NCBI GenBank assembly: GCA_045597505.1 | Contig: JAZLKE010000015.1 | Span: 1-55,074, forward strand | DNA from: Clostridia bacterium | GTDB taxonomy: Bacteria > Bacillota > Clostridia > Christensenellales > UBA1242 | DNA: 55,074 nucleotides | Reading direction: 5' to 3' | Shown: one piece after another, positions 1 through 55,074 of the stretch | Numbering within the stretch: the first letter of the stretch is position 1 | Layout of the letters: every line of letters begins with the position of its first letter | Program-made: the position numbers and the translations under genes | The notes under the pieces: generated by a model | What the model saw: only the letters and a program-made list of their open reading frames with translations | Told to the model about the DNA's origin: nothing | Databases searched by the model: none

Positions 1-579
1 ATATTCATTCATAGCATCATCAAAGAAACCGTCATTGGTTTGGCGACCTATAGCTTTACGGTTACCCGTTGCAGCCATAGACTTGAAGACCATACCAGTA
101 ACCGAAGCACTACCAGTACCAGTAGCCGCATCCAAAGCACGGAACATAACGCCGGACGCATACAAACCAACCACGACCGCGGCGTTAACAAAGAAGAACA
201 TTAACAAACCTTTGAAAGTACGGATAATAATTTTATACGGATTGCCACCGTCTTTTTCTTTGTAATGATCTTGAATGATTTTAACAATGGTAAAGAAAAT
301 GATTAGTGCGGTCGCTAAAGCAATCATGTTCTGGAAAATTTGGTCGACCTTGGGGTTTTGCACAATATCACTAACTAAGTCACCTGATTGGGAATCAAGC
401 CCCGCCAGTTTACGGAAAACTTTTTCAACGGCATCGACGATGCCACCCAGCAGTTTCCAAATTAAGTAAAAGATTGAACACAGGAAGCTGACCATGGCAT
501 AAAGCCCGTGTTGAAGTCCGGCAACAATATTATCGCCGATTGTTCCAAGTAACCCAAGTAATGAATTTCCCCAATACAT
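1..579 (-). CDS. Multi-pass membrane protein, N-terminal 193 aa only (runs off window); resembles VirB6/TrbL-like or Mbov_0396-type ICE membrane proteins
   Basis: Open frame read manually from ATG at 579: MYWGNSLLGLLGTIGDNIVAGLQHGLYAMVSFLCSIFYLIWKLLGG...IFFTIVKIIQDHYKEKDGGNPYKIIIRTFKGLLMFFF; several hydrophobic segments; absent from the ORF track because it has no stop in the window. The family call is tentative. Confidence 0.55.
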   Translation of the reverse strand, partial: MYWGNSLLGLLGTIGDNIVAGLQHGLYAMVSFLCSIFYLIWKLLGGIVDAVEKVFRKLAGLDSQSGDLVSDIVQNPKVDQIFQNMIALATALIIFFTIVKIIQDHYKEKDGGNPYKIIIRTFKGLLMFFFVNAAVVVGLYASGVMFRALDAATGTGSASVTGMVFKSMAATGNRKAIGRQTNDGFFDDAMNEY

Positions 580-631
580 ACTTTATATGGTAAATCATAA
601 ATGCGAAAAATGACAAATGATTTTTCAGGGA

Positions 632-1549
632 TTAAACATTAAATTTGAAATGGATAATATCGCCGTCTTGGACAATATAGTCGCGACCTTCTTGGCGTAC
701 GCGCCCATTTTCACGCGCGGTCAATAAATCACCATATTTAACAAAATCATCATAAGAAACAACTTCAGCTTTGATGAAGCCACGCATAAAATCCGTATGA
801 ATTTTACCCGCCGCAATCAACGCGGTGTCGCCTTTTTTGATGGTCCAAGCGCGGACTTCGGGCTCACCCGCCGTTAAATAAGAAATTAACCCCAATAAAC
901 CATACCCCGCCACAACCAAACGATCCAAACCGCTTTGTTTAAGTCCGTACATTTGCATAAATTCGGCACGTTCAGCATCATCTTGCAAAGCCGCCAATTC
1001 GTTTTCAACTTGGGCACAGATACCAATCACTTGGGCGTGGTCGGCCGCCGCGATTCCCTTGATTTTTTGGTAATGTGGATTATTGGCACCGTCATCAGCA
1101 ATATCACTTTCATTATAATTGGCAACATAAATCACTGGTTTATCAATGCCAGCATATTGTAATTCCAATTTAATAGTATCAATATCACTTTCCGGGTTGG
1201 CTTTACCGTCTACGTGTGTAACATTTGGGTCATCAAACGCACGTACTACATGCACGATGGCGTCGACTTCGCGAATATGGGACAAAAACTTATTACCCAG
1301 ACCTTCACCTTGGGACGCACCTTTAACCAAACCCGCAATATCCACAAATTTTACGGTCGAATGAATGACAGATTTCGCGTGATAATGTTCCGCCAAAAAA
1401 TCAACGCGCGGATCAGGCACGGGGACAATGCCAATATTCGGCTCAATCGTACAGAACGGATAGTTCGCAACTTCGGCACCCGCACGCGTAATTGCATTAA
1501 ATAAAGTACTTTTTCCAACATTGGGTAAACCCACAATTCCTATTTTCAT
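632..1549 (-). CDS. ychF: Redox-regulated ATPase YchF (Obg family), internally shortened
   Basis: [44 protein letters not shown]-terminal TGS domain; SD AAGGAG upstream. Confidence 0.97.
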
Positions 1550-1563
1550 GTTTTTCTCCTTTG

Positions 1564-2286
1564 TTAATCTCGGTCATGACCGAAAAATATCATAAAATAT
1601 GACAAGTAGCGCAAGAAATAAATCACAGATAAGGCAAACGCCACAACATAAGTATTGGCTGCCGCGCGCAAAACTTGGTCAACACCTTGGCGTTCCGTGT
1701 TGGTTTCTACTATATTCAGACTGTCCAACAATTTTTTACCACGGCGGGACGCATCAAATTCGGTCGGCAAAGTAATTAAACTGACCAACGCACTTAAACC
1801 ATAAACCACACAGAAGCCAATCAACATCCATTCAAAAACCACGTCCAAAACAATAAAAAGCGAAGCAATCACGGAAATGATAATCAATGGTGTCAATAAA
1901 CGGCTGGTAAAATTGCTTAAACGAATGACAAAATTACGTAAACGTAATGGTGCGTAGTTTTCGGCATCTTGTAACGCATGTCCACATTCATGTGCCGCAA
2001 TTGCCAAAGCAGAGACCGAATCGCTGTCGATGACTTTGTGGCTCAGGCGCACCACTTTCGCGGTCGGGTCGTAATGGTCACCTTGGTCAGTGGCTTCCAC
2101 ACGGATATTCAGTTGATTTTCCGTAGCAATTTTTTTGACTAAATCACGCGCAGTAAGATTGCCCGTAGCCTTAATTTGATGATAATGGTCAATGGTAACA
2201 GTAACACGAATGGAAGCAATTATTGCCCAAATCAACACAGGCAAAAACAAAGCACCTGAAATAATGTAAACTAATTCCCAAGTCAT
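1564..2286 (-). CDS. Membrane zinc metallopeptidase (YugP/Zn_peptidase_2 family)
   Basis: DHYDP, AIAAHECGHALQ, TLPTEFDASRR motifs; TM segments. Confidence 0.9.
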   Translation of the reverse strand: MTWELVYIISGALFLPVLIWAIIASIRVTVTIDHYHQIKATGNLTARDLVKKIATENQLNIRVEATDQGDHYDPTAKVVRLSHKVIDSDSVSALAIAAHECGHALQDAENYAPLRLRNFVIRLSNFTSRLLTPLIIISVIASLFIVLDVVFEWMLIGFCVVYGLSALVSLITLPTEFDASRRGKKLLDSLNIVETNTERQGVDQVLRAAANTYVVAFALSVIYFLRYLSYFMIFFGHDRD

Positions 2287-2302
2287 ATTCCAATATTATG
2301 AC

Positions 2303-2872
2303 TTATTTTACCATTTGCAACAACATTTTTTTCAAAGCGGTTAAGTCTTTCACGTGAATAATTTCGGCTCCGTTAACGACGTCTGGGTTATTGTCGCGGT
2401 TACGGAAATAGGTATCCACAGTATCAAATATTTCGCCCGCACCTTTGAATTCGTCGACAATAATTATTTTCTTTTTAGCAAAGAACGAAAACAATAGTTC
2501 ACTGAAAGTACCCCAGCTGCCACCCATGGCAATAACCACATCACTGTACGGGGTCATGTCCATACTGCGTTTTAAGAAATTTTCACTCTTGGTTGGCAAA
2601 ATGTTTTCGTTAAAAACCAAATCCGAAACTCCGTCGGTTACAAATTGGTATTTTCCCAAATGTTCTTGCAAATCTTCCGCAGGCGTGTAACCAATAACTT
2701 TACCGCCAGCTTGTACCGCACCGCGACCTACAAAATATGGATAGCCCATGCAAGCACCAGTTAAAATTTCAAATTTATTTTCCGCCAAGAATTTTCCCAA
2801 GTCCGCGCAAGCTTTGATTTCTTGTTCGGAATAAAATTTATTGTTAGTTCCACCGTAAACGGTAATTTTCAT
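2303..2872 (-). CDS. LOG/SLOG-family nucleotide-binding protein
   Basis: KITVYGG...LGKFLAE...TGACMG, GGSWGTFSEL Rossmann-like LOG motifs. Confidence 0.8.
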   Translation of the reverse strand: MKITVYGGTNNKFYSEQEIKACADLGKFLAENKFEILTGACMGYPYFVGRGAVQAGGKVIGYTPAEDLQEHLGKYQFVTDGVSDLVFNENILPTKSENFLKRSMDMTPYSDVVIAMGGSWGTFSELLFSFFAKKKIIIVDEFKGAGEIFDTVDTYFRNRDNNPDVVNGAEIIHVKDLTALKKMLLQMVK

Positions 2873-2873
2873 G

Positions 2874-4436
2874 TTAGAATCCCTCCTTCAAACTAATAGT
2901 TTTGTTAAAGACCAAACTGTCTTTTTGGTCAAGTACATAATAACCTTTACGCACAAATTGGTATTTTGTTGACACGTCGTTACGGTCTGCCAACCATTTT
3001 TCAATGTAGCCATGACTTTCGTGTAAAGAATCACGATTAATGTTTTCATCATTCAGGTCGGTTCCAACTTTCAACAACGGTTCAAAAGTACGAATGGTAA
3101 CTGGTACTGCGTTACGTGCATCAACATATTGGATAACGCCTTTGGCTTTTTCGTCAGTAATTTCACATTCCAAAGTATCCCCAACTTTACGCAAACATTT
3201 AATTTTGTAAGCACCGCGCAATTGCACCACTCCACCGATGACCAAACGTTTATATTTTGCGGGCGGATTATCACTGTAATCATCACCATCAATCCAAATT
3301 TCATTTGAGAAGGTAATGGGGTGAGTACCCGCCGCTTCATCGTGCGGATTGTTTACAACCTCAAAAGTTTCGGTTTTATCGTAGTTTACGATTTTAACTT
3401 TAATCGGATTTTCAACGGCAGCCACGCGAATGGCTTGTTGGTCTAATTCGGTACGCACGTAATATTCCAAAGCAGACAACGGCACAGTCATCACATTTTT
3501 AGTAATACCAGTCGATTGAACAAAATCCAAAATGGCTTTGGCGGGATAACCGCGACGACGCATACCAGAAATCGTCGGCATACGCGGGTCGTCCCAACCA
3601 CTGACCAACCCCTCATCGACAAAACGTTTCAGCCAGCGTTTACTCATTACAAAGCGTTCAATGTTCAAACGTGAAAATTCGTATTGTTCAGGTGGAATTT
3701 TGGGTAAGTTCGGCAAAGCATCTTTGCACTGCTCCACGCACCAATGGTACAACGGACGATGGTCTTCAAATTCCAAACTGCACAAACTGTTACTAATGTG
3801 TTCAATGTAATCACTTAAACTGTGCGCGAAATCATACATCGGATAAATCACCCATTGATTACCCGTACGGTAATGTGTTTGACGGGTAATACGATAAATG
3901 ACTGGGTCGCGCATGTTCATGTTTGGCGAAGCCATATCAATCTTAGCACGCAAGACACGACTGCCGTCAGGGAATTCGCCCGCACGCATTCGGGCAAACA
4001 AATCCAAATTTTCTTCGACCGAACGGTTGCGGTACGGACTTTCTTTACCCGGTACCCCGAGTTCACCACGCATAGCCTTGATTTCGTCCATCGAACTGTC
4101 GTCCACATAAGCCAAACCGCGCTTAATTAAATGCACCGCGCAAGTGTATAATTTTTCGTAGTAGTCACTGGCGAAAACAACTTGGTCGTATTTAACACCT
4201 AACCAATCTAAGTCGCGCTTGATACCTTCCACATATTCCATACCCTCTTTCGCGGGGTTAGTATCGTCAAAACGCAAATTGGCTTTACCGTTATACTTGC
4301 AACGCATACTATAAGAAATACTAAACGCTTTCGCATGTCCAATATGTAAATAGCCATTGGGTTCAGGCGGATAACGCAAAATGATATCTTGTCCGCGTTC
4401 TTTGGCTTGCACTAATCCTTCTTCAATAAAGTTCAT
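2874..4436 (-). CDS. glnS: Glutamine--tRNA ligase
   Basis: RYPPEPNGYLHIGHAK (HIGH), LRFDDTNP, MSKR, GWDDPRMPT. Confidence 0.96.
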   Translation of the reverse strand: MNFIEEGLVQAKERGQDIILRYPPEPNGYLHIGHAKAFSISYSMRCKYNGKANLRFDDTNPAKEGMEYVEGIKRDLDWLGVKYDQVVFASDYYEKLYTCAVHLIKRGLAYVDDSSMDEIKAMRGELGVPGKESPYRNRSVEENLDLFARMRAGEFPDGSRVLRAKIDMASPNMNMRDPVIYRITRQTHYRTGNQWVIYPMYDFAHSLSDYIEHISNSLCSLEFEDHRPLYHWCVEQCKDALPNLPKIPPEQYEFSRLNIERFVMSKRWLKRFVDEGLVSGWDDPRMPTISGMRRRGYPAKAILDFVQSTGITKNVMTVPLSALEYYVRTELDQQAIRVAAVENPIKVKIVNYDKTETFEVVNNPHDEAAGTHPITFSNEIWIDGDDYSDNPPAKYKRLVIGGVVQLRGAYKIKCLRKVGDTLECEITDEKAKGVIQYVDARNAVPVTIRTFEPLLKVGTDLNDENINRDSLHESHGYIEKWLADRNDVSTKYQFVRKGYYVLDQKDSLVFNKTISLKEGF

Positions 4437-4499
4437 GTTGCAATTATACTATTTTAATTTTTTGGTGACAACATGAACTTTATGTGGGTGATGAAATAG

Positions 4500-5552
4500 T
4501 TAAATCAAATTGAAAATTGCGTCTTTTAATTGTTCAATGTTAGTTTTCTTAACCGCGGAAATGACCACGGCACCTTCGGGCGCCACGAAGTCGGGCTTTT
4601 TATCAATCTTATTATAAACCAATAATTGCGGAATTTTGTCCGCGCCTAAGTTTTTCAAGACTTGGTTAACCACGGCAATTTGCGTTTCGTGTTCTGGATT
4701 AGAACAGTCGACCACGTGGATTAACAAGTTGGCTTCGCGGGTTTCGTCCAAGGTTGCTTCAAAGGCGTTGATAAATTCGTGCGGTAAGTGGTTAATAAAA
4801 CCAACCGTATCGGTCAAAACAAAACTTTTGCCATTCAAATACATGGAACGCGTGGTGGTATCCAAAGTTGCAAACAGTTCATCTTTCGCGTAAACACCAG
4901 CCTTGGTCAACAAATTAAATAAAGTCGATTTACCACTGTTAGTGTACCCCACTAAACAAACGCGACATTGGTTGTGACGTTGACGTCCCGCGACAATACG
5001 AGCCTTTTTCACTTCGGCAAGTTTGCGTTCCAACGCAGTAATTTCATCATGAATTAAGCGTTTATCCAATTCCAATTTCTTTTCACCGGGACCACGCATG
5101 CCGACACCGTTACGCATCTTGCTCATCAATCCACCACTACCAATTAAGCGTGGTAAATTGTAACGCAACTGTGCCAGTTCAACTTGCAACTTGCCCGCCG
5201 CACTTTGCGCACGCGCCGCAAAAATATCCAAAATAACTTTGCTGCGATCCAAAACTGGAACATTAAGTTCGCGTTCCAAATTGCGCACTTTACTGCCGGA
5301 CAGTTCTACGTCAAAAACCACAACATTAGCTTTGGTCTCTTCAATTAAATTTTTAATTTCCTCAACTTTACCTTTACCGATATAATAGGTTACATCAACA
5401 TCTTTACGGTTCTGAACAATGCGACCTACGGTTTCAATATTACAGGTTTGACACAATAAAGACAGTTCGTCTAAATCTTCCACAGAAAAAATTTGGTTGA
5501 CGCCAACGCCAACCAAAATTGCTTGGTCAGGTAATACCTGATTATTGTGCAT
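4500..5552 (-). CDS. hflX: GTPase HflX
   Basis: [49 protein letters not shown]; likely start ATG 5552 overlapping the rpmF stop. Confidence 0.95.
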
Positions 5553-5772
5553 TGCGTTCGGCCGCCGCCTTGGCTTTCTTAGCCTTGACATCGTTTTTGG
5601 TTTCGATGCGTTTAACGCCATCGTAGTAGCCACATTCTGGACATACGACATGTGGGCGAATCATCGCCTTGCATTGTTTACATTCGGTCATCGTCGGAGC
5701 CGTTAATTTACTGTTATTTGAAGTACGGGTATTGCGACGTGCCTTTGATACTTTGTGTTTTGGTACTGCCAT
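5542..5772 (-). CDS. rpmF: 50S ribosomal protein L32 with Lys/Ala C-terminal extension
   Basis: [16 protein letters not shown], CxxC...[10 protein letters not shown] zinc ribbon. Confidence 0.95.
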
Positions 5773-5832
5773 AATGTGCAATTATAACAAAACACTCTTG
5801 ATTTGTAAAGAACTTTCATATATATTACTGAG

Positions 5833-6789
5833 ATGGGATTATTAGCAAGAGCTGAAGAATATTTGCAACACGAAGCAGAAATGAGAATTGCCGCCGAACA
5901 ACGCGCAGCCGAAGAACAAATAGCGTTGGCAGCCGCAATTAAAGCACGCCCGTCAAAAATTGAAATGATGAAAAATACCGCCAGCAAAATTGCGAACGGA
6001 ACCAAAGTTGCAAAGTCCAAATTGACACATGTAGCAACCGATTTTCAAGCCAAATTCCAAACCGTCATTAAAAAGGCTTATCAACCACAACTGCGCCGTT
6101 TGGCAGCAACAGTTTTTGCTCTTGGTTTAAGTTTGCAAACAGTTCAACCAACAATGATGAATAATCACAACATGACATTACAACAGTGGACGAAATTGAA
6201 TATTAGACCAGCGGTTGAACAAACAGTTGAACCACGTTCTGCGCAACCAGACTTCGGTAAATTTGTCGAGATTTTTGGTCAACAATTACATCAACATCAA
6301 TCCAGGTTCAGCAAACAAGACCGCGACGACTTGGCACGCTTATTATACGGCGAAGCAGGTATTGAGCTGTTAGACAACATCGAAGTTTTACATATCATTT
6401 TAAACCGATATGCTTCGCCACTTTTTAAAGGAACCTTGCGTGAACTACTAACCGCCGAAAAACAATTTATTGGCTTTAAATCGAATCACCCAGTTTTACC
6501 CGAATTGCGCTTAATCGTAGACGAAGTAGTGAATGATTTTGAAGCTAATGACTGCAAAGAAATTTGTGACCATTTCTATTTTGTTACACATCAACAAGGT
6601 ATTTGTAACAAATACGAAATCAGTCCCAAAGGTTCACACGGAAAATGGGTCAACACAGCAGCAAAAGTTTATGAAGCACCACATCAAGGCTGTATGCATG
6701 CCATGCATCAAACCACCGAAATCAGTAAAAAACTTAGCCAAATACCAACTCAACGTGTTCGTATTAATGGTAACGCACGTTCTTTATAA
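5833..6789 (+). CDS. Protein with C-terminal cell-wall hydrolase (SleB/Hydrolase_2-like) domain
   Basis: DLARLLYGEAG...VLHIILNRYASPLFKGTLRELLTAEKQF resembles the Hydrolase_2 signature; long low-similarity N-terminus. Confidence 0.65.
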   Translation: MGLLARAEEYLQHEAEMRIAAEQRAAEEQIALAAAIKARPSKIEMMKNTASKIANGTKVAKSKLTHVATDFQAKFQTVIKKAYQPQLRRLAATVFALGLSLQTVQPTMMNNHNMTLQQWTKLNIRPAVEQTVEPRSAQPDFGKFVEIFGQQLHQHQSRFSKQDRDDLARLLYGEAGIELLDNIEVLHIILNRYASPLFKGTLRELLTAEKQFIGFKSNHPVLPELRLIVDEVVNDFEANDCKEICDHFYFVTHQQGICNKYEISPKGSHGKWVNTAAKVYEAPHQGCMHAMHQTTEISKKLSQIPTQRVRINGNARSL

Positions 6790-6791
6790 TT

Positions 6792-7829
6792 TTATTTCTT
6801 TTCGTTTAATAGTTTTTCGCATTCCAACGCAATCATCAATTCTTCGTTGGTTTTGATGATGAGTTTTTGACAGTTTGGCAAGAATTCAAAATGCTTCATC
6901 ACGCGTTCAGAAACGAATTGACGATAAACGCCGATACCACCAGTCCAAACAATCGCGTCACAGCCTTTCATTTCGGCAACATAACCACCGATGTATTGCA
7001 CTAAGCGATGAATGAAAACATCAAGCGCTACTTTTACGCGCGGGTTAGTATTCATAATTGGTTCCAAATCGCGCATATCGGAAGAAATACCAGTCAAACC
7101 TTTCAGACCGCAAGATTTATTCAAATAAGTAATGGCTTCATCAATCGTGAAATTGTGTTTGGCACACAAAATACTTAATGCCGCAGGGTCAATATCGCCC
7201 GAACGGGTTCCCATAACCAAACCAGCCAAAGGCGTCATACCCATACTGGTATCAATACATTTACCATGTTCAACCGCACAAATGCTGGCGCCGTTACCGA
7301 TATGACATGTAATCAATTTCAAATCTTTTAATGGGCGACCAAGTTGTTTGGCTGCTTGGTTCGCAACATATTGATGGCTGGTACCGTGGAAGCCGTATTT
7401 ACGGATACCATATTGTTCGTAATCTTCCATTGGTAAACCATATAAATATGCATCTGGTTCCATCGTACTGTGGAAAGCGGTATCGAAGACCAAAACATTG
7501 GGTAAATCAGGCATTTGGTTCATGCAAGCACGCACCCCTGCCATCGCGGCTGGGTTATGCAACGGTGCCAAAAATTCAATTCGATCCATTTCCGCCAAAA
7601 CTTTATCGTCCACAAAAACACTATGAGTAAACTTTTCGCCACCATGCACAATACGGTGACCAATTGCTTTAATTTCGGAAAGGTCAACCTTGTTCAAAAT
7701 TTCTTGAATCGCACTGGCGTGGTCAGTCACGCGTTGAATGTCGTCATCGACAATTTTTTCTTGCGTAGTCGTTTCTACCACTTGGTATTTGACCGAACTA
7801 CTACCACAATTTAACACTAAAATTTTCAT
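6792..7829 (-). CDS. ackA: Acetate kinase (short, 345 aa)
   Basis: MKILVLNCGSSSVKY, GHRIVHGG, APLHN, FDTAFH, YGFHGTSH, TRSGDIDP, TNEELMIA. Confidence 0.96.
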   Translation of the reverse strand: MKILVLNCGSSSVKYQVVETTTQEKIVDDDIQRVTDHASAIQEILNKVDLSEIKAIGHRIVHGGEKFTHSVFVDDKVLAEMDRIEFLAPLHNPAAMAGVRACMNQMPDLPNVLVFDTAFHSTMEPDAYLYGLPMEDYEQYGIRKYGFHGTSHQYVANQAAKQLGRPLKDLKLITCHIGNGASICAVEHGKCIDTSMGMTPLAGLVMGTRSGDIDPAALSILCAKHNFTIDEAITYLNKSCGLKGLTGISSDMRDLEPIMNTNPRVKVALDVFIHRLVQYIGGYVAEMKGCDAIVWTGGIGVYRQFVSERVMKHFEFLPNCQKLIIKTNEELMIALECEKLLNEKK

Positions 7830-7872
7830 ATAATGATTGTAGCATAAATTTTTTTTGTGGTATAATAAAATA

Positions 7873-9084
7873 ATGAAGATTGCGGTAATTATTGCAGAGT
7901 TCAACCCTTTTCACAAAGGGCATGAATATTTGATTGAACAAACGCGCAAAATTACTGATTGTACGCATATCGTAGTAATTCAAACTGGCAACTTTACACA
8001 ACACGCAGAACCCGCGATTATCGAAAAACATTTACGCGCACAATCCGCCATTATGTGTGGTGTAGACGCTGTCTTGGAGATACCAACTGCCTTTGCAACC
8101 AACAACCCCGAAGTCTTTGCCAAAGCTGGCGTACAAATTGCCAACACAATTCCGCATGCCAATTACTTGGTCTTTGGCGTAGAAGATAATAACTTACAAA
8201 TTTTGAAACAAATTGCTTATGTTAAGTTATTAAAAGCTCATGAATTCGACAAGTACATCAAAATCCATTTGAAAGCCGGGCTTTCCTATAATGCTGCCCA
8301 AGCCGAAGTGATTAAAAAGTTACTCCCCGAAATTCACCCCAATGTGATTACCAAAATTTTGAACGGCGAATACAACAATTTGGCGATTGAATATTTACGC
8401 GAACTTTATCGTTTGCACAGTCAAATTCAACCAGTATCATTGGCGCGTTGCAAAGATGAAGATAAAAGAACGACCACGGCTTTGGCAATCCGTAACGCTT
8501 ATTACGAAACCAAGCCGATTGAACATTACATTCCAGCGCAAATATTACCTTTTACCATGCAAGCAATTGAAAAGCACCCTGTCAAAGACATGTTTGAATC
8601 TACGATTTTGTACGGCGCATTAACCGAACTGGACACCAAGCAAACTTACGAAGCCACGCCCGAAATCGGACGCTTGTTCCATGGTCACCGCCCAGTTACT
8701 TACGACCAATTAACTTCGGAAATGCCTAACCCACATTATTCGGCAGGTCAATTAAAGCGCGTAGCTTTACACGCGACCTTGGGAATTACCAAAAAAGACG
8801 TTCAATACATTTATTCACGCAACCATTTACCCTACGTTAATTTATTGGCAATTCGTAGCGACGCACACGATTTGTTTAATGAACTCAGTTCAATTCGTTC
8901 GACACCTGTCATTTTACACGGCAACCAAAACCGCCCCACCATAGATAAGTATTATTGGCGTATGCGTGAAATTGACCACTGTGCCAACAATCTTTACGAA
9001 ATATCTTGCAAACAAAGATTTTCGCAAAAACCATTATACGTTATTTTGGACAAACACCCCGAACCCGTGGTTAATGAAGAATAA
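7873..9084 (+). CDS. tmcAL: tRNA(Met) cytidine acetate ligase / YlbM-family nucleotidyltransferase
   Basis: IIAEFNPFHKGH (HIGH-like), GNFTQHAEPA, NNLAIEY; divergent from ackA as is usual in Clostridia. Confidence 0.85.
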   Translation: MKIAVIIAEFNPFHKGHEYLIEQTRKITDCTHIVVIQTGNFTQHAEPAIIEKHLRAQSAIMCGVDAVLEIPTAFATNNPEVFAKAGVQIANTIPHANYLVFGVEDNNLQILKQIAYVKLLKAHEFDKYIKIHLKAGLSYNAAQAEVIKKLLPEIHPNVITKILNGEYNNLAIEYLRELYRLHSQIQPVSLARCKDEDKRTTTALAIRNAYYETKPIEHYIPAQILPFTMQAIEKHPVKDMFESTILYGALTELDTKQTYEATPEIGRLFHGHRPVTYDQLTSEMPNPHYSAGQLKRVALHATLGITKKDVQYIYSRNHLPYVNLLAIRSDAHDLFNELSSIRSTPVILHGNQNRPTIDKYYWRMREIDHCANNLYEISCKQRFSQKPLYVILDKHPEPVVNEE

Positions 9085-9111
9085 AAAAGCCCACATCACA
9101 TGGGCTTTTTT
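9083..9111. terminator. Bidirectional intrinsic terminator between tmcAL and the tRNA
   Basis: AAAAAAGCCCA catcaca TGGGCTTTTTT. Confidence 0.85.
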
Positions 9112-9187
9112 GGTGGGAGTTCACGGACTTGAACCGCGGACCGACCGGTTATGAGCCGGTTGCTCTAACCAACTGCGCTAAACTCCC
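9111..9187 (-). tRNA. tRNA with CAT anticodon, most like tRNA-Ile2 (lysidine type)
   Basis: GGGAGTTTAGCGCAGTTGGTTAGAGCAACCGGCTCATAACCGGTCGGTCCGCGGTTCAAGTCCGTGAACTCCCACCA; the CGG-CTCATAA-CCG arm is typical of Firmicute Ile2. Confidence 0.9.
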
Positions 9188-9196
9188 GAACATTAA

Positions 9197-9266
9197 AATT
9201 TAGCAATTTTGACCCCGATTGTCAATGTGATTTGTTTTTGACAAATCAAATCTTATGTTATATACT
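9197..9266. promoter_or_regulatory. Back-to-back sigma-A promoters for the two divergent tRNAs
   Basis: Minus: TTGACA(9225-9220)-17-TAAATT; plus: TTGACA(9238-9243)-17-TATACT. Confidence 0.8.
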
Positions 9267-9279
9267 AAATAATAGTTTT

Positions 9280-9366
9280 GGCCGGGTGGTGAAATTGGCA
9301 GACGCGTCGGACTCAAAATCCGATATCGGCAACGATGTGTGGGTTCAAGTCCCACCCCGGCCACCA
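9280..9366 (+). tRNA. tRNA-Leu(CAA)
   Basis: GGCCGGG/CCCGGCC acceptor, TCGGA-CTCAAAA-TCCGA anticodon arm, long variable arm, GTTCAA, CCA. Confidence 0.95.
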
Positions 9367-9369
9367 AAA

Positions 9370-9399
9370 GAAAACTCCGTCGATTGGCGGAGTTTTTTG
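9370..9399. terminator. Bidirectional intrinsic terminator
   Basis: AAAACTCCGTC gatt GGCGGAGTTTTTT. Confidence 0.8.
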
Positions 9400-9416
9400 T
9401 ATTGGGTGAGTATTTT

Positions 9417-9848
9417 TTATTTAATAGTAATTTGATGGCGCGCTGGTTTGTTTTCTTTCGGAATCATAATGGTCAACACACCATGGTTCAACGAAGCATC
9501 AATTTTGCTTTCGTCAATTTCGCCAACATAGAAACTGCGCGAGCAAGAACTGGACACACGTTCACGGCGCAAGAACTTACCACCCTGTTTGGCAGCCTTA
9601 TTACCCGAAACATTTAAGTAGCCATTTTCGAAACTGATATTCAGGTCACTGCGTTCAAAGCCCGGCACTTCAATTTTGAATTCGTAACCGTTTTCGGTTT
9701 CTTCAATATCCGTGCGCATCATATTTTGCAATTGGTTCATTTCTTTACGGAATGGGCGATCGAAAAAGAATTCGTCCCACAGTGAGTGAAACAAACCATT
9801 GTCATAGTCAGTGTACAAGGACACTTCGCGATCTTTATGATTTCTCAT
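9417..9848 (-). CDS. Small heat-shock protein (Hsp20/alpha-crystallin family)
   Basis: MRTDIEETENGYEFKIEVPGF, RRER...SRSFYVG, ASLNHGVLTIMIPK; SD AAGGAGG before ATG 9848. Confidence 0.92.
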   Translation of the reverse strand: MRNHKDREVSLYTDYDNGLFHSLWDEFFFDRPFRKEMNQLQNMMRTDIEETENGYEFKIEVPGFERSDLNISFENGYLNVSGNKAAKQGGKFLRRERVSSSCSRSFYVGEIDESKIDASLNHGVLTIMIPKENKPARHQITIK

Positions 9849-9942
9849 TTCTTCCTCCTTTTTGTTGTCATGATTTTTCATAATTTTACCATCCTTTATT
9901 TTTTTAGTATTTGGAATAACTATCTTTGTTATTCTTGCTACT

Positions 9943-9985
9943 GTTATATACCTAATTGCTAGCACTGTCAACTGTTTATTGCTAA
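9943..9985 (-). promoter_or_regulatory. Sigma-A promoter of hsp20 overlapped by a CIRCE-like (HrcA) operator
   Basis: Minus TTAGCAATA-N9-CAGTGCTAG (9985-9959) versus consensus TTAGCACTC-N9-GAGTGCTAA; TTGACA(9971-9966)-17-TATAAC. Confidence 0.75.
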
Positions 9986-10044
9986 TTTTTATCAATTTTT
10001 TGGATAATAAAAAAACCCGCGCGGAGCGGGTTTGCAGTTTTGAA

Positions 10045-11679
10045 TCATTTTTTACTACGGTCGTGGAAACGCGTGTGTAAAAGTTTTTGCGCCAATTCAC
10101 TTTCGGGTGAACCAAGGAATTCCGCGTACAATTGTTGAATTGCAGGATTATCACTGGATTTGTGCAGACTGTTATATTTAGCCATGGATTTAATTGTAGC
10201 GGCGCGTTTTTTCGCATTACCCAAATTATCTTGGATTAAGCTGGTATCACCGGGTTGTCCACCCCCATTAACACAACCACCCTGACAAGCCATGACTTCG
10301 ATAAAATCGTAATGAGCTTTACCGTTTTGAATTTGTTGTATCAATTTTTCCGCGTTAGCAATGCCCGAAACCACAATTCCTTTAATGGAACGCGGCAATT
10401 GGTCTTTGATATTGCGCATAGCTGCTTCACAAACACCACCCGATGTACCAAAAATTAAACCTGCGCCCGAAGACAGAGATAACGGGTTATCATATTCTTC
10501 ATCAGGCATGGCCGCCAAGTTGATACCTTGTTGTTTTAAGAAACGAATGGCAGTACGCGCGGTAAGTACCATATCCACATCACGAATATCGTCACGCGTA
10601 ATTTCGTCACACTTAGCAATACACGGCATTAACATGACAGTAAAAATCTTTTTAGGGTTGATACCCATTTTTTTGGCGTAATAAGTTTTGACAATCGCGC
10701 CGAACATACCCATGGGCGATTTAGCGGTCGATAAATTAGCAAGTAATTCAGGGTGACATTGTTCAACATAATTAACCCAACCTGGACAGCACGAAGTAAA
10801 CTGTGGCAAATTTTTTCCTGTTTTCAAACGTTCCAACAGTTCGGCGCCTTCTTGCATAATGGTTAAGTCTGCACCAAAATCCAAATCAAAAACACGGTCA
10901 AAACCCGCACGACGCAAAGCCGCAACCATTTTGCCTTGCACGTTGGTTCCACTGGGTAAGCCAAAACCTTCGCCCATACTGACACGTACACTGGGAGCGG
11001 TCGCGATGACACAATGCACATCAGGGTCGGACAACTTTTCCATCAACAATGGCAAATTACTGTTTTCCACCAAAGCACCCGTCGGGCAATGCGCAACACA
11101 TTGACCACAGGAAATACATTTGGTCGTTGCCAACCCATCGCCAAACGCGCAACCAATTTCGCCGTCAAAACCGCGTCCCAAAGTACCCAAAACGCCAACG
11201 GCTTGCTGGCCGTGACAAACGCGCACACAACGACCGCAACGAATACATTTTGCGTTATCGCGGACAATGTGCTTTTGGTCTTTACAGATGGGCGGTAAAG
11301 GTCGACTGGGTTGGTAGGTATTTTTATCCGCGCCGTACTGTGTAGCAAAACGCTTTAAGCGACAATCATCGGCACGTGCGCAAGAAGTACATTGCATACG
11401 GTGGTCTGATAATAATAATTCCAAAATGGTTTTACGCGTAGCGGTAACTTCCGCGTCATTAGTAATGATTTGCATACCGTCCGTAATTAGCGTATTACAT
11501 GCCGTAACTAAACCATGACGCCCCACAACTTTAACAACACAAACACGGCACGAAGCAATCGCGCCAATACTTTTTTCATAACACAAAGTCGGAATTTGGA
11601 TACCAACCGCGGCACAAGCTGTTAAGATTGTTTGCGGTTTATTAAATTCATAAACATGATTGTTGATAGTGACTTTCAT
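10045..11679 (-). CDS. hydA: [FeFe]-hydrogenase catalytic subunit (group A, HydA/HndD type)
   Basis: N-terminal 2Fe-2S, His-ligated and 2x4Fe-4S motifs; H-cluster motifs FTSCCPGW, MPCIAKCDE, EVMACQGGCVNGGGQP. Confidence 0.95.
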   Translation of the reverse strand: MKVTINNHVYEFNKPQTILTACAAVGIQIPTLCYEKSIGAIASCRVCVVKVVGRHGLVTACNTLITDGMQIITNDAEVTATRKTILELLLSDHRMQCTSCARADDCRLKRFATQYGADKNTYQPSRPLPPICKDQKHIVRDNAKCIRCGRCVRVCHGQQAVGVLGTLGRGFDGEIGCAFGDGLATTKCISCGQCVAHCPTGALVENSNLPLLMEKLSDPDVHCVIATAPSVRVSMGEGFGLPSGTNVQGKMVAALRRAGFDRVFDLDFGADLTIMQEGAELLERLKTGKNLPQFTSCCPGWVNYVEQCHPELLANLSTAKSPMGMFGAIVKTYYAKKMGINPKKIFTVMLMPCIAKCDEITRDDIRDVDMVLTARTAIRFLKQQGINLAAMPDEEYDNPLSLSSGAGLIFGTSGGVCEAAMRNIKDQLPRSIKGIVVSGIANAEKLIQQIQNGKAHYDFIEVMACQGGCVNGGGQPGDTSLIQDNLGNAKKRAATIKSMAKYNSLHKSSDNPAIQQLYAEFLGSPESELAQKLLHTRFHDRSKK

Positions 11680-13028
11680 TCGTGTTTTCCCCCTGTAATA
11701 GCATGCACAGGACAGCTCTTCGCACACTGTCCACATTTAATACAAACGCTGGGGTCAATGTAATGACGAGATTTCAGTTCCCCACGAATTGCACCGACTG
11801 GACATTTTTTGGCACACAATCCGCAACCCACACATTTATCCGTAATGGTATAACCTTGAAAACATACACCAGCTGGACATATGCCATGCAAGTGAGCTTC
11901 AAATTCTGCACTAAAATGATGCAAAGCGGATAAAATTGGATTCGGACTGCTTTGTCCCAAACCGCACAAACTGGTGTTGATGATTTGTTGACTGAGAGTT
12001 TTAATTTGTGTTAAATCGTCCGCGGTACCTTTACCACTGGTGATTTTATCCAAAATGGCTTCTAATTTTTTGGTACCCACTCGACAAGGCGTACACTTAC
12101 CACAACTTTCACTGGCGGAAAATTTGACAAAGAATTTGGCGAAATCCACCATACAAGTTGTTTCGTCCAAAACAATTAAACCACCAGACCCCAAGATTGC
12201 GCCTACCTGTTTCAAACTTTCATAGTCCAACGGCGTATCAAACAAACTGGCAGGAATACAACCACCACTGGGTCCACCGATTTGTACGGCTTTGATAGTA
12301 TGTCCAGCTTTGGCACCACCGCAGTAATTTTCCACTAAATCACGAATCGTCGTACCAATTGGCACTTCGACCAAACCGCATTTTTGCACAGCACCCGACA
12401 CCGCAAAAATTTTAGTGTTCGGAAAATTTTCGGGACCGTTCAAAATAATGTTGGGAATATTGGCTAACGTTTCTACGTTGTTAATCATGGTTGGCATGCC
12501 ATAAAGTCCAGCTTCGGTCGGATACGGTGGACGCGCGTGTGGTTCGCCGCGTTCGCCCATCACACTATTCATTAATGCGGTTTCTTCGCCACAAACGTAA
12601 GCCCCCGCACCTAAACGCAAATCAACATCAAAGTTTTTACCCAAAATACCGTCGGCACGGGCTTGGTCAATTGCGGTTTGTAAATTTTTAACGGCATCAG
12701 GATATTCCGCACGCACATAAATTACACCTTGGTGTGCACCAACCGCATAACCCGCAATGCACATGGCTTCCAAAATGGTATGTGGAAATTGTTCCATAAT
12801 TGCACGGTCCATAAACGCACCTGGGTCCCCTTCGTCGCCGTTACAAACTACGAATTTTTGGTTACCTTTGGCACTTGCCAAAAAGCGCCACTTCTTGCCC
12901 GTTGGAAAACCTGCTCCACCACGACCACGAAGTCCACTTTGTTCCACCATGTCAATTACGGTAGCGGGTGCAATTTGTTCCGCATAAATTTTTTGCAAGG
13001 CTTGGTATTTGCCATTACCGAAGTTCAT
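11676..13028 (-). CDS. hydB: NuoF-like NADH/FMN-binding diaphorase subunit (HydB), 450 aa
   Basis: SGLRGRGGAGFPTGKKW, CNGDEGDPGAFMDR, GAGAYVCGEETAL, ESCGKCTPCR, C-terminal 2x4Fe-4S; SD AGGAGG. Confidence 0.93.
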   Translation of the reverse strand: MNFGNGKYQALQKIYAEQIAPATVIDMVEQSGLRGRGGAGFPTGKKWRFLASAKGNQKFVVCNGDEGDPGAFMDRAIMEQFPHTILEAMCIAGYAVGAHQGVIYVRAEYPDAVKNLQTAIDQARADGILGKNFDVDLRLGAGAYVCGEETALMNSVMGERGEPHARPPYPTEAGLYGMPTMINNVETLANIPNIILNGPENFPNTKIFAVSGAVQKCGLVEVPIGTTIRDLVENYCGGAKAGHTIKAVQIGGPSGGCIPASLFDTPLDYESLKQVGAILGSGGLIVLDETTCMVDFAKFFVKFSASESCGKCTPCRVGTKKLEAILDKITSGKGTADDLTQIKTLSQQIINTSLCGLGQSSPNPILSALHHFSAEFEAHLHGICPAGVCFQGYTITDKCVGCGLCAKKCPVGAIRGELKSRHYIDPSVCIKCGQCAKSCPVHAITGGKHE

Positions 13029-13428
13029 GGATTGCCTCCTTGATTTGTTCTGGGGTCGCATTTTCAAAGACGCGGTCATCAATCGTCACGACTGGGGCCG
13101 CGGCGCATTTACCCAAACAGCGCGTGTTTTTTTGGATAGAAAATAAGCCGTCGGGCGTAACTTTGCCTTGGGTAATACCGAGTTCCTTTTGTAACATGTC
13201 CAAAATTTTTTCCGCGCCCGCAATAAAGCACGCCGTACCCGTACAGACCGCAATCACATGTTTCCCCTGTGGCACAAAAGTAAATTGTTGATAAAACGAA
13301 GCCGTAGAGTAAACTTGGGTCGGCGAAACATGAAATTCATCGGCAATGCGTTTCACGGCTTCGCGCGAGATGTAACCCGCCGCTTGCATTTCTTTTTGTA
13401 AAGCCACAATGATACTGTCTGGAATCAT
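13015..13428 (-). CDS. hydC: NuoE-like 2Fe-2S subunit (HydC)
   Basis: ASFYQQF, VCTGTAC, RCLGKCAAAPV. Confidence 0.92.
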   Translation of the reverse strand: MIPDSIIVALQKEMQAAGYISREAVKRIADEFHVSPTQVYSTASFYQQFTFVPQGKHVIAVCTGTACFIAGAEKILDMLQKELGITQGKVTPDGLFSIQKNTRCLGKCAAAPVVTIDDRVFENATPEQIKEAIHELR

Positions 13429-14525
13429 TTGATTTTAACTGCCTCCAATTTACGTAACGGGAACGGTAAGCGTTCGCCTTTTTTGCGATAGTCTTTCAAT
13501 AATTGTTTTTTAACGAAAGCTGGACGCAAATCAACTTTGTCGATTTGGTCAATATCCAACCAAACGGGTTCATAGGTGCCACCTTTGCGCAATGGGTCGG
13601 TGTATTCTTCCGCATCGGTTGGTTGCGGTTCCCCACTTTGATATTCGCAAGCCATGAAAGTTTGCCAACCGTCACCACGGTGGTGCTTATGGTCTTCGTA
13701 CCAAAACTTATACAATTCGCGGAATGGACGCGCAATTACGCTGGTTTCTTCCAACACTTCGCGCGCGCAAGTTTGGTCAATCGTTTCGCCCGCATCAACA
13801 TGACCACCGGGGAAAACATAATATTCTTGGTTATCACGATGGCGTTTAATCGCCAATAATTTGCCGTCGTGAATCACAATTCCACGACCAATAATACTGG
13901 GCGCAGTTTGCCATTGTTTTTGACGCGGAGGTTTGCTGAATCCTGTCAACAATTGTTGCATTTGGTATTGTACATTATCGCCCAAACGCGCAAGTCCATC
14001 TTTGGTAGCGCGACCATCTTCCAAATATTGTTTCGGGTCAATTGCGGCGCCCACCTTAACACGGGTTAAACGGAACAAACGGAACGGACGGTCAGTCACT
14101 ATTGGTACAATTGGTACATCACAATGCAAAGCCACCATCGCAATTCCATTTTGAATTTTGAAATTATTATCCGCATTAAACGAGCGGTGACCTTCTGGCA
14201 TAATCATTAATGCGTGATTTTTTTGTAAGACGTTTTGACTTTCACGAATTAAAGACAGGCTGGACGCCTGAACAGGAATACCACCTAAACTGCGAAAAAA
14301 CCAGTTGCCGAACTTACCTTTGAACAAATCGCCTTTAATCCAAAAGTTACTTTTGCGCCAAATATCCACCACCAAAGCGGGACCGTCTACGGCGTTACGG
14401 TGGTTCATGGCAAAAATGACAGGTTGTCCGCGGTATTTACGCAACTCCTTTTTATTGACCCATTTTGTCCAAAACAACAACTTAAACGGGAGATAACAAA
14501 TCAACTTTAATAAAAATCTAAGCAT
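13425..14525 (-). CDS. Fusion: PlsC-type lysophospholipid acyltransferase + Nudix hydrolase
   Basis: NHRNAVD and MPEGHRS acyltransferase motifs; Nudix box PGGHVDAGETIDQTCAREVLEETSV in one frame. Confidence 0.85.
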   Translation of the reverse strand: MLRFLLKLICYLPFKLLFWTKWVNKKELRKYRGQPVIFAMNHRNAVDGPALVVDIWRKSNFWIKGDLFKGKFGNWFFRSLGGIPVQASSLSLIRESQNVLQKNHALMIMPEGHRSFNADNNFKIQNGIAMVALHCDVPIVPIVTDRPFRLFRLTRVKVGAAIDPKQYLEDGRATKDGLARLGDNVQYQMQQLLTGFSKPPRQKQWQTAPSIIGRGIVIHDGKLLAIKRHRDNQEYYVFPGGHVDAGETIDQTCAREVLEETSVIARPFRELYKFWYEDHKHHRGDGWQTFMACEYQSGEPQPTDAEEYTDPLRKGGTYEPVWLDIDQIDKVDLRPAFVKKQLLKDYRKKGERLPFPLRKLEAVKIK

Positions 14526-14529
14526 GCAA

Positions 14530-15153
14530 TTATTTTAATATAATACTTAACAATTCGTCCACCACTTCATCAGCCATACGACCCGTAGTATCAATTTCAA
14601 TCGCATCTGGGGTTTTAATCAAGGGTGCAACTTTACGTTCCATATCCAAACGGTCGCGTTCCTTAGTGGAAGCCAAAACTTCTTCCAAGGTAATGTTTTC
14701 GCCACGGCGGACATAATCCATATAACGACGGTGTGCACGTTCTTCCAAACTGGCGGTAACATAAAATTTATACGCCGCGTCAGGGAAAGCCACCGAAGTT
14801 GTTTCACGACCTTCAACCACTAAATCATAGTTGCCCGCAGTTTGGTGTTGGATATTGTGAACACAATCTTGCACATCGGGTTGCATGGCTACGACCGCGA
14901 CATGGTTAGAAACTTCGACCGAACGAATGGCGGTAGTCACATCTTCCCCGTCCAAAAAAACCAAAGTGCGTTTATCTGGACTGCATTTAATTTCAATTTT
15001 AGCTTTGTGATAATCCTTACCACACAAATCACAAATCGCAATTGCGCGATAAATCGCCCCCGTATCTAAACATAAATAATTTAATTTCTTCGCTAATAAT
15101 TTTGATATTGTTCCTTTCCCGCTGGCAACGGGACCATCCATTGCTATGACCAT
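14530..15153 (-). CDS. cmk: Cytidylate kinase
   Basis: IAMDGPVASGKGT, LDTGAIYRA, VEGRE, RDRLD...APL. Confidence 0.93.
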   Translation of the reverse strand: MVIAMDGPVASGKGTISKLLAKKLNYLCLDTGAIYRAIAICDLCGKDYHKAKIEIKCSPDKRTLVFLDGEDVTTAIRSVEVSNHVAVVAMQPDVQDCVHNIQHQTAGNYDLVVEGRETTSVAFPDAAYKFYVTASLEERAHRRYMDYVRRGENITLEEVLASTKERDRLDMERKVAPLIKTPDAIEIDTTGRMADEVVDELLSIILK

Positions 15154-15242
15154 ACTAGAATGCACTGTAACATGACTTAGATTTTTTGGCAAAGGAAAAA
15201 GCCCACACTTGTCATTTTATTGCAAACATGCTATCATAAAAT

Positions 15243-15571
15243 GCTAATCAGGCGCTCGCTGTTTGGGTGACCAAACAGAGGAAAGTCCGGGCATCAAATG
15301 GCATCATGCAAGTTAACGACTTGTCGTGGCAACACGAAGGACAGTGCAACAGAAAGCAAACCGCCCGCAAGGGCAAGGGTGAAACGGCGGAGTAAGAGCC
15401 CACCGCACTGCGGGTGACCGTAGTGGCAATGTAAACCCCATGAGATGCAAGGTTAGCGGTCGAGATTTAATGGCGGCCAGTCAACTCGACCCATACACCG
15501 CGTGAGCGTGCCGGCGACGGTACGCCAAGATAGATGAGCGTCCAACGACATAACCCGGCTTACCGATTAAC
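15243..15571 (+). ncRNA. rnpB: RNase P RNA (bacterial type A-like, about 330 nt)
   Basis: GAGGAAAGTCCGGGC, AGTGCAACAGAAAGCAAACCGCC, GGGTGAAACGGCGG, ACATAACCCGGCTTA; promoter TTGTCA(15209)-17-TATCAT; ends approximate. Confidence 0.95.
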
Positions 15572-15574
15572 TCG

Positions 15575-15597
15575 GAAAAACCCGCAAGGGTTTTTTT
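15575..15597 (+). terminator. Intrinsic terminator of rnpB
   Basis: AAAAACCC gcaa GGGTTTTTTT. Confidence 0.85.
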
Positions 15598-15634
15598 GAT
15601 GCACAAGATTTACTGTGCCACAATAAACTGACGT

Positions 15635-15820
15635 ATGGATACAACAACGGTGACGGTACGTGCGGCGCCCGATGCTTTGGTCAAGATTTATAACGAAGCC
15701 CACGACGAAGTTTTATACATTGACAACACGGATGAAGACGGCACCACCCCGCCCATCGCTTTACCCAACACAGGCAATTATTTTGTTGATGTCACGGTTT
15801 TCGACCCAACGAAAGATTAA
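15635..15820 (+). CDS. Small acidic hypothetical protein (61 aa, beta-strand-rich)
   Basis: Protein-like composition; TAAACT-5nt-ATG leaderless-type start. Confidence 0.55.
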   Translation: MDTTTVTVRAAPDALVKIYNEAHDEVLYIDNTDEDGTTPPIALPNTGNYFVDVTVFDPTKD

Positions 15821-15951
15821 AGCGTGCGTTCAAAATTTTGTTGTTTAGTACGAACAGTCTCTTTGGTTAAGAATGGATAGTCCGCAGAATAACAAGTTTT
15901 ATCAATGTATGGTTTCAAATTTTCATAGATAAAAAAGACCCGCACAGCAGG

Positions 15952-16194
15952 TCAACCTTTTTGATACCAATATTCGTCTTCTTCGGCAGGGATATTACAA
16001 CTTTCAAGCATGCATGTGATACGGTTTTTTGCAACATTCTCTTTGAAGTCGGCTGGCCAATCTGATTTTGACCCCATAATTTCGGCGTAAATTGATTCAA
16101 CTATATCAAGTTTTTTCAATACTTCTTCATATTTCAACTTGGTTTTCAAACCTTTTGTCGTAACTGCATTAAATTGAGATACTTTTTCGTCCAT
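15952..16194 (-). CDS. Hypothetical protein (80 aa); frame stays open for 44 codons past the TGA
   Basis: SD AAAGGGG before ATG; hairpin GACCTGC-tgt-GCGGGTC-T6 at the stop. Confidence 0.6.
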   Translation of the reverse strand: MDEKVSQFNAVTTKGLKTKLKYEEVLKKLDIVESIYAEIMGSKSDWPADFKENVAKNRITCMLESCNIPAEEDEYWYQKG

Positions 16195-16325
16195 ATGCTA
16201 CCCCTTTCAACTTAAAATTATTTTAACACATGCGCAAAACAATTTCAAGTCCCATTTACAAATTCGCCGACAAATTTCGACAAATTTCGCTTGGAAAAGT
16301 TGGACGACCGCGGTATGTTAGGAAT

Positions 16326-16700
16326 GTGTCACACAAAAAATTGGTTGTCAATATTGCGGTCGTAGTCGTTTGCGCCGTGATTGCGTTGTCCATACCAATT
16401 ATTGCCAATCAGTTACAAAGGCCAGCCAATGCAACCAATAATTTACAGTTGGTCTGTATCAAAACAGAAAACAACTTAATTGATGCACGCGCGATTTGGC
16501 AATTGGAATTACGTAGTGGTAATAAGGTGATTAAAACTTGGGACAAAATTTATCAAGACAACGCCAATTTAACTTACGATGAACAAAATTTACAATTAAC
16601 CAGTTACGGCTTGGTTTTGCCCATAAATCAAACAACCGAGGGCGGTTACCACTCGGTTGTCGTTTATCAAGATTATCGTTGTGTTTTATCACTGAATTAA
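16326..16700 (+). CDS. Hypothetical N-terminally anchored membrane/secreted protein
   Basis: HKK plus hydrophobic stretch; likely GTG start after TTGGAA-17-TATGTT-6nt. Confidence 0.65.
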   Translation: MSHKKLVVNIAVVVVCAVIALSIPIIANQLQRPANATNNLQLVCIKTENNLIDARAIWQLELRSGNKVIKTWDKIYQDNANLTYDEQNLQLTSYGLVLPINQTTEGGYHSVVVYQDYRCVLSLN

Positions 16701-17461
16701 ACATCGCGTCGTTTGCTAACCAACCAGCCACCGGTTACAAAGACTCCAGCATAAACAATCGGCATCACGATGGCGCGCACCAATTCGGCTTGCGTTAATT
16801 TTGTGCCCATTAAACTTACCAAAATGTAATCCAATTGATAGTCAGTAATTTTGAAACTGAAATCTTTGACGCCAGAAAAAATTAACGAAATTAACAAATC
16901 CAACAAACTGAAACAAATACTTACACCCACCAAGTTGACCGCCACACTGATACCGACACGACCAATCATAGTACTTAAACCAAACAACAAGCCGTGAATA
17001 CCAATCAACCATAAAAATTGCAATGCAAAACTGCCCCATTGGTAATCGGCTAAGTCATGTACTGGCGCACCCAAAATTGCTGCCAACAAGAAACTGTATA
17101 ACATGTAAATCATCGCGACCACAAAGGTAACCCACAAGGAAACTAAGTATTTGCTAAAATAAACAGCAGTACGACTGTAACCGCGGGCGTAAATGTTTTT
17201 AATGGTGTGTTGCGTATAATCTTGGCACGCAAATAAAGCAATGTAAATTCCCAGCAAAGTAATAAAGCTGCCACTAGTCAGCGCAGTCAACAACATACTG
17301 GTTGCATTGATATCGGGCGAACTAAAAATCGAAGTCAATTCAGACAAAGTTTTACTTAAAATCATCATCAAAGTGATACTAATCAAACCCAAACTGAAAA
17401 TAATATACATCGCTTTGGATTGCCACAGTTTGCGCCATTCAAATTTTAACGAGTTAATCAT
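16697..17461 (-). CDS. ABC-2 type transporter permease
   Basis: Six TM segments, DYTQHTIKNIYARGYSR...SKY; coupled to the ATPase gene. Confidence 0.88.
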   Translation of the reverse strand: MINSLKFEWRKLWQSKAMYIIFSLGLISITLMMILSKTLSELTSIFSSPDINATSMLLTALTSGSFITLLGIYIALFACQDYTQHTIKNIYARGYSRTAVYFSKYLVSLWVTFVVAMIYMLYSFLLAAILGAPVHDLADYQWGSFALQFLWLIGIHGLLFGLSTMIGRVGISVAVNLVGVSICFSLLDLLISLIFSGVKDFSFKITDYQLDYILVSLMGTKLTQAELVRAIVMPIVYAGVFVTGGWLVSKRRDV

Positions 17462-18372
17462 GCTTGACCTCCCATACGTTGGATAAAGTAATCTTCCATG
17501 TTATCCGCCACAAAAGTAATACTTTCTACATTGACATTGCCTTTGACCAACGCCTGATTGACCTTGGCACTTTCCAACTTTTCGCCCGCCACGTCCAGAC
17601 TGTTGTCATGAGCCGTGATTTTGGCTTTCGGGTACAATTTTTTAATCACTTGCGCCGCCACCGCTGGTTGGTCACAAACAATGTGCAATTTTTGTTGGCA
17701 TTGTTGTAATAATTCTTCCGCAGAAATTTCTTCCACTAATTTACCATGGTTAATGATACCGTAACGCGTAGTAATCTTAGCCAATTCGTCCAACAAGTGA
17801 CTGGACACCAAAACGGTAACTTCTTGCTCACGATTCAAACGCAACAACAAGTCGCGGATTTCTTTAATACCTTCGGGATCCAAACCGTTAATTGGTTCGT
17901 CTAAGATTAACAAATCGGGGTGACCTAACATCGCAATTGCAATGCCTAAACGTTGTTTCATACCTAACGAGAACTTACCAACTTTTTTATTGCCAACGTC
18001 GCCCAAGCCCACAAAGTGTAAAATTTCGTCAATTTCGTGATAATCTGTACCCGACAAAATCGCAAAGCGTTTCATGTTTTCTGCCGCCGTGCAGTTTTTA
18101 TACAAAGCTGGTTCTTCAATTAACGAACCAATCAAACGGCGTGCCACATTTAATTTTTTCGTACCAAACAACGTTATTGTGCCTTCGGTTGGTTGTGACA
18201 TACCAAGCAATAACTTCATTAACGTTGTTTTACCAGCACCATTTTTACCAATAAAACCATAGATATCACCTTTGGCCACGTGCATATTAACATGGTCCAA
18301 AACAGTTTTACTGCCATAGGTCTTGGTCAAGTTGCTGGTTTCAATTACCCAACGGGTTTGACTTTCTTCCAT
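17458..18372 (-). CDS. ABC transporter ATP-binding protein (BcrA/lantibiotic-immunity type)
   Basis: GKNGAGKTT, FSLGMKQRL, ILDEPINGLDP, SSHLL. Confidence 0.93.
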   Translation of the reverse strand: MEESQTRWVIETSNLTKTYGSKTVLDHVNMHVAKGDIYGFIGKNGAGKTTLMKLLLGMSQPTEGTITLFGTKKLNVARRLIGSLIEEPALYKNCTAAENMKRFAILSGTDYHEIDEILHFVGLGDVGNKKVGKFSLGMKQRLGIAIAMLGHPDLLILDEPINGLDPEGIKEIRDLLLRLNREQEVTVLVSSHLLDELAKITTRYGIINHGKLVEEISAEELLQQCQQKLHIVCDQPAVAAQVIKKLYPKAKITAHDNSLDVAGEKLESAKVNQALVKGNVNVESITFVADNMEDYFIQRMGGQA

Positions 18373-18527
18373 AACATTATATTACCCTGTAAAAATCACA
18401 GTGTCAAACTTGCGATATGTTACCCGCATTTGCTTGGCGCTGATGCAATTTAACGAATGCCACAAAAAACTTTGTTCATCTTTGGTGTCATCAATTCATG
18501 ATAGTACACACCCGCCATGCAACCAAC

Positions 18528-18561
18528 AAAAAAGACCAAAGTGCGTGACCTTGGTCTTCTT
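18528..18561 (-). terminator. Terminator downstream of tRNA-Leu(TAA)
   Basis: AAGACCAA...TTGGTCTT stem with T-tract on the minus strand. Confidence 0.75.
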
Positions 18562-18648
18562 TGGTGCCCAGGATCGGACTTGAACCGATATGGAGTTGCC
18601 CCCGAGGGATTTTAAGTCCCTTGCGTCTGCCGATTTCGCCACCTGGGC
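18562..18648 (-). tRNA. tRNA-Leu(TAA)
   Basis: GCCCAGG...AGGGA-CTTAAAA-TCCCT...GGTTCAAGTCC...CCTGGGCACCA; promoter TTGTCA-17-TATAAT (18687-18659). Confidence 0.95.
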
Positions 18649-18773
18649 GTATGTGGCAATTATAACACCACCCGCGTTAAATGACAAGATAATTTGTACA
18701 TAATCTTGATATGAATTCCATAAAGTCAGTGGAAAAACTTGCCGAAAAAGCAAGAATGTATCATAATCAAAAT

Positions 18774-21035
18774 ATGAAACAAACCGAAGATTTTAGCACA
18801 CTGGACCGTTACTTCCGCGCCGCCAATTATTTATCTGTGGCGCAACTGTACTTACGCGACAATCCAATTTTGGAACGCCCACTGACCCGCGCGGATATTA
18901 AAGCCCGCATTTTAGGTCATTGGGGAACAGTTGTGGGTCAAAACTTTGTTTATACACATCTCAGTCGGGCAATTAAAAAGTTCGACCAAGATATGGTTTT
19001 AATTTCGGGTCCGGGTCATGGCGGTAACTTTTTTATTGCTAACGCTTATTTAGAAGGTACATACAGCGAAGTTTATCCAGAATACACGCGCGACAAAGCC
19101 GGCATGCAAAAACTATGTCGTGAGTTTTCTTATCCATGTGGCGTATCGTCCCATGTGGCACCCCAAGTTCCCGGTAGTATGCACGAAGGTGGCGAACTGG
19201 GTTATTCGTTGGCTCACGGTTTTGGCGCAGTTTTAGACCACCCGAATTTGGTGGCGGCGGTTATCGTGGGTGACGGCGAAGCCGAAACTGGTCCTTTGTC
19301 CGCCAGTTGGTGGGGCACCAAATTTTTGAATAGCCAAAAGGACGGAAATGTTTTACCAATTTTGCATTTGAACGGATACAAAATCGCAAACCCGACACTG
19401 CTCGCCCGAATTACACCCGAAGAGCGTCATCAATTTTTTGCGGGTTTAGGTTATGAAGCCATTGAAGTCGTGGTTGGTCGAAATCCCGCAGACATCATGC
19501 AAGACCACCAAAACATGGCGAACGCGATTGATTATTGTTTACAATGTTTCCGCACCAAAAACGGCAAACACCCAATGATTATTTTGAATTCGCCCAAAGG
19601 TTGGACTGGTCCCGTTACCGTGGACGGTCGCGCAGTTGCGGGTACTTTTAATTCGCACCAAGTGCCAGTTGATATGAGCCAACCACACCACGTACAAATT
19701 GTTCAAGATTGGTTACAATCTTATCGACCGCACGAATTATTTAATGCAGACGGTTCTTTACAAGCCGACATTGCGGCGTTCTGTCCAACGGGTAACCGCC
19801 GTTTATCCGCGAACCCATTAACCCGTGGTGGCAATCAATACACACCATTAAAACTGCCTCAAATTAAACCTTTTTTTGTGGACACCAAAGCGACCGTACA
19901 AGATATGAATGTGTTGTCAAATTATGTGGCGGCGGTCATGCAACTTAACCCCAACAATTTCCGTTTCTTTTGTCCTGACGAAGCCAAATCTAATCGCCTG
20001 TATGCTCCATTTACTGTGACCAACCGTGCTTGGCAAGCCGCGCGCTATCAATTCGATGAAGGTTTAGCACCCGACGGTCGTATCATGGACGGCATGCTTT
20101 CCGAACACATGTGCGAAGGCATGTTAGAAGGTTACACTTTAACTGGTCGCCATGGCTTTTTCGCCACCTATGAATCTTTTGGTCGCGTAGTCGACAGTAT
20201 GTTAAATCAACACGCGAAATGGTTAAAGCAAACCCGCTTAATGCCGTGGCGCACCCCATTACCGTGTATCAACTTTATTAACACCAGCCACACTTGGCAA
20301 CAAGACCACAACGGTTTCAGTCACCAAGACACTGGTATGGCAACTCATCTGTTAGACAAAGACCCACATGTCGTGCGTTGCTATTTCCCTGCGGACGCCA
20401 ATACTTTGGTGGCGGTCTTTGATCAGTGCTTACACGACACCAATAAAATCAATTTGATTACGGCTTCCAAGCACCCGACCCATGGTTGGCGTACGGGTGC
20501 GCAAGCCTTAGCCGACGTTAAAACTGGAATCAGCATTTGGCACGAAGAAACCAACCCCGACGTAGTTTTGGCTTGCATGGGCGACACCCCAACCACCGAA
20601 TGTATGGCGGCAATGAAAATTTTACAAGCTCAACTGCCGAACTTGAAAGTTCGTTTGGTCAACGTGATTGATGCGGGTATCTTGAACGGACGCGAAGACA
20701 GTTTGAACGATGTGGACTATGCGCGTTACTTTACTAACGACAAACCCGTGGTTTTTGTTACCCATACTTACCGCAGTTTGATTTACAGTTTAATTGTCAA
20801 ACGTCCAAACAGCCACCGCTACACTGTCAAAGGCTACCACGAAAACGGCGCCATTACGACCGCGTTTGATATGCGAGTATTAAACGAAATCGACCGCTTC
20901 CACATTGTAAAAGACGTCTTAGCCGCGACTACCCCGAACCCACAATTAGCAACCGCCATGGACGAACAATTAAAGCAACACCGAGCCTACATTGTGGAAC
21001 ACGGCATCGACCCCGAATGGGTGACAAACTTCTAA
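18774..21035 (+). CDS. xfp: Xylulose-5-P/fructose-6-P phosphoketolase
   Basis: RAANYLSVAQLYL, GHWGT, GPGHG, HEGGELGY, GDGEAETGP (TPP binding), QDHNGFSHQD. Confidence 0.96.
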   Translation: MKQTEDFSTLDRYFRAANYLSVAQLYLRDNPILERPLTRADIKARILGHWGTVVGQNFVYTHLSRAIKKFDQDMVLISGPGHGGNFFIANAYLEGTYSEVYPEYTRDKAGMQKLCREFSYPCGVSSHVAPQVPGSMHEGGELGYSLAHGFGAVLDHPNLVAAVIVGDGEAETGPLSASWWGTKFLNSQKDGNVLPILHLNGYKIANPTLLARITPEERHQFFAGLGYEAIEVVVGRNPADIMQDHQNMANAIDYCLQCFRTKNGKHPMIILNSPKGWTGPVTVDGRAVAGTFNSHQVPVDMSQPHHVQIVQDWLQSYRPHELFNADGSLQADIAAFCPTGNRRLSANPLTRGGNQYTPLKLPQIKPFFVDTKATVQDMNVLSNYVAAVMQLNPNNFRFFCPDEAKSNRLYAPFTVTNRAWQAARYQFDEGLAPDGRIMDGMLSEHMCEGMLEGYTLTGRHGFFATYESFGRVVDSMLNQHAKWLKQTRLMPWRTPLPCINFINTSHTWQQDHNGFSHQDTGMATHLLDKDPHVVRCYFPADANTLVAVFDQCLHDTNKINLITASKHPTHGWRTGAQALADVKTGISIWHEETNPDVVLACMGDTPTTECMAAMKILQAQLPNLKVRLVNVIDAGILNGREDSLNDVDYARYFTNDKPVVFVTHTYRSLIYSLIVKRPNSHRYTVKGYHENGAITTAFDMRVLNEIDRFHIVKDVLAATTPNPQLATAMDEQLKQHRAYIVEHGIDPEWVTNF

Positions 21036-21048
21036 ACAACCATGACAA

Positions 21049-21078
21049 CAAAAAACACCGTTCGCACGGTGTTTTTTT
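21049..21078. terminator. Bidirectional intrinsic terminator
   Basis: AAAAAACACCGT tcgc ACGGTGTTTTTTT. Confidence 0.88.
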
Positions 21079-21136
21079 AAGCACAGAATTTTAATTAGTC
21101 GACCAAAAAATCATTACCAATAAGCTATTAACAATT

Positions 21137-23422
21137 TTAGCAGCGCGACGAATGGCAGGAAAAATAAATCAATTGGCGGTCGTGGGCAATGTCATTTAAA
21201 AACGCTTTGGCTTTGGCAATTTTGGTTTCGTCCAGATTGATAAACGGGTCGTCCAAGATAATGAATGGTTTTTCGCCCATGTAAAGGGTATCAATCAACG
21301 CAAAACGCATGCTTAAATTAAACGCATTTTGGTAACCCAAACTGTAACTATTGACGTCATGCAACTGACCGTACTCTTCCAATTGTAATTTGAAATCGGT
21401 ATCCAAATTCAAATTATGGAAATCTTGTTCGGTCAGTTTAGTTAAATATTTTTGCAAGCCTTGTTTCAACGGTTCCAAAAATTTGGCGGACAGACTTTGT
21501 TTGGCTGTTTGTAAATATTGAATTGCGTTTTGTACCGCCTTGTGTTCTGCACGGGCGAAAACCAGTTGCGCTTGTAAGTCGGCTTTGTGTTGACGTAAAT
21601 CGTCCAAGTCCGCCATTTCATAGTTAATCGCGTTAATTTGACTGGACAATGTAGCAATGTGCGTTTTATGAGTATCAATTTGTTTTTGTAAGTCTGCGTC
21701 GGCTTGTTGCAATGCGTTAATATCCGTAATGACCGCAGTTTCGTCCATGTCAAAATTTTTATCGGCTTTGAATTGCGCTAAGGCTTGATTTTTAATGGTT
21801 AATTGTTTTTGCCATGCGGTCAAGTCTGCCAAAGTTTGCGCCAAAATACGGAGTTTTTCCGCGGGCAATTGTACGGAATTAGCAAACTTAAATTGCGCCA
21901 AATATTGGTCAAGTTGGGTTTGCTCGTTTGCCAGTTCGTGCGCCAGTGTGTCGGATTGTGTCGCCACCCAAGCCTTTTGTTGTGTTAAACTTTGGTACGC
22001 GCGTAAATTATCTTGGACGCGGTTAAGCGCAATTTGATAATCGTCCGTGTTTTCGTACGGCGTTAAAAATTCCAAAATTTGTTTTTGCAAGCGTACCAAA
22101 CGGGCTTGATCGGCTTGTAATTGTTGGCTGTCCACGTTGCCCGCGTTGGCGGTTTTAGTGTTAATTAAATTAACCAAAGATAAATAAGCCGCGCCCAAAG
22201 TTCCGACACCACCCACCACAATTAAAGTAATGGCAACCGCGGTCTGCATCGTTAATAATATTGCACCCGCCAAAACCAAAAACAATCCCACACCCAACAA
22301 ACTGCAACACAAAACTTTGCGCTTTCGTTGAGTAACCACATCGGCGGGCGCCATACGACCAGTACGGTTTTGTATGGTCTGATATTCCATGACAGCTTGC
22401 GTCGTGGCTTGTATTTGTTCCGTGGTCGGAATTTTACCACCAAAATATTGGGTCAATTCTTGTTCGCGCGCACGCAAGTAACCAGCATCGGCTTGCATTT
22501 GCATGGCACTGGTTTTGGCGGCAATATTTTGCTCTACACCCACATAGTGGTCAATTTCCGCTTGGTTGGTTTGGTGATGGTTTAACACTTGCTCCGCAGT
22601 AGCAATCTGCGTTTGTAAATCCGTAATGGCATGGTTATATTGGGCGTACAAATCTTGGTTAGCGCGCTTTTGTTCCAATTTACCGTAATCTTTGATTTGG
22701 GCTTTGACACGGTTTTGGGCGTCCAGTAGTTCGGCGACTTTGATATTGTTTTCCGCGATTTCATTTTCGTATTGCGGAATGATTTGACCGCGATTTTCTA
22801 ATTCGTGAATTTTAATTTCGACGGTATCAATTTGGGCTTGCAGATTTTCAACTTGCCCAGTTTTTTGTTGATTAGATAGAGCGACACGTTTTTTATCCAA
22901 ACGGTTTTTTGCGTTTTCAAAATTGAAATCTTCGTTACCACCTTGTAAAAGATGGTTCAAGCGCGCGGAAATACTTTCGTTGATTGCGCTATCTAAAACC
23001 TTTTGCGGTAAGTAACAACTGCGTTCAAACGCGTCCGCGTCAAGCTGGAATAATTCGACACCCAGATTGGCAGAAAAGTCCCGAGTGGATTTACCAGTAC
23101 TAACATTTATCAAGTTAAAAGTATCGTCCGCCGCTTTCTTACCGAAGGAGCGTTCAATTTTGTATTGTTTACCACCGACCTCAAAAATTAAATTACCACC
23201 AAAATTGCCACCTTGCCATGGTTGATATTTCTTGCGTTCGTTTTCGTTAAGGTTACGACGTGTCGTGGTCGGCAAGCCGTAAAACATGGCTTTAATAAAA
23301 GTTGCCAACGTGCTTTTGCCCCAACCGTTATCTTGCTTAATACAGTTCAAACCGTCAGTAAAATGGTAATCGTAATTTTGTAAATGACCAAAATTTTCAA
23401 CATGACATTGTACCAGTTTCAT
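21137..23422 (-). CDS. SMC/SbcC-like AAA ATPase with coiled coil and central TM hairpin (YhaN-like)
   Basis: NGWGKST Walker A, SYSLG signature, IILDDPF, FSCH. Confidence 0.88.
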   Translation of the reverse strand: MKLVQCHVENFGHLQNYDYHFTDGLNCIKQDNGWGKSTLATFIKAMFYGLPTTTRRNLNENERKKYQPWQGGNFGGNLIFEVGGKQYKIERSFGKKAADDTFNLINVSTGKSTRDFSANLGVELFQLDADAFERSCYLPQKVLDSAINESISARLNHLLQGGNEDFNFENAKNRLDKKRVALSNQQKTGQVENLQAQIDTVEIKIHELENRGQIIPQYENEIAENNIKVAELLDAQNRVKAQIKDYGKLEQKRANQDLYAQYNHAITDLQTQIATAEQVLNHHQTNQAEIDHYVGVEQNIAAKTSAMQMQADAGYLRAREQELTQYFGGKIPTTEQIQATTQAVMEYQTIQNRTGRMAPADVVTQRKRKVLCCSLLGVGLFLVLAGAILLTMQTAVAITLIVVGGVGTLGAAYLSLVNLINTKTANAGNVDSQQLQADQARLVRLQKQILEFLTPYENTDDYQIALNRVQDNLRAYQSLTQQKAWVATQSDTLAHELANEQTQLDQYLAQFKFANSVQLPAEKLRILAQTLADLTAWQKQLTIKNQALAQFKADKNFDMDETAVITDINALQQADADLQKQIDTHKTHIATLSSQINAINYEMADLDDLRQHKADLQAQLVFARAEHKAVQNAIQYLQTAKQSLSAKFLEPLKQGLQKYLTKLTEQDFHNLNLDTDFKLQLEEYGQLHDVNSYSLGYQNAFNLSMRFALIDTLYMGEKPFIILDDPFINLDETKIAKAKAFLNDIAHDRQLIYFSCHSSRC

Positions 23423-24499
23423 TTACAAGTCCTCCCCTGCGAGCGCTTTCAACCCCAATGTAATGACTTGGTCTTTTTCCGATTCGGAAAGCGTGCTGTG
23501 CCAAACTTGGCGGACAAATTCGCCACGCAAAGAAATATCGTGCGCCAAATCTTGCTCATTGACGGACAAACAACTTTCGTCTTTGATTTTGGCAAAATAA
23601 AATTGTTGATTAAGTTTTTGTTCCAAAAAGGTTAAATGCTTTTCCATTGACAATTGGTATTTACCAATAAGAACTACTTTCAACAAAGAATTATTGGGCA
23701 GGGTTTTTGTCTGTGCCATAATTTGGTCTTCCAAGGCATACCAATCGTGATACGGGGTCAAATCAAAAGTTAATTCAAGTAACTGGCGCGTCGCAAATGG
23801 CACAAACGTACTTTGAATTTTATTGTCTTCTATATCTAGCAAGACAAAACCTTTGTCGCCACATTCGTCAAAGCCACGACCTTCCAGGCAGCCAGCGTAA
23901 CAATATACCCCGCGCTTGTCCAAATAACCTTGGGTATAACTATGAATATGCCCAAGTGCTAAATAGTCAATGTTTTTGTTTTTTAATTTATTCAGGTTAA
24001 TGCTTTCGGCTTGGTCACGGTTGTCAGATTGTCCGATTTGTCCGTGCATGACCACGATATTCAAACCTGCATCGGGTAAACGCAAAGTATCATAAACAGT
24101 TGCGTGGTTAGCAGGACTTAACACGATCCCAGCAATGTTGACCGCAGGATAATTAAACTGTGTCCATTGTGTACCAAAAATTTTTAAGTTACTGGGCACA
24201 CTGTCCAAGTTTTCAATAAAGTTGGTTTCGTCGTGGTTACCGCTTAAATACAAAAAATCAATTTGTGAATGTTTGGTAATGGTATTCAAAACACGACTTT
24301 GGGTTGAATTCATCACGTGTGCCGTATCAAACATATCGCCCGCAATAATAATCGCGGTCACGTCATTTTGTTCCGCGTAATCTACCATGCGTTCAAAAGT
24401 ATTGAGAATTTCGGCTTTACGCTCTTTGGCTTGGGTAGCCGATAAATTGGTTTCCATACGGCTGTCCAAATGCAAATCTGCGCAATGAATAATTTTCAT
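23423..24499 (-). CDS. SbcD/Mre11-like metallophosphoesterase nuclease (YhaO-like)
   Basis: HCADLHL, AGDMFD, GNHD, ALGHIH, GCLEGRGFDECG. Confidence 0.9.
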   Translation of the reverse strand: MKIIHCADLHLDSRMETNLSATQAKERKAEILNTFERMVDYAEQNDVTAIIIAGDMFDTAHVMNSTQSRVLNTITKHSQIDFLYLSGNHDETNFIENLDSVPSNLKIFGTQWTQFNYPAVNIAGIVLSPANHATVYDTLRLPDAGLNIVVMHGQIGQSDNRDQAESINLNKLKNKNIDYLALGHIHSYTQGYLDKRGVYCYAGCLEGRGFDECGDKGFVLLDIEDNKIQSTFVPFATRQLLELTFDLTPYHDWYALEDQIMAQTKTLPNNSLLKVVLIGKYQLSMEKHLTFLEQKLNQQFYFAKIKDESCLSVNEQDLAHDISLRGEFVRQVWHSTLSESEKDQVITLGLKALAGEDL

Positions 24500-24512
24500 C
24501 AGTTGCCTCCGT

Positions 24513-25241
24513 TTACCAGCGCACCGAACAAGTCAACACGGATTGTTCGGCTTTTTTCACGGTGTAAACGCGTTCATGTAATTGATTAGGTAAAGTATGT
24601 TCGCCCGCATAAATTGACAAAGTATCACCCAAGAATGATTGGTTTTGGTACGCAATTTGCAGTTCTTTGGGTGCCATACCGCGCCATTCGTCCAAAGTAA
24701 AAGTATTGATTAACAAGCGGATATATTCAACATTATTAGTGTGACCAGCGTAGTCAATATTGCTGGTGCGTACAGGTACAGTATCAACCAATTTATCCGC
24801 GCCGTCCATAGTATTCCATGGTAAGTCATAAGGCGCGGTTACCACTTTAATCCGTTGTTCAGTATCAATTGTATCCATACGACGAATACGACCAGTTTGA
24901 CCGTCAACCGCGCAAATTTCCGTACGCGCATACAATGCAATTTTACCGCCTTTTTTCACACAAACGTCTGCGTTAATGCGGGCTGCCGATTTCATTGAAA
25001 AAAAGCAATCCGCGACAATTTCGTCTTGCCAGTTAATGTCCTGCAAAAATTGCAAATGATTTTTGGCAAAGACCATTAAAGCACCATATTTGCGACGTAC
25101 GGTTAAGCCGTCCAATTCTAATTCTGCCATGGTCGCGGTTACCGCATCTTCAATCAAAGTCAACGCACCAATCAAAGACAGACGACCACTGGGGTCGCAA
25201 GCACCGGCGCCAATTGTTTGTCGCATGGTAAATTTTTTCAT
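24513..25241 (-). CDS. Acyl-ACP thioesterase (double hotdog)
   Basis: SNIDYAGHTNNVEY motif. Confidence 0.82.
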   Translation of the reverse strand: MKKFTMRQTIGAGACDPSGRLSLIGALTLIEDAVTATMAELELDGLTVRRKYGALMVFAKNHLQFLQDINWQDEIVADCFFSMKSAARINADVCVKKGGKIALYARTEICAVDGQTGRIRRMDTIDTEQRIKVVTAPYDLPWNTMDGADKLVDTVPVRTSNIDYAGHTNNVEYIRLLINTFTLDEWRGMAPKELQIAYQNQSFLGDTLSIYAGEHTLPNQLHERVYTVKKAEQSVLTCSVRW

Positions 25242-25281
25242 ACTTCAATTATAGACTATCCGTCGGGTTCCGTCTAATCAA

Positions 25282-26256
25282 TTACTTTTTCAGATTTTCA
25301 GCCGTTTGTTTGGCGACTTTTTTGCTTTTGTGAATTGGGAAAATTTCTTTCAAATCGTCGTTTTCCAAATCAAAGTGATGTTTGTTTTTACGTTGTTTTT
25401 CGTTACGCGCTGGTAAGCCGTTACCAATTACGGGAACAGCGGGCGTGTCTTTACGTTCGCGAATTTCTACTTGGTTGTAATCAATCGAAATGCCACGGCG
25501 TTTGAATTCGTTAAACACAGTTTCGGTAATGTCAAAATACACGTTCCAATAATCTTCGCGGTCACACCAGCAACGACCCACAAACAGCAAATTGCTGTCA
25601 CCCATAGATTTCAAACGGCAAAATGGCTCTGGGTCCAGACGTACCATGCCATTGCTTTTCATGCAATCAATAACAGTCTTTTTAACCAATTCGACATCGT
25701 TGTTGTAGCCAACTTCAAATTCAAAATTTACACGGCGAGTATTGTTACTGTCGTAGTTAGTCACAACTTCGTTCAAAATTTTATTATTGGGGATAGTAAT
25801 GCGTTTATTGTCGGGCGTAATCAAAGTAATGTACAAGAAATTGATTTGCGCAATCGAACCTTCCACACCACCGACCGCAATATAGTCGCCTTTTTTGAAC
25901 ATGCCGCTGGAAACGATAATGATACCGTTTGCCAAGTTTGCAATGTTGTTTTGTAACGCCAAGCCCACCGCCAATAAAACGGCGCTCAACGCGGTAACAA
26001 TCCAAGTAATACCAATACCCAAAATTTCCAACAAGACTAAGACAAAGACAAAGTACAACAAGAATTTAATAATCGCCATAATAAAGCCCACCGCAATCGG
26101 TTCAATGTGCGTACGGCGGAAAATGCGTTTCAAAATATTTAACAACAATTTAATGGCGATAATCCCAAAAATTAAAACCGCAAAAAAAGTCACAATGTGC
26201 CAAACATTACCGCGGAAGAAATTTACAATTGTATCCCATGTTGCTTGCCAATTCAT
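25282..26256 (-). CDS. mscS: Small-conductance mechanosensitive channel family protein
   Basis: GLALQNNIANLANG, FKKGDYI, TPDNKRITIPN. Confidence 0.92.
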   Translation of the reverse strand: MNWQATWDTIVNFFRGNVWHIVTFFAVLIFGIIAIKLLLNILKRIFRRTHIEPIAVGFIMAIIKFLLYFVFVLVLLEILGIGITWIVTALSAVLLAVGLALQNNIANLANGIIIVSSGMFKKGDYIAVGGVEGSIAQINFLYITLITPDNKRITIPNNKILNEVVTNYDSNNTRRVNFEFEVGYNNDVELVKKTVIDCMKSNGMVRLDPEPFCRLKSMGDSNLLFVGRCWCDREDYWNVYFDITETVFNEFKRRGISIDYNQVEIRERKDTPAVPVIGNGLPARNEKQRKNKHHFDLENDDLKEIFPIHKSKKVAKQTAENLKK

Positions 26257-26346
26257 AATTTTCATTATAACACTTTACGCTAAAATTACAAGATTAAATT
26301 GGCTGTCATTTGACAATTTTCCAAGCGCAACTTAATATGCATAAAT

Positions 26347-26973
26347 ATGAAAGTAATTTTATTTAACGGCAGCACACACCGTAACGGTTGCACCGCGCAA
26401 GCATTGGACATTGTCGCCAAAACCTTAAACACAGACGGAATTAACACGGAAGTTTTATCGGTTGGCACCCAAGGAGTACATGACTGTATCGCGTGTCGCG
26501 CATGTAAAAACGGCGATGGGGCTTGTGTTTTCAAAGACGATTGCGTTAATAGTTGGTTAGAAAAAATTAAAACTGCGGACGGCTTTGTTTTTGGCAGTCC
26601 AGTTTATTATGCCCACCCGACTGGCGCATTATTGTCCGCCATGGATCGTTTGTTTTTTGCTGGTGGTCAATTCATGCACCACAAACCCGCGGTTGCTGTT
26701 TTAACCGCTCGTCGTGCTGGCACCACCGCCAGTATGGACGTCATCAACAAGTACTTCGCATTCAACCAAATGCCAATTGTGACCGCAACTTATTGGAACC
26801 AAATTTACCGTGACACAAACGGTACGCCGACCGCAGACGCAGAAGGCACCCAAACATTGGAACATTTAGCCCACAACATGGCGTGGTTATTAAAGTGTAT
26901 TGACAGTGGCAAACAAAACGGCGTTACCATACCCGCGCAAAACAAGACGACCTTTACCAATTTTATAAAATAA
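26347..26973 (+). CDS. Iron-sulfur flavoprotein / flavodoxin-like FMN reductase family
   Basis: NGSTHRNGCT, CIACRAC...C, GSPVYY, ARRAG. Confidence 0.88.
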   Translation: MKVILFNGSTHRNGCTAQALDIVAKTLNTDGINTEVLSVGTQGVHDCIACRACKNGDGACVFKDDCVNSWLEKIKTADGFVFGSPVYYAHPTGALLSAMDRLFFAGGQFMHHKPAVAVLTARRAGTTASMDVINKYFAFNQMPIVTATYWNQIYRDTNGTPTADAEGTQTLEHLAHNMAWLLKCIDSGKQNGVTIPAQNKTTFTNFIK

Positions 26974-27054
26974 TTATTTGTGATTTAACACGATAACCAA
27001 CAACACGACAGCCACAATAATTTCAATGATAACTTTAATCAGTTTCTTTTTCAC
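26974..27054 (-). CDS. Candidate 26-aa single-TM small protein MKKKLIKVIIEIIVAVVLLVIVLNHK
   Basis: GTG start 6 nt after extended -10 TGtTAAAAT; basic N-terminus plus hydrophobic helix; fills the intergenic gap. Confidence 0.55.
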   Translation of the reverse strand: MKKKLIKVIIEIIVAVVLLVIVLNHK

Positions 27055-27092
27055 AACTTTATTTTAACACAGCTGGATTAACCCCACCTAAC

Positions 27093-27124
27093 AAAAAAAC
27101 ACCGCCAAGTCGACGGTGTTTTTT
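27093..27124 (-). terminator. Intrinsic terminator of eno
   Basis: AAAAAAACACCG...CGGTGTTTTTT. Confidence 0.85.
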
Positions 27125-27142
27125 GTTGATTGTTAATTCAGA

Positions 27143-28426
27143 TTAACGAATACCACGTTCAATGTTCATGATACGGTTGTATTTGCAAACACGTTCACCA
27201 CGAACAGGAGCGCCAGATTTAATAAATTCAGCATCGGTTGCGACCGCCAAATCAGCAATGATGGTATCACTGGTTTCACCACTGCGGTGAGAAATCATAA
27301 CTTTATAGTTATTGTTTTTCGCCAAAGCGATGGTTTCCAAAGTTTCGGTCAAAGAACCAATTTGGTTCAATTTAATCAAGATTGCGTTGCAAGCGCCCAT
27401 GTTGATACCTTTGGCTAAACGTTCTTTGTTAGTAACGAAGAAGTCGTCACCCACAATAGTAATACGGTTACCAATACGTTTGGTCAACGCCGCATAACCT
27501 TCCCAGTCGTTTTGATCCAATGGATCTTCAATTGATTTTAAGATTGGGAATTTTTCTACCAAGGAAGCGATATATTCAACGTATTCGCCACTTGGCAAAT
27601 CTTTCTTTTCGCCTTTCATTACATAGTGACCAGTTTCGCGATTGTAGAATTCCGAAGCAGCTACGTCCAAAGCCACGACAACATCTTTGACCGGAGTATA
27701 GCCTGCTTTTTCAATTGCGGCCTCAATCAATTCAATCGCACCAGCAATTGGGCTTTCGGTATCCAAACGTGGAGCAAAACCACCTTCATCACCAACCGCT
27801 GTAACCAAACCTTTTTCTGCCAAAATATTTTTCAAAGCTTGGGTAATTTCCGAAGCCATACGAACTTTGTCGGCAAAGGTTTTACCACTGATTGGTTGAA
27901 TCATAAATTCTTGGCAATCAATACCACTGTCGGCATGTTTACCACCGTTAATAATGTTGAAACTTGGAACGGTATTAACCACTGGGGCTTTACCTTTGTT
28001 CAACGGAGAGCGTTTACCGCCAACTTCTTCGTACAAATCAGCAATGTATTCAAACGGTTCTTGTCCTTTGTCCGCAGCGGCTGCATAAGCGCAAGCGCAA
28101 GATACACCCAAAATCGCGTTAGCACCCAATTTACCTTTGTTGTTGGTACCGTCCAAGTGGCACAATTCACGGTCGATTTTGATTTGTTCGCTGACATCTT
28201 TACCAATAAATTCTGGCGCAATAATTTTGTTAACATTTTCAACGGCTTTCAAAACACCTTTACCGTTAAAACGTTTTTTATCACCATCGCGCAATTCAAC
28301 TGCTTCCCATTCACCAGTTGAAGCACCGCTTGGCACACTGGCTTGGTGACCATTGACCCAAACAGTAACAGTTGGGTTACCACGACTGTCCAAAATTTCA
28401 CTGGCAACAATTTTTTCGATTTTCAT
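27143..28426 (-). CDS. eno: Enolase
   Basis: DSRGNPTV, VPSGASTG, GDEGGFAP, SHRSGET; SD AAGGAG. Confidence 0.98.
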   Translation of the reverse strand: MKIEKIVASEILDSRGNPTVTVWVNGHQASVPSGASTGEWEAVELRDGDKKRFNGKGVLKAVENVNKIIAPEFIGKDVSEQIKIDRELCHLDGTNNKGKLGANAILGVSCACAYAAAADKGQEPFEYIADLYEEVGGKRSPLNKGKAPVVNTVPSFNIINGGKHADSGIDCQEFMIQPISGKTFADKVRMASEITQALKNILAEKGLVTAVGDEGGFAPRLDTESPIAGAIELIEAAIEKAGYTPVKDVVVALDVAASEFYNRETGHYVMKGEKKDLPSGEYVEYIASLVEKFPILKSIEDPLDQNDWEGYAALTKRIGNRITIVGDDFFVTNKERLAKGINMGACNAILIKLNQIGSLTETLETIALAKNNNYKVMISHRSGETSDTIIADLAVATDAEFIKSGAPVRGERVCKYNRIMNIERGIR

Positions 28427-28564
28427 TTTTCTTTATTTTCTCCTTTTTATACAAAGGTTATTATATATCTAATCAAAAAAAACGACAAATAGATTGTGGC
28501 ACTTGCGCGAAATTTTAAACAAAATCGCGCCAGAAACTGTACCCCGCCACAAAGGAACTACCAT

Positions 28565-28600
28565 AAAAAAAGCCTAATCCAAAGCAGATTAGGCTTTTAT
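28565..28600. terminator. Intrinsic terminator
   Basis: AAAAGCCTAATC caaagca GATTAGGCTTTT. Confidence 0.8.
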
Positions 28601-28613
28601 TTCAGGACAACTT

Positions 28614-29096
28614 TTAGTGCTTCTTTTTATCAATAATCGTGTAAGTAGTACTAGCAACTGCTGCAGCACCAAAAATAATCATAAAAACAATCATTACCGT
28701 GCGCGCCGTAGTTGCACCATTATTGGTTAAAGTCATTGAATAACCTGCTCCACTCATCTCAATTTTATATGTATCGATTTTGCCTATGTTTGTATAGTTT
28801 ACTCCACTATCAGAAGAAATAAAAATTTCACCATTTGTAACTTTATACTTTAGTTCCTCTTCTTCAAATTTTGAATCATTACCAACAACCGATGTAATTG
28901 CAGCCACCGCATTGTTATCATCTTTCAAATTCATTTCAAATTTAATCTTTGCGCCAAACACAGTTTCTTCACCAGTGTACGTTCCATGTGAATAACTTTG
29001 CGATGATACGACAATCAATGCCACCAATAAAATAACGAAAATCGCCGAAGTACAACACAAGGCTGGTATTTGTAAAAATTTTTTTAATTTTTCCAT
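28614..29096 (-). CDS. Hypothetical two-TM membrane protein with extracellular beta domain (AT-rich)
   Basis: SD AAGGAG before ATG 29096; N- and C-terminal TM helices. Confidence 0.8.
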   Translation of the reverse strand: MEKLKKFLQIPALCCTSAIFVILLVALIVVSSQSYSHGTYTGEETVFGAKIKFEMNLKDDNNAVAAITSVVGNDSKFEEEELKYKVTNGEIFISSDSGVNYTNIGKIDTYKIEMSGAGYSMTLTNNGATTARTVMIVFMIIFGAAAVASTTYTIIDKKKH

Positions 29097-29114
29097 TTTG
29101 TTTTTCTCCTTTTT

Positions 29115-29168
29115 TAGCCCCATGGGGCTATTTATTCAAATCATACTCCCATAGGGCTAAAATGTCAA
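29115..29168. promoter_or_regulatory. Two related operator palindromes over the promoter of the 28614-29096 gene
   Basis: TAGCCCCATGGGGCTA (perfect, 29115-29130) and TACTCCCATAGGGCTA (29144-29159); minus TTGACA(29168-29163)-17-TATGAT. Confidence 0.7.
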
Positions 29169-29178
29169 TAGAAAGAAT

Positions 29179-29388
29179 ATGGAAATCTTGATTGCCGAAC
29201 GAATTAAGTCACTAATGCAAGCGCACAACCTCAGCCAAGTCGCGCTTGCCAAGGCTGTTGGCATCAAACAAAACACAATTAGCGCGTGGTTGCTAAGAAA
29301 GAAAGAACCATGCATTACCAGTTTATGGTTATTGGCTGATTATTTCAAGGTTGATATTGATTATTTAGTCGGGCGCAAAGATTATTAA
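29179..29388 (+). CDS. XRE-family helix-turn-helix regulator (69 aa)
   Basis: LSQVALAKAVGIKQNTISAW...EP...LADYFKVDIDYLVGR. Confidence 0.92.
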   Translation: MEILIAERIKSLMQAHNLSQVALAKAVGIKQNTISAWLLRKKEPCITSLWLLADYFKVDIDYLVGRKDY

Positions 29389-29416
29389 AAAGCCCGCACA
29401 ATGTCGGGCTTGATTT

Positions 29417-30082
29417 TCATTGACGGTTGCTGTCATAAAGGCTGACTTCGTGGTTGGACTGTTCGGAATGAATCAATCTAATTTTTTCCAACAGTTCGTC
29501 GTAACTCGGCAAGTTTTTAATATCGTCCAAGCCGAAACGTTTTAAGAAATTATCCGTCGTACCATATAACAGCGGGCGCCCCAAAACTTCTTTACGCCCC
29601 ACGATTTCGACCAAGTTACTTTGGGTTAAAATTTGAATGGCATAGTCACTACCCACACCACGGATTTGGTCGATTTCCAAACGAGTAACCGGTTGTTTAT
29701 AAGCGATGACCGCCAAAGTCTCTAAGGCAGCTTTGGTCAAGTTGCGTTCGCGTAAAGGGTTTAACACCAAGCCAACTTCGTTTTCGTAAGCGGGATTAGT
29801 GCAGAATTGATAGTTATTACGATATTTAATTAAATGGATACCGTTGTCCCCGCTGAATTCGCCTTTGACAAATTCTAATGCGGCTTCGGCTTCCTTTTTA
29901 GATACGCCCAGTTTTTGGCAAAAGACTTCGGTCGGTAAACCGTCACCACATGCAAATAAAATTGCCGTGATTTGGTGTGCTAATTCTTGAACACGACTGC
30001 TGGGAGCCGTACTTGCCGTGCGTTTTTCGTGCGTCTCACGCACCGAATTCACTGTCGGTAAGGTCAAAATTTCCGTCGCCAA
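29417..30082 (-). CDS. scpB: Segregation and condensation protein B
   Basis: AALETLAVIAYKQPVTRLEIDQIRGV, GRPLLYGTTDNFLKRFGL. Confidence 0.94.
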   Translation of the reverse strand: MATEILTLPTVNSVRETHEKRTASTAPSSRVQELAHQITAILFACGDGLPTEVFCQKLGVSKKEAEAALEFVKGEFSGDNGIHLIKYRNNYQFCTNPAYENEVGLVLNPLRERNLTKAALETLAVIAYKQPVTRLEIDQIRGVGSDYAIQILTQSNLVEIVGRKEVLGRPLLYGTTDNFLKRFGLDDIKNLPSYDELLEKIRLIHSEQSNHEVSLYDSNRQ

Positions 30083-30815
30083 AAGCTCCTCCTTTCACAA
30101 TTTCAATTTCCCCAAACATTTGGGTTTGTTGGCAAGTTACCAATTGGCGTTTTAATAATTCCAGTACCGCCAAGAAAGTATTGATAACTTCGCTGCGCGT
30201 AATGTCGGCTTCAAACAATTGACTGAAACGAATGCGGTCTTTGATTTTCAAGCGCGTCACTACATCTTTAATTTTATCGGCTACGGTAAATCTGTCAAGT
30301 TTTATTGTGGTCTTTTCAATTTTGGCCGCATTTTCACCCACGCGCGCTAAAATCGACGTGAAGGCATTGGTCAGGTCGTCAAAGCTTACACCTTCCAATT
30401 TCCAGTCAGTTTTGACTTTCATCACGGCAGGCGCACGGTAGTAACGCCCCACTTCGTCCATGGATTTCAAATCTTCGCTGGCATCTTTGAACAACGCGTA
30501 TTCTTCCAAACGTTGGCGCAACAGTTCTTCGCTATCCTCTTCTTCCTCTTTTTCTTCTACTGGTTTGGGTAAAATTTGTTTACTTTTAATTTCTACCAAA
30601 ATTGCGCCAACTTCAATAAACTCACTCGCCAAGTCCAAATCCAAAGTATCCAATTCATTTAAGTACGCCAAATATTGCGAAGTCATGTCACCCAAGCGCA
30701 CGGTTTTGATATCTAATTTATGGTCACGCACCAATTGCAACAACAAATCAATCGGCCCATCAAAGTCGGCTAAATGCACTTTTACTTCTTCGCTGGCGCG
30801 TTGAATGATCCCCAT
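30036..30815 (-). CDS. scpA: Segregation and condensation protein A
   Basis: FDGPIDLLLQLV, SEFIEVGAILVEIKSKQILP, TFLAVLELLK. Confidence 0.93.
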   Translation of the reverse strand: MGIIQRASEEVKVHLADFDGPIDLLLQLVRDHKLDIKTVRLGDMTSQYLAYLNELDTLDLDLASEFIEVGAILVEIKSKQILPKPVEEKEEEEDSEELLRQRLEEYALFKDASEDLKSMDEVGRYYRAPAVMKVKTDWKLEGVSFDDLTNAFTSILARVGENAAKIEKTTIKLDRFTVADKIKDVVTRLKIKDRIRFSQLFEADITRSEVINTFLAVLELLKRQLVTCQQTQMFGEIEIVKGGAFGDGNFDLTDSEFGA

Positions 30816-30827
30816 AACAATTTCAGC

Positions 30828-31460
30828 TTATAGAAACAAATGCCAAAAGTCAAGGAATAACGCACTTAACCAAGTTTGCAGCATACCCAACACGTTGGTA
30901 AAATAAATGACAATTACCAAAATCAATAACGCAAAAATGTTGTTTTGGCGCATAAAACGCACGTAACCACTTTGCGGAGCCAAAGCCGCCAACAAATTAA
31001 AACCGTCCAAAGGTGCAATTGGTAAAATGTTAAAAGTTGCAAAGACAATGTTAATAACCATCATGTACAAAAACAAATACTGCCATACAGACACGCCCGC
31101 CAACAAGACATAAAAGAACGACGCAACAAAAGCTAACAATAAATTGGTAATAATTCCCGCCAAAGATACCCACACGCAACCCAAACGACGATGTTTGAAA
31201 TTGTTAGGATTTACCGGTACAGGAATTGCCCAACCAAAACCGAACAGCAAAAAGCAAACGGTACCCAAACCGTCCAAATGTTTGGCGGGATTCAATGACA
31301 ACCTGCCCGCATATTTGGCAGACGGGTCTCCGCACCACAAAGCGACTAAACCATGTGCGACTTCGTGTAAAATCAACGCGGACAAAATGGCTATCAAATA
31401 AAACGCCAGCAAAGCCAAGGTTTGATAAAAGTCATCTCCAGTACGAATTAAGTCTAACAT
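30828..31460 (-). CDS. Site-2 protease (M50 family)
   Basis: HEVAH, GRLSLNPAKHLD, FNILPIAPLDG. Confidence 0.93.
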   Translation of the reverse strand: MLDLIRTGDDFYQTLALLAFYLIAILSALILHEVAHGLVALWCGDPSAKYAGRLSLNPAKHLDGLGTVCFLLFGFGWAIPVPVNPNNFKHRRLGCVWVSLAGIITNLLLAFVASFFYVLLAGVSVWQYLFLYMMVINIVFATFNILPIAPLDGFNLLAALAPQSGYVRFMRQNNIFALLILVIVIYFTNVLGMLQTWLSALFLDFWHLFL

Positions 31461-34003
31461 GCTATCTTCGAATACGCTCCTACACCGTTCATGTTGGGTT
31501 TATATTTTTGAATTTCGCCCCACAAATTGCCAATTTTATTCGGTAATTCACTTTCCAATTCGGCTTTCTTTTCTGGGGTAATTGTATCTTTATTTAATTC
31601 GGTCAAATCATTTTGTACAGCCGTCATTTTATCGCGAACCGCTTTCAAATCGTTGGCATCCATGGTATTACCTTCACCAACCAATAATTTTTCCAATTCA
31701 GCATCGCTGGTTTTGGTCTTGTCGTTGACTTCGTCCAAAATTTTGCCCAAAGAATCTTGAACTGCATCACCAATTTGTGGAACGTCCAACACGCTGTTAA
31801 TCATATCAACAACATCTTCTTGGTTCAATTCAGAAACCGAGTTAATGAAGTCTTTGGCAATATCTTCCGGCGAACTGTTTTGAATTTTATCAATCAAGTC
31901 GCCCAGCTTTGAGTTGTTAATAATGTTCGCAACATTGACAATATTGTGTAAAGTATCTTTCCATTGTTGTTTACCACTGTCCAACATATCAATCAACATT
32001 TGGACATAGTCGCCTTCATCGCTGGATTTCATAGTTGCCAATTTACTCTTAACGAAATCTTTAACTGGGGGGAAGTCTTCAATCAAACGATACAAAGCAT
32101 CAACCAAATTGTCGATTTTCTGGTATTTAATTTCGTCGTATGCTTTGCCTGCAAATTCTGTATCCTTGTGCGCGGTATAATAATCTTGACTGATTACCAA
32201 ATCCGCCATGTAGCCTAACACGGCTTCCATTTGTAAGCGCGAATCGCTGTAACCTTTGCCGCGTAAAGCTTCTTTCTTAGCTTCAATATCATCAAGTGCG
32301 GTCACATAGTTACGTAAGACGTGCGCCACATCAACAATATCCTTACCCAACTTCGGCCAGTTACCTTCGACAGCAACCCCCTCTGCATTTTGATGGTTTA
32401 ACGCATTTTTACCAACAAACATCGGAATCAAATCAATAACCAATTTTTTCAAATCGGCATCATTATCAAACATATTGTCCATGGCTTTACTGTACAATAA
32501 CAAGTTATCCAAATCTTCCAAGCCAACCATTTCAACGGTCGCTAAATGAACCAAACGGTCACCCAAGACGTAAATCAAATATTCGCCACGGTCATAATTG
32601 CCATAGGTATTATCCAATTTAGCTGTGCTTAAATCAAAGTATTCCCTTGCGCCCAAGTTATCTTGTGCCAAAATTTCCGCCACGGTTTTGGACGGCAAAC
32701 CATCGTAAGTTACTTTATAAATATTCAATTTTTCCACGAAATCAACCGCGTTTAACAAATCTTGACGAATTAAGTTCAAGCCCTTACCACCAATGTATTT
32801 GACCGCAGCTTGTAAACCAGCCGCATATTTGGTATAGTTGGTTTCTTCGGCGGTTAAGGTTTGACCGACGTCACGTTGAGTTGTACCGTTTTTCACCAAC
32901 ACGCCATAGATACTGTTGACGTAAACATCATCGGTACCTTCAACCAAAGTTAAATCGTCATTAAATGGTGTCGCGAAAATTTTATCCATGTCGCGCATCA
33001 AATTATTCGCCACAGACAAAATTTGCAAATCAAAAGTTTTGTTAATGAAATCACGTAATACCGTGTAATCTTGCGTCGTTAAATTGGTTAAATCAAGACG
33101 ACCATTTTGAGTTGCGGCTTGCATTTTTTCCAAAACTTTCATCACGTTTTGCGCATCAACAACTAATTCAAGACCACTGTTCAAATCATGTACCAAACTA
33201 ATATCCTGTCCGTTTTCGATACGTACTGTTAATTGGTACTCAAAAGCTTTGGCAGAGAAAAACTCAATGCCACTGTATTTCATGAACGCGTTATAACCTT
33301 TTAATGGCGCATCAACTTTTTGCAAAATATTTTCGATGTCAATTTGAGTAGAATTGTTGTCACGTCCAGTCGATTGTGTTTGAATAGTCGATTGGTTTTG
33401 TGTGTGTTGGGCTTGGTATTCGGCGGCGTGGTTGACTACCCCCAATAAACCATTGACAGGGAACAAGAAAACAACAAACAAAACAATTCCTTGTACCGCA
33501 CCAATTAAAGCACCCCAGCCCGCGTACTTTTTAATTTTCTTGCCGTCCTTAGTACGTTTAGGCGCGGAAAAATGCGCAATAACTGCATAAATAATCCAAC
33601 CAACAAATTTAATCAAGAAATACAAAGCATAAAAAACCGCGATGTTCAAAACTGCTAAAACAATACCTAACGCGTAATCTTGAATGTAATCTTGGAACGG
33701 CACAACATAGTCGCCCGCATTTTGTTGTAAGTATTTAAAAACTTTATCACTGGCACGGTCAACATATTCTTGTGGAGTACTGCCGAAAATTTGTACGTTA
33801 CTATGCAAAGCACCATTTACAATCACTGGCGTTAAAAAGAACGCAATCAACAGCATACCGACAAACAATAATAAGCGCAAGCTGGCACGTTTGACCCCAC
33901 GACACAAACCAAACAATGCACCGATAATTAAAAAGACCAAAAATATCGTTAACATTCCTAACGATACAAACGGTACAATTTTATCCAAGATTGTTGTATC
34001 CAT
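31454..34003 (-). CDS. Large membrane protein with N-terminal CvpA-like TM domain and long helical soluble region (849 aa)
   Basis: GALFGLCRGVKR...GWGALIGAVQG CvpA-like motifs; four TM segments. Confidence 0.65.
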   Translation of the reverse strand: MDTTILDKIVPFVSLGMLTIFLVFLIIGALFGLCRGVKRASLRLLLFVGMLLIAFFLTPVIVNGALHSNVQIFGSTPQEYVDRASDKVFKYLQQNAGDYVVPFQDYIQDYALGIVLAVLNIAVFYALYFLIKFVGWIIYAVIAHFSAPKRTKDGKKIKKYAGWGALIGAVQGIVLFVVFLFPVNGLLGVVNHAAEYQAQHTQNQSTIQTQSTGRDNNSTQIDIENILQKVDAPLKGYNAFMKYSGIEFFSAKAFEYQLTVRIENGQDISLVHDLNSGLELVVDAQNVMKVLEKMQAATQNGRLDLTNLTTQDYTVLRDFINKTFDLQILSVANNLMRDMDKIFATPFNDDLTLVEGTDDVYVNSIYGVLVKNGTTQRDVGQTLTAEETNYTKYAAGLQAAVKYIGGKGLNLIRQDLLNAVDFVEKLNIYKVTYDGLPSKTVAEILAQDNLGAREYFDLSTAKLDNTYGNYDRGEYLIYVLGDRLVHLATVEMVGLEDLDNLLLYSKAMDNMFDNDADLKKLVIDLIPMFVGKNALNHQNAEGVAVEGNWPKLGKDIVDVAHVLRNYVTALDDIEAKKEALRGKGYSDSRLQMEAVLGYMADLVISQDYYTAHKDTEFAGKAYDEIKYQKIDNLVDALYRLIEDFPPVKDFVKSKLATMKSSDEGDYVQMLIDMLDSGKQQWKDTLHNIVNVANIINNSKLGDLIDKIQNSSPEDIAKDFINSVSELNQEDVVDMINSVLDVPQIGDAVQDSLGKILDEVNDKTKTSDAELEKLLVGEGNTMDANDLKAVRDKMTAVQNDLTELNKDTITPEKKAELESELPNKIGNLWGEIQKYKPNMNGVGAYSKIAC

Positions 34004-34117
34004 TACTGATATTATACACATAATCGACTACGTTTTGCAACAATTTATGAATTTGGACGTGTGCGAAAAAATCCTGAACTTGTCGCAATTTGTCAGAACC
34101 CAAACAATCACGAAACT

Positions 34118-34141
34118 AAAAAAAGACGCCGTAGCGTCTTG
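34118..34141 (-). terminator. Intrinsic terminator following the duplicated tRNA-Ser 3' fragment
   Basis: Minus AAGACGC tacg GCGTCTTTTTTT. Confidence 0.8.
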
Positions 34142-34197
34142 TTTTGGCGGAGAGATTGTAACCTAAATCGAACACCTCGTTATTAATTTTACTACAA

Positions 34198-34784
34198 CTA
34201 TAATGTTTTTTCGTTATTCAAATTTTTATAAATACAATTTTTTCCGAGATTATCATTTATCATTGTTAGTTTTTTTACAAGATTGTCGTCATTACGAGCT
34301 CTAACTTCTTCCAAGATTAAAGATTGTTCGTTTGTTACAAAACAATGATTAACCGCACCATTTGGTGTTACAAATAAGTCCATATTCTTTGCACAAGTTT
34401 CACTAACATCATTAGAAATTTTAGCTGCTTCACAAGATGTCCTTGTTATTATAACATTATCACTCATGACTACCTTTCTGAGTTCTTGTGCGTTTTCTTT
34501 TAACCCAAGTTGTTCTAGCATGCTCTTAATTTCATGCATTGGTACAATTTTATCTTTATCATTCGCTAATTCATCAAATTGTCTATAAAGCAATGGTTCG
34601 CCACCTGTTATACTAATGCTTTTCCAATTAAAGTTATTTTTACAAACAGTAAATAGATATACATAATCATCTAATGTTAGGGTTGTCTTAATTTTATTAT
34701 TCAAACCTTCGTGATTGCAAAAACGCAATCATAATTACATGATTGCATTAAGAGAAAACGAAGTTCTTTATTTTTCATTTCCAT
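34198..34784 (-). pseudogene. Radical SAM (MoaA-like) gene, frameshifted in the CxxxCxxC motif and internally deleted
   Basis: MEMKNKELRFLLMQSCNYDCVF joins CNHEG...SITGGEPLL if one T is added to the T-run at about 34720; much of the barrel after GGEP is missing. Confidence 0.75.
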
Positions 34785-35358
34785 TTGTTATTTCCTTGCT
34801 TCTTAAATTTTCCCATTTTTTTATAAATCGTAATCGATTAGGAGTTGGTTCCAATTGCTTGAATTCTTCAAAAGTAAACCATTTTAAATCATTGCTTTCT
34901 TCTGAAATCACAAATTCTTTTTGTGGTGTTGTAAACATAAAGTAAATATCGTAGTGTTTATGTGCTGGTTCCTTTTTCTTTTCGTTGGATGGAATATCAT
35001 TAACTGCTACATCCACAATATAGGAGCCATTTACACGCAATGGTTTAAAATTCTTAATTCCACTTTCTTCAAAAGTTTCTCGCATCGCAACACGCATAGT
35101 ATTTTCATCCCCATCACTGTGCCCACCAAATTGTAACCATTTATTCAATGCTTTATGATGAGTCAATAAAATTTGAGACAAATCCTCACTCAATAGAAAG
35201 CCCGATCCATTAATATGTCCGACCAAATTCGAACGCGAAAATAAATTTTTATTTGATTTAATAAAGTCTTTAGTTAACTGTAAATTTTTTGCTTCCGTAA
35301 TATCAAAAGGTTGATAGTGATTTAATTCTTCAATCAGGTTAAACCGAAATTTTTCCAT
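34768..35358 (-). CDS. Nudix hydrolase
   Basis: GHINGS...LLTHHKALNKWLQFGGHSDGDENTMRVAMRETFEESGI, EPAHKHYD; SD AAGGAG. Confidence 0.9.
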   Translation of the reverse strand: MEKFRFNLIEELNHYQPFDITEAKNLQLTKDFIKSNKNLFSRSNLVGHINGSGFLLSEDLSQILLTHHKALNKWLQFGGHSDGDENTMRVAMRETFEESGIKNFKPLRVNGSYIVDVAVNDIPSNEKKKEPAHKHYDIYFMFTTPQKEFVISEESNDLKWFTFEEFKQLEPTPNRLRFIKKWENLRSKEITNGNEK

Positions 35359-35496
35359 AAAACAATTTACTCCTTTTGATTATTCTAAAAATCCTACCGA
35401 TAGACTATAGCATTTTTAATACAAGTCAATCAATCATACATAGTTCATATCAGACAATACTGATCAAAACATCATCATATATAGTTAGGTTCTGTT

Positions 35497-35586
35497 TGGC
35501 GGAGAGTCTGGGGTTCGAACCCAGGCCACCTGTTACAGTGCTACTCCCTTAGCAGGGGAGCCCCTTAACCACTTGGGTAACTCTCC
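35497..35586 (-). tRNA. tRNA-Ser(GCT)
   Basis: GGAGAGT...CTCCC-CTGCTAA-GGGAG, long variable arm, GGTTCGAACCC, ACTCTCCGCCA. Confidence 0.95.
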
Positions 35587-35591
35587 AAATA

Positions 35592-35628
35592 ACAAAACCA
35601 GTCTAGGTGGTAAATCTGGTTTTGTCAA
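35592..35628 (-). promoter_or_regulatory. tRNA-Ser promoter embedded in an inverted repeat (also a probable gpmI terminator)
   Basis: TTGACA-17-TAGACT within ACAAAACCAG...CTGGTTTTGT. Confidence 0.65.
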
Positions 35629-35644
35629 GTTTTGTTCGTCTAAA

Positions 35645-37180
35645 TTATTTCTGCGTAATCATGCTCGGGTTGAAATGTGGGTCAGACGGAATACCCATCA
35701 AATCGCAAATCGTGGCCGCCAAATTGGTCAAACCGTAAGTGCCAGCTTCTGTGTTCGCCATTTCAAATTCAGGCGAAGCAAACGGACAGATAGCAATCGG
35801 CACCAAGTTATTGGTATGCGAAGTTTTAACTTTGCCGTTTTCGTCGGTCATTTCTTCCGCGTTACCGTGGTCGGCAGTAATGATTAAGTTGACTTTATTT
35901 TTTTGACAAACGTTGTACAAGCGACCAACACATTCGTCCACAGTTTGGCACGCAATCACGGCGGCGTCAAATTCGCCACAATGCCCCACCATGTCGGGGT
36001 TAGGCAAATTGCATTTCAAGAAATCATAATCACCGCTTTCAATGTTTTCAATCAACTTGTCGGTAATTTCAATCGCTTTCATTTTGGGCGCTTTATTGTA
36101 AAGGTTATTCAATTTGTCACTGGGAATTTCTAACCAAGTTTCTAATTGCGGGTCGATAGGTGCGCTTTTATTACCGTTGAAGAAATAGGTCATGTGTCCG
36201 AACTTAACGGTTTCGGTCACAGTGTATTGGCGCGCGCCGTGTTCACATAACCAAGCGGTTAAAGTGTGGTTAATTACTGGTGGTTCGCAAAGGTAATTTT
36301 TTGGCAAATTCATTTCTGCGTCATATTGCAAAATACCCGCGAAGTAGCAATCTTTAATCAAGGCGCGTTGTTCGGCTGAGATAAAATCGCCATTATCAAA
36401 CATGCGCGCAGTTTCAACCGCACGGTCGCCGCGATAGTTCAACAGTAAAATTGCTTCCCCGTTTTTAATCAAATTGTCAGGGTCAATAATTGCAGGTGGT
36501 ACTTGTTCATCGGACAATGTAGGGTTGGCTTGATAAAAGTCATTTAAGTACGCGCGCCAATCGGTTACAATGGGTGCTTTACCCTGTACACAAACTTCAA
36601 ACGCTTTGGTCAACATTTCGGTTTGAGCTTGGTAACGATCCATAAAGATTTGACCACGACCACCAATCACTGTCAAGTGTGGCACTTGTGCCAAAAAATC
36701 GGCAGCCGAACGCGGGCTGACATCGCGACCATCGGTAATCGCAATCACACTGTACGGTAAGTTTTGTTGTTCGCATTGCTTGATTACTTTGAACAAATGT
36801 TCGATGTTACTATGCACGCGACCATTACTGCACAAAATGATAATGTTTAATTTAGGATATGTACTGATTTTTTGCCAAACTGCCGATTCAAAAATTTTGC
36901 CAGTTGCAAAAGCATCATTCAACAAAGACAAGCCTTGCTTAATCGTCACACCCGCACCCATTGCGTTGTGTCCGACTTCACTGTTACCCGCATCTTTCGC
37001 ACTGTCAAGCCCGACTTCGTGTCCACTGGCTTTAATTAAAGTGGTTAAGTGTTGGTTGCGGGCTTTGGTTAAATTCGGCATACCCGCCGCAACTACCGCG
37101 TTACCTTGTTCGCGTGGGCTGTAACCCAAACCGTCCATTACACATAAAACTGTACGCTTAAAATTATTTTTGTTGGTCAT
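35645..37180 (-). CDS. gpmI: 2,3-bisphosphoglycerate-independent phosphoglycerate mutase
   Basis: VMDGLG, GNSEVGH, TDGRDV, NPDMVGH, TADHGNAE, SHT. Confidence 0.95.
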   Translation of the reverse strand: MTNKNNFKRTVLCVMDGLGYSPREQGNAVVAAGMPNLTKARNQHLTTLIKASGHEVGLDSAKDAGNSEVGHNAMGAGVTIKQGLSLLNDAFATGKIFESAVWQKISTYPKLNIIILCSNGRVHSNIEHLFKVIKQCEQQNLPYSVIAITDGRDVSPRSAADFLAQVPHLTVIGGRGQIFMDRYQAQTEMLTKAFEVCVQGKAPIVTDWRAYLNDFYQANPTLSDEQVPPAIIDPDNLIKNGEAILLLNYRGDRAVETARMFDNGDFISAEQRALIKDCYFAGILQYDAEMNLPKNYLCEPPVINHTLTAWLCEHGARQYTVTETVKFGHMTYFFNGNKSAPIDPQLETWLEIPSDKLNNLYNKAPKMKAIEITDKLIENIESGDYDFLKCNLPNPDMVGHCGEFDAAVIACQTVDECVGRLYNVCQKNKVNLIITADHGNAEEMTDENGKVKTSHTNNLVPIAICPFASPEFEMANTEAGTYGLTNLAATICDLMGIPSDPHFNPSMITQK

Positions 37181-37916
37181 AATTAATCACTCCATAAAAT
37201 GAATCAATGTTTAAGGACGAACCCACAAAGAAGATACCGTCCAATTCGGGCAAAGCCATATAACTTTTAACGTTGGCTGGCGTAATTTGTCCACCGTACA
37301 AAATCGGTAAACTGGCGTCCAACGGATTATTTTTCAATTCCACCAAACATTTACGAATATGCTTAGTGACCATATCAATATAATCTGGTTTGGGTAAAAT
37401 ACCACGTTGTACCACCCAAATCGGACGATAGCAGACCACTAAACTGTCAATATTTGGTACGCCTAACAAAGCACTTTGTAATTGGCGTTTAACCACATCA
37501 AAGGTCAAATTGTTTTGGTTTTCTGACCAAGTTTCACCCACACACAAAACTGGCGTAATGCCATATTTTTGTAACAATTTAATTTTTTTATTAACGGCTT
37601 CGTCGGTTTCAAAATTTTGACGCCAAGTACCATCACCCACAATACAGTATTTTACGCCGTATTCTTTTAACAGTTGAACACTAAGTTCGCCCATACGTCC
37701 GCCGAATTCAATTTCGCTGACGTCTTGTGCGCCCAATTGTAAGGGCTTCGGCATTTTTAAGCGCGCAATTTCATAGTAGCACGCCGCTGGTGCCAAAACG
37801 ACTTCGGTCTTGTTTTTTAATTCCAAGCCACGTTTGTAAACTTCTTGGAAAAACTCCAAAACTTCTTTGGGTGTCTTGTTAGACTTCCAGCAAGCAAAAA
37901 AGATTGGTCTTCGCAT
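37164..37916 (-). CDS. tpiA: Triosephosphate-isomerase-fold protein with substituted catalytic residues
   Basis: Position pgk-tpi-gpmI; WK, LGAQD, LCVGET, ILYGG retained; GHSERR replaced by GDGTWR and YEPVWAIGTG by YRPIWVVQRG. Confidence 0.8.
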   Translation of the reverse strand: MRRPIFFACWKSNKTPKEVLEFFQEVYKRGLELKNKTEVVLAPAACYYEIARLKMPKPLQLGAQDVSEIEFGGRMGELSVQLLKEYGVKYCIVGDGTWRQNFETDEAVNKKIKLLQKYGITPVLCVGETWSENQNNLTFDVVKRQLQSALLGVPNIDSLVVCYRPIWVVQRGILPKPDYIDMVTKHIRKCLVELKNNPLDASLPILYGGQITPANVKSYMALPELDGIFFVGSSLNIDSFYGVINYDQQK

Positions 37917-37917
37917 T

Positions 37918-38970
37918 TTATTTTTCTCCTTTTTTCTTTAAGCACGCAATGCCTGGCAAAGTCGTGCCTTCGACAAATTCTAAAGCCGCACCGCCCCCAG
38001 TGGACACGTGCGTGAATTTGAAATTTTTAACTGCGGCCGCAGTATCACCACCACCAACCACACTGACCGCGCGACTGTTAGCCACTAATTCGGCAACCGC
38101 GCGAGTACCGTTACCGTTTTGCGGGTCCACATCAAATTGACCTAATGGACCATTCCAAAAAATGGTTGCACTGTTTTGAATAATCGGACGCCAAGTTTCT
38201 ACCGTCGTCATGGAAATATCCAAACCTTGGTCGGGTGCAATCAAAATTTTGGCACGACGTTTCACACCATCATCTTGCCAATCTTGCGCGATGCGACCAC
38301 CCACCAAAAGATAGTCCGCGCGTTCCGCCAACTTTCGCGCCAAAGGCAACTTGTCCGCCACTTTTTTTCCGCCAATGATGACAGTAAACGGACGTTTAGG
38401 ATTGTGAGTAATTTGACTGAGTTGTTCAATTTCGCGTGCCATTAGCAAGCCCGCATAACTGGGTAAGTAATTAGCCACCCCCACAGTGCTGGCGTGTGCG
38501 CGGTGTGCAGCACCAAAAGCATCGTTAACAAAGATTTCTCCCAAGTGTGATAACTGCTCAGCAAAGTTCGCGTCGTTTGCGGTTTCTTCGGATTGGAAGC
38601 GCGTATTTTCTAATAAGAGCACACTACCATTCGGCATATTCGCCGCTTGTTCTTCGATGGCTTGACCAACGGTCGCGGGTGCAAATTGAACGACAATCCC
38701 GGGCAGTAATGTTTGCAAATGTTCGTAAACTGGACGCAAAGAGTACTTAGCGTCGGGCTTACCTTCCGGACGACCAAAGTGACTGCATAAAACAACTTTG
38801 GCACCGCGTTCCAACAAATAGCGCACGGTTGGTAAACTGTCGACCATGCGTTTATCGTCGCTGATTTTTCCGTCCGCGGTCATCGGGACATTGTAATCAA
38901 CACGCATTAACACGCGTGTACCTGTTTTAATTGGCGCGTCCCCCACACCGGCAACCTGTATTTTCTTCAT
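37918..38970 (-). CDS. pgk: Phosphoglycerate kinase (short, 350 aa)
   Basis: RVDYNVP, SHFGRP, LLENTRF, NDAFGAAHRAHAS, WNGPLG, GGGDT, STGGGA. Confidence 0.95.
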   Translation of the reverse strand: MKKIQVAGVGDAPIKTGTRVLMRVDYNVPMTADGKISDDKRMVDSLPTVRYLLERGAKVVLCSHFGRPEGKPDAKYSLRPVYEHLQTLLPGIVVQFAPATVGQAIEEQAANMPNGSVLLLENTRFQSEETANDANFAEQLSHLGEIFVNDAFGAAHRAHASTVGVANYLPSYAGLLMAREIEQLSQITHNPKRPFTVIIGGKKVADKLPLARKLAERADYLLVGGRIAQDWQDDGVKRRAKILIAPDQGLDISMTTVETWRPIIQNSATIFWNGPLGQFDVDPQNGNGTRAVAELVANSRAVSVVGGGDTAAAVKNFKFTHVSTGGGAALEFVEGTTLPGIACLKKKGEK

Positions 38971-39016
38971 CGTTATTTATTATATACGCAAACCTCCAAC
39001 TTGCCAAATAAATTGG

Positions 39017-39775
39017 TTAGGACTTTCGGCGGTTGGCTTGCAATTTATAAACAATCCGTGCTACCCAAGAGCTGGGTAATAGCGCCATAGCAAAACGCGC
39101 CAACCGGACACCCAAGGTTGGCACAATGTAAAAGCGGTTCAAATGTTCAATCGTATAGCGCGCAACTTTGGCACTGTCTACGCCGTTAAAATTAAACTTC
39201 ACATTGGCGGTCTTGGCAAAGTTGGTATCCACCGGTCCCGGGCAAAGTACACTGATTTTGACTTTGGATTTTTCACGACGCAATTCTTCACGGATTGCTT
39301 CGCTTAAACGTACAACATAATTTTTAGTGGCATAGTAAGTCGCCATCAAAGGTCCTGGCATAAAACCTGCAATCGAACCCACGTTCAAGATGTGACCACT
39401 GTTACGAGCTTTCATATTCACTAAATATAACTTGGTTAAAATGTGCAACGCAGTCACGTTGGTATTAATCATGGCTAAGTCTTTTTCCAACGAAGTTTGG
39501 GTAAACACCCCACTATCGCCGAAGCCCGCATTGTTAATCAATAAGTCCACATCAGGGTGCATGGCGTGCAATTGCTGACAATGTTCTGCCACGCTTAAAT
39601 CAAGACTGACCGTAGTCACATTGTGATTAGGATATGCGGTCATAATCATTTGTTGCAATTCCAACAACCGTCCTTGGTCACGCGCCACCAAAACCATTTG
39701 GTCGTATTTTTCTGCCAACAATTTTGCCATTTCGCGTCCCATACCAGACGAAGCACCAGTAATTAAAACTTTCAT
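39017..39775 (-). CDS. Short-chain dehydrogenase/reductase
   Basis: TGASSGMG, NNAG, YYATK, LCPGPV. Confidence 0.93.
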   Translation of the reverse strand: MKVLITGASSGMGREMAKLLAEKYDQMVLVARDQGRLLELQQMIMTAYPNHNVTTVSLDLSVAEHCQQLHAMHPDVDLLINNAGFGDSGVFTQTSLEKDLAMINTNVTALHILTKLYLVNMKARNSGHILNVGSIAGFMPGPLMATYYATKNYVVRLSEAIREELRREKSKVKISVLCPGPVDTNFAKTANVKFNFNGVDSAKVARYTIEHLNRFYIVPTLGVRLARFAMALLPSSWVARIVYKLQANRRKS

Positions 39776-39819
39776 GTTTTTATATTGCCACAACTGCGCA
39801 TTCTTGTCGATAAAAAAAT

Positions 39820-39885
39820 ATGTAAATAACACTTGACATAGTGTTTAACTATACATATAATTACGATGTAAAGTTTACTTTACAT
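39820..39885 (+). promoter_or_regulatory. Consensus sigma-A promoter flanked by two operator palindromes
   Basis: TTGACA(39833)-17-TATAAT(39856); ATGTAAAGtttaCTTTACAT (39866-39885) and ATGTAAATaacaCTTGACAT (39820-39839). Confidence 0.8.
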
Positions 39886-39897
39886 AAAGGAGGAAAA

Positions 39898-40233
39898 ATG
39901 AATAAAGCAGAAATTTTGCAAAAAGCACAAAACCAAAAAGCCGTTGTTGGCGAAATGGAAAAAGAAAAGTTGGGCAAAGGCGCCATCATTTCTTTGGTCG
40001 TAGCAGCAGTTGTCGCGATTGCATTTACCATTGTGGAAGGTGTCTTCGGACATTTCACCGCAATTTATGCCATTGCTACAATCTGTTTTGTATGGGCGGG
40101 TACCTTTTATATCTTGCAATACTTTTACGCAAAACGTCCATGGCAAGTTTTGATTGGTTCAGTTTTGGAATATTTGGCAGCCATTTTCTTCATTGTGCGT
40201 TACATTCTTGCTTTGACTGGCATCTGGTGGTAA
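39898..40233 (+). CDS. Small three-TM membrane protein (DUF6442-like)
   Basis: MNKAEILQKAQ...EME start, TM helices, SD AAGGAGG; paired with an XRE regulator. Confidence 0.7.
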   Translation: MNKAEILQKAQNQKAVVGEMEKEKLGKGAIISLVVAAVVAIAFTIVEGVFGHFTAIYAIATICFVWAGTFYILQYFYAKRPWQVLIGSVLEYLAAIFFIVRYILALTGIWW

Positions 40234-40236
40234 CAC

Positions 40237-40443
40237 ATGAAGTCCTTGGAACTGAATAACCGTTTGAAAGAACGGCGCACAGAAAAAGGTCTATCACAAG
40301 AGGAATTGGCTAAACTAATTGGCACTACACGCCAAACCATTATATCCATTGAAAAGAAACAGTTTAACCCGACCACCAAATTAGCGATTTTACTCAGCGT
40401 CGCGTTAGATTGTAAAGTTGAAGACCTATTTTATTTGGAGTAA
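40237..40443 (+). CDS. XRE-family HTH regulator
   Basis: NRLKERR...LSQEELAKLIGTTRQTIISIEKKQFNP. Confidence 0.93.
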   Translation: MKSLELNNRLKERRTEKGLSQEELAKLIGTTRQTIISIEKKQFNPTTKLAILLSVALDCKVEDLFYLE

Positions 40444-40444
40444 T

Positions 40445-40475
40445 AAAAAAACACGGGATTTCGCCCGTGTTTTTT
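40445..40475. terminator. Bidirectional intrinsic terminator
   Basis: AAAAAAACACGGG atttcg CCCGTGTTTTTT. Confidence 0.88.
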
Positions 40476-40498
40476 GATTAATACTGATTAACTCGAAA

Positions 40499-41182
40499 TT
40501 ACATTTGAGTAGCAACTTGAACACCAACACCCATTGAAGAGCATACAGTGATGCGTTTCAAATAAATACCTTTCGCAGCAGCAGGTTTAGCTTTAACAAT
40601 TGCGTCCAACAAGACAGCATAGTTTTCCGCCAATTTTTTAGTGCCGAAAGACATTTTACCCAAAATACAGTGAACGATGTTAGCTTTATCCAAACGGTAT
40701 TCAACTTTACCGCCCTTGGCATCAGCAACAGCTTTTTTTACGTCCATGGTAACGGTACCACTCTTCGGGTTTGGCATTAAGCCTTTTGGACCCAAAATTT
40801 TTGCGATACGACCAACCATACCCATCATATCTGGGGTGGTAATACAGACGTCAAAGCCTAACCAACCGCCGTTAATTTTGGCAATCATATCTTCGGCGCC
40901 AACGAAATCAGCACCAGCTTTTTCAGCTTCAACCGCTTTATCACCTTTGGCTAAAACCAAGATTTTTTGGCTGCGACCTGTACCATGTGGCAAAACCACG
41001 GTACCACGGACTTGTTGGTCCGCTTGTTTACCATCAACGCCCAAGTTAATGTGAACTTCGATGGTTTCGTCAAATTTGACACGTTTGGTTTTAGCAACCA
41101 AGTCCAACGCTTCGTTAATTGGCAAAGCGTGTACGTCTTTGATTTCTTCCAAAACTTTGTTGTAACTCTTACTGTGTTTCAT
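40499..41182 (-). CDS. rplA: 50S ribosomal protein L1
   Basis: [34 protein letters not shown]. Confidence 0.98.
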
Positions 41183-41185
41183 CGA

Positions 41186-41614
41186 TTATTCCTCCACGGT
41201 CACGCCCATGCTGCGTGCGCTACCTTTAACCAAGCGTTCTGCCGCTTCCATTGAAGCAACATTCAAATCAGGCATTTTTTGTTCTGCGATTTTACGAACT
41301 TGTTCTTTGGTTAATTTGCCGACTTTTTCAGTGTTTGGACGTTTGCTGCCGCTTTGTAAGCCCAATGCTTGTTTAATCAAGACTGCGGCCGGCGGAGTTT
41401 TCAAGACAAAGTCAAACGAACGGTCGCCATAAATTGTAACGACAACTGGAATGACCAAGCCTTTGTCCTTAGCTGTGGCATCGTTAAATTGTTTAACGAA
41501 GCCTGGTAAGTTAATACCGTGTGGACCCAAAATGGTACCCACGGGTGGAGCCGGAGTTGCAGCACCGGCTTGCAATTGTAACTTGACAACTGCCTTAATT
41601 GGTTTGTCTGCCAT
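41186..41614 (-). CDS. rplK: 50S ribosomal protein L11
   Basis: [29 protein letters not shown]. Confidence 0.98.
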
Positions 41615-41633
41615 TTTTTAATTTTCCTTTTAA

Positions 41634-41674
41634 GCGGTACCAACGACTGCGTAACTTTGTTACACATCTCCCGC
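41634..41674 (-). promoter_or_regulatory. Putative L1-binding autoregulatory leader of rplK-rplA
   Basis: GCGGGAG-[TGTGTAAC aaa GTTACGCA]-...ACCGC structure just upstream of the SD. Confidence 0.6.
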
Positions 41675-41738
41675 GTTAATGAAGATAATATACCGCAACT
41701 GTTAATATTTGTAAAGGGCTTTACACAAAATAAAAACA

Positions 41739-42998
41739 ATGCGCAACAAAAAAGTTTGGTTATTCGGTTTAATTTTATGTTTAACGGTCAGTTTCTGCGG
41801 GGCTTGGTCAGTTAACCCTGGTACACCCACTGCCCTGACCATTAACTTCGGCACAGAACAAGTCGTGCTGACCGAAAAAATTTTACAAGGCGGTTGGTAC
41901 AACTATGATACATGGCAAAACACCACTATGGGTAAAAGTTTGTTTTCCCGTGCCACAACCATGACAGAAGCCGACAGTTTTGCGGGCGTGTTTCCCGACA
42001 TTGTCCAATACCTTGACCGCGTTGCGTCCAAATTTGAGGTCGCACCCTTTAACGGACAAATTGATTTTCACCCGCACCAAACCCCACGTTTTTCTGTACG
42101 CGGACAAAAAGCTGGTCGCGTGATTGACCGCGAACAATTATATACTGACATTGTCAACGCGCTTAAAGGCAACCAATATCCCGTGGTCAATGTTAATTAC
42201 AAAACGGTCGAACCCTTACCGCCCGCACAAATTCTCGGTGCAATTAAACAACGCAGTCGTTTCAGTACAGACTGTACCATTAACCCAGACCGTGAAAACA
42301 ACATCGCATTAGCGTTAGGCAAATTTAATGGACTGCGCGTTAATCCAGGGGAACAAGTATCCTTCAACAAAGTAGTTGGTCGCCGTTCAACAACCACGGG
42401 TTTTCGCGAAGCCAAAATTATCGTTAATGGCGAATATGTAGACGGTGTCGGCGGTGGCGTATGCCAAGTTAGTACCACCATTTTTAATGCGGTGGTACAA
42501 GCGGGTTTACAGATTACCGAATCACACCACCACAGTCTGCGTTCATCATATGTACCATTGGGCGAAGATGCGATGGTTTCGGGTGCCGCAGATTTGCGTT
42601 TTATCAACAACACGGGCGCACCCGTCTATTTTGAAACCAGTTTTCACGACCACCGCTTAACCGTAGCAATTTACGGTCGTGACAAAGGACCGAACATTAC
42701 CTACCGTTTGGATACCGCGGTAACCAAAACCTTGGAACCCAAAAACAAATGGGTGGAAGATTTGCCCGCCATTGTGATTAAGGATTATCAAGCTCACCCC
42801 GAACATTACGACAAAGTTTTGGTTAAAAGTGGTTACCAAGGTCACGTCGTAGATACCTACATTGAAACTTATCAAGGTAGTAAACGTTTATCACGCAAAT
42901 TATTACGTCACAACACTTACCAAGCAGTACCGCACCGTTACACCTTACGCAAACGCGAAGAACAACCAACAACCACGCCCGACCCAGAAATTTTATAA
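41739..42998 (+). CDS. VanW-family extracellular protein (YoaR-like)
   Basis: Signal/anchor; NPGEQVSFNKVVG, GVGGGVCQVSTTIFNA, YVPLGEDA. Confidence 0.9.
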   Translation: MRNKKVWLFGLILCLTVSFCGAWSVNPGTPTALTINFGTEQVVLTEKILQGGWYNYDTWQNTTMGKSLFSRATTMTEADSFAGVFPDIVQYLDRVASKFEVAPFNGQIDFHPHQTPRFSVRGQKAGRVIDREQLYTDIVNALKGNQYPVVNVNYKTVEPLPPAQILGAIKQRSRFSTDCTINPDRENNIALALGKFNGLRVNPGEQVSFNKVVGRRSTTTGFREAKIIVNGEYVDGVGGGVCQVSTTIFNAVVQAGLQITESHHHSLRSSYVPLGEDAMVSGAADLRFINNTGAPVYFETSFHDHRLTVAIYGRDKGPNITYRLDTAVTKTLEPKNKWVEDLPAIVIKDYQAHPEHYDKVLVKSGYQGHVVDTYIETYQGSKRLSRKLLRHNTYQAVPHRYTLRKREEQPTTTPDPEIL

Positions 42999-43859
42999 AC
43001 TGGGAATAGGTTGTTGCGGATAATATTTTTTTAACTGTTTTTGATAAGCCAACCAATGTTTAATCAGGTCACTCGGGTTGCCCACATGTAAACGTTTTTG
43101 CATTTGCATGAGTTCAACCATGCGTGCATAACTTGGCACTTGGTCGTCCATGTTAATTTTCCACGGCGCACCGCAAATTGCACGTCCCACCATAACACCG
43201 TCGGCATGAGTTTGGCTTAGACACTTTTCCATGCTGGCACGGTCACGCACATCGCCATTGGCAATCACGGGAATATTGACTGCCGCTTTAACTTCCGCAA
43301 TTGCGTCATAGTCCGCTGTGCCACGGTAACCGTCCACACCTAAACGACCATGTACAATCAAACGGTCCACGCCCACACGTTCGCACATTTGCGCAAATTC
43401 AACTGCAATGTTTTTATCCCAACCCAAGCGCATTTTCACGCTTAACGCTTGCCCACTTTGTTTAGTGGCGACACGACATAGTTCAATTAAATGACGTGCA
43501 TCGTCCACGTGACGCATTAAATCACACCCGCAATGGTTCTTAATAATTTTGGGTGCGGGACAGCCCATGTTCAAATTAACTTCGGCGTAGTCCTTTAATA
43601 AGCCCGAATTAATTACAGTCACAAAGTCCCCGGATTCACGACAAAACAATTGCACTACTTGACGCACACCAACTTTTTCCACCGGCTTTAACATCGCAAT
43701 GGTTTTCGCGTTATCGCGCACTAAGGCGGTCGCGTTAATCATTTCAGTCCAAACTTCACGCGCGCCACATTCTGCTAAAACTTCGCGCATGCCATAATCC
43801 GTCCAGCCAGCTAACGGTGCCGAAATAATTTTAATGGGCGGATTGGATTTGTTCATCAT
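42993..43859 (-). CDS. dus: tRNA-dihydrouridine synthase family protein
   Basis: APLAGWTD, NLNMGCPAPK, SVKMRLGW, VHGR, ANGDV, GVMVGRA. Confidence 0.92.
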   Translation of the reverse strand: MMNKSNPPIKIISAPLAGWTDYGMREVLAECGAREVWTEMINATALVRDNAKTIAMLKPVEKVGVRQVVQLFCRESGDFVTVINSGLLKDYAEVNLNMGCPAPKIIKNHCGCDLMRHVDDARHLIELCRVATKQSGQALSVKMRLGWDKNIAVEFAQMCERVGVDRLIVHGRLGVDGYRGTADYDAIAEVKAAVNIPVIANGDVRDRASMEKCLSQTHADGVMVGRAICGAPWKINMDDQVPSYARMVELMQMQKRLHVGNPSDLIKHWLAYQKQLKKYYPQQPIPSL

Positions 43860-45204
43860 GATAAGATACCACACTTGCCGCCGCTTTGTCTTGATATTTC
43901 CCAAACAGTAACCACGCGCCTAAACCAGCAACAGTCACGCCGCCAACCAACACCCAACCCAGCGCCGTGCTGACTTGCCATGTTTGGGTCGCAACACCAC
44001 TTTGAAAGCCAATCAAATCTAACAACAGTCCAACAATGAAAGTCACCAATGCATTAGTACATTTCGTGCAAAAAGTTAAAAAGCCTGTCGCCATGGCAGT
44101 ATTTTCTAACGCGATGTTATCCGCAAACATGCTAATCGGTAATGAATAAATACACCCCACACCCACCGCAATCAGATAGACCACTGTGGCAACTGAGATA
44201 AGCAATACGCCAGTCGGTAAAAATATGCGTGCAGTCAACAAACCCGCAAAAACCACTACGCCCCCCAGCACTACCCATAACGCAGTTTGAACGGTACGCT
44301 TTTTCCCACAGTGCGCACTTACACGACACCATAACGGTTGCCCACTAATCACCCCCGCGACCAAACAACCTAACACCAAAGAAATTTGCCACGAAGTAAA
44401 ATGAAAAGTATAGGTAAATACATGCATGCCCAAGGTGGTCAAAAATGCACTGCATGACAGCGCGACCGCATAAGCCAGAATCAAATACACACGGTTACGT
44501 TCGTCCAAAATCGCAAAGAATTCTTTTAAGAATGAAACTTTATGTGCGGGTTTGGGCGTATTTACAACACCACTGTGGCGGTAACGAAAAGTACCAAAAA
44601 TGGTAATCATCGCGGTTAAGATACACAGCGTACTGGTTATCGCAGCAATAACATGGTAGCCACCTGTTGCTGTATGCATAGTGGCGACGGCTTTGGGTTG
44701 CAAGACCAGACCCATTAAAATTGATGGCACCAACAAAGCGGCGGATTGGAATACGGTTTTATAACTTTGGATACTGGTGCGTTCGTGGTAAGTTTGGCAC
44801 ATATCAAAACCCAGCGCACTGTACGGTGTTGAGTACACAGTGTTGAAAGTTTCAATTAACAACAGCCCTACCAACAGAACAAAAAATTTGCGTGTTTCAC
44901 CCCATGCGGGATTGATGTGCCAAATGATTAAATTGATGATTGCTACCATTAAACAACCTACCAACATAAAGGAGTGACGCTTGCCCAGTCGACCGCGGAA
45001 GTTGTCCGACATTGCACCAACCAAAGGATCGGTTACCGCGTCCCAAACGGTAGATATGGCAATTGCTAATCCCATTAAAGTGCCTGACAGCCCAAGCACA
45101 CCAGTGCCAAAAAACATCAAAAAATTATTTAGCGTTTGGTTTACGCTGCCATACCCAAACGCTCCCACGCCATAAAGTAACTTGTCCGTACGGGAAACTT
45201 TCAT
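43831..45204 (-). CDS. MFS glycoside-pentoside-hexuronide (GPH) type symporter
   Basis: WDAVTDPLVGAMSD...GKRH, TPYSALG...ERT; about 12 TM segments. Confidence 0.88.
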   Translation of the reverse strand: MKVSRTDKLLYGVGAFGYGSVNQTLNNFLMFFGTGVLGLSGTLMGLAIAISTVWDAVTDPLVGAMSDNFRGRLGKRHSFMLVGCLMVAIINLIIWHINPAWGETRKFFVLLVGLLLIETFNTVYSTPYSALGFDMCQTYHERTSIQSYKTVFQSAALLVPSILMGLVLQPKAVATMHTATGGYHVIAAITSTLCILTAMITIFGTFRYRHSGVVNTPKPAHKVSFLKEFFAILDERNRVYLILAYAVALSCSAFLTTLGMHVFTYTFHFTSWQISLVLGCLVAGVISGQPLWCRVSAHCGKKRTVQTALWVVLGGVVVFAGLLTARIFLPTGVLLISVATVVYLIAVGVGCIYSLPISMFADNIALENTAMATGFLTFCTKCTNALVTFIVGLLLDLIGFQSGVATQTWQVSTALGWVLVGGVTVAGLGAWLLFGKYQDKAAASVVSYHDEQIQSAH

Positions 45205-45259
45205 CTTTATTATTTGTATTTGCTAAAATTTGAATTTAGCAGCATACTATCTATGAAAC

Positions 45260-45787
45260 ATGGGGAAAAATGTAACGGGTGACAAACCCAAGTTTGATTT
45301 GATTACGGCTTCCAAAACCAAAAAGTACAAAATCATTTTTGGGATTATTTTGGGGCTGGGTATTTTATTGCTGATTGGCGGTTTTGTTTTGCGCGGAACC
45401 TTGACTTCGGCGGTAACCCCGAACTCACTCACAATTGAACATTTATCAAATTTGGACGGCGCCGCGCCAACCAATTATAAATGTATCATTTCGCAAGATG
45501 AATCTTTCGTACTTTCTACCAGTACCCCGCCAGACCGTGCTTTGGTTAACCCGATTACTTTTGACTTAGATAACGATGCCAAAATGTTTGCGGAAATTCG
45601 CGAAAAGACCAACACGACTACGATTACCCAAAACCGCTACCAAGGTATGTTTTGGATTCACATTCGCGATGATGCGCCACAATTTATTGGTGCAGATCAA
45701 ACGGACACTAACCGTCCCAAAGGCTATTTAACCATTCGTTGCGGTTCACGTGTTTTGCGCATTGAATTAACTTACTACGCCAAATAA
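45260..45787 (+). CDS. Hypothetical membrane-anchored protein
   Basis: Single N-terminal TM; fills the gap. Confidence 0.7.
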   Translation: MGKNVTGDKPKFDLITASKTKKYKIIFGIILGLGILLLIGGFVLRGTLTSAVTPNSLTIEHLSNLDGAAPTNYKCIISQDESFVLSTSTPPDRALVNPITFDLDNDAKMFAEIREKTNTTTITQNRYQGMFWIHIRDDAPQFIGADQTDTNRPKGYLTIRCGSRVLRIELTYYAK

Positions 45788-45833
45788 TTGACATTTTTTG
45801 CATATTTAATTTTTTGGTTCATACATATGGGCT

Positions 45834-46550
45834 ATGAAAATCAAAAAAATTTTTAACAAGAAATTTTGGATTGCCGCCAGCATTATTGTCGTGTCTTTGG
45901 TCGTAACAATCATTGGCGTTTGCAATTTCAAACGCAGTGACACTTACCAAATGGCGCTGGAAAACATTGCCGAAGCACGCTTTTATTTGAAAACCGCAGG
46001 TACGGACAACGCAATTGGCAACGTACAATTGTACAGCGGAATTCGTGAAACAGAATTTAACGCGGACGGTATCGCGACCGCAACAGTGCCTTTTACCATT
46101 TTATCCGTAGAACCTGCCAACGACAAAATAGTTTACAACGGTTGCGTAACAACCTTAGTTAAAATCGACGACCAAAAACCAATTACTTTGGTTTTGGAAA
46201 AAAACCCTTACGGCAATAACTACGCCGCCGACTTAGAAAACACCGTCGACGCGAACGCCAACGTGTCAATTACTTTTCAAGCTAACGGCGAAACCATTGG
46301 CACAGTTAGTTTGGAAAATGTCATGCCCGCGGAAGCCATTACTTGGGAAGCGGCTTTGGAAATTGCATGCCAAGCTTTGGACGGCGTGATTGGTACAGAT
46401 ACACGCATGGAAAGTTCAACCAAAATTTTGTGCGACAGCACAACGGTTAATACTCCATATTGGTTCGTATCCTTTGTAACCGAAACTGGCAATCGTTATT
46501 TTGTGGTGGTCAGTCACGACGGCAAAGTCATCGGCACCAGCGAAAAATAA
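45834..46550 (+). CDS. Hypothetical membrane-anchored/secreted protein
   Basis: N-terminal basic stretch plus TM; followed by terminator AAGCCCA...TGGGCTTTTT. Confidence 0.75.
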   Translation: MKIKKIFNKKFWIAASIIVVSLVVTIIGVCNFKRSDTYQMALENIAEARFYLKTAGTDNAIGNVQLYSGIRETEFNADGIATATVPFTILSVEPANDKIVYNGCVTTLVKIDDQKPITLVLEKNPYGNNYAADLENTVDANANVSITFQANGETIGTVSLENVMPAEAITWEAALEIACQALDGVIGTDTRMESSTKILCDSTTVNTPYWFVSFVTETGNRYFVVVSHDGKVIGTSEK

Positions 46551-46657
46551 ACCGCATTCAAGTATAAAGAAGCCCACACATGTTGGGCTTTTTTAATCAA
46601 TTGCGTTTGCAAACTTGCTAAAAACACGCGAGTTTGCTATACTACATATGTAGAAAT

Positions 46658-47410
46658 ATGGGGTACACCAAAGCAGTCTTTATTAACATGTTTTCCGCGC
46701 TGGCCGTGGTTATTTTGTTGGGTGTTGTTTTGAAATTGACTTTGGGTAAAAAGTCTTTGGCGGTACGCCAAATTCCTCTACATATCATTGGCTTTTCTTT
46801 GGTGGTCTTTGAAATCGTGAAGCAGGCCGTCTACATTTGTAAGGGGACATGGAACACTTGGTGTTTACCATTACACTTTTGCAGTTTCTTTTTAATTTGG
46901 TTTGCGGTAGCTTTGGTTACGCGCGGTCGTTTACGTCAGTTAATGTATTTTTGCAGTTTAACGGGTGGTGTCATTATGACCATTGTTTTGTACTTCTACC
47001 CGACTGCTGTTTTACCAGAAGCCTCGAAAAATTTTTGGGACACGTTTGAACACGGTCATTCTTACTTTTTCCACATCAGTGTCGTTGCCTATTGGGTTTG
47101 GATGTTAATGTTAAACATTTATCAACCAGAACGCCGACACGTTGTCATGGCGACAGTTTTATACACGGCCTTTTATTTCATTGTCATGGCGGGAGCTTTT
47201 ATTTTCCAACAAAACTACACCAATGTTTTACGTTCTGACTTGCCGTCCTTTGAACGTTTCCGTTTATATGCGGGACAATTTTTTTATGATGCTGTATTGC
47301 TTAGTATTGGCATTGGCGTAGTCGCAGGTATCGGCAGTTTAATGTACTTTGTAACAAACAAACTTAACCAACATTACTATCGACGAAATACTAACACAAA
47401 GCAAAAGTAA
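46658..47410 (+). CDS. YwaF/TMEM164-like integral membrane protein
   Basis: LPLHFCS motif, HSYFFH, NY; multiple TM. Confidence 0.75.
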   Translation: MGYTKAVFINMFSALAVVILLGVVLKLTLGKKSLAVRQIPLHIIGFSLVVFEIVKQAVYICKGTWNTWCLPLHFCSFFLIWFAVALVTRGRLRQLMYFCSLTGGVIMTIVLYFYPTAVLPEASKNFWDTFEHGHSYFFHISVVAYWVWMLMLNIYQPERRHVVMATVLYTAFYFIVMAGAFIFQQNYTNVLRSDLPSFERFRLYAGQFFYDAVLLSIGIGVVAGIGSLMYFVTNKLNQHYYRRNTNTKQK

Positions 47411-48331
47411 TTATAGTGGTAACCACAAACCGACATAACCAACTAAAATACTAAAAGCAATTAACCAAGTAACCACAAAAATTTTTTCACGCCATAAACC
47501 TTTTTGTTTAAATAAAAAGATTAAACCTAAGCCCGCGTTCACACACAAACCACCCAACAATGCACCAAAGCGTAAACCGCCAACCAAATAAAATTCGGTT
47601 AAAACCACACTGGCGGCACAATTGGGAATTAAACCCACAATCACAGCTAACAATGGTTGCAACCACAAACTGCCCGATAAAAATTCGGTCATACGGTCTT
47701 CGCCAATCCATAAATCAACTAAACAACCAAACAACAAACTAATCACAACAATAAATGCCCAAATTTTCAAACTGTGTAACAATGGGTGTTTCCAATCGAA
47801 ATGTTTGGTTTCGACATGGTGGTGACAACAACCGTCGTGAATGTTGACAGTTTTAATTACATGGTCGTGTTCGTCTGCGTGTTCGTCATGTTGTTTTTCC
47901 GCGGTTGCAGCAACAGTTTTACGACGGAAAATCAAACGATACGTTGCGTTGGCTAAATAGCCGACCACCACCGCAATCACAATCTTGGCAACAATTAACA
48001 CTAAAATTGACAACCATTTTTGGGGGTGACTGAGTAACAAAGGCAAGGCTTCATCACTGGTCGCAATAAAGACCGACAACAATGCGCCAATCGGAATAAT
48101 ACCTTGCGCAAACAAATCGGCAGCCACAACGGAAAAACCACATTGCGGTACCGAACCAACCAAAGCCGCCAAAGCTGGACTGGCCTTACCGCGAAGTAAG
48201 TGGTTATTTTGCAATTTGTGTGCCCACTTAAATTCAATCAATTCAATCAAGAAATATACAGCCAACAAAATTGGCAAAACTTTCAAACTGTCCAGCATAG
48301 CTTCTTGAAAAACTTCCCAAAATTCTTCCAT
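47411..48331 (-). CDS. Putative metal (Mn/As) permease with His-rich loop
   Basis: GSVPQCGFS, ATSDEALP, GLIPNCAAS, HDEHADEHDH...GCCHHH. Confidence 0.78.
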   Translation of the reverse strand: MEEFWEVFQEAMLDSLKVLPILLAVYFLIELIEFKWAHKLQNNHLLRGKASPALAALVGSVPQCGFSVVAADLFAQGIIPIGALLSVFIATSDEALPLLLSHPQKWLSILVLIVAKIVIAVVVGYLANATYRLIFRRKTVAATAEKQHDEHADEHDHVIKTVNIHDGCCHHHVETKHFDWKHPLLHSLKIWAFIVVISLLFGCLVDLWIGEDRMTEFLSGSLWLQPLLAVIVGLIPNCAASVVLTEFYLVGGLRFGALLGGLCVNAGLGLIFLFKQKGLWREKIFVVTWLIAFSILVGYVGLWLPL

Positions 48332-48488
48332 AAGTGCCTTATTATAAAATCAAACGCTAAAATGCGCAAGAATTAAAATAACTTTTGTAAACGACAAAAT
48401 TTGTCAAATAAATTTTGCACAAGTAGTTGTATTGCTGTCATACCTATGATATTATGGGTTTTTATTTGGGAAAAGGAAGGTAAAGGTT

Positions 48489-48758
48489 ATGGCCGAAACT
48501 GAAAAGTTTACAAGCATCAGACCAGAATGCAACTTTGACGTTGTCGCATTAAAAGCCGACAAACAGAAACGACGCATCTTGGCCATTGCCAATGGCGAAA
48601 TTGTTTGCTCGTATCACGATGCGATGCAAGAAGTTAGCAAGTACGAAAATCTGTTACCACAAATGCAAGATGGCTATTTATTTTTAGCCGCAGCAAAGTG
48701 TTTAATTATTGATCACTTCCGCAACTGCAACAAAGACGACGCTGGAACAAGTTTATAA
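48489..48758 (+). CDS. Hypothetical protein (89 aa)
   Basis: Purine-rich SD AAGGAAGG/AAAGG; terminator GACCG...CGGTC after the stop. Confidence 0.65.
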   Translation: MAETEKFTSIRPECNFDVVALKADKQKRRILAIANGEIVCSYHDAMQEVSKYENLLPQMQDGYLFLAAAKCLIIDHFRNCNKDDAGTSL

Positions 48759-48777
48759 AAGATGACCGCTTTGTCGG

Positions 48778-49644
48778 TCATTTTTTATGTGTAATTTTTG
48801 CAAACCAACTTTCAAGCGCAGTTTGATACTTACAGAACAAAGCAAAGCCACCGCCCAATAAAACACAGATTACAATCCATATTGGAATCCCCCACCCACT
48901 GAACGGAATCATACCAAAGAAACAAATGGTGCCGAAATACAACGGTTTGGCAATCAACATTGTCAGTAAAAAGAACGAAAACTTCATACGGGTTAAACCC
49001 GCAATCATACATAACATATCATCAGGAAAGAATGGTAAAACCTGCATAATTAAAAACAGCAGATTTCCCCGCGTACCCAACAACTTTTGATAATGGTCGG
49101 CAGTTGTTTCCCCGACACACCAAATCACCGCTTTACTTCCGCAAGTACGACCAAACCAAAAGCACACAATCGAACCCGCCCAAGTTACCACTAAGGTAAT
49201 CCAAAAGGTCGGCCAAATACCAAAAATACTAATCGCAGCCAACATAAATAAAAAGCCTGGCAACGGCAATAATACAACATTCAAAAATTGTAAAATCATG
49301 TAAACCAAGTACGCCCAAGACCCACTGTCGCGAATTAGGTTTTTTAGCTGTTCCAAACTTTGAAAATCGTCCAATAAACCGCACCAATGTAACACACACA
49401 ACCCACCAATCATCACAAAGACCAAAATGTGCAATATAAACAAACTGCGCCCCAGCGCCTGTTTACCGACCATTAAACACACAATCGAACCAAAACCAAA
49501 CCCCAAAACGCAAACGTAACCTGTAATTTGTAAAGCTAAATCGGTTTGCCGAAAATAACAAATTAAAGCCGTCAAAGATAACGCAATTAACACAAATTCA
49601 ATTGCGATTAAAAAAATGTTTTGAAATTTTGTGCGCACTGCCAC
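48778..49644 (-). CDS. TVP38/VTT (DedA superfamily) membrane protein
   Basis: LLPLPG, GSIVCFWFGR, LPFFPDDMLCMIAGLTRM. Confidence 0.88.
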   Translation of the reverse strand: MAVRTKFQNIFLIAIEFVLIALSLTALICYFRQTDLALQITGYVCVLGFGFGSIVCLMVGKQALGRSLFILHILVFVMIGGLCVLHWCGLLDDFQSLEQLKNLIRDSGSWAYLVYMILQFLNVVLLPLPGFLFMLAAISIFGIWPTFWITLVVTWAGSIVCFWFGRTCGSKAVIWCVGETTADHYQKLLGTRGNLLFLIMQVLPFFPDDMLCMIAGLTRMKFSFFLLTMLIAKPLYFGTICFFGMIPFSGWGIPIWIVICVLLGGGFALFCKYQTALESWFAKITHKK

Positions 49645-49681
49645 TTCTATTATTATGCGCGAATGGTGTGCGATTTTTCCA

Positions 49682-49756
49682 TGGTCGGAGCGGCGGGAAT
49701 TGAACCCACGACCTCAAGTCCCCCAGACTTGCGCGATACCACTACGCTACGCCCCG
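49682..49756 (-). tRNA. tRNA-Pro(GGG)
   Basis: CGGGGCG...CAAGT-CTGGGGG-ACTTG...GGTTCAATTCC...CGCTCCGACCA. Confidence 0.93.
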
Positions 49757-49804
49757 TTAAGCCAGTACGGATTGTCACAGGGTATCTGACAACACTGTTG
49801 GCAA

Positions 49805-49826
49805 GATACCACTACGCTACGCCCCG
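49805..49826 (-). repeat. Exact 22-nt copy of the tRNA-Pro 5' end, 70 nt upstream
   Basis: CGGGGCGTAGCGTAGTGGTATC occurs at 49826-49805 and 49756-49735. Confidence 0.95.
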
Positions 49827-49866
49827 AATGCCTCAATATAACACGCACGCACAAAAACTTCAACCG

Positions 49867-50577
49867 TTAATATTCGACATTGTACAACGTTAAACCTTTG
49901 GCGGGTGCGGTCTTGCCCGCTTTGCGACGGTCGCGTGATTCTAACACTGGTGCAACCTCCCGACCGTCAACCAAAGTCCCCACAATGATGCGAACCATAT
50001 TATGTAAAAAACCGTTACCACGTACCACGAACCACACTTCGTCGGGACGTGGCGTTTGAATGTCTAAACTGTAAATTGTGCGAATTGGACTTTTGTCACC
50101 AATCTCGGCACAAAACGCCGTAAAATCATGCGTACCCACCAAAGCCGCGGCTTGCGTACGCAAATGCGCAATGTCCAACGGTTTGTATAGTTGCCAATAA
50201 TCAATGTCGCGTGCAGGGTGTCGAGTGGGAGAAATATAACATTTATAAATGTAGGTCTTGGCTTTGGCGTCACTGCGCGCGTTGAACTTGGGCAAAATTT
50301 CAGCAGCGGTTACCGCTAAATCGGACGGTAAGTAACTGTTGACGCCCAATAAAAATTGATAGATTTTTACATCTTCACGCGGACACAAACAGGATACGAC
50401 TTGCCCGACGGCATGCACACCCGCGTCGGTGCGCCCACTGCCCACCACTTTTACTGGCGTAGCAAAATAGCGTGAAATAGCTTTTTCCAATTCGGCTTGC
50501 ACGGTGCGTTGCCCCTTTTGGGTTTGAAACCCCGCAAATTTCGTTCCCACATACTCACATTGAATTTTCAAATGCAC
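49867..50577 (-). CDS. truA: tRNA pseudouridine(38-40) synthase
   Basis: GSGRTDAGVHA, GTHDFTAF, GNGFLHNMVRIIVG, TAPAKGL. Confidence 0.95.
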   Translation of the reverse strand: MHLKIQCEYVGTKFAGFQTQKGQRTVQAELEKAISRYFATPVKVVGSGRTDAGVHAVGQVVSCLCPREDVKIYQFLLGVNSYLPSDLAVTAAEILPKFNARSDAKAKTYIYKCYISPTRHPARDIDYWQLYKPLDIAHLRTQAAALVGTHDFTAFCAEIGDKSPIRTIYSLDIQTPRPDEVWFVVRGNGFLHNMVRIIVGTLVDGREVAPVLESRDRRKAGKTAPAKGLTLYNVEY

Positions 50578-50683
50578 GAACACAGTGTAACACACAAAGT
50601 ATCAATTTGGTAATTTGTTTCAAGTCGACGTCGATTACTTAATTTCACTTGACAATCATATATGAAAACTTTATATGGTTCTT

Positions 50684-51541
50684 ATGAAAAGAATTTTGTC
50701 CAATTTGTTTGCGGAACAGGTAAATAGATTGAACAATTGTTTTACTGAATTAAACAGTTCCGCCAAAAGCGAACCTGTGTTCGGTTATATCCACTTATTA
50801 GACCGAGGTAACGCAATTTTTATTACCGATGAACGTAAACCGTATTTAGTTTCAATTGAATTTACTGTGTTTTATAAATTGAAGACGGGCGACCGCGTAC
50901 AAGCCTGCACCAGTTTCAGTCCAGCTTGCAATAATTATGTCGTCGAACAAATTGTCGAAGTTAATCACGTAGCATACGACGAAGCCCCTGTGGTTAAAGC
51001 GGACACAAGTTTTAATCTCGACGGACGCAAAGTCGATTTAGGCACTTCGGTTTTAATACCAGTGGAAGATAATTTGGACATTGCCAACAAAGTTGCCACA
51101 ATCCAACAAGCTTTACCCGAAAATACTGTACCCGTTTTCTTGTCTTTTGACGGCAGAAAAACCAACTTTAATTTTGAACATAGTTGTTTTACTAAGCCAG
51201 ATTATACTACGCGTGAAAAGTTAATGGCGTGCTTGCTGACATTCTTTGAATGTAAACAACAAGCCGACATTGGCAAAGATGTTGTGTTAATTATCGACAG
51301 TCTGGATAAAATGTTTAACGTGTTTAATGGTTGCATGCAAGCCGCAGGTACCATTGACCCGAACTTGTTTTCGGCAGCGGCAGTCATGGATTTTGAAAAC
51401 ATTGTATGCACCAGTGGCAACTTAAAAGCGGGCGGTTCGTTGACGATAATCGGCTTACACCGCGCTGGCACTACCCCGCAACAACTCCAAATCACCGACC
51501 GCCTGCACCAAATTCTCGACCAAGTCATCACGCTGAAATAA
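50684..51541 (+). CDS. Degenerate Rho-like protein (OB-type RNA-binding domain + truncated RecA-type domain, no Walker A)
   Basis: LKTGDRV (Rho LRTGD), GKDVVLIIDSL (Rho KDVIILLDSI), GNLKAGGSLTIIG (Rho NVEEGGSLTIIA); promoter TTGACA-17-TATATG-6-ATG. Confidence 0.7.
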   Translation: MKRILSNLFAEQVNRLNNCFTELNSSAKSEPVFGYIHLLDRGNAIFITDERKPYLVSIEFTVFYKLKTGDRVQACTSFSPACNNYVVEQIVEVNHVAYDEAPVVKADTSFNLDGRKVDLGTSVLIPVEDNLDIANKVATIQQALPENTVPVFLSFDGRKTNFNFEHSCFTKPDYTTREKLMACLLTFFECKQQADIGKDVVLIIDSLDKMFNVFNGCMQAAGTIDPNLFSAAAVMDFENIVCTSGNLKAGGSLTIIGLHRAGTTPQQLQITDRLHQILDQVITLK

Positions 51542-51566
51542 AAAAGACGCCCGCAAGCGCCTTTTT
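51540..51566. terminator. Bidirectional intrinsic terminator abutting a tRNA 3'-end fragment
   Basis: AAAAAAGACGC ccgcaa GCGCCTTTTT. Confidence 0.75.
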
Positions 51567-51694
51567 ATTTTGGCAGGGGTCAAGCAACGTAAAACGAACC
51601 TTTAAAAATTTAAATTAATAACAAAGTAAATTACTTTGTTGACTTTTTATTAAACTTAATAGTTTCAAAATAAATTCTATGTTATTCTATTCTA

Positions 51695-54157
51695 ATGAAT
51701 AAAATTACACTGCGCGATGGAATGCTGGCTATTTATAAAAGTTCGACTGGCGATATCCCGGTTGTGCTGTGCGATGTAAAAAAGGATCAGTATCATATTA
51801 CTTTTCGTGCGAAGAAACGTAATAGTTACGAGATGTTGCCATCGATATGGACTGGTGATGCGATTACTGATGGTGTTTTTGAAATTGAAAATCCAGAATA
51901 TCTTGATGATACCAATAATATTGATTGTATTGTTGAGGTTGATGAAAATCGAGAAGCAAAAGAAAATTTAAAAAATTTTTTTGAAGGAAATGTTAGATTT
52001 CACGGAAAGCCCTTTGTTCTCGATGATGACCAATTAACAGCAGTCCTGAGTGACCAAAACACACTGGTTACTGCACGCGCTGGATCAGGTAAAACACGCG
52101 TACTAGTTGCTAAACTAATTCATTTATTTGAACAACAAAATTTAAGCGAAAGTAACGTACTTGCATTTTGTTTTAATCGTGATGCCAGCGAAGAGATTAG
52201 CAACCGTTTAAACAATCAGTGTTTGATTAACGGAGTTCGTAAATACCAGCAATATAATGTTGCTCATACTTTCCACTCTTTTTCTTGTCAAGCGGTCAAA
52301 ACTGGTTATCAAATTTTGGAAAATCGTAAACCATTATTGAAATTAATTATCAATGAATTACGCGATACTAATCGAGATTTTGCCAATAATGTTTACCAAT
52401 TTTTTCGTAAAGATACTTTACGCATTAACCGTCAGAATTTTCACAATGAAGAGAGTTTTTATAAATTTATTAGAAATAGTGAATATACTACCTTAAATGG
52501 CGAAAAAGTTAAATCTCTGGGCGAAAAGTATATTGCTGACTATTTGTTTGAACATGGTATAAATTACATTTATGAAAAAAGTTTTTGGCCGTATAAAATT
52601 TCTTTTGATAACTCAAGATTAAAAGACGGTGAAAGAAAACGTTATCAAGCATTAACTGAAAACAAGAAAGAAACCAAACCAGATTTTTATCTTACCGATT
52701 ATAATTTAATTTGGGAACATTGGGCTTTGACGGGTAACGAAAGCGAACAAGAAAAAATTAATTTTGAAAACTTAGTTGGTAGTTACGAAGAATATTTAGA
52801 AAATAAAAATTGGAAGCAAGAATTTTGGAGTGATTGGCGCAAACAACTTGCTGATACGAACAAATACAATGTCGCAATCAAAAAAGTTAAACAAATTATC
52901 GAAACGACTTCAAAACAGTTTAATTTACTAACAAGAGAAAATGTTGAAAAGCAAATTGAAATTTTGTTGGATAGTTACAATATCCGTCATGAAAAATTAC
53001 CTAACGATGTTTTGGTTAAAAAAGTTTGGGAAAAATGTATTGATGGTTTTACGATTTTAATCGACCAATTTATTAACAAATTAGAACAAAATTATTTCGA
53101 CGACATTAATAAATTCATTAGTGAAGCCAAACAAATTAAAGACGAGAAAACTTTAATTTATTATCGCTTGGGTTTTTTAGTGTATCAAAAATACACTGCA
53201 ATCTTGGCGAATAATAACAATAGCGGAAAGTATGCCTTATTCAATGATTATAAATATGATTTTAACCAAGTTATTTACGAATGCAGTAAACTTATTGCCA
53301 ATGGCGAATTAGATGAACAGATAAAAGAATTAAAATGGTTACTGATTGATGAATACCAAGATTTCAGCCGTTTGTTTGATTATTTAATCAATTCAATTAT
53401 TAGTCGTAATCAGAAAATTAAAGTATTTTGTGTCGGCGATGACTGGCAAGCAATCAATCGTTTTGCTGGCTCAGATTTAAAATATTTTAAAAATTTTGCT
53501 AACCGCTACACTGATGCAAAATTATTGGATATAAAAACTAATTATCGTAGTGAAGAACACATTGTGCGTTTTGCTAATAATTTTATGAACCGTTGCGGAA
53601 TTTATGGCAGTAGACAAAACAGTCTTATTCACTCACGTGGAATTGCACAAGAAGAAGATATAAACCATGTTAGTGTTTGGGATTATGGGCAAGAAAGTAT
53701 TTTCTTAAAGGCATTTGAAGACAATGAACGAAACCGGGTTGAACTTGCGCAGTATTTGAAAGTATGTCAAAAAATCATAAAAGAAAACTTAAATAGCAAA
53801 ATTATGATTTTAAGCCGTAGTAACCAAATTTTGTTTAAGGAACTAGACGAATTTAATCTTGCCTTAAAAAATGTCTGTTCTAGTTTTATGACTGCGGAAG
53901 ATTATCAAAACAATGTTTCAATCAAGACGGTTCACCGTGCCAAAGGTGAAGAAGCTGACACTGTAATCATATTAAATGTAAACGAAAGTGCATTCCCCGT
54001 TTTCAATCAAAATAATGAATTATTCGAAGTGTTTGGTCAAACTGCTATTGATGCAGTCGAGGACGAAGAAAAACTTTATTATGTTGCCTTAACGCGTGCA
54101 AAACGCAATCTGTATATACTTTACAATGGAACAAAAAAATCGCCATACATTTTGTAA
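51695..54157 (+). CDS. UvrD/helicase IV-like SF1 helicase with inserted PD-(D/E)xK-like nuclease domain
   Basis: ARAGSGKT, TFHS, LIDEYQD, VGDDWQAINRFAG, NYRS, TVHRAKGEE, YVALTRAK; insert VKSLGEKYIADYL...KPDFYL...WEHW. Confidence 0.9.
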   Translation: MNKITLRDGMLAIYKSSTGDIPVVLCDVKKDQYHITFRAKKRNSYEMLPSIWTGDAITDGVFEIENPEYLDDTNNIDCIVEVDENREAKENLKNFFEGNVRFHGKPFVLDDDQLTAVLSDQNTLVTARAGSGKTRVLVAKLIHLFEQQNLSESNVLAFCFNRDASEEISNRLNNQCLINGVRKYQQYNVAHTFHSFSCQAVKTGYQILENRKPLLKLIINELRDTNRDFANNVYQFFRKDTLRINRQNFHNEESFYKFIRNSEYTTLNGEKVKSLGEKYIADYLFEHGINYIYEKSFWPYKISFDNSRLKDGERKRYQALTENKKETKPDFYLTDYNLIWEHWALTGNESEQEKINFENLVGSYEEYLENKNWKQEFWSDWRKQLADTNKYNVAIKKVKQIIETTSKQFNLLTRENVEKQIEILLDSYNIRHEKLPNDVLVKKVWEKCIDGFTILIDQFINKLEQNYFDDINKFISEAKQIKDEKTLIYYRLGFLVYQKYTAILANNNNSGKYALFNDYKYDFNQVIYECSKLIANGELDEQIKELKWLLIDEYQDFSRLFDYLINSIISRNQKIKVFCVGDDWQAINRFAGSDLKYFKNFANRYTDAKLLDIKTNYRSEEHIVRFANNFMNRCGIYGSRQNSLIHSRGIAQEEDINHVSVWDYGQESIFLKAFEDNERNRVELAQYLKVCQKIIKENLNSKIMILSRSNQILFKELDEFNLALKNVCSSFMTAEDYQNNVSIKTVHRAKGEEADTVIILNVNESAFPVFNQNNELFEVFGQTAIDAVEDEEKLYYVALTRAKRNLYILYNGTKKSPYIL

Positions 54158-54295
54158 TCTTTTGTGTGTTTGGGATTCTAGCGTGCCTTTATAATATAAC
54201 AAGACCACCTTTTTTTGAAAAACAGCAAAGATATAACTTTCTTTTGCTAGAATACGAGTATATATTTATATTTAAGAAATAACAAAGGAGGTTTG

Positions 54296-54817
54296 ATGTT
54301 AAATTTTTTATATCGACTATTATTAACCTTTAATGCGACATCTTGGGTAATAGTTTTATTTATCGTAAAAACAGAATTAACAATATGGCATATTCCTAAT
54401 ATAGTATTTATTTTAATATTGCTAATAATCACAATTCTTACATCATTAATTGCATTGGTTCTAGTAAGATTTTTTCCAGATGATAATCTTAGTTCGTGTA
54501 CAGAGGTTGAATATGCTAATAGTTCTTTTATACCAACCTATTTAGGATATTTTTTTGTAGGACTGAGTTTGGAAAATACGACACAACTTTTAATTATATA
54601 TATAATAATATTTATATTTACTCAGTTATCTCAAACTCAATATTTTAATCCAATTTATTTATTATTCGCTTATCAATTTTATCATGTTAAATCCTCTAAA
54701 GGAACTAGATTGTTTGTTATAACTAGGCGTAAAATACGAAATGCAAGTCAAGAAAGTTTTGATAAATTAAAAAGAATTAATGAAACAACATTTATAGAAT
54801 TAAGGAGAACAAAATGA
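54296..54817 (+). CDS. KwaA-like four-TM protein (Kiwa anti-phage system)
   Basis: Four TM helices, FIPTYLGYF and YFNPIYLLFAYQFYHV motifs; SD GGAGG; promoter TTGCTA-17-TATATT. Confidence 0.65.
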   Translation: MLNFLYRLLLTFNATSWVIVLFIVKTELTIWHIPNIVFILILLIITILTSLIALVLVRFFPDDNLSSCTEVEYANSSFIPTYLGYFFVGLSLENTTQLLIIYIIIFIFTQLSQTQYFNPIYLLFAYQFYHVKSSKGTRLFVITRRKIRNASQESFDKLKRINETTFIELRRTK

Positions 54818-55074
54818 ACCAATTATTAGCTAAGGTTAAAAACAATAAACAAAATTATAAAGAATCTTTTAAAAAGATAATAGGAAACAAAAATTGTTAC
54901 AATTTTCCCAATAATATTCAAGCAATTAATTACAATCCAAACACCCTTTTAGAAGATGGCCAATGGTATTTCATTAGCAATTTCTCACAGCAGAATTTTT
55001 GTATAAATTTGCTAAAAGAAAATATTGTTGATTCTGTGGATTTTAATACATTAAATAGAGATGAATTTTCCAAA
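54814..55074 (+). CDS. Partial soluble protein coupled to the KwaA-like gene (candidate KwaB-like)
   Basis: ATGA overlap, SD AAGGAG; MNQLLAKVKNNKQNYK...YNPNTLLEDGQWYFISNFSQQNFCINLL, open to the window end. Confidence 0.55.
   Translation, partial: MNQLLAKVKNNKQNYKESFKKIIGNKNCYNFPNNIQAINYNPNTLLEDGQWYFISNFSQQNFCINLLKENIVDSVDFNTLNRDEFSK

Follow-up and report, generated by a model that had tools for sequence, protein, structure and literature searches.

The window analysed here, meaning the whole 55,074-nt stretch of Clostridia bacterium DNA (contig JAZLKE010000015.1), contains two sites at which a reversed 10-nt tRNA 3' end is followed, after five nucleotides, by a similar 14-mer; the assembly that holds it is called G000, and G003, G005, G010, G012 and the like denote other genomes of the genus. 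Site 1 belongs to an intact tRNA-Ser(GCU) gene (35497-35586, minus strand, ARAGORN), whose last 10 nt (35497-35506) form an attL core that is repeated identically at 34145-34154 (TGGCGGAGAG; CTCTCCGCCA on the minus strand), giving a 10-bp direct repeat in which the tRNA is regenerated and its former 3' fragment is displaced as an attR core. The displaced end adjoins the element-side P arm of attR (34155-34173, minus strand; positions 6-24 from the inferred centre), which consists of the spacer ATTGT and the 14-mer AACCTAAATCGAAC at 34160-34173, represents the signature reported in the first-pass annotation and recurs beside displaced Ser ends at the loci L189 and L194. At the opposite end, the P' arm of attL (35478-35496, minus strand) reads AACAG AACCTAA on the tRNA strand, and its inner 7-mer is an inverted repeat of 34160-34166, while the outer TCGAAC part is not retained. 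The inverted 7-mers, AACCTAA (34160-34166) and TTAGGTT (35485-35491), are thus each separated by 5 nt from one copy of the 10-mer, and the tRNA T-loop GTTCGAA, at 13-19 from the inferred centre, forms the host-side B arm. On the far side, the host-side B' flank of attR is an intrinsic terminator (34123-34140, minus strand; terminator scan, -11.7 kcal/mol, z -5.6), which is the original terminator of tRNA-Ser(GCU), now 1.35 kb from its gene; the matching empty site is found in G003, where a similar terminator directly follows tRNA-Ser(GCU) and the motif is absent.

Between attL and attR lie two cargo genes and no integrase. The first is a MoaA-like radical-SAM gene (34198-34778, minus strand), in which a 1-nt frameshift within the A-run 34719-34723 interrupts the CxxxCxxC motif (CNYDCVFC), and the second is a 196-aa NUDIX hydrolase gene (34768-35358, minus strand; Pfam NUDIX 1.1e-9), whose stop is overlapped by the radical-SAM gene, so that the two constitute an operon. 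In other sequencing runs, the radical-SAM gene has one additional A at 34718 (contigs of runs X1 and X3) or carries internal deletions. Site 1 is the closing end of a complete 1.35-kb integrase-less cassette, composed of a NUDIX gene and a decaying radical-SAM gene.

Site 2 begins with an imperfect hairpin flanked by A- and T-runs (51541-51570; z -2.5 on the plus strand and -1.2 on the minus strand), located after a plus-strand gene (50675-51541) and presumably an old two-way terminator beside a former tRNA-Gln. A terminator had been proposed at both sites; that of site 1 holds up, but the site-2 hairpin contains a mismatch, folds weakly and was missed by the terminator scan. It is followed by the attR core of island 2 (51571-51580), TGGCAGGGGT on the plus strand and ACCCCTGCCA on the minus strand, which had been described as Trp-like. 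That assignment is ruled out, since the 10-mer, once reverse-complemented, matches the 3' end of the tRNA-Gln(CUG) at G000:C18 c17345-17418 in full and that of tRNA-Gln(UUG) with one mismatch; it is the displaced last 10 nt of a tRNA-Gln. The P arm of island 2 (51581-51599, minus strand), the second copy of the signature, comprises the spacer CAAGC and the 14-mer AACGTAAAACGAAC at 51586-51599, and near-identical arms adjoin Gln fragments in G005, G010, G008, G011, G017 and G018.

The cargo of island 2 opens with an 820-aa UvrD-family, GajB-like helicase (51695-54157, plus strand; Pfam; PADLOC GajB 8.2e-47), for which a DNA homologue was found in none of the 18 other genomes of the genus. A Gabija system, which would have a GajA nuclease gene next to GajB, was considered and rejected: the helicase gene, which starts at 51695, is the first gene after the arm (51599), and the genes that come next are Kiwa-like. 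These are preceded by a conserved promoter-like module of about 35 nt (54166-54203, plus strand), upstream of kwaA here and elsewhere upstream of genes for large serine recombinases (LSRs), and comprise a KwaA-like membrane protein of the Kiwa defence system (54293-54817, plus strand; PADLOC KwaA 2.3e-13) and, in the kwaB position, the start of a gene with no PADLOC match that is cut by the contig end after 87 codons (54814-55074, plus strand). Island 2 runs off the contig, which ends at 55074, and its near end lies beyond. Site 2 marks where a composite island (GajB-like helicase, Kiwa) ends on its far side, at what was once a tRNA-Gln locus. The expectation of defence-like cargo is borne out in part, by KwaA and the GajB-like helicase on island 2.

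The two 14-mers are identical at 12 of 14 positions and stand at equal spacing from the reversed 10-nt tRNA end, and the recurrence of hairpin, tRNA end, N5 and 14-mer claimed by the first-pass annotation is confirmed. Allowing at most one mismatch, the joint pattern TGGC-N11-AACNTAAANCGAAC has two matches in the window against 0.00 expected from 100 shuffles. The 14-mer pattern has two matches in the entire 835-kb assembly, both of them these sites. The search patterns were built from sites 1 and 2 themselves, and the real test is therefore recurrence in other genomes, where the motif does reappear. Likewise, AT-rich DNA directly follows both sites (GC 0.29-0.32 after site 1 and 0.24-0.34 after site 2, against about 0.41), and recombinase searches of the window contig agree with the reported absence of an integrase, finding neither a tyrosine nor a serine recombinase gene.

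Among the 19 genomes of the genus, a tRNA T-loop followed by N15, CCA, N5 and the motif was matched 24 times, in 13 genomes, against 0 matches for the reversed control. The reverse-complement arm followed by N12 and CCA was matched 25 times against 11 in the control, and 16 of these 25 end in tRNA-like 3' ends. The far-end form that had been foretold, a reverse-complement arm, N5 and a tRNA end, exists at site 1 (35485-35506), in G005 (Gln), in G012, and in L189 and L194. The 14-mer doubles at many loci as the 5' side of a terminator hairpin in which compensatory changes occur, so that part of its conservation may be structural. This raises the alternative that N5 and the 14-mer are a native, vertically inherited tRNA 3' trailer or terminator module, serving termination or 3' processing, and that adjacency to islands is incidental. 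In G002, G017, G005, G009, G012, G016 and many loci of LSR homologues, the 14-mer pairs with a downstream complement followed by a T-run, and pairing is kept in variants such as AGTCTAAA with TTTAGGCT; no LSR lies within 1.5 kb at 18 of the 24 tRNA-plus-motif junctions of the genus, and the Gln-type trailer occurs only within the genus, in 6 of its 13 sampled genomes as opposed to none of the 288 taken from other genera. A trailer would, however, leave unexplained why reverse-complement copies precede displaced tRNA ends by 5 nt at 16 sites and why inverted copies enclose cargo, as well as the motif-less empty site in G003 and the 5-bp offset relative to the T-loop described below, and G010, G013, G014 and G015 keep the motif though another hairpin terminates. 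We regard this explanation as unlikely.

The recombinases found beside intact relatives of these junctions are LSRs. In G010, the gene of a 496-aa LSR ends at a distance of 52 nt from tRNA-Ser(GCU), and the motif lies between the two. G012 has a complete 5.9-kb element that runs from attL, at tRNA-Ala, to attR; the single recombinase among the 7 ORFs scanned in it is an LSR, in which the domains Resolvase, Recombinase and Zn_ribbon_recom are all present. In other species, 26 of 42 loci with a homologue of the G010 LSR have a convergent downstream tRNA, these tRNAs covering 8 amino-acid classes, and 13 of these 26 loci carry the motif (at most one mismatch) at N5 spacing, the remainder showing mostly near variants; L189 and L194 have a P arm and, at distances of 3.85 and 2.28 kb respectively, another copy of the core. 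Near-identical LSRs occur at different tRNAs (Ala/Val, Ser-GCU/Ser-CGA and Leu-AAG/Leu-CAA), and the LSRs of G016, which stand beside tRNA-Ala and tRNA-Val, are 99% identical to that of G012. The idea of one recombinase family with a shared arm and different target tRNAs is supported by this clade. Of about 11 Gln junctions in the genus, none has an LSR within 1.5 kb, and a remnant of 37 residues is the sole LSR sequence seen next to a tRNA-Gln. No intact LSR stands beside any Gln-type site, and the link of site 2 to LSRs therefore rests on arm similarity. The search for serine or tyrosine recombinases that had been suggested thus finds LSRs in intact relatives, and in G000 two LSR genes (C26 and C31), for which no link to the window arms emerged, and two PF00589 tyrosine recombinase genes, on contigs C6 and C36 only, but none on the window contig.

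A split tRNA 3' end with a displaced fragment is also the classic mark of islands built by tyrosine integrases, as set out in the relevant part of the Islander work (PMC4383910), and a tyrosine recombinase might accordingly bind the arms as core-type sites, with the direct repeat as overlap region; it could be a tRNA-island integrase of the classical kind or an enzyme like Xer that works in trans. The two tyrosine recombinase genes of the assembly, and a tyrosine-recombinase-like ORF 0.6 kb past the LSR in G010, would be in keeping with this. The overlap in tyrosine-recombinase cores is 6-8 bp, however, and the inverted 7-mers (and 14-mers) here are 20 bp apart, far wider than such an overlap; the complete G012 element has no tyrosine recombinase among its scanned ORFs, and it is LSR genes that converge on the tRNA. 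A tyrosine integrase at the tRNA-proximal end was looked for and dismissed, with PF00589 confined to C6 and C36 and LSRs in the intact relatives. This alternative is judged very unlikely. The family behind the arms is most likely that of the LSRs, a class left unnamed in the first-pass annotation, and we consider it probable that the signature is a P-arm half-site of an LSR clade that integrates at tRNA acceptor/CCA ends, both window copies being far-side attR junctions of islands now without an integrase.

The geometry of these junctions bears on this reading. At site 1, G005, G012, L189 and L194, attP has the form of an imperfect dyad of two 24-bp half-sites (5+5+14); G005 holds a complete Gln pair whose inverted 14-mers are 12/14 alike, and the two 14-mers of the G012 element match at 13 of 14 positions. 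The outer motif TCGAAC is repeated in the tRNA T-loop exactly 5 bp closer to the centre. When arm positions 16-24 were set against tRNA positions 11-19 across 41 distinct tRNA-plus-arm sites, chosen by the motif and hence amounting to one comparison of two conserved consensus sequences, not 41 independent ones, identity was 0.69 at a shift of 5 and at most 0.36 at all other shifts from 0 to 11. In the LSR model, as given in the pertinent sections of its description, the ZD motif occupies positions 16-24 in attP and 11-19 in attB, and attB is about 10 bp shorter than attP (Rutherford et al. 2013, PMC3783163). The offset seen here equals the published attB/attP offset (PMC3783163), and the geometry fits an LSR attP. 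Where core copies differ (G012, L189, L194 and G010-C41), they do so only at positions 1-3, which fits a symmetry centre at positions 5-6. An LSR attP is an imperfect dyad, some 50 bp long, whose central dinucleotide is the place of strand exchange; crossover here would fall inside the 10-mer, probably around core positions 5-6. Inverted ends with a flanking direct repeat also resemble the terminal inverted repeats and target-site duplication of a transposon family, here one with a 10-bp duplication and a preference for tRNA ends. Unlike a true target duplication, the repeated segment has a constant sequence per tRNA and its copies may differ at positions 1-3, and the elements examined contain no transposase, so that a transposon appears scarcely tenable.

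On the preferred LSR reading, the free element would carry an attP composed of the reverse-complement 14-mer, N5, the 10-bp tRNA-end copy, N5 and the 14-mer, an imperfect dyad centred inside the 10-mer at core positions 5-6, between its two 24-bp half-sites. The host tRNA 3' end would serve as attB, its left arm giving TCGAAC from the T-loop 5 bp closer to the centre, an offset by which LSR zinc-ribbon domains distinguish attB from attP. Upon integration, the element's copy would rebuild the tRNA, while the old 10-nt end and the terminator would be pushed to the far side, adjoining the P arm as attR. An LSR-bearing element of the clade may then integrate at the same tRNA as an older integrase-less cassette, after which the whole array could excise, from the new attL to the old attR; excision by LSRs depends on a directionality factor. 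This cis route would need just an intact P arm, which is the part conserved at both window sites.

As to mobility, the NUDIX cassette DNA is 98% identical between G000 and G010:C41, against 84% for the neighbouring tRNA-iPGM DNA, and the identity stops at the att cores. The cassette also occurs in contigs of four animal-gut runs from four studies, with a different left flank in X2. Together with the empty site in G003 and variable regions among relatives, this speaks against the possibility, raised earlier, of fixed core DNA. In G010, the tRNA-side flank of the cassette resembles a second P arm, with ACACT as N5, as in L189 and L194, and TGTTCCGCCA as core, and an LSR element sits at the tRNA-Ser, where a contig ends; cassette and LSR element would thus stand in tandem across two contig ends. 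Two elements lie in tandem in G012. Neither a composite circle nor an excision junction was seen. Hitch-hiking in cis by accretion fits these data at least as well as service in trans, and we infer that integrase-less cassettes are mobilised in cis and that the elements may be active today.

G005 has an array of small cassettes without a recombinase. Integron cassettes and integrase-less attC clusters are likewise small, promoter-poor cargo units without a recombinase of their own, held in arrays, and a chromosomal recombinase encoded elsewhere could, in principle, capture the cassettes singly, through hairpin sites, at a platform linked to a tRNA. The one- or two-gene cassettes at site 1 and in G005, arms able to form hairpins and the conserved portable promoter-like module would suit this account. 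No integron-type integrase stands beside any array, however, the tyrosine recombinases being on other contigs; boundaries are tRNA-end copies with dyad arms instead of a single folded site per cassette, and intact elements bring their own LSR. An integron or attC array, with integrase, attI and one folded attC per cassette, was accordingly rejected, and this account is highly improbable.

Several observations count against the LSR reading. The outer TCGAAC is missing from the site-1 P' arm, the identity of 8-12 bp between junctions exceeds what an LSR needs, tandem arrays imply the use of hybrid sites that canonical LSRs avoid, and, besides the junctions without a nearby LSR, the LSRs of G000 show no link to the arms. 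A broader proposal is offered tentatively, with the balance somewhat against it: that this LSR clade uses the invariant T-loop as outer contact of the host site and a copy of the last 10 nt of the target tRNA in attP. If so, a switch to another tRNA would take little more than a new 10-bp core, and near-identical enzymes already stand at paired tRNAs. An old insert could depart along with the next incoming element so long as its far P arm was intact, and integrase-less defence and metabolic cassettes would therefore accumulate and spread in 0.8-Mb genomes, as a cargo system that resembles integrons but is driven by serine recombinases.

Among known systems, the cis-mobilisable elements (CIMEs) of streptococci, which arise by accretion and depend on tyrosine integrases of conjugative elements, are integrase-less DNA bounded by att sites; such DNA stands in tandem with an element that has an integrase and can depart together with that element. 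The site-1 cassette is att-bounded without an integrase of its own, and all that points to mobilisation here is the G010 array and the 98% identical cassette. The tRNA islands of tyrosine integrases, in the part of the Islander description considered (PMC4383910), are alike in that the tRNA 3' end is split, the island restores it and the displaced fragment lies at the far end, whereas here the enzyme class would be serine, with 24-bp half-sites in place of a short overlap and arm-type sites, and an identity block of about 10 bp. Tycheposons of Prochlorococcus, of which 27 of 937 elements carry an LSR and 910 of 937 a tyrosine recombinase in the portion of the account drawn on here (Hackl et al., bioRxiv 10.1101/2020.12.28.424599), share streamlined genomes, islands at tRNA genes that grow by successive integrations, partial tRNAs and degenerate remnants left behind, and defence and niche cargo; the present hosts are gut Clostridia with genomes near 0.8-1 Mb, and neither the arm motif nor the T-loop offset was met in that portion (10.1101/2020.12.28.424599). 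The closest geometry is that of the Listeria A118/LI integrase model, whose sections on site structure (PMC3783163) describe a similar dyad of about 48 bp with 24-bp half-sites, an LSR gene beside the junction, an outer 9-bp motif that occupies 16-24 in the element's site and sits 5 bp farther in, at 11-19, in that of the host, and a host site about 10 bp shorter. The system described here differs in its tandem stacking and its many junctions without an LSR, in an element that copies 8-12 bp of the tRNA end and so rebuilds the gene, and in the use of a tRNA gene's 3' end as host site, with the universal T-loop as its outer motif.

Two sites in the window share one architecture, in which a 10-nt copy of a tRNA 3′ end (the core) is followed by a five-nucleotide spacer (N5) and a 14-mer. 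At site 1 the core TGGCGGAGAG (34145-34154) is followed by ATTGT and AACCTAAATCGAAC (34160-34173), and at site 2 the core TGGCAGGGGT (51571-51580) is followed by CAAGC and AACGTAAAACGAAC (51586-51599), as the first-pass annotation had described. The terminator that it placed ahead of each core is found in full strength at site 1 only, where the terminator scan and folding identify a strong minus-strand terminator (34123-34140); the hairpin at site 2 (~51541-51570) is imperfect and weak. The Trp-like tRNA proposed for site 2 is ruled out, since the 10-mer there, when reverse-complemented, gives the 3′ end of tRNA-Gln(CUG) on another contig of the assembly (C18), and matches only that end and two coding places. 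The window itself spans the entire contig C15. The joint pattern has two matches in the window versus 0.00 expected from 100 shuffles, and the 14-mer pattern occurs only at sites 1 and 2 across the 835-kb assembly (0.84 Mb, 91% complete); both counts are circular, as the patterns were derived from these same two sites, and the independent test is recurrence in other genomes.

Such recurrence was found among the 19 genomes of the genus. Records of relatives bear the labels uncultured Clostridia, Ca. Onthoplasma, Ca. Caccovivens or Christensenellaceae MAGs. A pattern of T-loop, N15, CCA, N5 and motif gave 24 matches in 13 of the 19 genomes versus none in the reversed control, at tRNAs for Gln, Ser(GCU), Ser(UGA), Ala and Val. 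The reverse-complement arm with N12-CCA gave 25 matches versus 11 in the control, and tRNA-like 3′ ends are present in 16 of the 25, both window sites among them. Relaxed family-wide patterns that omit the tRNA part were no commoner than in the reversed control (8 versus 12), and therefore only tRNA-anchored patterns were counted. At tRNA-Ser(GCU), compared in 11 genomes, the motif follows CCA-N5 in six and is absent from G003, G001, G005 and G008, with the inner 7-mer only in the genome that holds the window (G000). A complete Gln version occurs in G005, where tRNA-Gln(CUG) is followed by a small ORF, a degenerate core with N5 and AAACTAAAATGAAC, a sigma-like gene, GTTCATTTTACGTT-N5-ACCCCTGCCA and a terminator; this is the far-end form that had been foretold, with Gln replacing Trp. 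Among the genomes sampled, the Gln-type trailer is restricted to this genus. The 14-mer serves at many loci as the 5′ half of a terminator hairpin too, and its stem varies by compensatory changes, so that structure may contribute to its conservation. In G016 (C5, ~68050-68300), tRNA-Val(UAC) and tRNA-Ala(CGC) lie ~200 bp apart with identical N5, 14-mer and hairpin trailers, and Ns mask the intervening sequence.

The recombinase of these arms is most probably a large serine recombinase (LSR), homologues of which are found in 15 of the 19 genomes. In G010, a genome of another species of the genus, the gene for a 496-aa LSR is convergent on tRNA-Ser(GCU), with its stop 52 nt from the tRNA and the motif in between. 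A complete element of 5.9 kb is present in G012, where it starts at tRNA-Ala (CCA, ATCCA, AACCTAAAACGAAC), ends with ATTCGTTTTAGGTT-ACTAC-CGCTCCACCA, and carries a methyltransferase, an XRE regulator, a rolling-circle Rep and an LSR, with no other recombinase among the seven ORFs scanned. LSRs of G016 that are 99% identical to that of G012 adjoin tRNA-Ala and tRNA-Val. Across 42 loci with homologues of the G010 LSR in other species, a convergent tRNA lies within 3 kb at 26; the motif (at most one mismatch) occurs at N5 spacing in 13 of these 26, and most of the others have close variants. At two of these loci (L189 and L194) the far arm and a second core copy lie 3.85 and 2.28 kb away, respectively. 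In a tree of 24 such LSRs the target amino acid is clustered, with seven changes for eight classes, and near-identical LSRs are found at tRNAs with a common acceptor 3′ end (Ala-CGC/Val-UAC, Ser-GCU/Ser-CGA and Leu-AAG/Leu-CAA). Integron attC and Xer/dif-like sites were weighed as other readings because of their sequence likeness, and were set aside as less probable given the LSR link and the distance of 20 bp that separates the inverted repeats. A further candidate, in which the arms carry the orphan coding tail of a split integrase gene, was not adopted for this LSR clade: the minus-strand frames that cross the two arms stay open for only ~23-28 codons, and the stop of the G010 LSR lies outside the arm. 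The proposal of a common recombinase family that recognises a conserved arm at different tRNAs is partly supported, and can be sharpened to an LSR half-site.

At several LSR loci (L054-L061, L070 and L078) the real start MKTAVVYARYS is preceded by a conserved 5′ leader that reads as open frame interrupted by in-frame TAA codons; recoding was rejected, since these codons fall within the leader. Members of a more distant LSR group (L064 in G013 and L075 in G011), which share 31-33% identity with the G010 LSR, are convergent on tRNA-Arg(CCU) and tRNA-Glu(UUC). Their common arm is a different one, ending in TCGGAA but equally spaced, and suggests that the plan of the site is retained while the motif is not.

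The geometry of the sites can be read from the site-1 cassette, whose joined ends form a dyad, 14-mer (reverse complement)-N5-CTCTCCGCCA-N5-14-mer, with its centre of symmetry between core positions 5 and 6 and half-sites of 24 bp each. The paired core copies of an element, where unlike, differ at positions 1-3 only, which places the exchange to the right of these positions and is compatible with the dyad centre. Counted outward from the centre, TCGAAC occupies positions 19-24 in the arm and 14-19 in the tRNA, where it belongs to the T-loop. With a shift of 5, arm positions 16-24 and tRNA positions 11-19 have an identity of 0.69 over 41 distinct tRNA-plus-arm sites, versus at most 0.36 for the other shifts from 0 to 11, a test that counts as one consensus comparison and not as 41, since it was the motif that selected the sites and every tRNA has a T-loop. 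Rutherford et al. (2013; PMC3783163) give the same rule for the LI integrase of Listeria, with the ZD motif at 16-24 in attP but at 11-19 in attB, which is ~10 bp shorter than attP.

At site 1 the insertion is complete. The last 10 nt of tRNA-Ser(GCU) (35497-35586, minus strand) are repeated at 34145-34154, and the repeats enclose 1,342 bp with a GC content of 0.29-0.32 versus ~0.41 in the surrounding DNA. AACCTAA (34160-34166) and TTAGGTT (35485-35491), inverted copies of one another, each lie 5 nt inside their repeat, and the outer motif of the P′ arm has been lost. An empty site is present in G003, where the same tRNA is directly followed by a terminator resembling 34123-34140. The cassette contains a NUDIX gene (34768-35358, minus) in an operon with a MoaA-like radical-SAM gene (34198-34778, minus, start at 34778), in which a 1-nt frameshift within an A-run interrupts the CNYDCVFC cluster motif; PADLOC gave no match for either protein.

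This NUDIX cassette is mobile DNA: it is 98% identical in G010 versus 84% for the tRNA-Ser/iPGM DNA, and the identity stops at the core copies. It also occurs in contigs of four animal-gut runs from four studies, with a third kind of left flank in one run. The G010 copy is missing 530 bp of the radical-SAM gene, a deletion shared by animal-gut run contigs; internal deletions of this gene across the runs and G010 measure 530, 353 and 355 nt, in addition to a 28-nt indel, and in two public runs (X1 and X3) its frame is restored by one extra A at 34718. The cargo is thus eroding, whereas the ends are retained. Among the contigs of the four runs, which as contigs are silent on excision, none joins across the whole island or contains a circle junction. 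A possible third site inside the cassette (~34676-34696) was rejected, being coding sequence of the radical-SAM gene, and the shorter cassette of G010 results from the 530-bp deletion in that gene. The G010 cassette at first seemed to be without a tRNA; its tRNA-side flank looks like a further arm, behind which lies a core with differences confined to positions 1-3, and the G010 tRNA-Ser, to which an LSR element is joined, lies close to the end of a contig. The arrangement is read as a tandem array split across two contig ends, in the order tRNA-Ser, LSR element, NUDIX cassette.

Site 2 comes after tRNA-Pro, truA and a 288-aa gene, and truA lies within ~1.3-5 kb of Gln-type att sites in G005, G011 and G017, which marks site 2 as an old tRNA-Gln neighbourhood. 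The product of the 288-aa gene (50675-51541) weakly matches Rho at its C terminus (1.7e-7, falling far short of the cut-off); in relatives the gene is found on other contigs, sometimes in two copies, and may itself be accessory. From site 2 to the contig end, island 2 carries a GajB-like helicase gene without GajA, a conserved promoter-like module (54166-54203) upstream of kwaA, and a last gene cut by the contig end. Short repeats excepted, no DNA homologues of the island were found in the other 18 genomes of the genus, and no overlap of the window end with another contig was found. On C18 (54590-58421), a tRNA-Gln(UUG) ends in ACCCCTTCCA, with one mismatch to the window fragment at the discriminator position, and beyond it AT-rich island DNA (GC 0.22-0.34) reaches the contig end. 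The geometry would permit this to be the near end of island 2, which is a guess, since nothing links the two contigs. The promoter-like module, ~35 nt long, resembles a sigma-70 promoter (TTGAGA or TTGGGA, 17 nt, ATATAA); it recurs on contig C26 of this assembly (7720-7760) and at L018 (9222-9243), L039, L040, L042 and L067, and in several species lies ~0.5 kb upstream of LSR genes. Its copies diverge immediately past AACAAG, and in some the next segment makes a 12-bp inverted repeat with the promoter body.

Sites 1 and 2 are read as attR-type (far-side) junctions, in which the P arm, or element-side half-site, is followed by the displaced tRNA end and then by the former terminator of the tRNA. 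No recombinase was found in the window, the two LSR genes of this assembly (C26 and C31) have no tie to these arms, and an LSR within 1.5 kb is absent at 18 of the 24 motif-bearing tRNA junctions in the genus, including all the Gln ones. The absent LSRs, the range of the Gln trailer, the stem role of the 14-mer and the lost P′ motif would fit decay after integration together with hitch-hiking. An array could be excised between a new attL (the tRNA-side junction) and an old attR, a route for which the far P arm alone would be needed, and the P arm is the part kept at both window sites. A separate integrative element is represented by C36 (1-1667), an AT-rich 4.6-kb contig of this assembly (GC 0.355), which begins inside a phage-type tyrosine integrase gene, followed by an XRE-like repressor and then unknown genes; its attachment site lies beyond the contig.

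These arrangements would explain how accessory genes, here Kiwa-like genes, a GajB-like helicase and a NUDIX/radical-SAM pair, are gained and exchanged at several tRNA loci in very small genomes of gut Clostridia. They also provide a sequence rule for island edges that holds even after integrase loss, namely a tRNA end, N5 and the 14-mer on one side and their reverse complement on the other. Should the T-loop indeed act as outer motif of the host site, these LSRs would make up a natural series of related enzymes in which a short, readable core decides the target, and would interest those who study or apply serine integrases.

The mechanism of these sites matches attP/attB recognition by LSRs. 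Cis-mobilisable elements are known among streptococcal integrative elements, and the system-level picture matches theirs. Tycheposons are likewise tRNA islands that enlarge through successive integrations, and an LSR is reported in 27 of 937 of them (Hackl et al., bioRxiv 10.1101/2020.12.28.424599). That preprint was the only described case of LSRs at tRNA genes in the literature searched, and others may exist; neither this arm nor the offset was found described there for tRNA targets. What seems particular here is the tRNA T-loop as outer motif, a readable 10-bp core that tracks the target tRNA, and the persistence, in genomes of very small size, of integrase-less cassettes whose far arm is conserved.

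What the first reader, a model, noticed from the sequence alone, without database searches (positions are those of the whole stretch)
37164..37916. Full-length TpiA with catalytic His and Glu replaced (pseudo-enzyme or new function)
Seen: an intact 250-aa ORF in the pgk-tpi-gpmI operon, with NWK->CWK, GHSERR->GDGTWR (His95 to Asp), YEPVWAIGTG->YRPIWVVQRG (catalytic Glu165 to Arg, lid loop altered), YGGS->YGGQ and VGGASL->VGSSL. Established: these residues are essentially invariant in active TIMs. Inference: the barrel is retained for a non-isomerase role; the acid/base charge swap hints at a new ligand or a regulatory role.
Basis: partly seen in the sequence, partly recalled or inferred. Interest (0 to 1): 0.75.

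Follow-up and report, generated by a model that had tools for sequence, protein, structure and literature searches.

The report
Conserved glutamate-less TIM paralogue beside pgk
The gene in the triosephosphate isomerase slot of this gut bacterium's glycolytic operon is an intact, strongly conserved TIM-fold protein that has lost the enzyme's catalytic residues, so it probably does a different and still unknown job.

Summary
Window 37164-37916 encodes a 250-aa TIM-family protein between pgk and gpmI. It has Asn11->Cys, His95->Asp, Glu165->Arg, an altered lid and altered phosphate loops. Lys13 is kept.

It is not decay. Fourteen orthologues in the genus give dN/dS of about 0.04, as low as gpmI and lower than pgk. 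It belongs to one clade of Glu165-less TIM paralogues in four genera of small-genome, uncultured gut and rumen Clostridia. That clade always holds the ancestral operon slot. In three of these genera, and in one basal genome of the window's own genus, it sits beside a separate canonical TIM.

The window's lineage has a phosphoketolase. No fructose-bisphosphate aldolase, PFK or canonical TIM was found, and its PGK is shortened. Related phosphoketolase lineages deleted tpi cleanly, so a TIM is dispensable in this family; this gene was kept.

My best reading, at 0.45, is a TIM-dead protein that binds a phosphorylated ligand and works with PGK and GpmI. That it is not the cell's isomerase I put at about 0.8. 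Rivals are new chemistry, or a weak isomerase feeding GpsA.

I found nothing in print. Two earlier reports of this scan describe the same clade in other genomes.

The parts
37164..37916 (-). Glu165-less TIM-family paralogue (250 aa), the finding itself
   Evidence: ORF. Pfam PF00121 at 174.8 bits. Below every NCBIfam TIM equivalog cut-off. AF2 model pLDDT 94.7. dN/dS about 0.04.
37632..37634 (-). Codon 95: Asp in place of the electrophile His95
   Evidence: Position computed from the ORF start. D in 14 of 14 crown orthologues, H in the 10 other members of the clade, H in all 119 canonical rows of that alignment.
37425..37427 (-). Codon 164: Arg in place of the catalytic base Glu165
   Evidence: R in 17, Q in 5 and M in 2 of 24 clade members. 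E in all 119 canonical rows.
37884..37892 (-). Codons 9-11 (Cys-Trp-Lys): Asn11 replaced, Lys13 kept
   Evidence: K invariant in all 143 rows. The Asn11 position reads C11, T5, S4, A2, N2 within the clade.
37918..38970 (-). pgk, unusually short (350 aa), immediately upstream
   Evidence: Pfam PGK at 376.2 bits in two stretches. Two deletions in the nucleotide-binding domain. All 15 g1 genes are 348-353 aa, against 376-431 aa in 47 others.
37926..37929 (-). GGAG ribosome-binding site for the TIM-like gene, inside the end of pgk
   Evidence: Read from the sequence. The pgk stop TAA is at 37918-37920, then one base, then the ATG at 37914-37916.
35645..37180 (-). gpmI (cofactor-independent phosphoglycerate mutase), start overlapping the TIM-like gene's end by 17 nt
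   Evidence: TIGR01307 at 355.6 bits, above its 330.65 cut-off. Junction read.
27146..28426 (-). Enolase (metabolic context)
   Evidence: Enolase_C at 345.3 bits and Enolase_N at 167.3 bits.
18711..21032 (+). Phosphoketolase XFP, the likely source of glyceraldehyde-3-P in this lineage (metabolic context)
   Evidence: XFP_N at 463.9, XFP at 256.6 and XFP_C at 186.9 bits. Present in 17 of 18 g1 genomes.

Best explanation
The gene encodes a dimer-type TIM barrel that no longer isomerises triose phosphates. It has been kept for another job tied to the PGK and GpmI steps.

Shown:
- It is the descendant of the operon's own tpi.
- It lost the catalytic Glu in an ancestor, while a separate canonical TIM existed in the same genomes.
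- It then stayed under strong purifying selection.
- In this genus it was remodelled further (Glu165->Arg, later His95->Asp, Glu97->Thr, lid GTG->QRG) as the lineage acquired a phosphoketolase and lost aldolase, PFK and the canonical TIM.
- The parts that grip a phosphate and close the lid are kept: Lys13, the loop-6 hinges Pro166 and Trp168, Gly173, and Tyr-Gly-Gly of loop 7.
- The proton-transfer residues are gone, and the pocket has become more positive.

Inferred: it binds, without turning over, an anionic phosphorylated three-carbon metabolite of the lower glycolytic trunk. 3-phosphoglycerate, 2-phosphoglycerate, PEP and 1,3-bisphosphoglycerate are the obvious candidates. By doing so it buffers, hands over or regulates flux at the PGK/GpmI steps.

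I put the broader claim 'not the cell's triose-phosphate isomerase' at about 0.8. The specific ligand-binding, non-catalytic mechanism I put at 0.45.
For: Catalytic residues.
- Glu165, His95 and Asn11 are replaced and Lys13 is kept.
- The protein scores below all NCBIfam TIM equivalog cut-offs, for example TIGR00419 at 101.9 against 130.6.

Selection. dN/dS has a median of 0.043 (range 0.011-0.092; 74 usable of 91 pairs). In the same 13 genomes the values are 0.040 for this gene and 0.077 for pgk; gpmI gives 0.042 in 12 of them.

One origin. All 23 Glu-less sequences form one branch with SH-aLRT 99 (quick tree).

Coexistence with a real TIM. Seven genomes in four genera carry both forms: G007, G020, G023, G050, G092, G095 and G134. 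In them the Glu-less copy sits after pgk. The three canonical copies whose loci I fetched (G007, G020, G023) have no pgk or gpmI within the 2-3.7 kb read.

A TIM is dispensable in this family.
- 10 of 121 family genomes have no PF00121 hit, and 8 of those have phosphoketolase and lack aldolase.
- Of the five of these whose pgk locus I fetched, G047, G044 and G090 have gpmI directly after pgk, G080 has the two fused in one frame, and G130 has no gpmI beside pgk.
- G047 still has GAPDH and GpsA.
- So an unneeded tpi gets deleted, while this gene was kept.

After the canonical TIM was lost, the protein moved further from TIM: His95, Glu97 and the lid tip were replaced and then fixed in 12-14 of 14 crown genomes.

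Gripper residues that are invariant across the clade: W10, K11, P165, W167, G172, Y207 (92%), G208, G209.

Solved canonical TIMs exist in complex with 3PG, 2PG, PEP and glycerol-3-P (entry titles). The pocket can therefore hold such ligands.

The gene is tightly coupled to both neighbours.
Against: - No ligand, partner or activity has been tested here. The ligand identity is pure inference.
- G000 and G005 have GpsA and GAPDH, and G000 also has PlsY and PlsX. Yet none of seven DHAP-supplying families was found in them: class II and class I FBA, DeoC/LacD, TAL/FSA, Dak1, class II aldolase, FGGY kinases. The class I FBA control rang in no control genome. A metabolic gap therefore exists that a TIM activity would fill.
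- Three genomes of the genus have aldolase but no canonical TIM in their assemblies: G006, G012 and G016, at 82-89% completeness. G016 also lacks the variant. G001 has a partial aldolase at a contig edge. This fits a residual activity, or simply missing contigs.
- Selection as strong as on true enzymes would also fit a new catalytic role.
- Only about a fifth of the proteome (139 ORFs, contigs C1-C10) plus part of the window was annotated. The genome is 91.4% complete.
Confidence: 0.45

Rival explanations
1. It is an enzyme with new chemistry. The remodelled pocket (Lys13, Asp95, Arg164, Gln170, Arg171, Gln210, and the clade-specific Cys162) would catalyse a different reaction on a phosphorylated metabolite linked to the phosphoketolase and lower-glycolysis route.
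For: - Constraint is as tight as on the neighbouring enzymes.
- The new polar residues are fixed in the crown group: D95, W98, R164 and Q170 in 14 of 14.
- Ala163->Cys is present in 23 of 24 clade members, against Ala in 97% of canonical TIMs.
- The lid hinges are conserved, as expected for a ligand-gated active site.
Against: - Across the whole clade the would-be catalytic positions are not conserved. Position 165 is R, Q or M, position 95 is D or H, and position 11 is C, T, S, A or N. That is unlike a fixed catalytic set.
- No candidate reaction is suggested by the neighbours, which are the same pgk and gpmI as for ordinary tpi.
- No non-TIM family or fold match exists to borrow a function from.
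Confidence: 0.2
2. It is still the cell's triose-phosphate isomerase, at low activity or with a shifted mechanism (for example Asp95 as base). It would supply the small DHAP flux needed by GpsA for glycerol-3-phosphate and lipids in a phosphoketolase-based metabolism.
For: - It is the only PF00121 homologue in the genome.
- Glyceraldehyde-3-P is available from phosphoketolase. GpsA, PlsY and PlsX are present. No other DHAP source was found among seven families searched.
- G006 and G012 have aldolase and only the variant.
- 13 of 34 family genomes with phosphoketolase and without aldolase keep a high-scoring canonical TIM, so TIM remains useful in that lifestyle.
Against: - Base, electrophile and Asn11 are all replaced, and the lid tip that seals the enediolate is changed.
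- From my own knowledge, not from any call: single Glu165 or His95 replacements cost TIM several orders of magnitude in rate.
- The Glu-less paralogue coexisted with a canonical TIM in seven genomes, so it was not the isomerase there.
- After the canonical copy was lost it drifted further from TIM and did not hold on to His95, Glu97 or the lid.
- Eight TIM-less genomes with phosphoketolase and without aldolase show that no TIM homologue is needed. G047 has GpsA and the same negative results for all seven DHAP sources.
Confidence: 0.15
3. It is a decaying relic of tpi, made redundant by the switch to the phosphoketolase pathway, on its way to being lost.
For: In the family, TIM is missing or low-scoring in 18 of 34 genomes that have phosphoketolase and lack aldolase. 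It is low-scoring in 7 of 75, and missing in none, of the genomes that have aldolase and lack phosphoketolase. Selection on tpi is therefore relaxed in that lifestyle.
Against: - The frame is intact in all 17 full-length orthologues of the genus. The one stop flagged, in G001, lies at the gene's own end, where a 248-aa frame stops like the others.
- dN/dS is about 0.04 with synonymous sites saturated.
- The Glu loss predates the pathway switch: it is found in genera with aldolase and without phosphoketolase.
- Truly unneeded copies were deleted cleanly elsewhere.
Confidence: 0.03

Closest known systems
Bacterial triosephosphate isomerase TpiA (EC 5.3.1.1; Pfam PF00121, TIGR00419)
   Same: - Homologous over its whole length (PF00121 positions 2-244 of 245).
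- Same fold, with TM about 0.9 to 1yya, 3uwu and 4y8f.
- Same operon slot between pgk and gpmI.
- Keeps Lys13, the loop-6 hinges, the YGG of loop 7, and dimer-loop residues Q64, G76 and E77.
   Different: - Lacks Glu165, His95 and Asn11.
- Lid tip, Ser211 and Gly232 are changed.
- Scores below every NCBIfam TIM equivalog cut-off.
- In sister genera it coexists with a true TpiA.
PGK-TIM fusion protein of Thermotoga (NCBIfam NF010569, bifunctional phosphoglycerate kinase/triosephosphate isomerase)
   Same: - NF010569 is the best NCBIfam match for both this protein (164 bits) and the upstream PGK (389.7 bits).
- The best solved PGK match is the Thermotoga enzyme 1vpe.
- It shows, as precedent, a physical PGK-TIM association.
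   Different: - Here there are two separate genes, with a stop codon, one base and a ribosome-binding site between them.
- Scores are far below the 883-bit cut-off.
- The Thermotoga TIM part is catalytically canonical (recalled from my own knowledge, not tested here).
Catalytically dead enzyme paralogues (pseudoenzymes), e.g. the AdoMetDC 'prozyme' of trypanosomes
   Same: A paralogue that lost its catalytic residues yet is conserved. It arose beside an active copy. The prozyme is described in the abstract of PMC6221367, which I saw in the listing.
   Different: - In the window's lineage the active partner is gone, so activation of a catalytic paralogue by heterodimerisation cannot be its present role.
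- No partner has been shown.
Other TIM homologues without catalytic residues noted earlier in this scan (Saganbacteria extra copy e1-2868833; permuted module in Omnitrophota giant genes e1-1921442)
   Same: Each is a TIM barrel that has lost the catalytic Glu and yet is conserved (AI notes that I did not check).
   Different: They come from different lineages and contexts. None sits in the pgk-gpmI slot, and none is the sole TIM homologue of its genome according to those notes.

Membership tests
Triosephosphate isomerase (EC 5.3.1.1; PF00121 / TIGR00419) | Sequence homology to the TIM family over the full barrel | tested here: met
   PF00121 at 174.8 bits against a cut-off of 20.1, profile positions 2-244 of 245.
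Triosephosphate isomerase (EC 5.3.1.1; PF00121 / TIGR00419) | Reaches a curated equivalog score (same function expected) | tested here: not met
   TIGR00419 101.9 against 130.6; NF000722 121.9 against 293; NF011163 120.3 against 298.
Triosephosphate isomerase (EC 5.3.1.1; PF00121 / TIGR00419) | Catalytic base Glu165 | tested here: not met
   Arg164 in this protein. All 119 canonical rows have Glu. The clade has R17, Q5, M2.
Triosephosphate isomerase (EC 5.3.1.1; PF00121 / TIGR00419) | Electrophile His95 (and its partner Glu97) | tested here: not met
   GDGTWR in place of GHSERR. D95 in 14 of 14 crown orthologues.
Triosephosphate isomerase (EC 5.3.1.1; PF00121 / TIGR00419) | Asn11 and Lys13 at the end of strand 1 | tested here: inconclusive
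   Lys is kept and invariant. Asn is replaced by Cys, and the position varies within the clade (C, T, S, A, N).
Triosephosphate isomerase (EC 5.3.1.1; PF00121 / TIGR00419) | Phosphate gripper: lid loop 6 (PxWAIGTG), loop 7 (YGGS), loop 8 (GG) | tested here: inconclusive
   Hinges P165 and W167, G172 and Y207-G208-G209 are kept. The lid tip is QRG for GTG, Ser211 becomes Gln, and the first Gly of loop 8 becomes Val.
Triosephosphate isomerase (EC 5.3.1.1; PF00121 / TIGR00419) | TIM-barrel fold | tested here: met
   AF2 pLDDT 94.7 and pTM 0.92. Foldseek top hits are all TIMs, with TM 0.87-0.93.
Triosephosphate isomerase (EC 5.3.1.1; PF00121 / TIGR00419) | Interconverts DHAP and glyceraldehyde-3-P | not testable with these tools
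   Needs an enzyme assay or complementation.
Bifunctional PGK/TIM fusion (NF010569) | PGK and TIM in one polypeptide | tested here: not met
   A TAA stop, one base, then an ATG with its own GGAG. Scores are 164 and 389.7 against a cut-off of 883.
Pseudoenzyme (conserved non-catalytic paralogue) | Catalytic residues lost, yet under purifying selection | tested here: met
Pseudoenzyme (conserved non-catalytic paralogue) | No catalytic activity of any kind | not testable with these tools
   Needs biochemistry. New chemistry is not excluded.

The most novel reading that the evidence does not exclude
The charge-swapped pocket is a working active site: Asp at the His95 position, Arg at the Glu165 position, and an Arg on the lid. 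On this reading the sole TIM homologue of these phosphoketolase-dependent bacteria catalyses triose-phosphate isomerisation, or a related new reaction on a phosphorylated C3 acid, with relocated catalytic residues. That would be a natural re-invention of the catalytic machinery of one of the most intensively studied enzymes.
Probability: 0.12. Interest if true: 0.9.

Novelty: new variant of a known kind. Interest (0 to 1): 0.66.

Why it matters
TIM is the textbook 'perfect enzyme', and its Glu165/His95/Lys13 set is treated as invariant. A clade of TIMs has lost the base. It then stayed as conserved as its neighbouring enzymes and outlived the true TIM in its genomes. This points to an unrecognised second use of the TIM barrel in central metabolism.

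There is also a practical side. Pfam places these genes in the TIM family although they fall below every NCBIfam TIM equivalog cut-off. Annotation that goes by family membership alone would therefore credit these abundant gut and rumen Clostridia with a triose-phosphate isomerase step they probably lack. I did not check how public records label them.

The family also offers a natural experiment with many replicates. Glycolysis via aldolase has been replaced by phosphoketolase. Across lineages, tpi has been kept, degraded, deleted or repurposed, and PGK has been shortened or fused to GpmI.

Tried and rejected
- Complex prediction of PGK (alignment A2) with the TIM-like protein (alignment A1). 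Score 0.00 in both runs and verdict 'no answer'. This says nothing either way.
- ESM Atlas look-alikes outside PF00121: no usable hit.
- Expression. One metatranscriptome library (X20) has contigs nearly identical to parts of pgk (38230-38390) and gpmI (36277-36417). Nothing lies on the TIM-like gene, and DNA carry-over in the library cannot be excluded. No conclusion on transcription.
- Class I aldolase (PF00274). No hit, but the control rang in no control genome, so this search is uninformative.
- Whole-proteome Pfam annotation of G000. I fetched the genome as loci but scanned only the first batch of 139 ORFs (contigs C1-C10) and 33 window ORFs. I replaced the rest with targeted family searches because of output size, so an unexpected DHAP source could have been missed.
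- Programmed frameshift fusing PGK to the TIM-like protein, as in Thermotoga. I considered it because of the A-rich junction. I rejected it as unnecessary, since a stop, a spacer base, a GGAG and an ATG are all in place. In several relatives the longer upstream open frames are just the overlapping frame of pgk.
- Another genetic code or a sequencing error as the cause of the odd residues. Rejected: the same residues recur in 14 species-level genomes at 82-96% identity, with saturated synonymous change.
- The careful maximum-likelihood search did not finish in the time allowed. The tree cited is the quick IQ-TREE search.
- Literature. Four searches and one passage look-up (PMC4207490, which concerns an ordinary TIM in a microcompartment locus). 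None turned up a description of a natural Glu165-less TIM paralogue.
Full report
**1. The observation**

The ORF lies at 37164..37916 on the minus strand (250 aa). The plus-strand reading of the same coordinates is full of stops. It is a full-length member of the TIM family (PF00121, 174.8 bits). It falls below every NCBIfam TIM equivalog cut-off, for example TIGR00419 at 101.9 against 130.6.

- Asn11->Cys, with Lys13 kept;
- GHSERR->GDGTWR (His95->Asp, Glu97->Thr);
- YEPxWAIGTG->YRPIWVVQRG (Glu165->Arg, lid tip changed);
- YGGS->YGGQ;
- loop 8 GG->VG.

pgk ends one base before this gene's ATG, and a GGAG lies about 10 nt upstream. gpmI starts 17 nt before this gene's stop. AlphaFold2 gives a confident TIM barrel (pLDDT 94.7). 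Its best structural matches are all TIMs, with TM about 0.9.

**2. How unusual it is**

A profile-free search of 1.84 billion representative proteins gave 13,052 relatives. Among the best 150, 146 have Glu165 and 149 have His95. The four without Glu belong to this clade. The window's own genome is 835,513 bases in 43 contigs and 91.4% complete. It has no other PF00121 gene.

**3. The clade**

Seventeen of 18 other genomes of the genus (g1), plus G000 itself, carry an orthologue.

In a sample of 121 genomes of the family, Glu165-less TIMs occur in four genera. g1 has Arg, g6 and g33 have Gln, and g3 has Met. All other TIMs in the family keep Asn/Lys/His/Glu, though some have degraded loops. The 23 Glu-less sequences form one branch with SH-aLRT 99. 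This is a quick IQ-TREE search; the careful one did not finish.

pgk-tpi-gpmI is the ancestral order in the family and the order. The Glu-less gene follows pgk in every clade locus read except G006. In seven genomes (G007, G020, G023, G050, G092, G095, G134) a second, canonical TIM is present. The three such copies whose loci I fetched (G007, G020, G023) have no pgk or gpmI within the stretch read.

Inside g1 the order of branching is G006, G007, G012, then a crown of 14. The three basal genomes keep His95 (GHREKR or GHWEKR). The crown has GDGTWR and the QRG lid.

**4. Selection**

Among the 14 crown orthologues, dN/dS (Nei-Gojobori) has a median of 0.043 and a range of 0.011-0.092. This uses 74 of 91 pairs; the rest had saturated dS. 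In the same 13 genomes pgk gives 0.077 and this gene 0.040; gpmI gives 0.042 in 12 of them. This is not decay.

Sites invariant in canonical TIM that stay invariant in the clade include W10, K11 (Lys13), Q64, G76, R99, G127, Y163, P165, W167, G172, G208, G209 and G227. The replaced sites are fixed in the crown, with D95, W98, R164 and Q170 in 14 of 14. Ala163->Cys is present in 23 of 24 members.

**5. Metabolic setting**

Presence and absence in G000 and the g1 genomes searched:

| Function | Result |
|---|---|
| Class II FBA | not found in G000 and 12 of 18 other g1 genomes |
| PFK | 0 of 6 g1 genomes |
| Transketolase | not found (the one weak hit is DXS) |
| DeoC/LacD | not found |
| TAL/FSA | not found |
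| Dak1 | not found |
| Class II aldolase | not found |
| FGGY kinases | not found |
| KDPG aldolase | not found |
| Glycerate kinase | not found |
| GAPDH | present |
| Enolase | present |
| Pyruvate kinase | present |
| GpsA | present |
| PlsY, PlsX, DXS | present |
| Full-length phosphoketolase | present, in this window |

Phosphoketolase is present in 17 of 18 other g1 genomes and in none of 12 genomes from other families of the order.

Across the 121 family genomes, aldolase and phosphoketolase are nearly exclusive. There are 75 with FBA only, 34 with XFP only, 6 with both and 6 with neither.

TIM state follows this split:

| Genome class | Canonical | Low-scoring | None | Variant + canonical | Variant only |
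|---|---|---|---|---|---|
| FBA only (75) | 63 | 7 | 0 | 5 | 0 |
| XFP only (34) | 13 | 10 | 8 | 0 | 3 (g1) |

In three TIM-less genomes pgk is followed directly by gpmI. In G080 the two are fused in one frame.

So in this family a TIM becomes dispensable once phosphoketolase replaces the aldolase route, and unneeded copies are removed. The g1 gene was not removed.

**6. Reading**

The Glu-less copy arose while a true TIM was present. It was therefore not the isomerase then. It kept the phosphate-gripping and lid-hinge residues. It lost the proton-transfer residues. In g1 the pocket became more positive, with Arg at position 165 and Arg on the lid.

Solved TIMs bind 3PG, 2PG, PEP and glycerol-3-P in this pocket (entry titles). 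Replacing the Glu carboxylate by Gln, Met or Arg should favour carboxylate-bearing phospho-acids. That last step is inference.

Together with the conserved, translationally coupled position between pgk and gpmI, I take the most likely role to be a non-catalytic binder of a lower-glycolysis phospho-metabolite that works with PGK and GpmI (0.45).

Alternatives are:
- new chemistry (0.2);
- a weak isomerase that feeds GpsA (0.15), since the DHAP gap in G000 is real but TIM-less G047 shows the same gap;
- a relic (0.03).

**7. PGK**

All 15 g1 PGKs are 348-353 aa, against 376-431 aa in 47 others. Two deletions of about 24 and 25 residues lie in the nucleotide-binding domain. This change is specific to the genus, where position 165 is Arg. 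It prompted the complex prediction, which returned no verdict.

**8. Known or new**

Four literature searches found no description of a natural Glu165-less TIM paralogue.

Two earlier reports of this scan (e1-4569516 and e1-3554530) describe the same clade in two other genomes and reached the same core reading. I re-derived that reading independently here. This report adds four things:
- the switch from aldolase to phosphoketolase;
- the clean tpi deletions and the PGK-GpmI fusion in sister lineages;
- the stepwise order of residue changes;
- the shortened PGK.

The organisms are uncultured Clostridia/Eubacteriales from rumen and gut, according to the record titles of 13 related loci.

Noticed in passing
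window 37918-38970 (-): PGK is only 350 aa. All 15 PGKs of the genus are 348-353 aa, against 376-431 aa in 47 relatives. Two deletions of about 24 and 25 residues lie in the nucleotide-binding domain. From recall, they remove segments that line the adenine pocket in other PGKs. The gene is still under purifying selection (dN/dS 0.077).
   Followed up: partly
window 18711-21032 (+): Full-length phosphoketolase (XFP_N, XFP, XFP_C). In 121 family genomes, aldolase and phosphoketolase are almost mutually exclusive (75 / 34 / 6 both / 6 neither). TIM is lost or degraded mainly in the phosphoketolase group.
   Followed up: yes
L148:1-2154 (-) (G080): PGK and cofactor-independent phosphoglycerate mutase are fused in one open frame in a TIM-less relative. 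In G047, G044 and G090, pgk is directly followed by gpmI, with tpi cleanly gone.
   Followed up: partly
L064-L071, L077, L078, L080 (relatives G121, G053, G070, G079, G104, G152, G049, G043, G108, G066, G086): Sole TIM genes in the pgk-gpmI slot, most of them in phosphoketolase-type genera. They keep Glu165 and, in most, His95, but have degraded lids or the GHSERR motif (for example YEPPIEGGPEN, GHKFDKK). They score only 118-213 bits on PF00121. Whether they are active or decaying was not examined.
   Followed up: no
G000 contig C18:39185-40138 (outside the window): The pyruvate kinase open frames of the genus are only 342-358 aa, against 541 aa in an outgroup. The C-terminal regulatory domain seems to be missing.
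   Followed up: no
G000 contig C22:4476-25352 and C1 (L084:9404-15598): A giant open frame of about 6,900 aa and a 2,065-aa ORF without any Pfam hit at E <= 1e-25, in an 835-kb genome.
   Followed up: no
window 34198-34728 (-): A 176-aa ORF with only a weak, sub-threshold radical-SAM match over its first 60 residues (19.7 bits against a cut-off of 29.5). It may be a truncated or divergent radical-SAM protein, and it lies next to a NUDIX gene downstream of gpmI.
   Followed up: no
window 37164-37916 (-), residues 9, 91, 125, 162: Four cysteines sit at or near the catalytic face of the barrel. Cys162 replaces a 97%-conserved Ala in 23 of 24 clade members, and Cys91 is present in 96% of the clade. 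This could be simple packing, or a redox or metal site. The geometry could not be checked.
   Followed up: no
G006, G012, G016, G001 (genus relatives): These four genomes of the genus have a class II aldolase, but no canonical TIM was found in their assemblies (82-89% complete). G016 also lacks the variant. This is either missing contigs or aldolase working without a canonical TIM.
   Followed up: no
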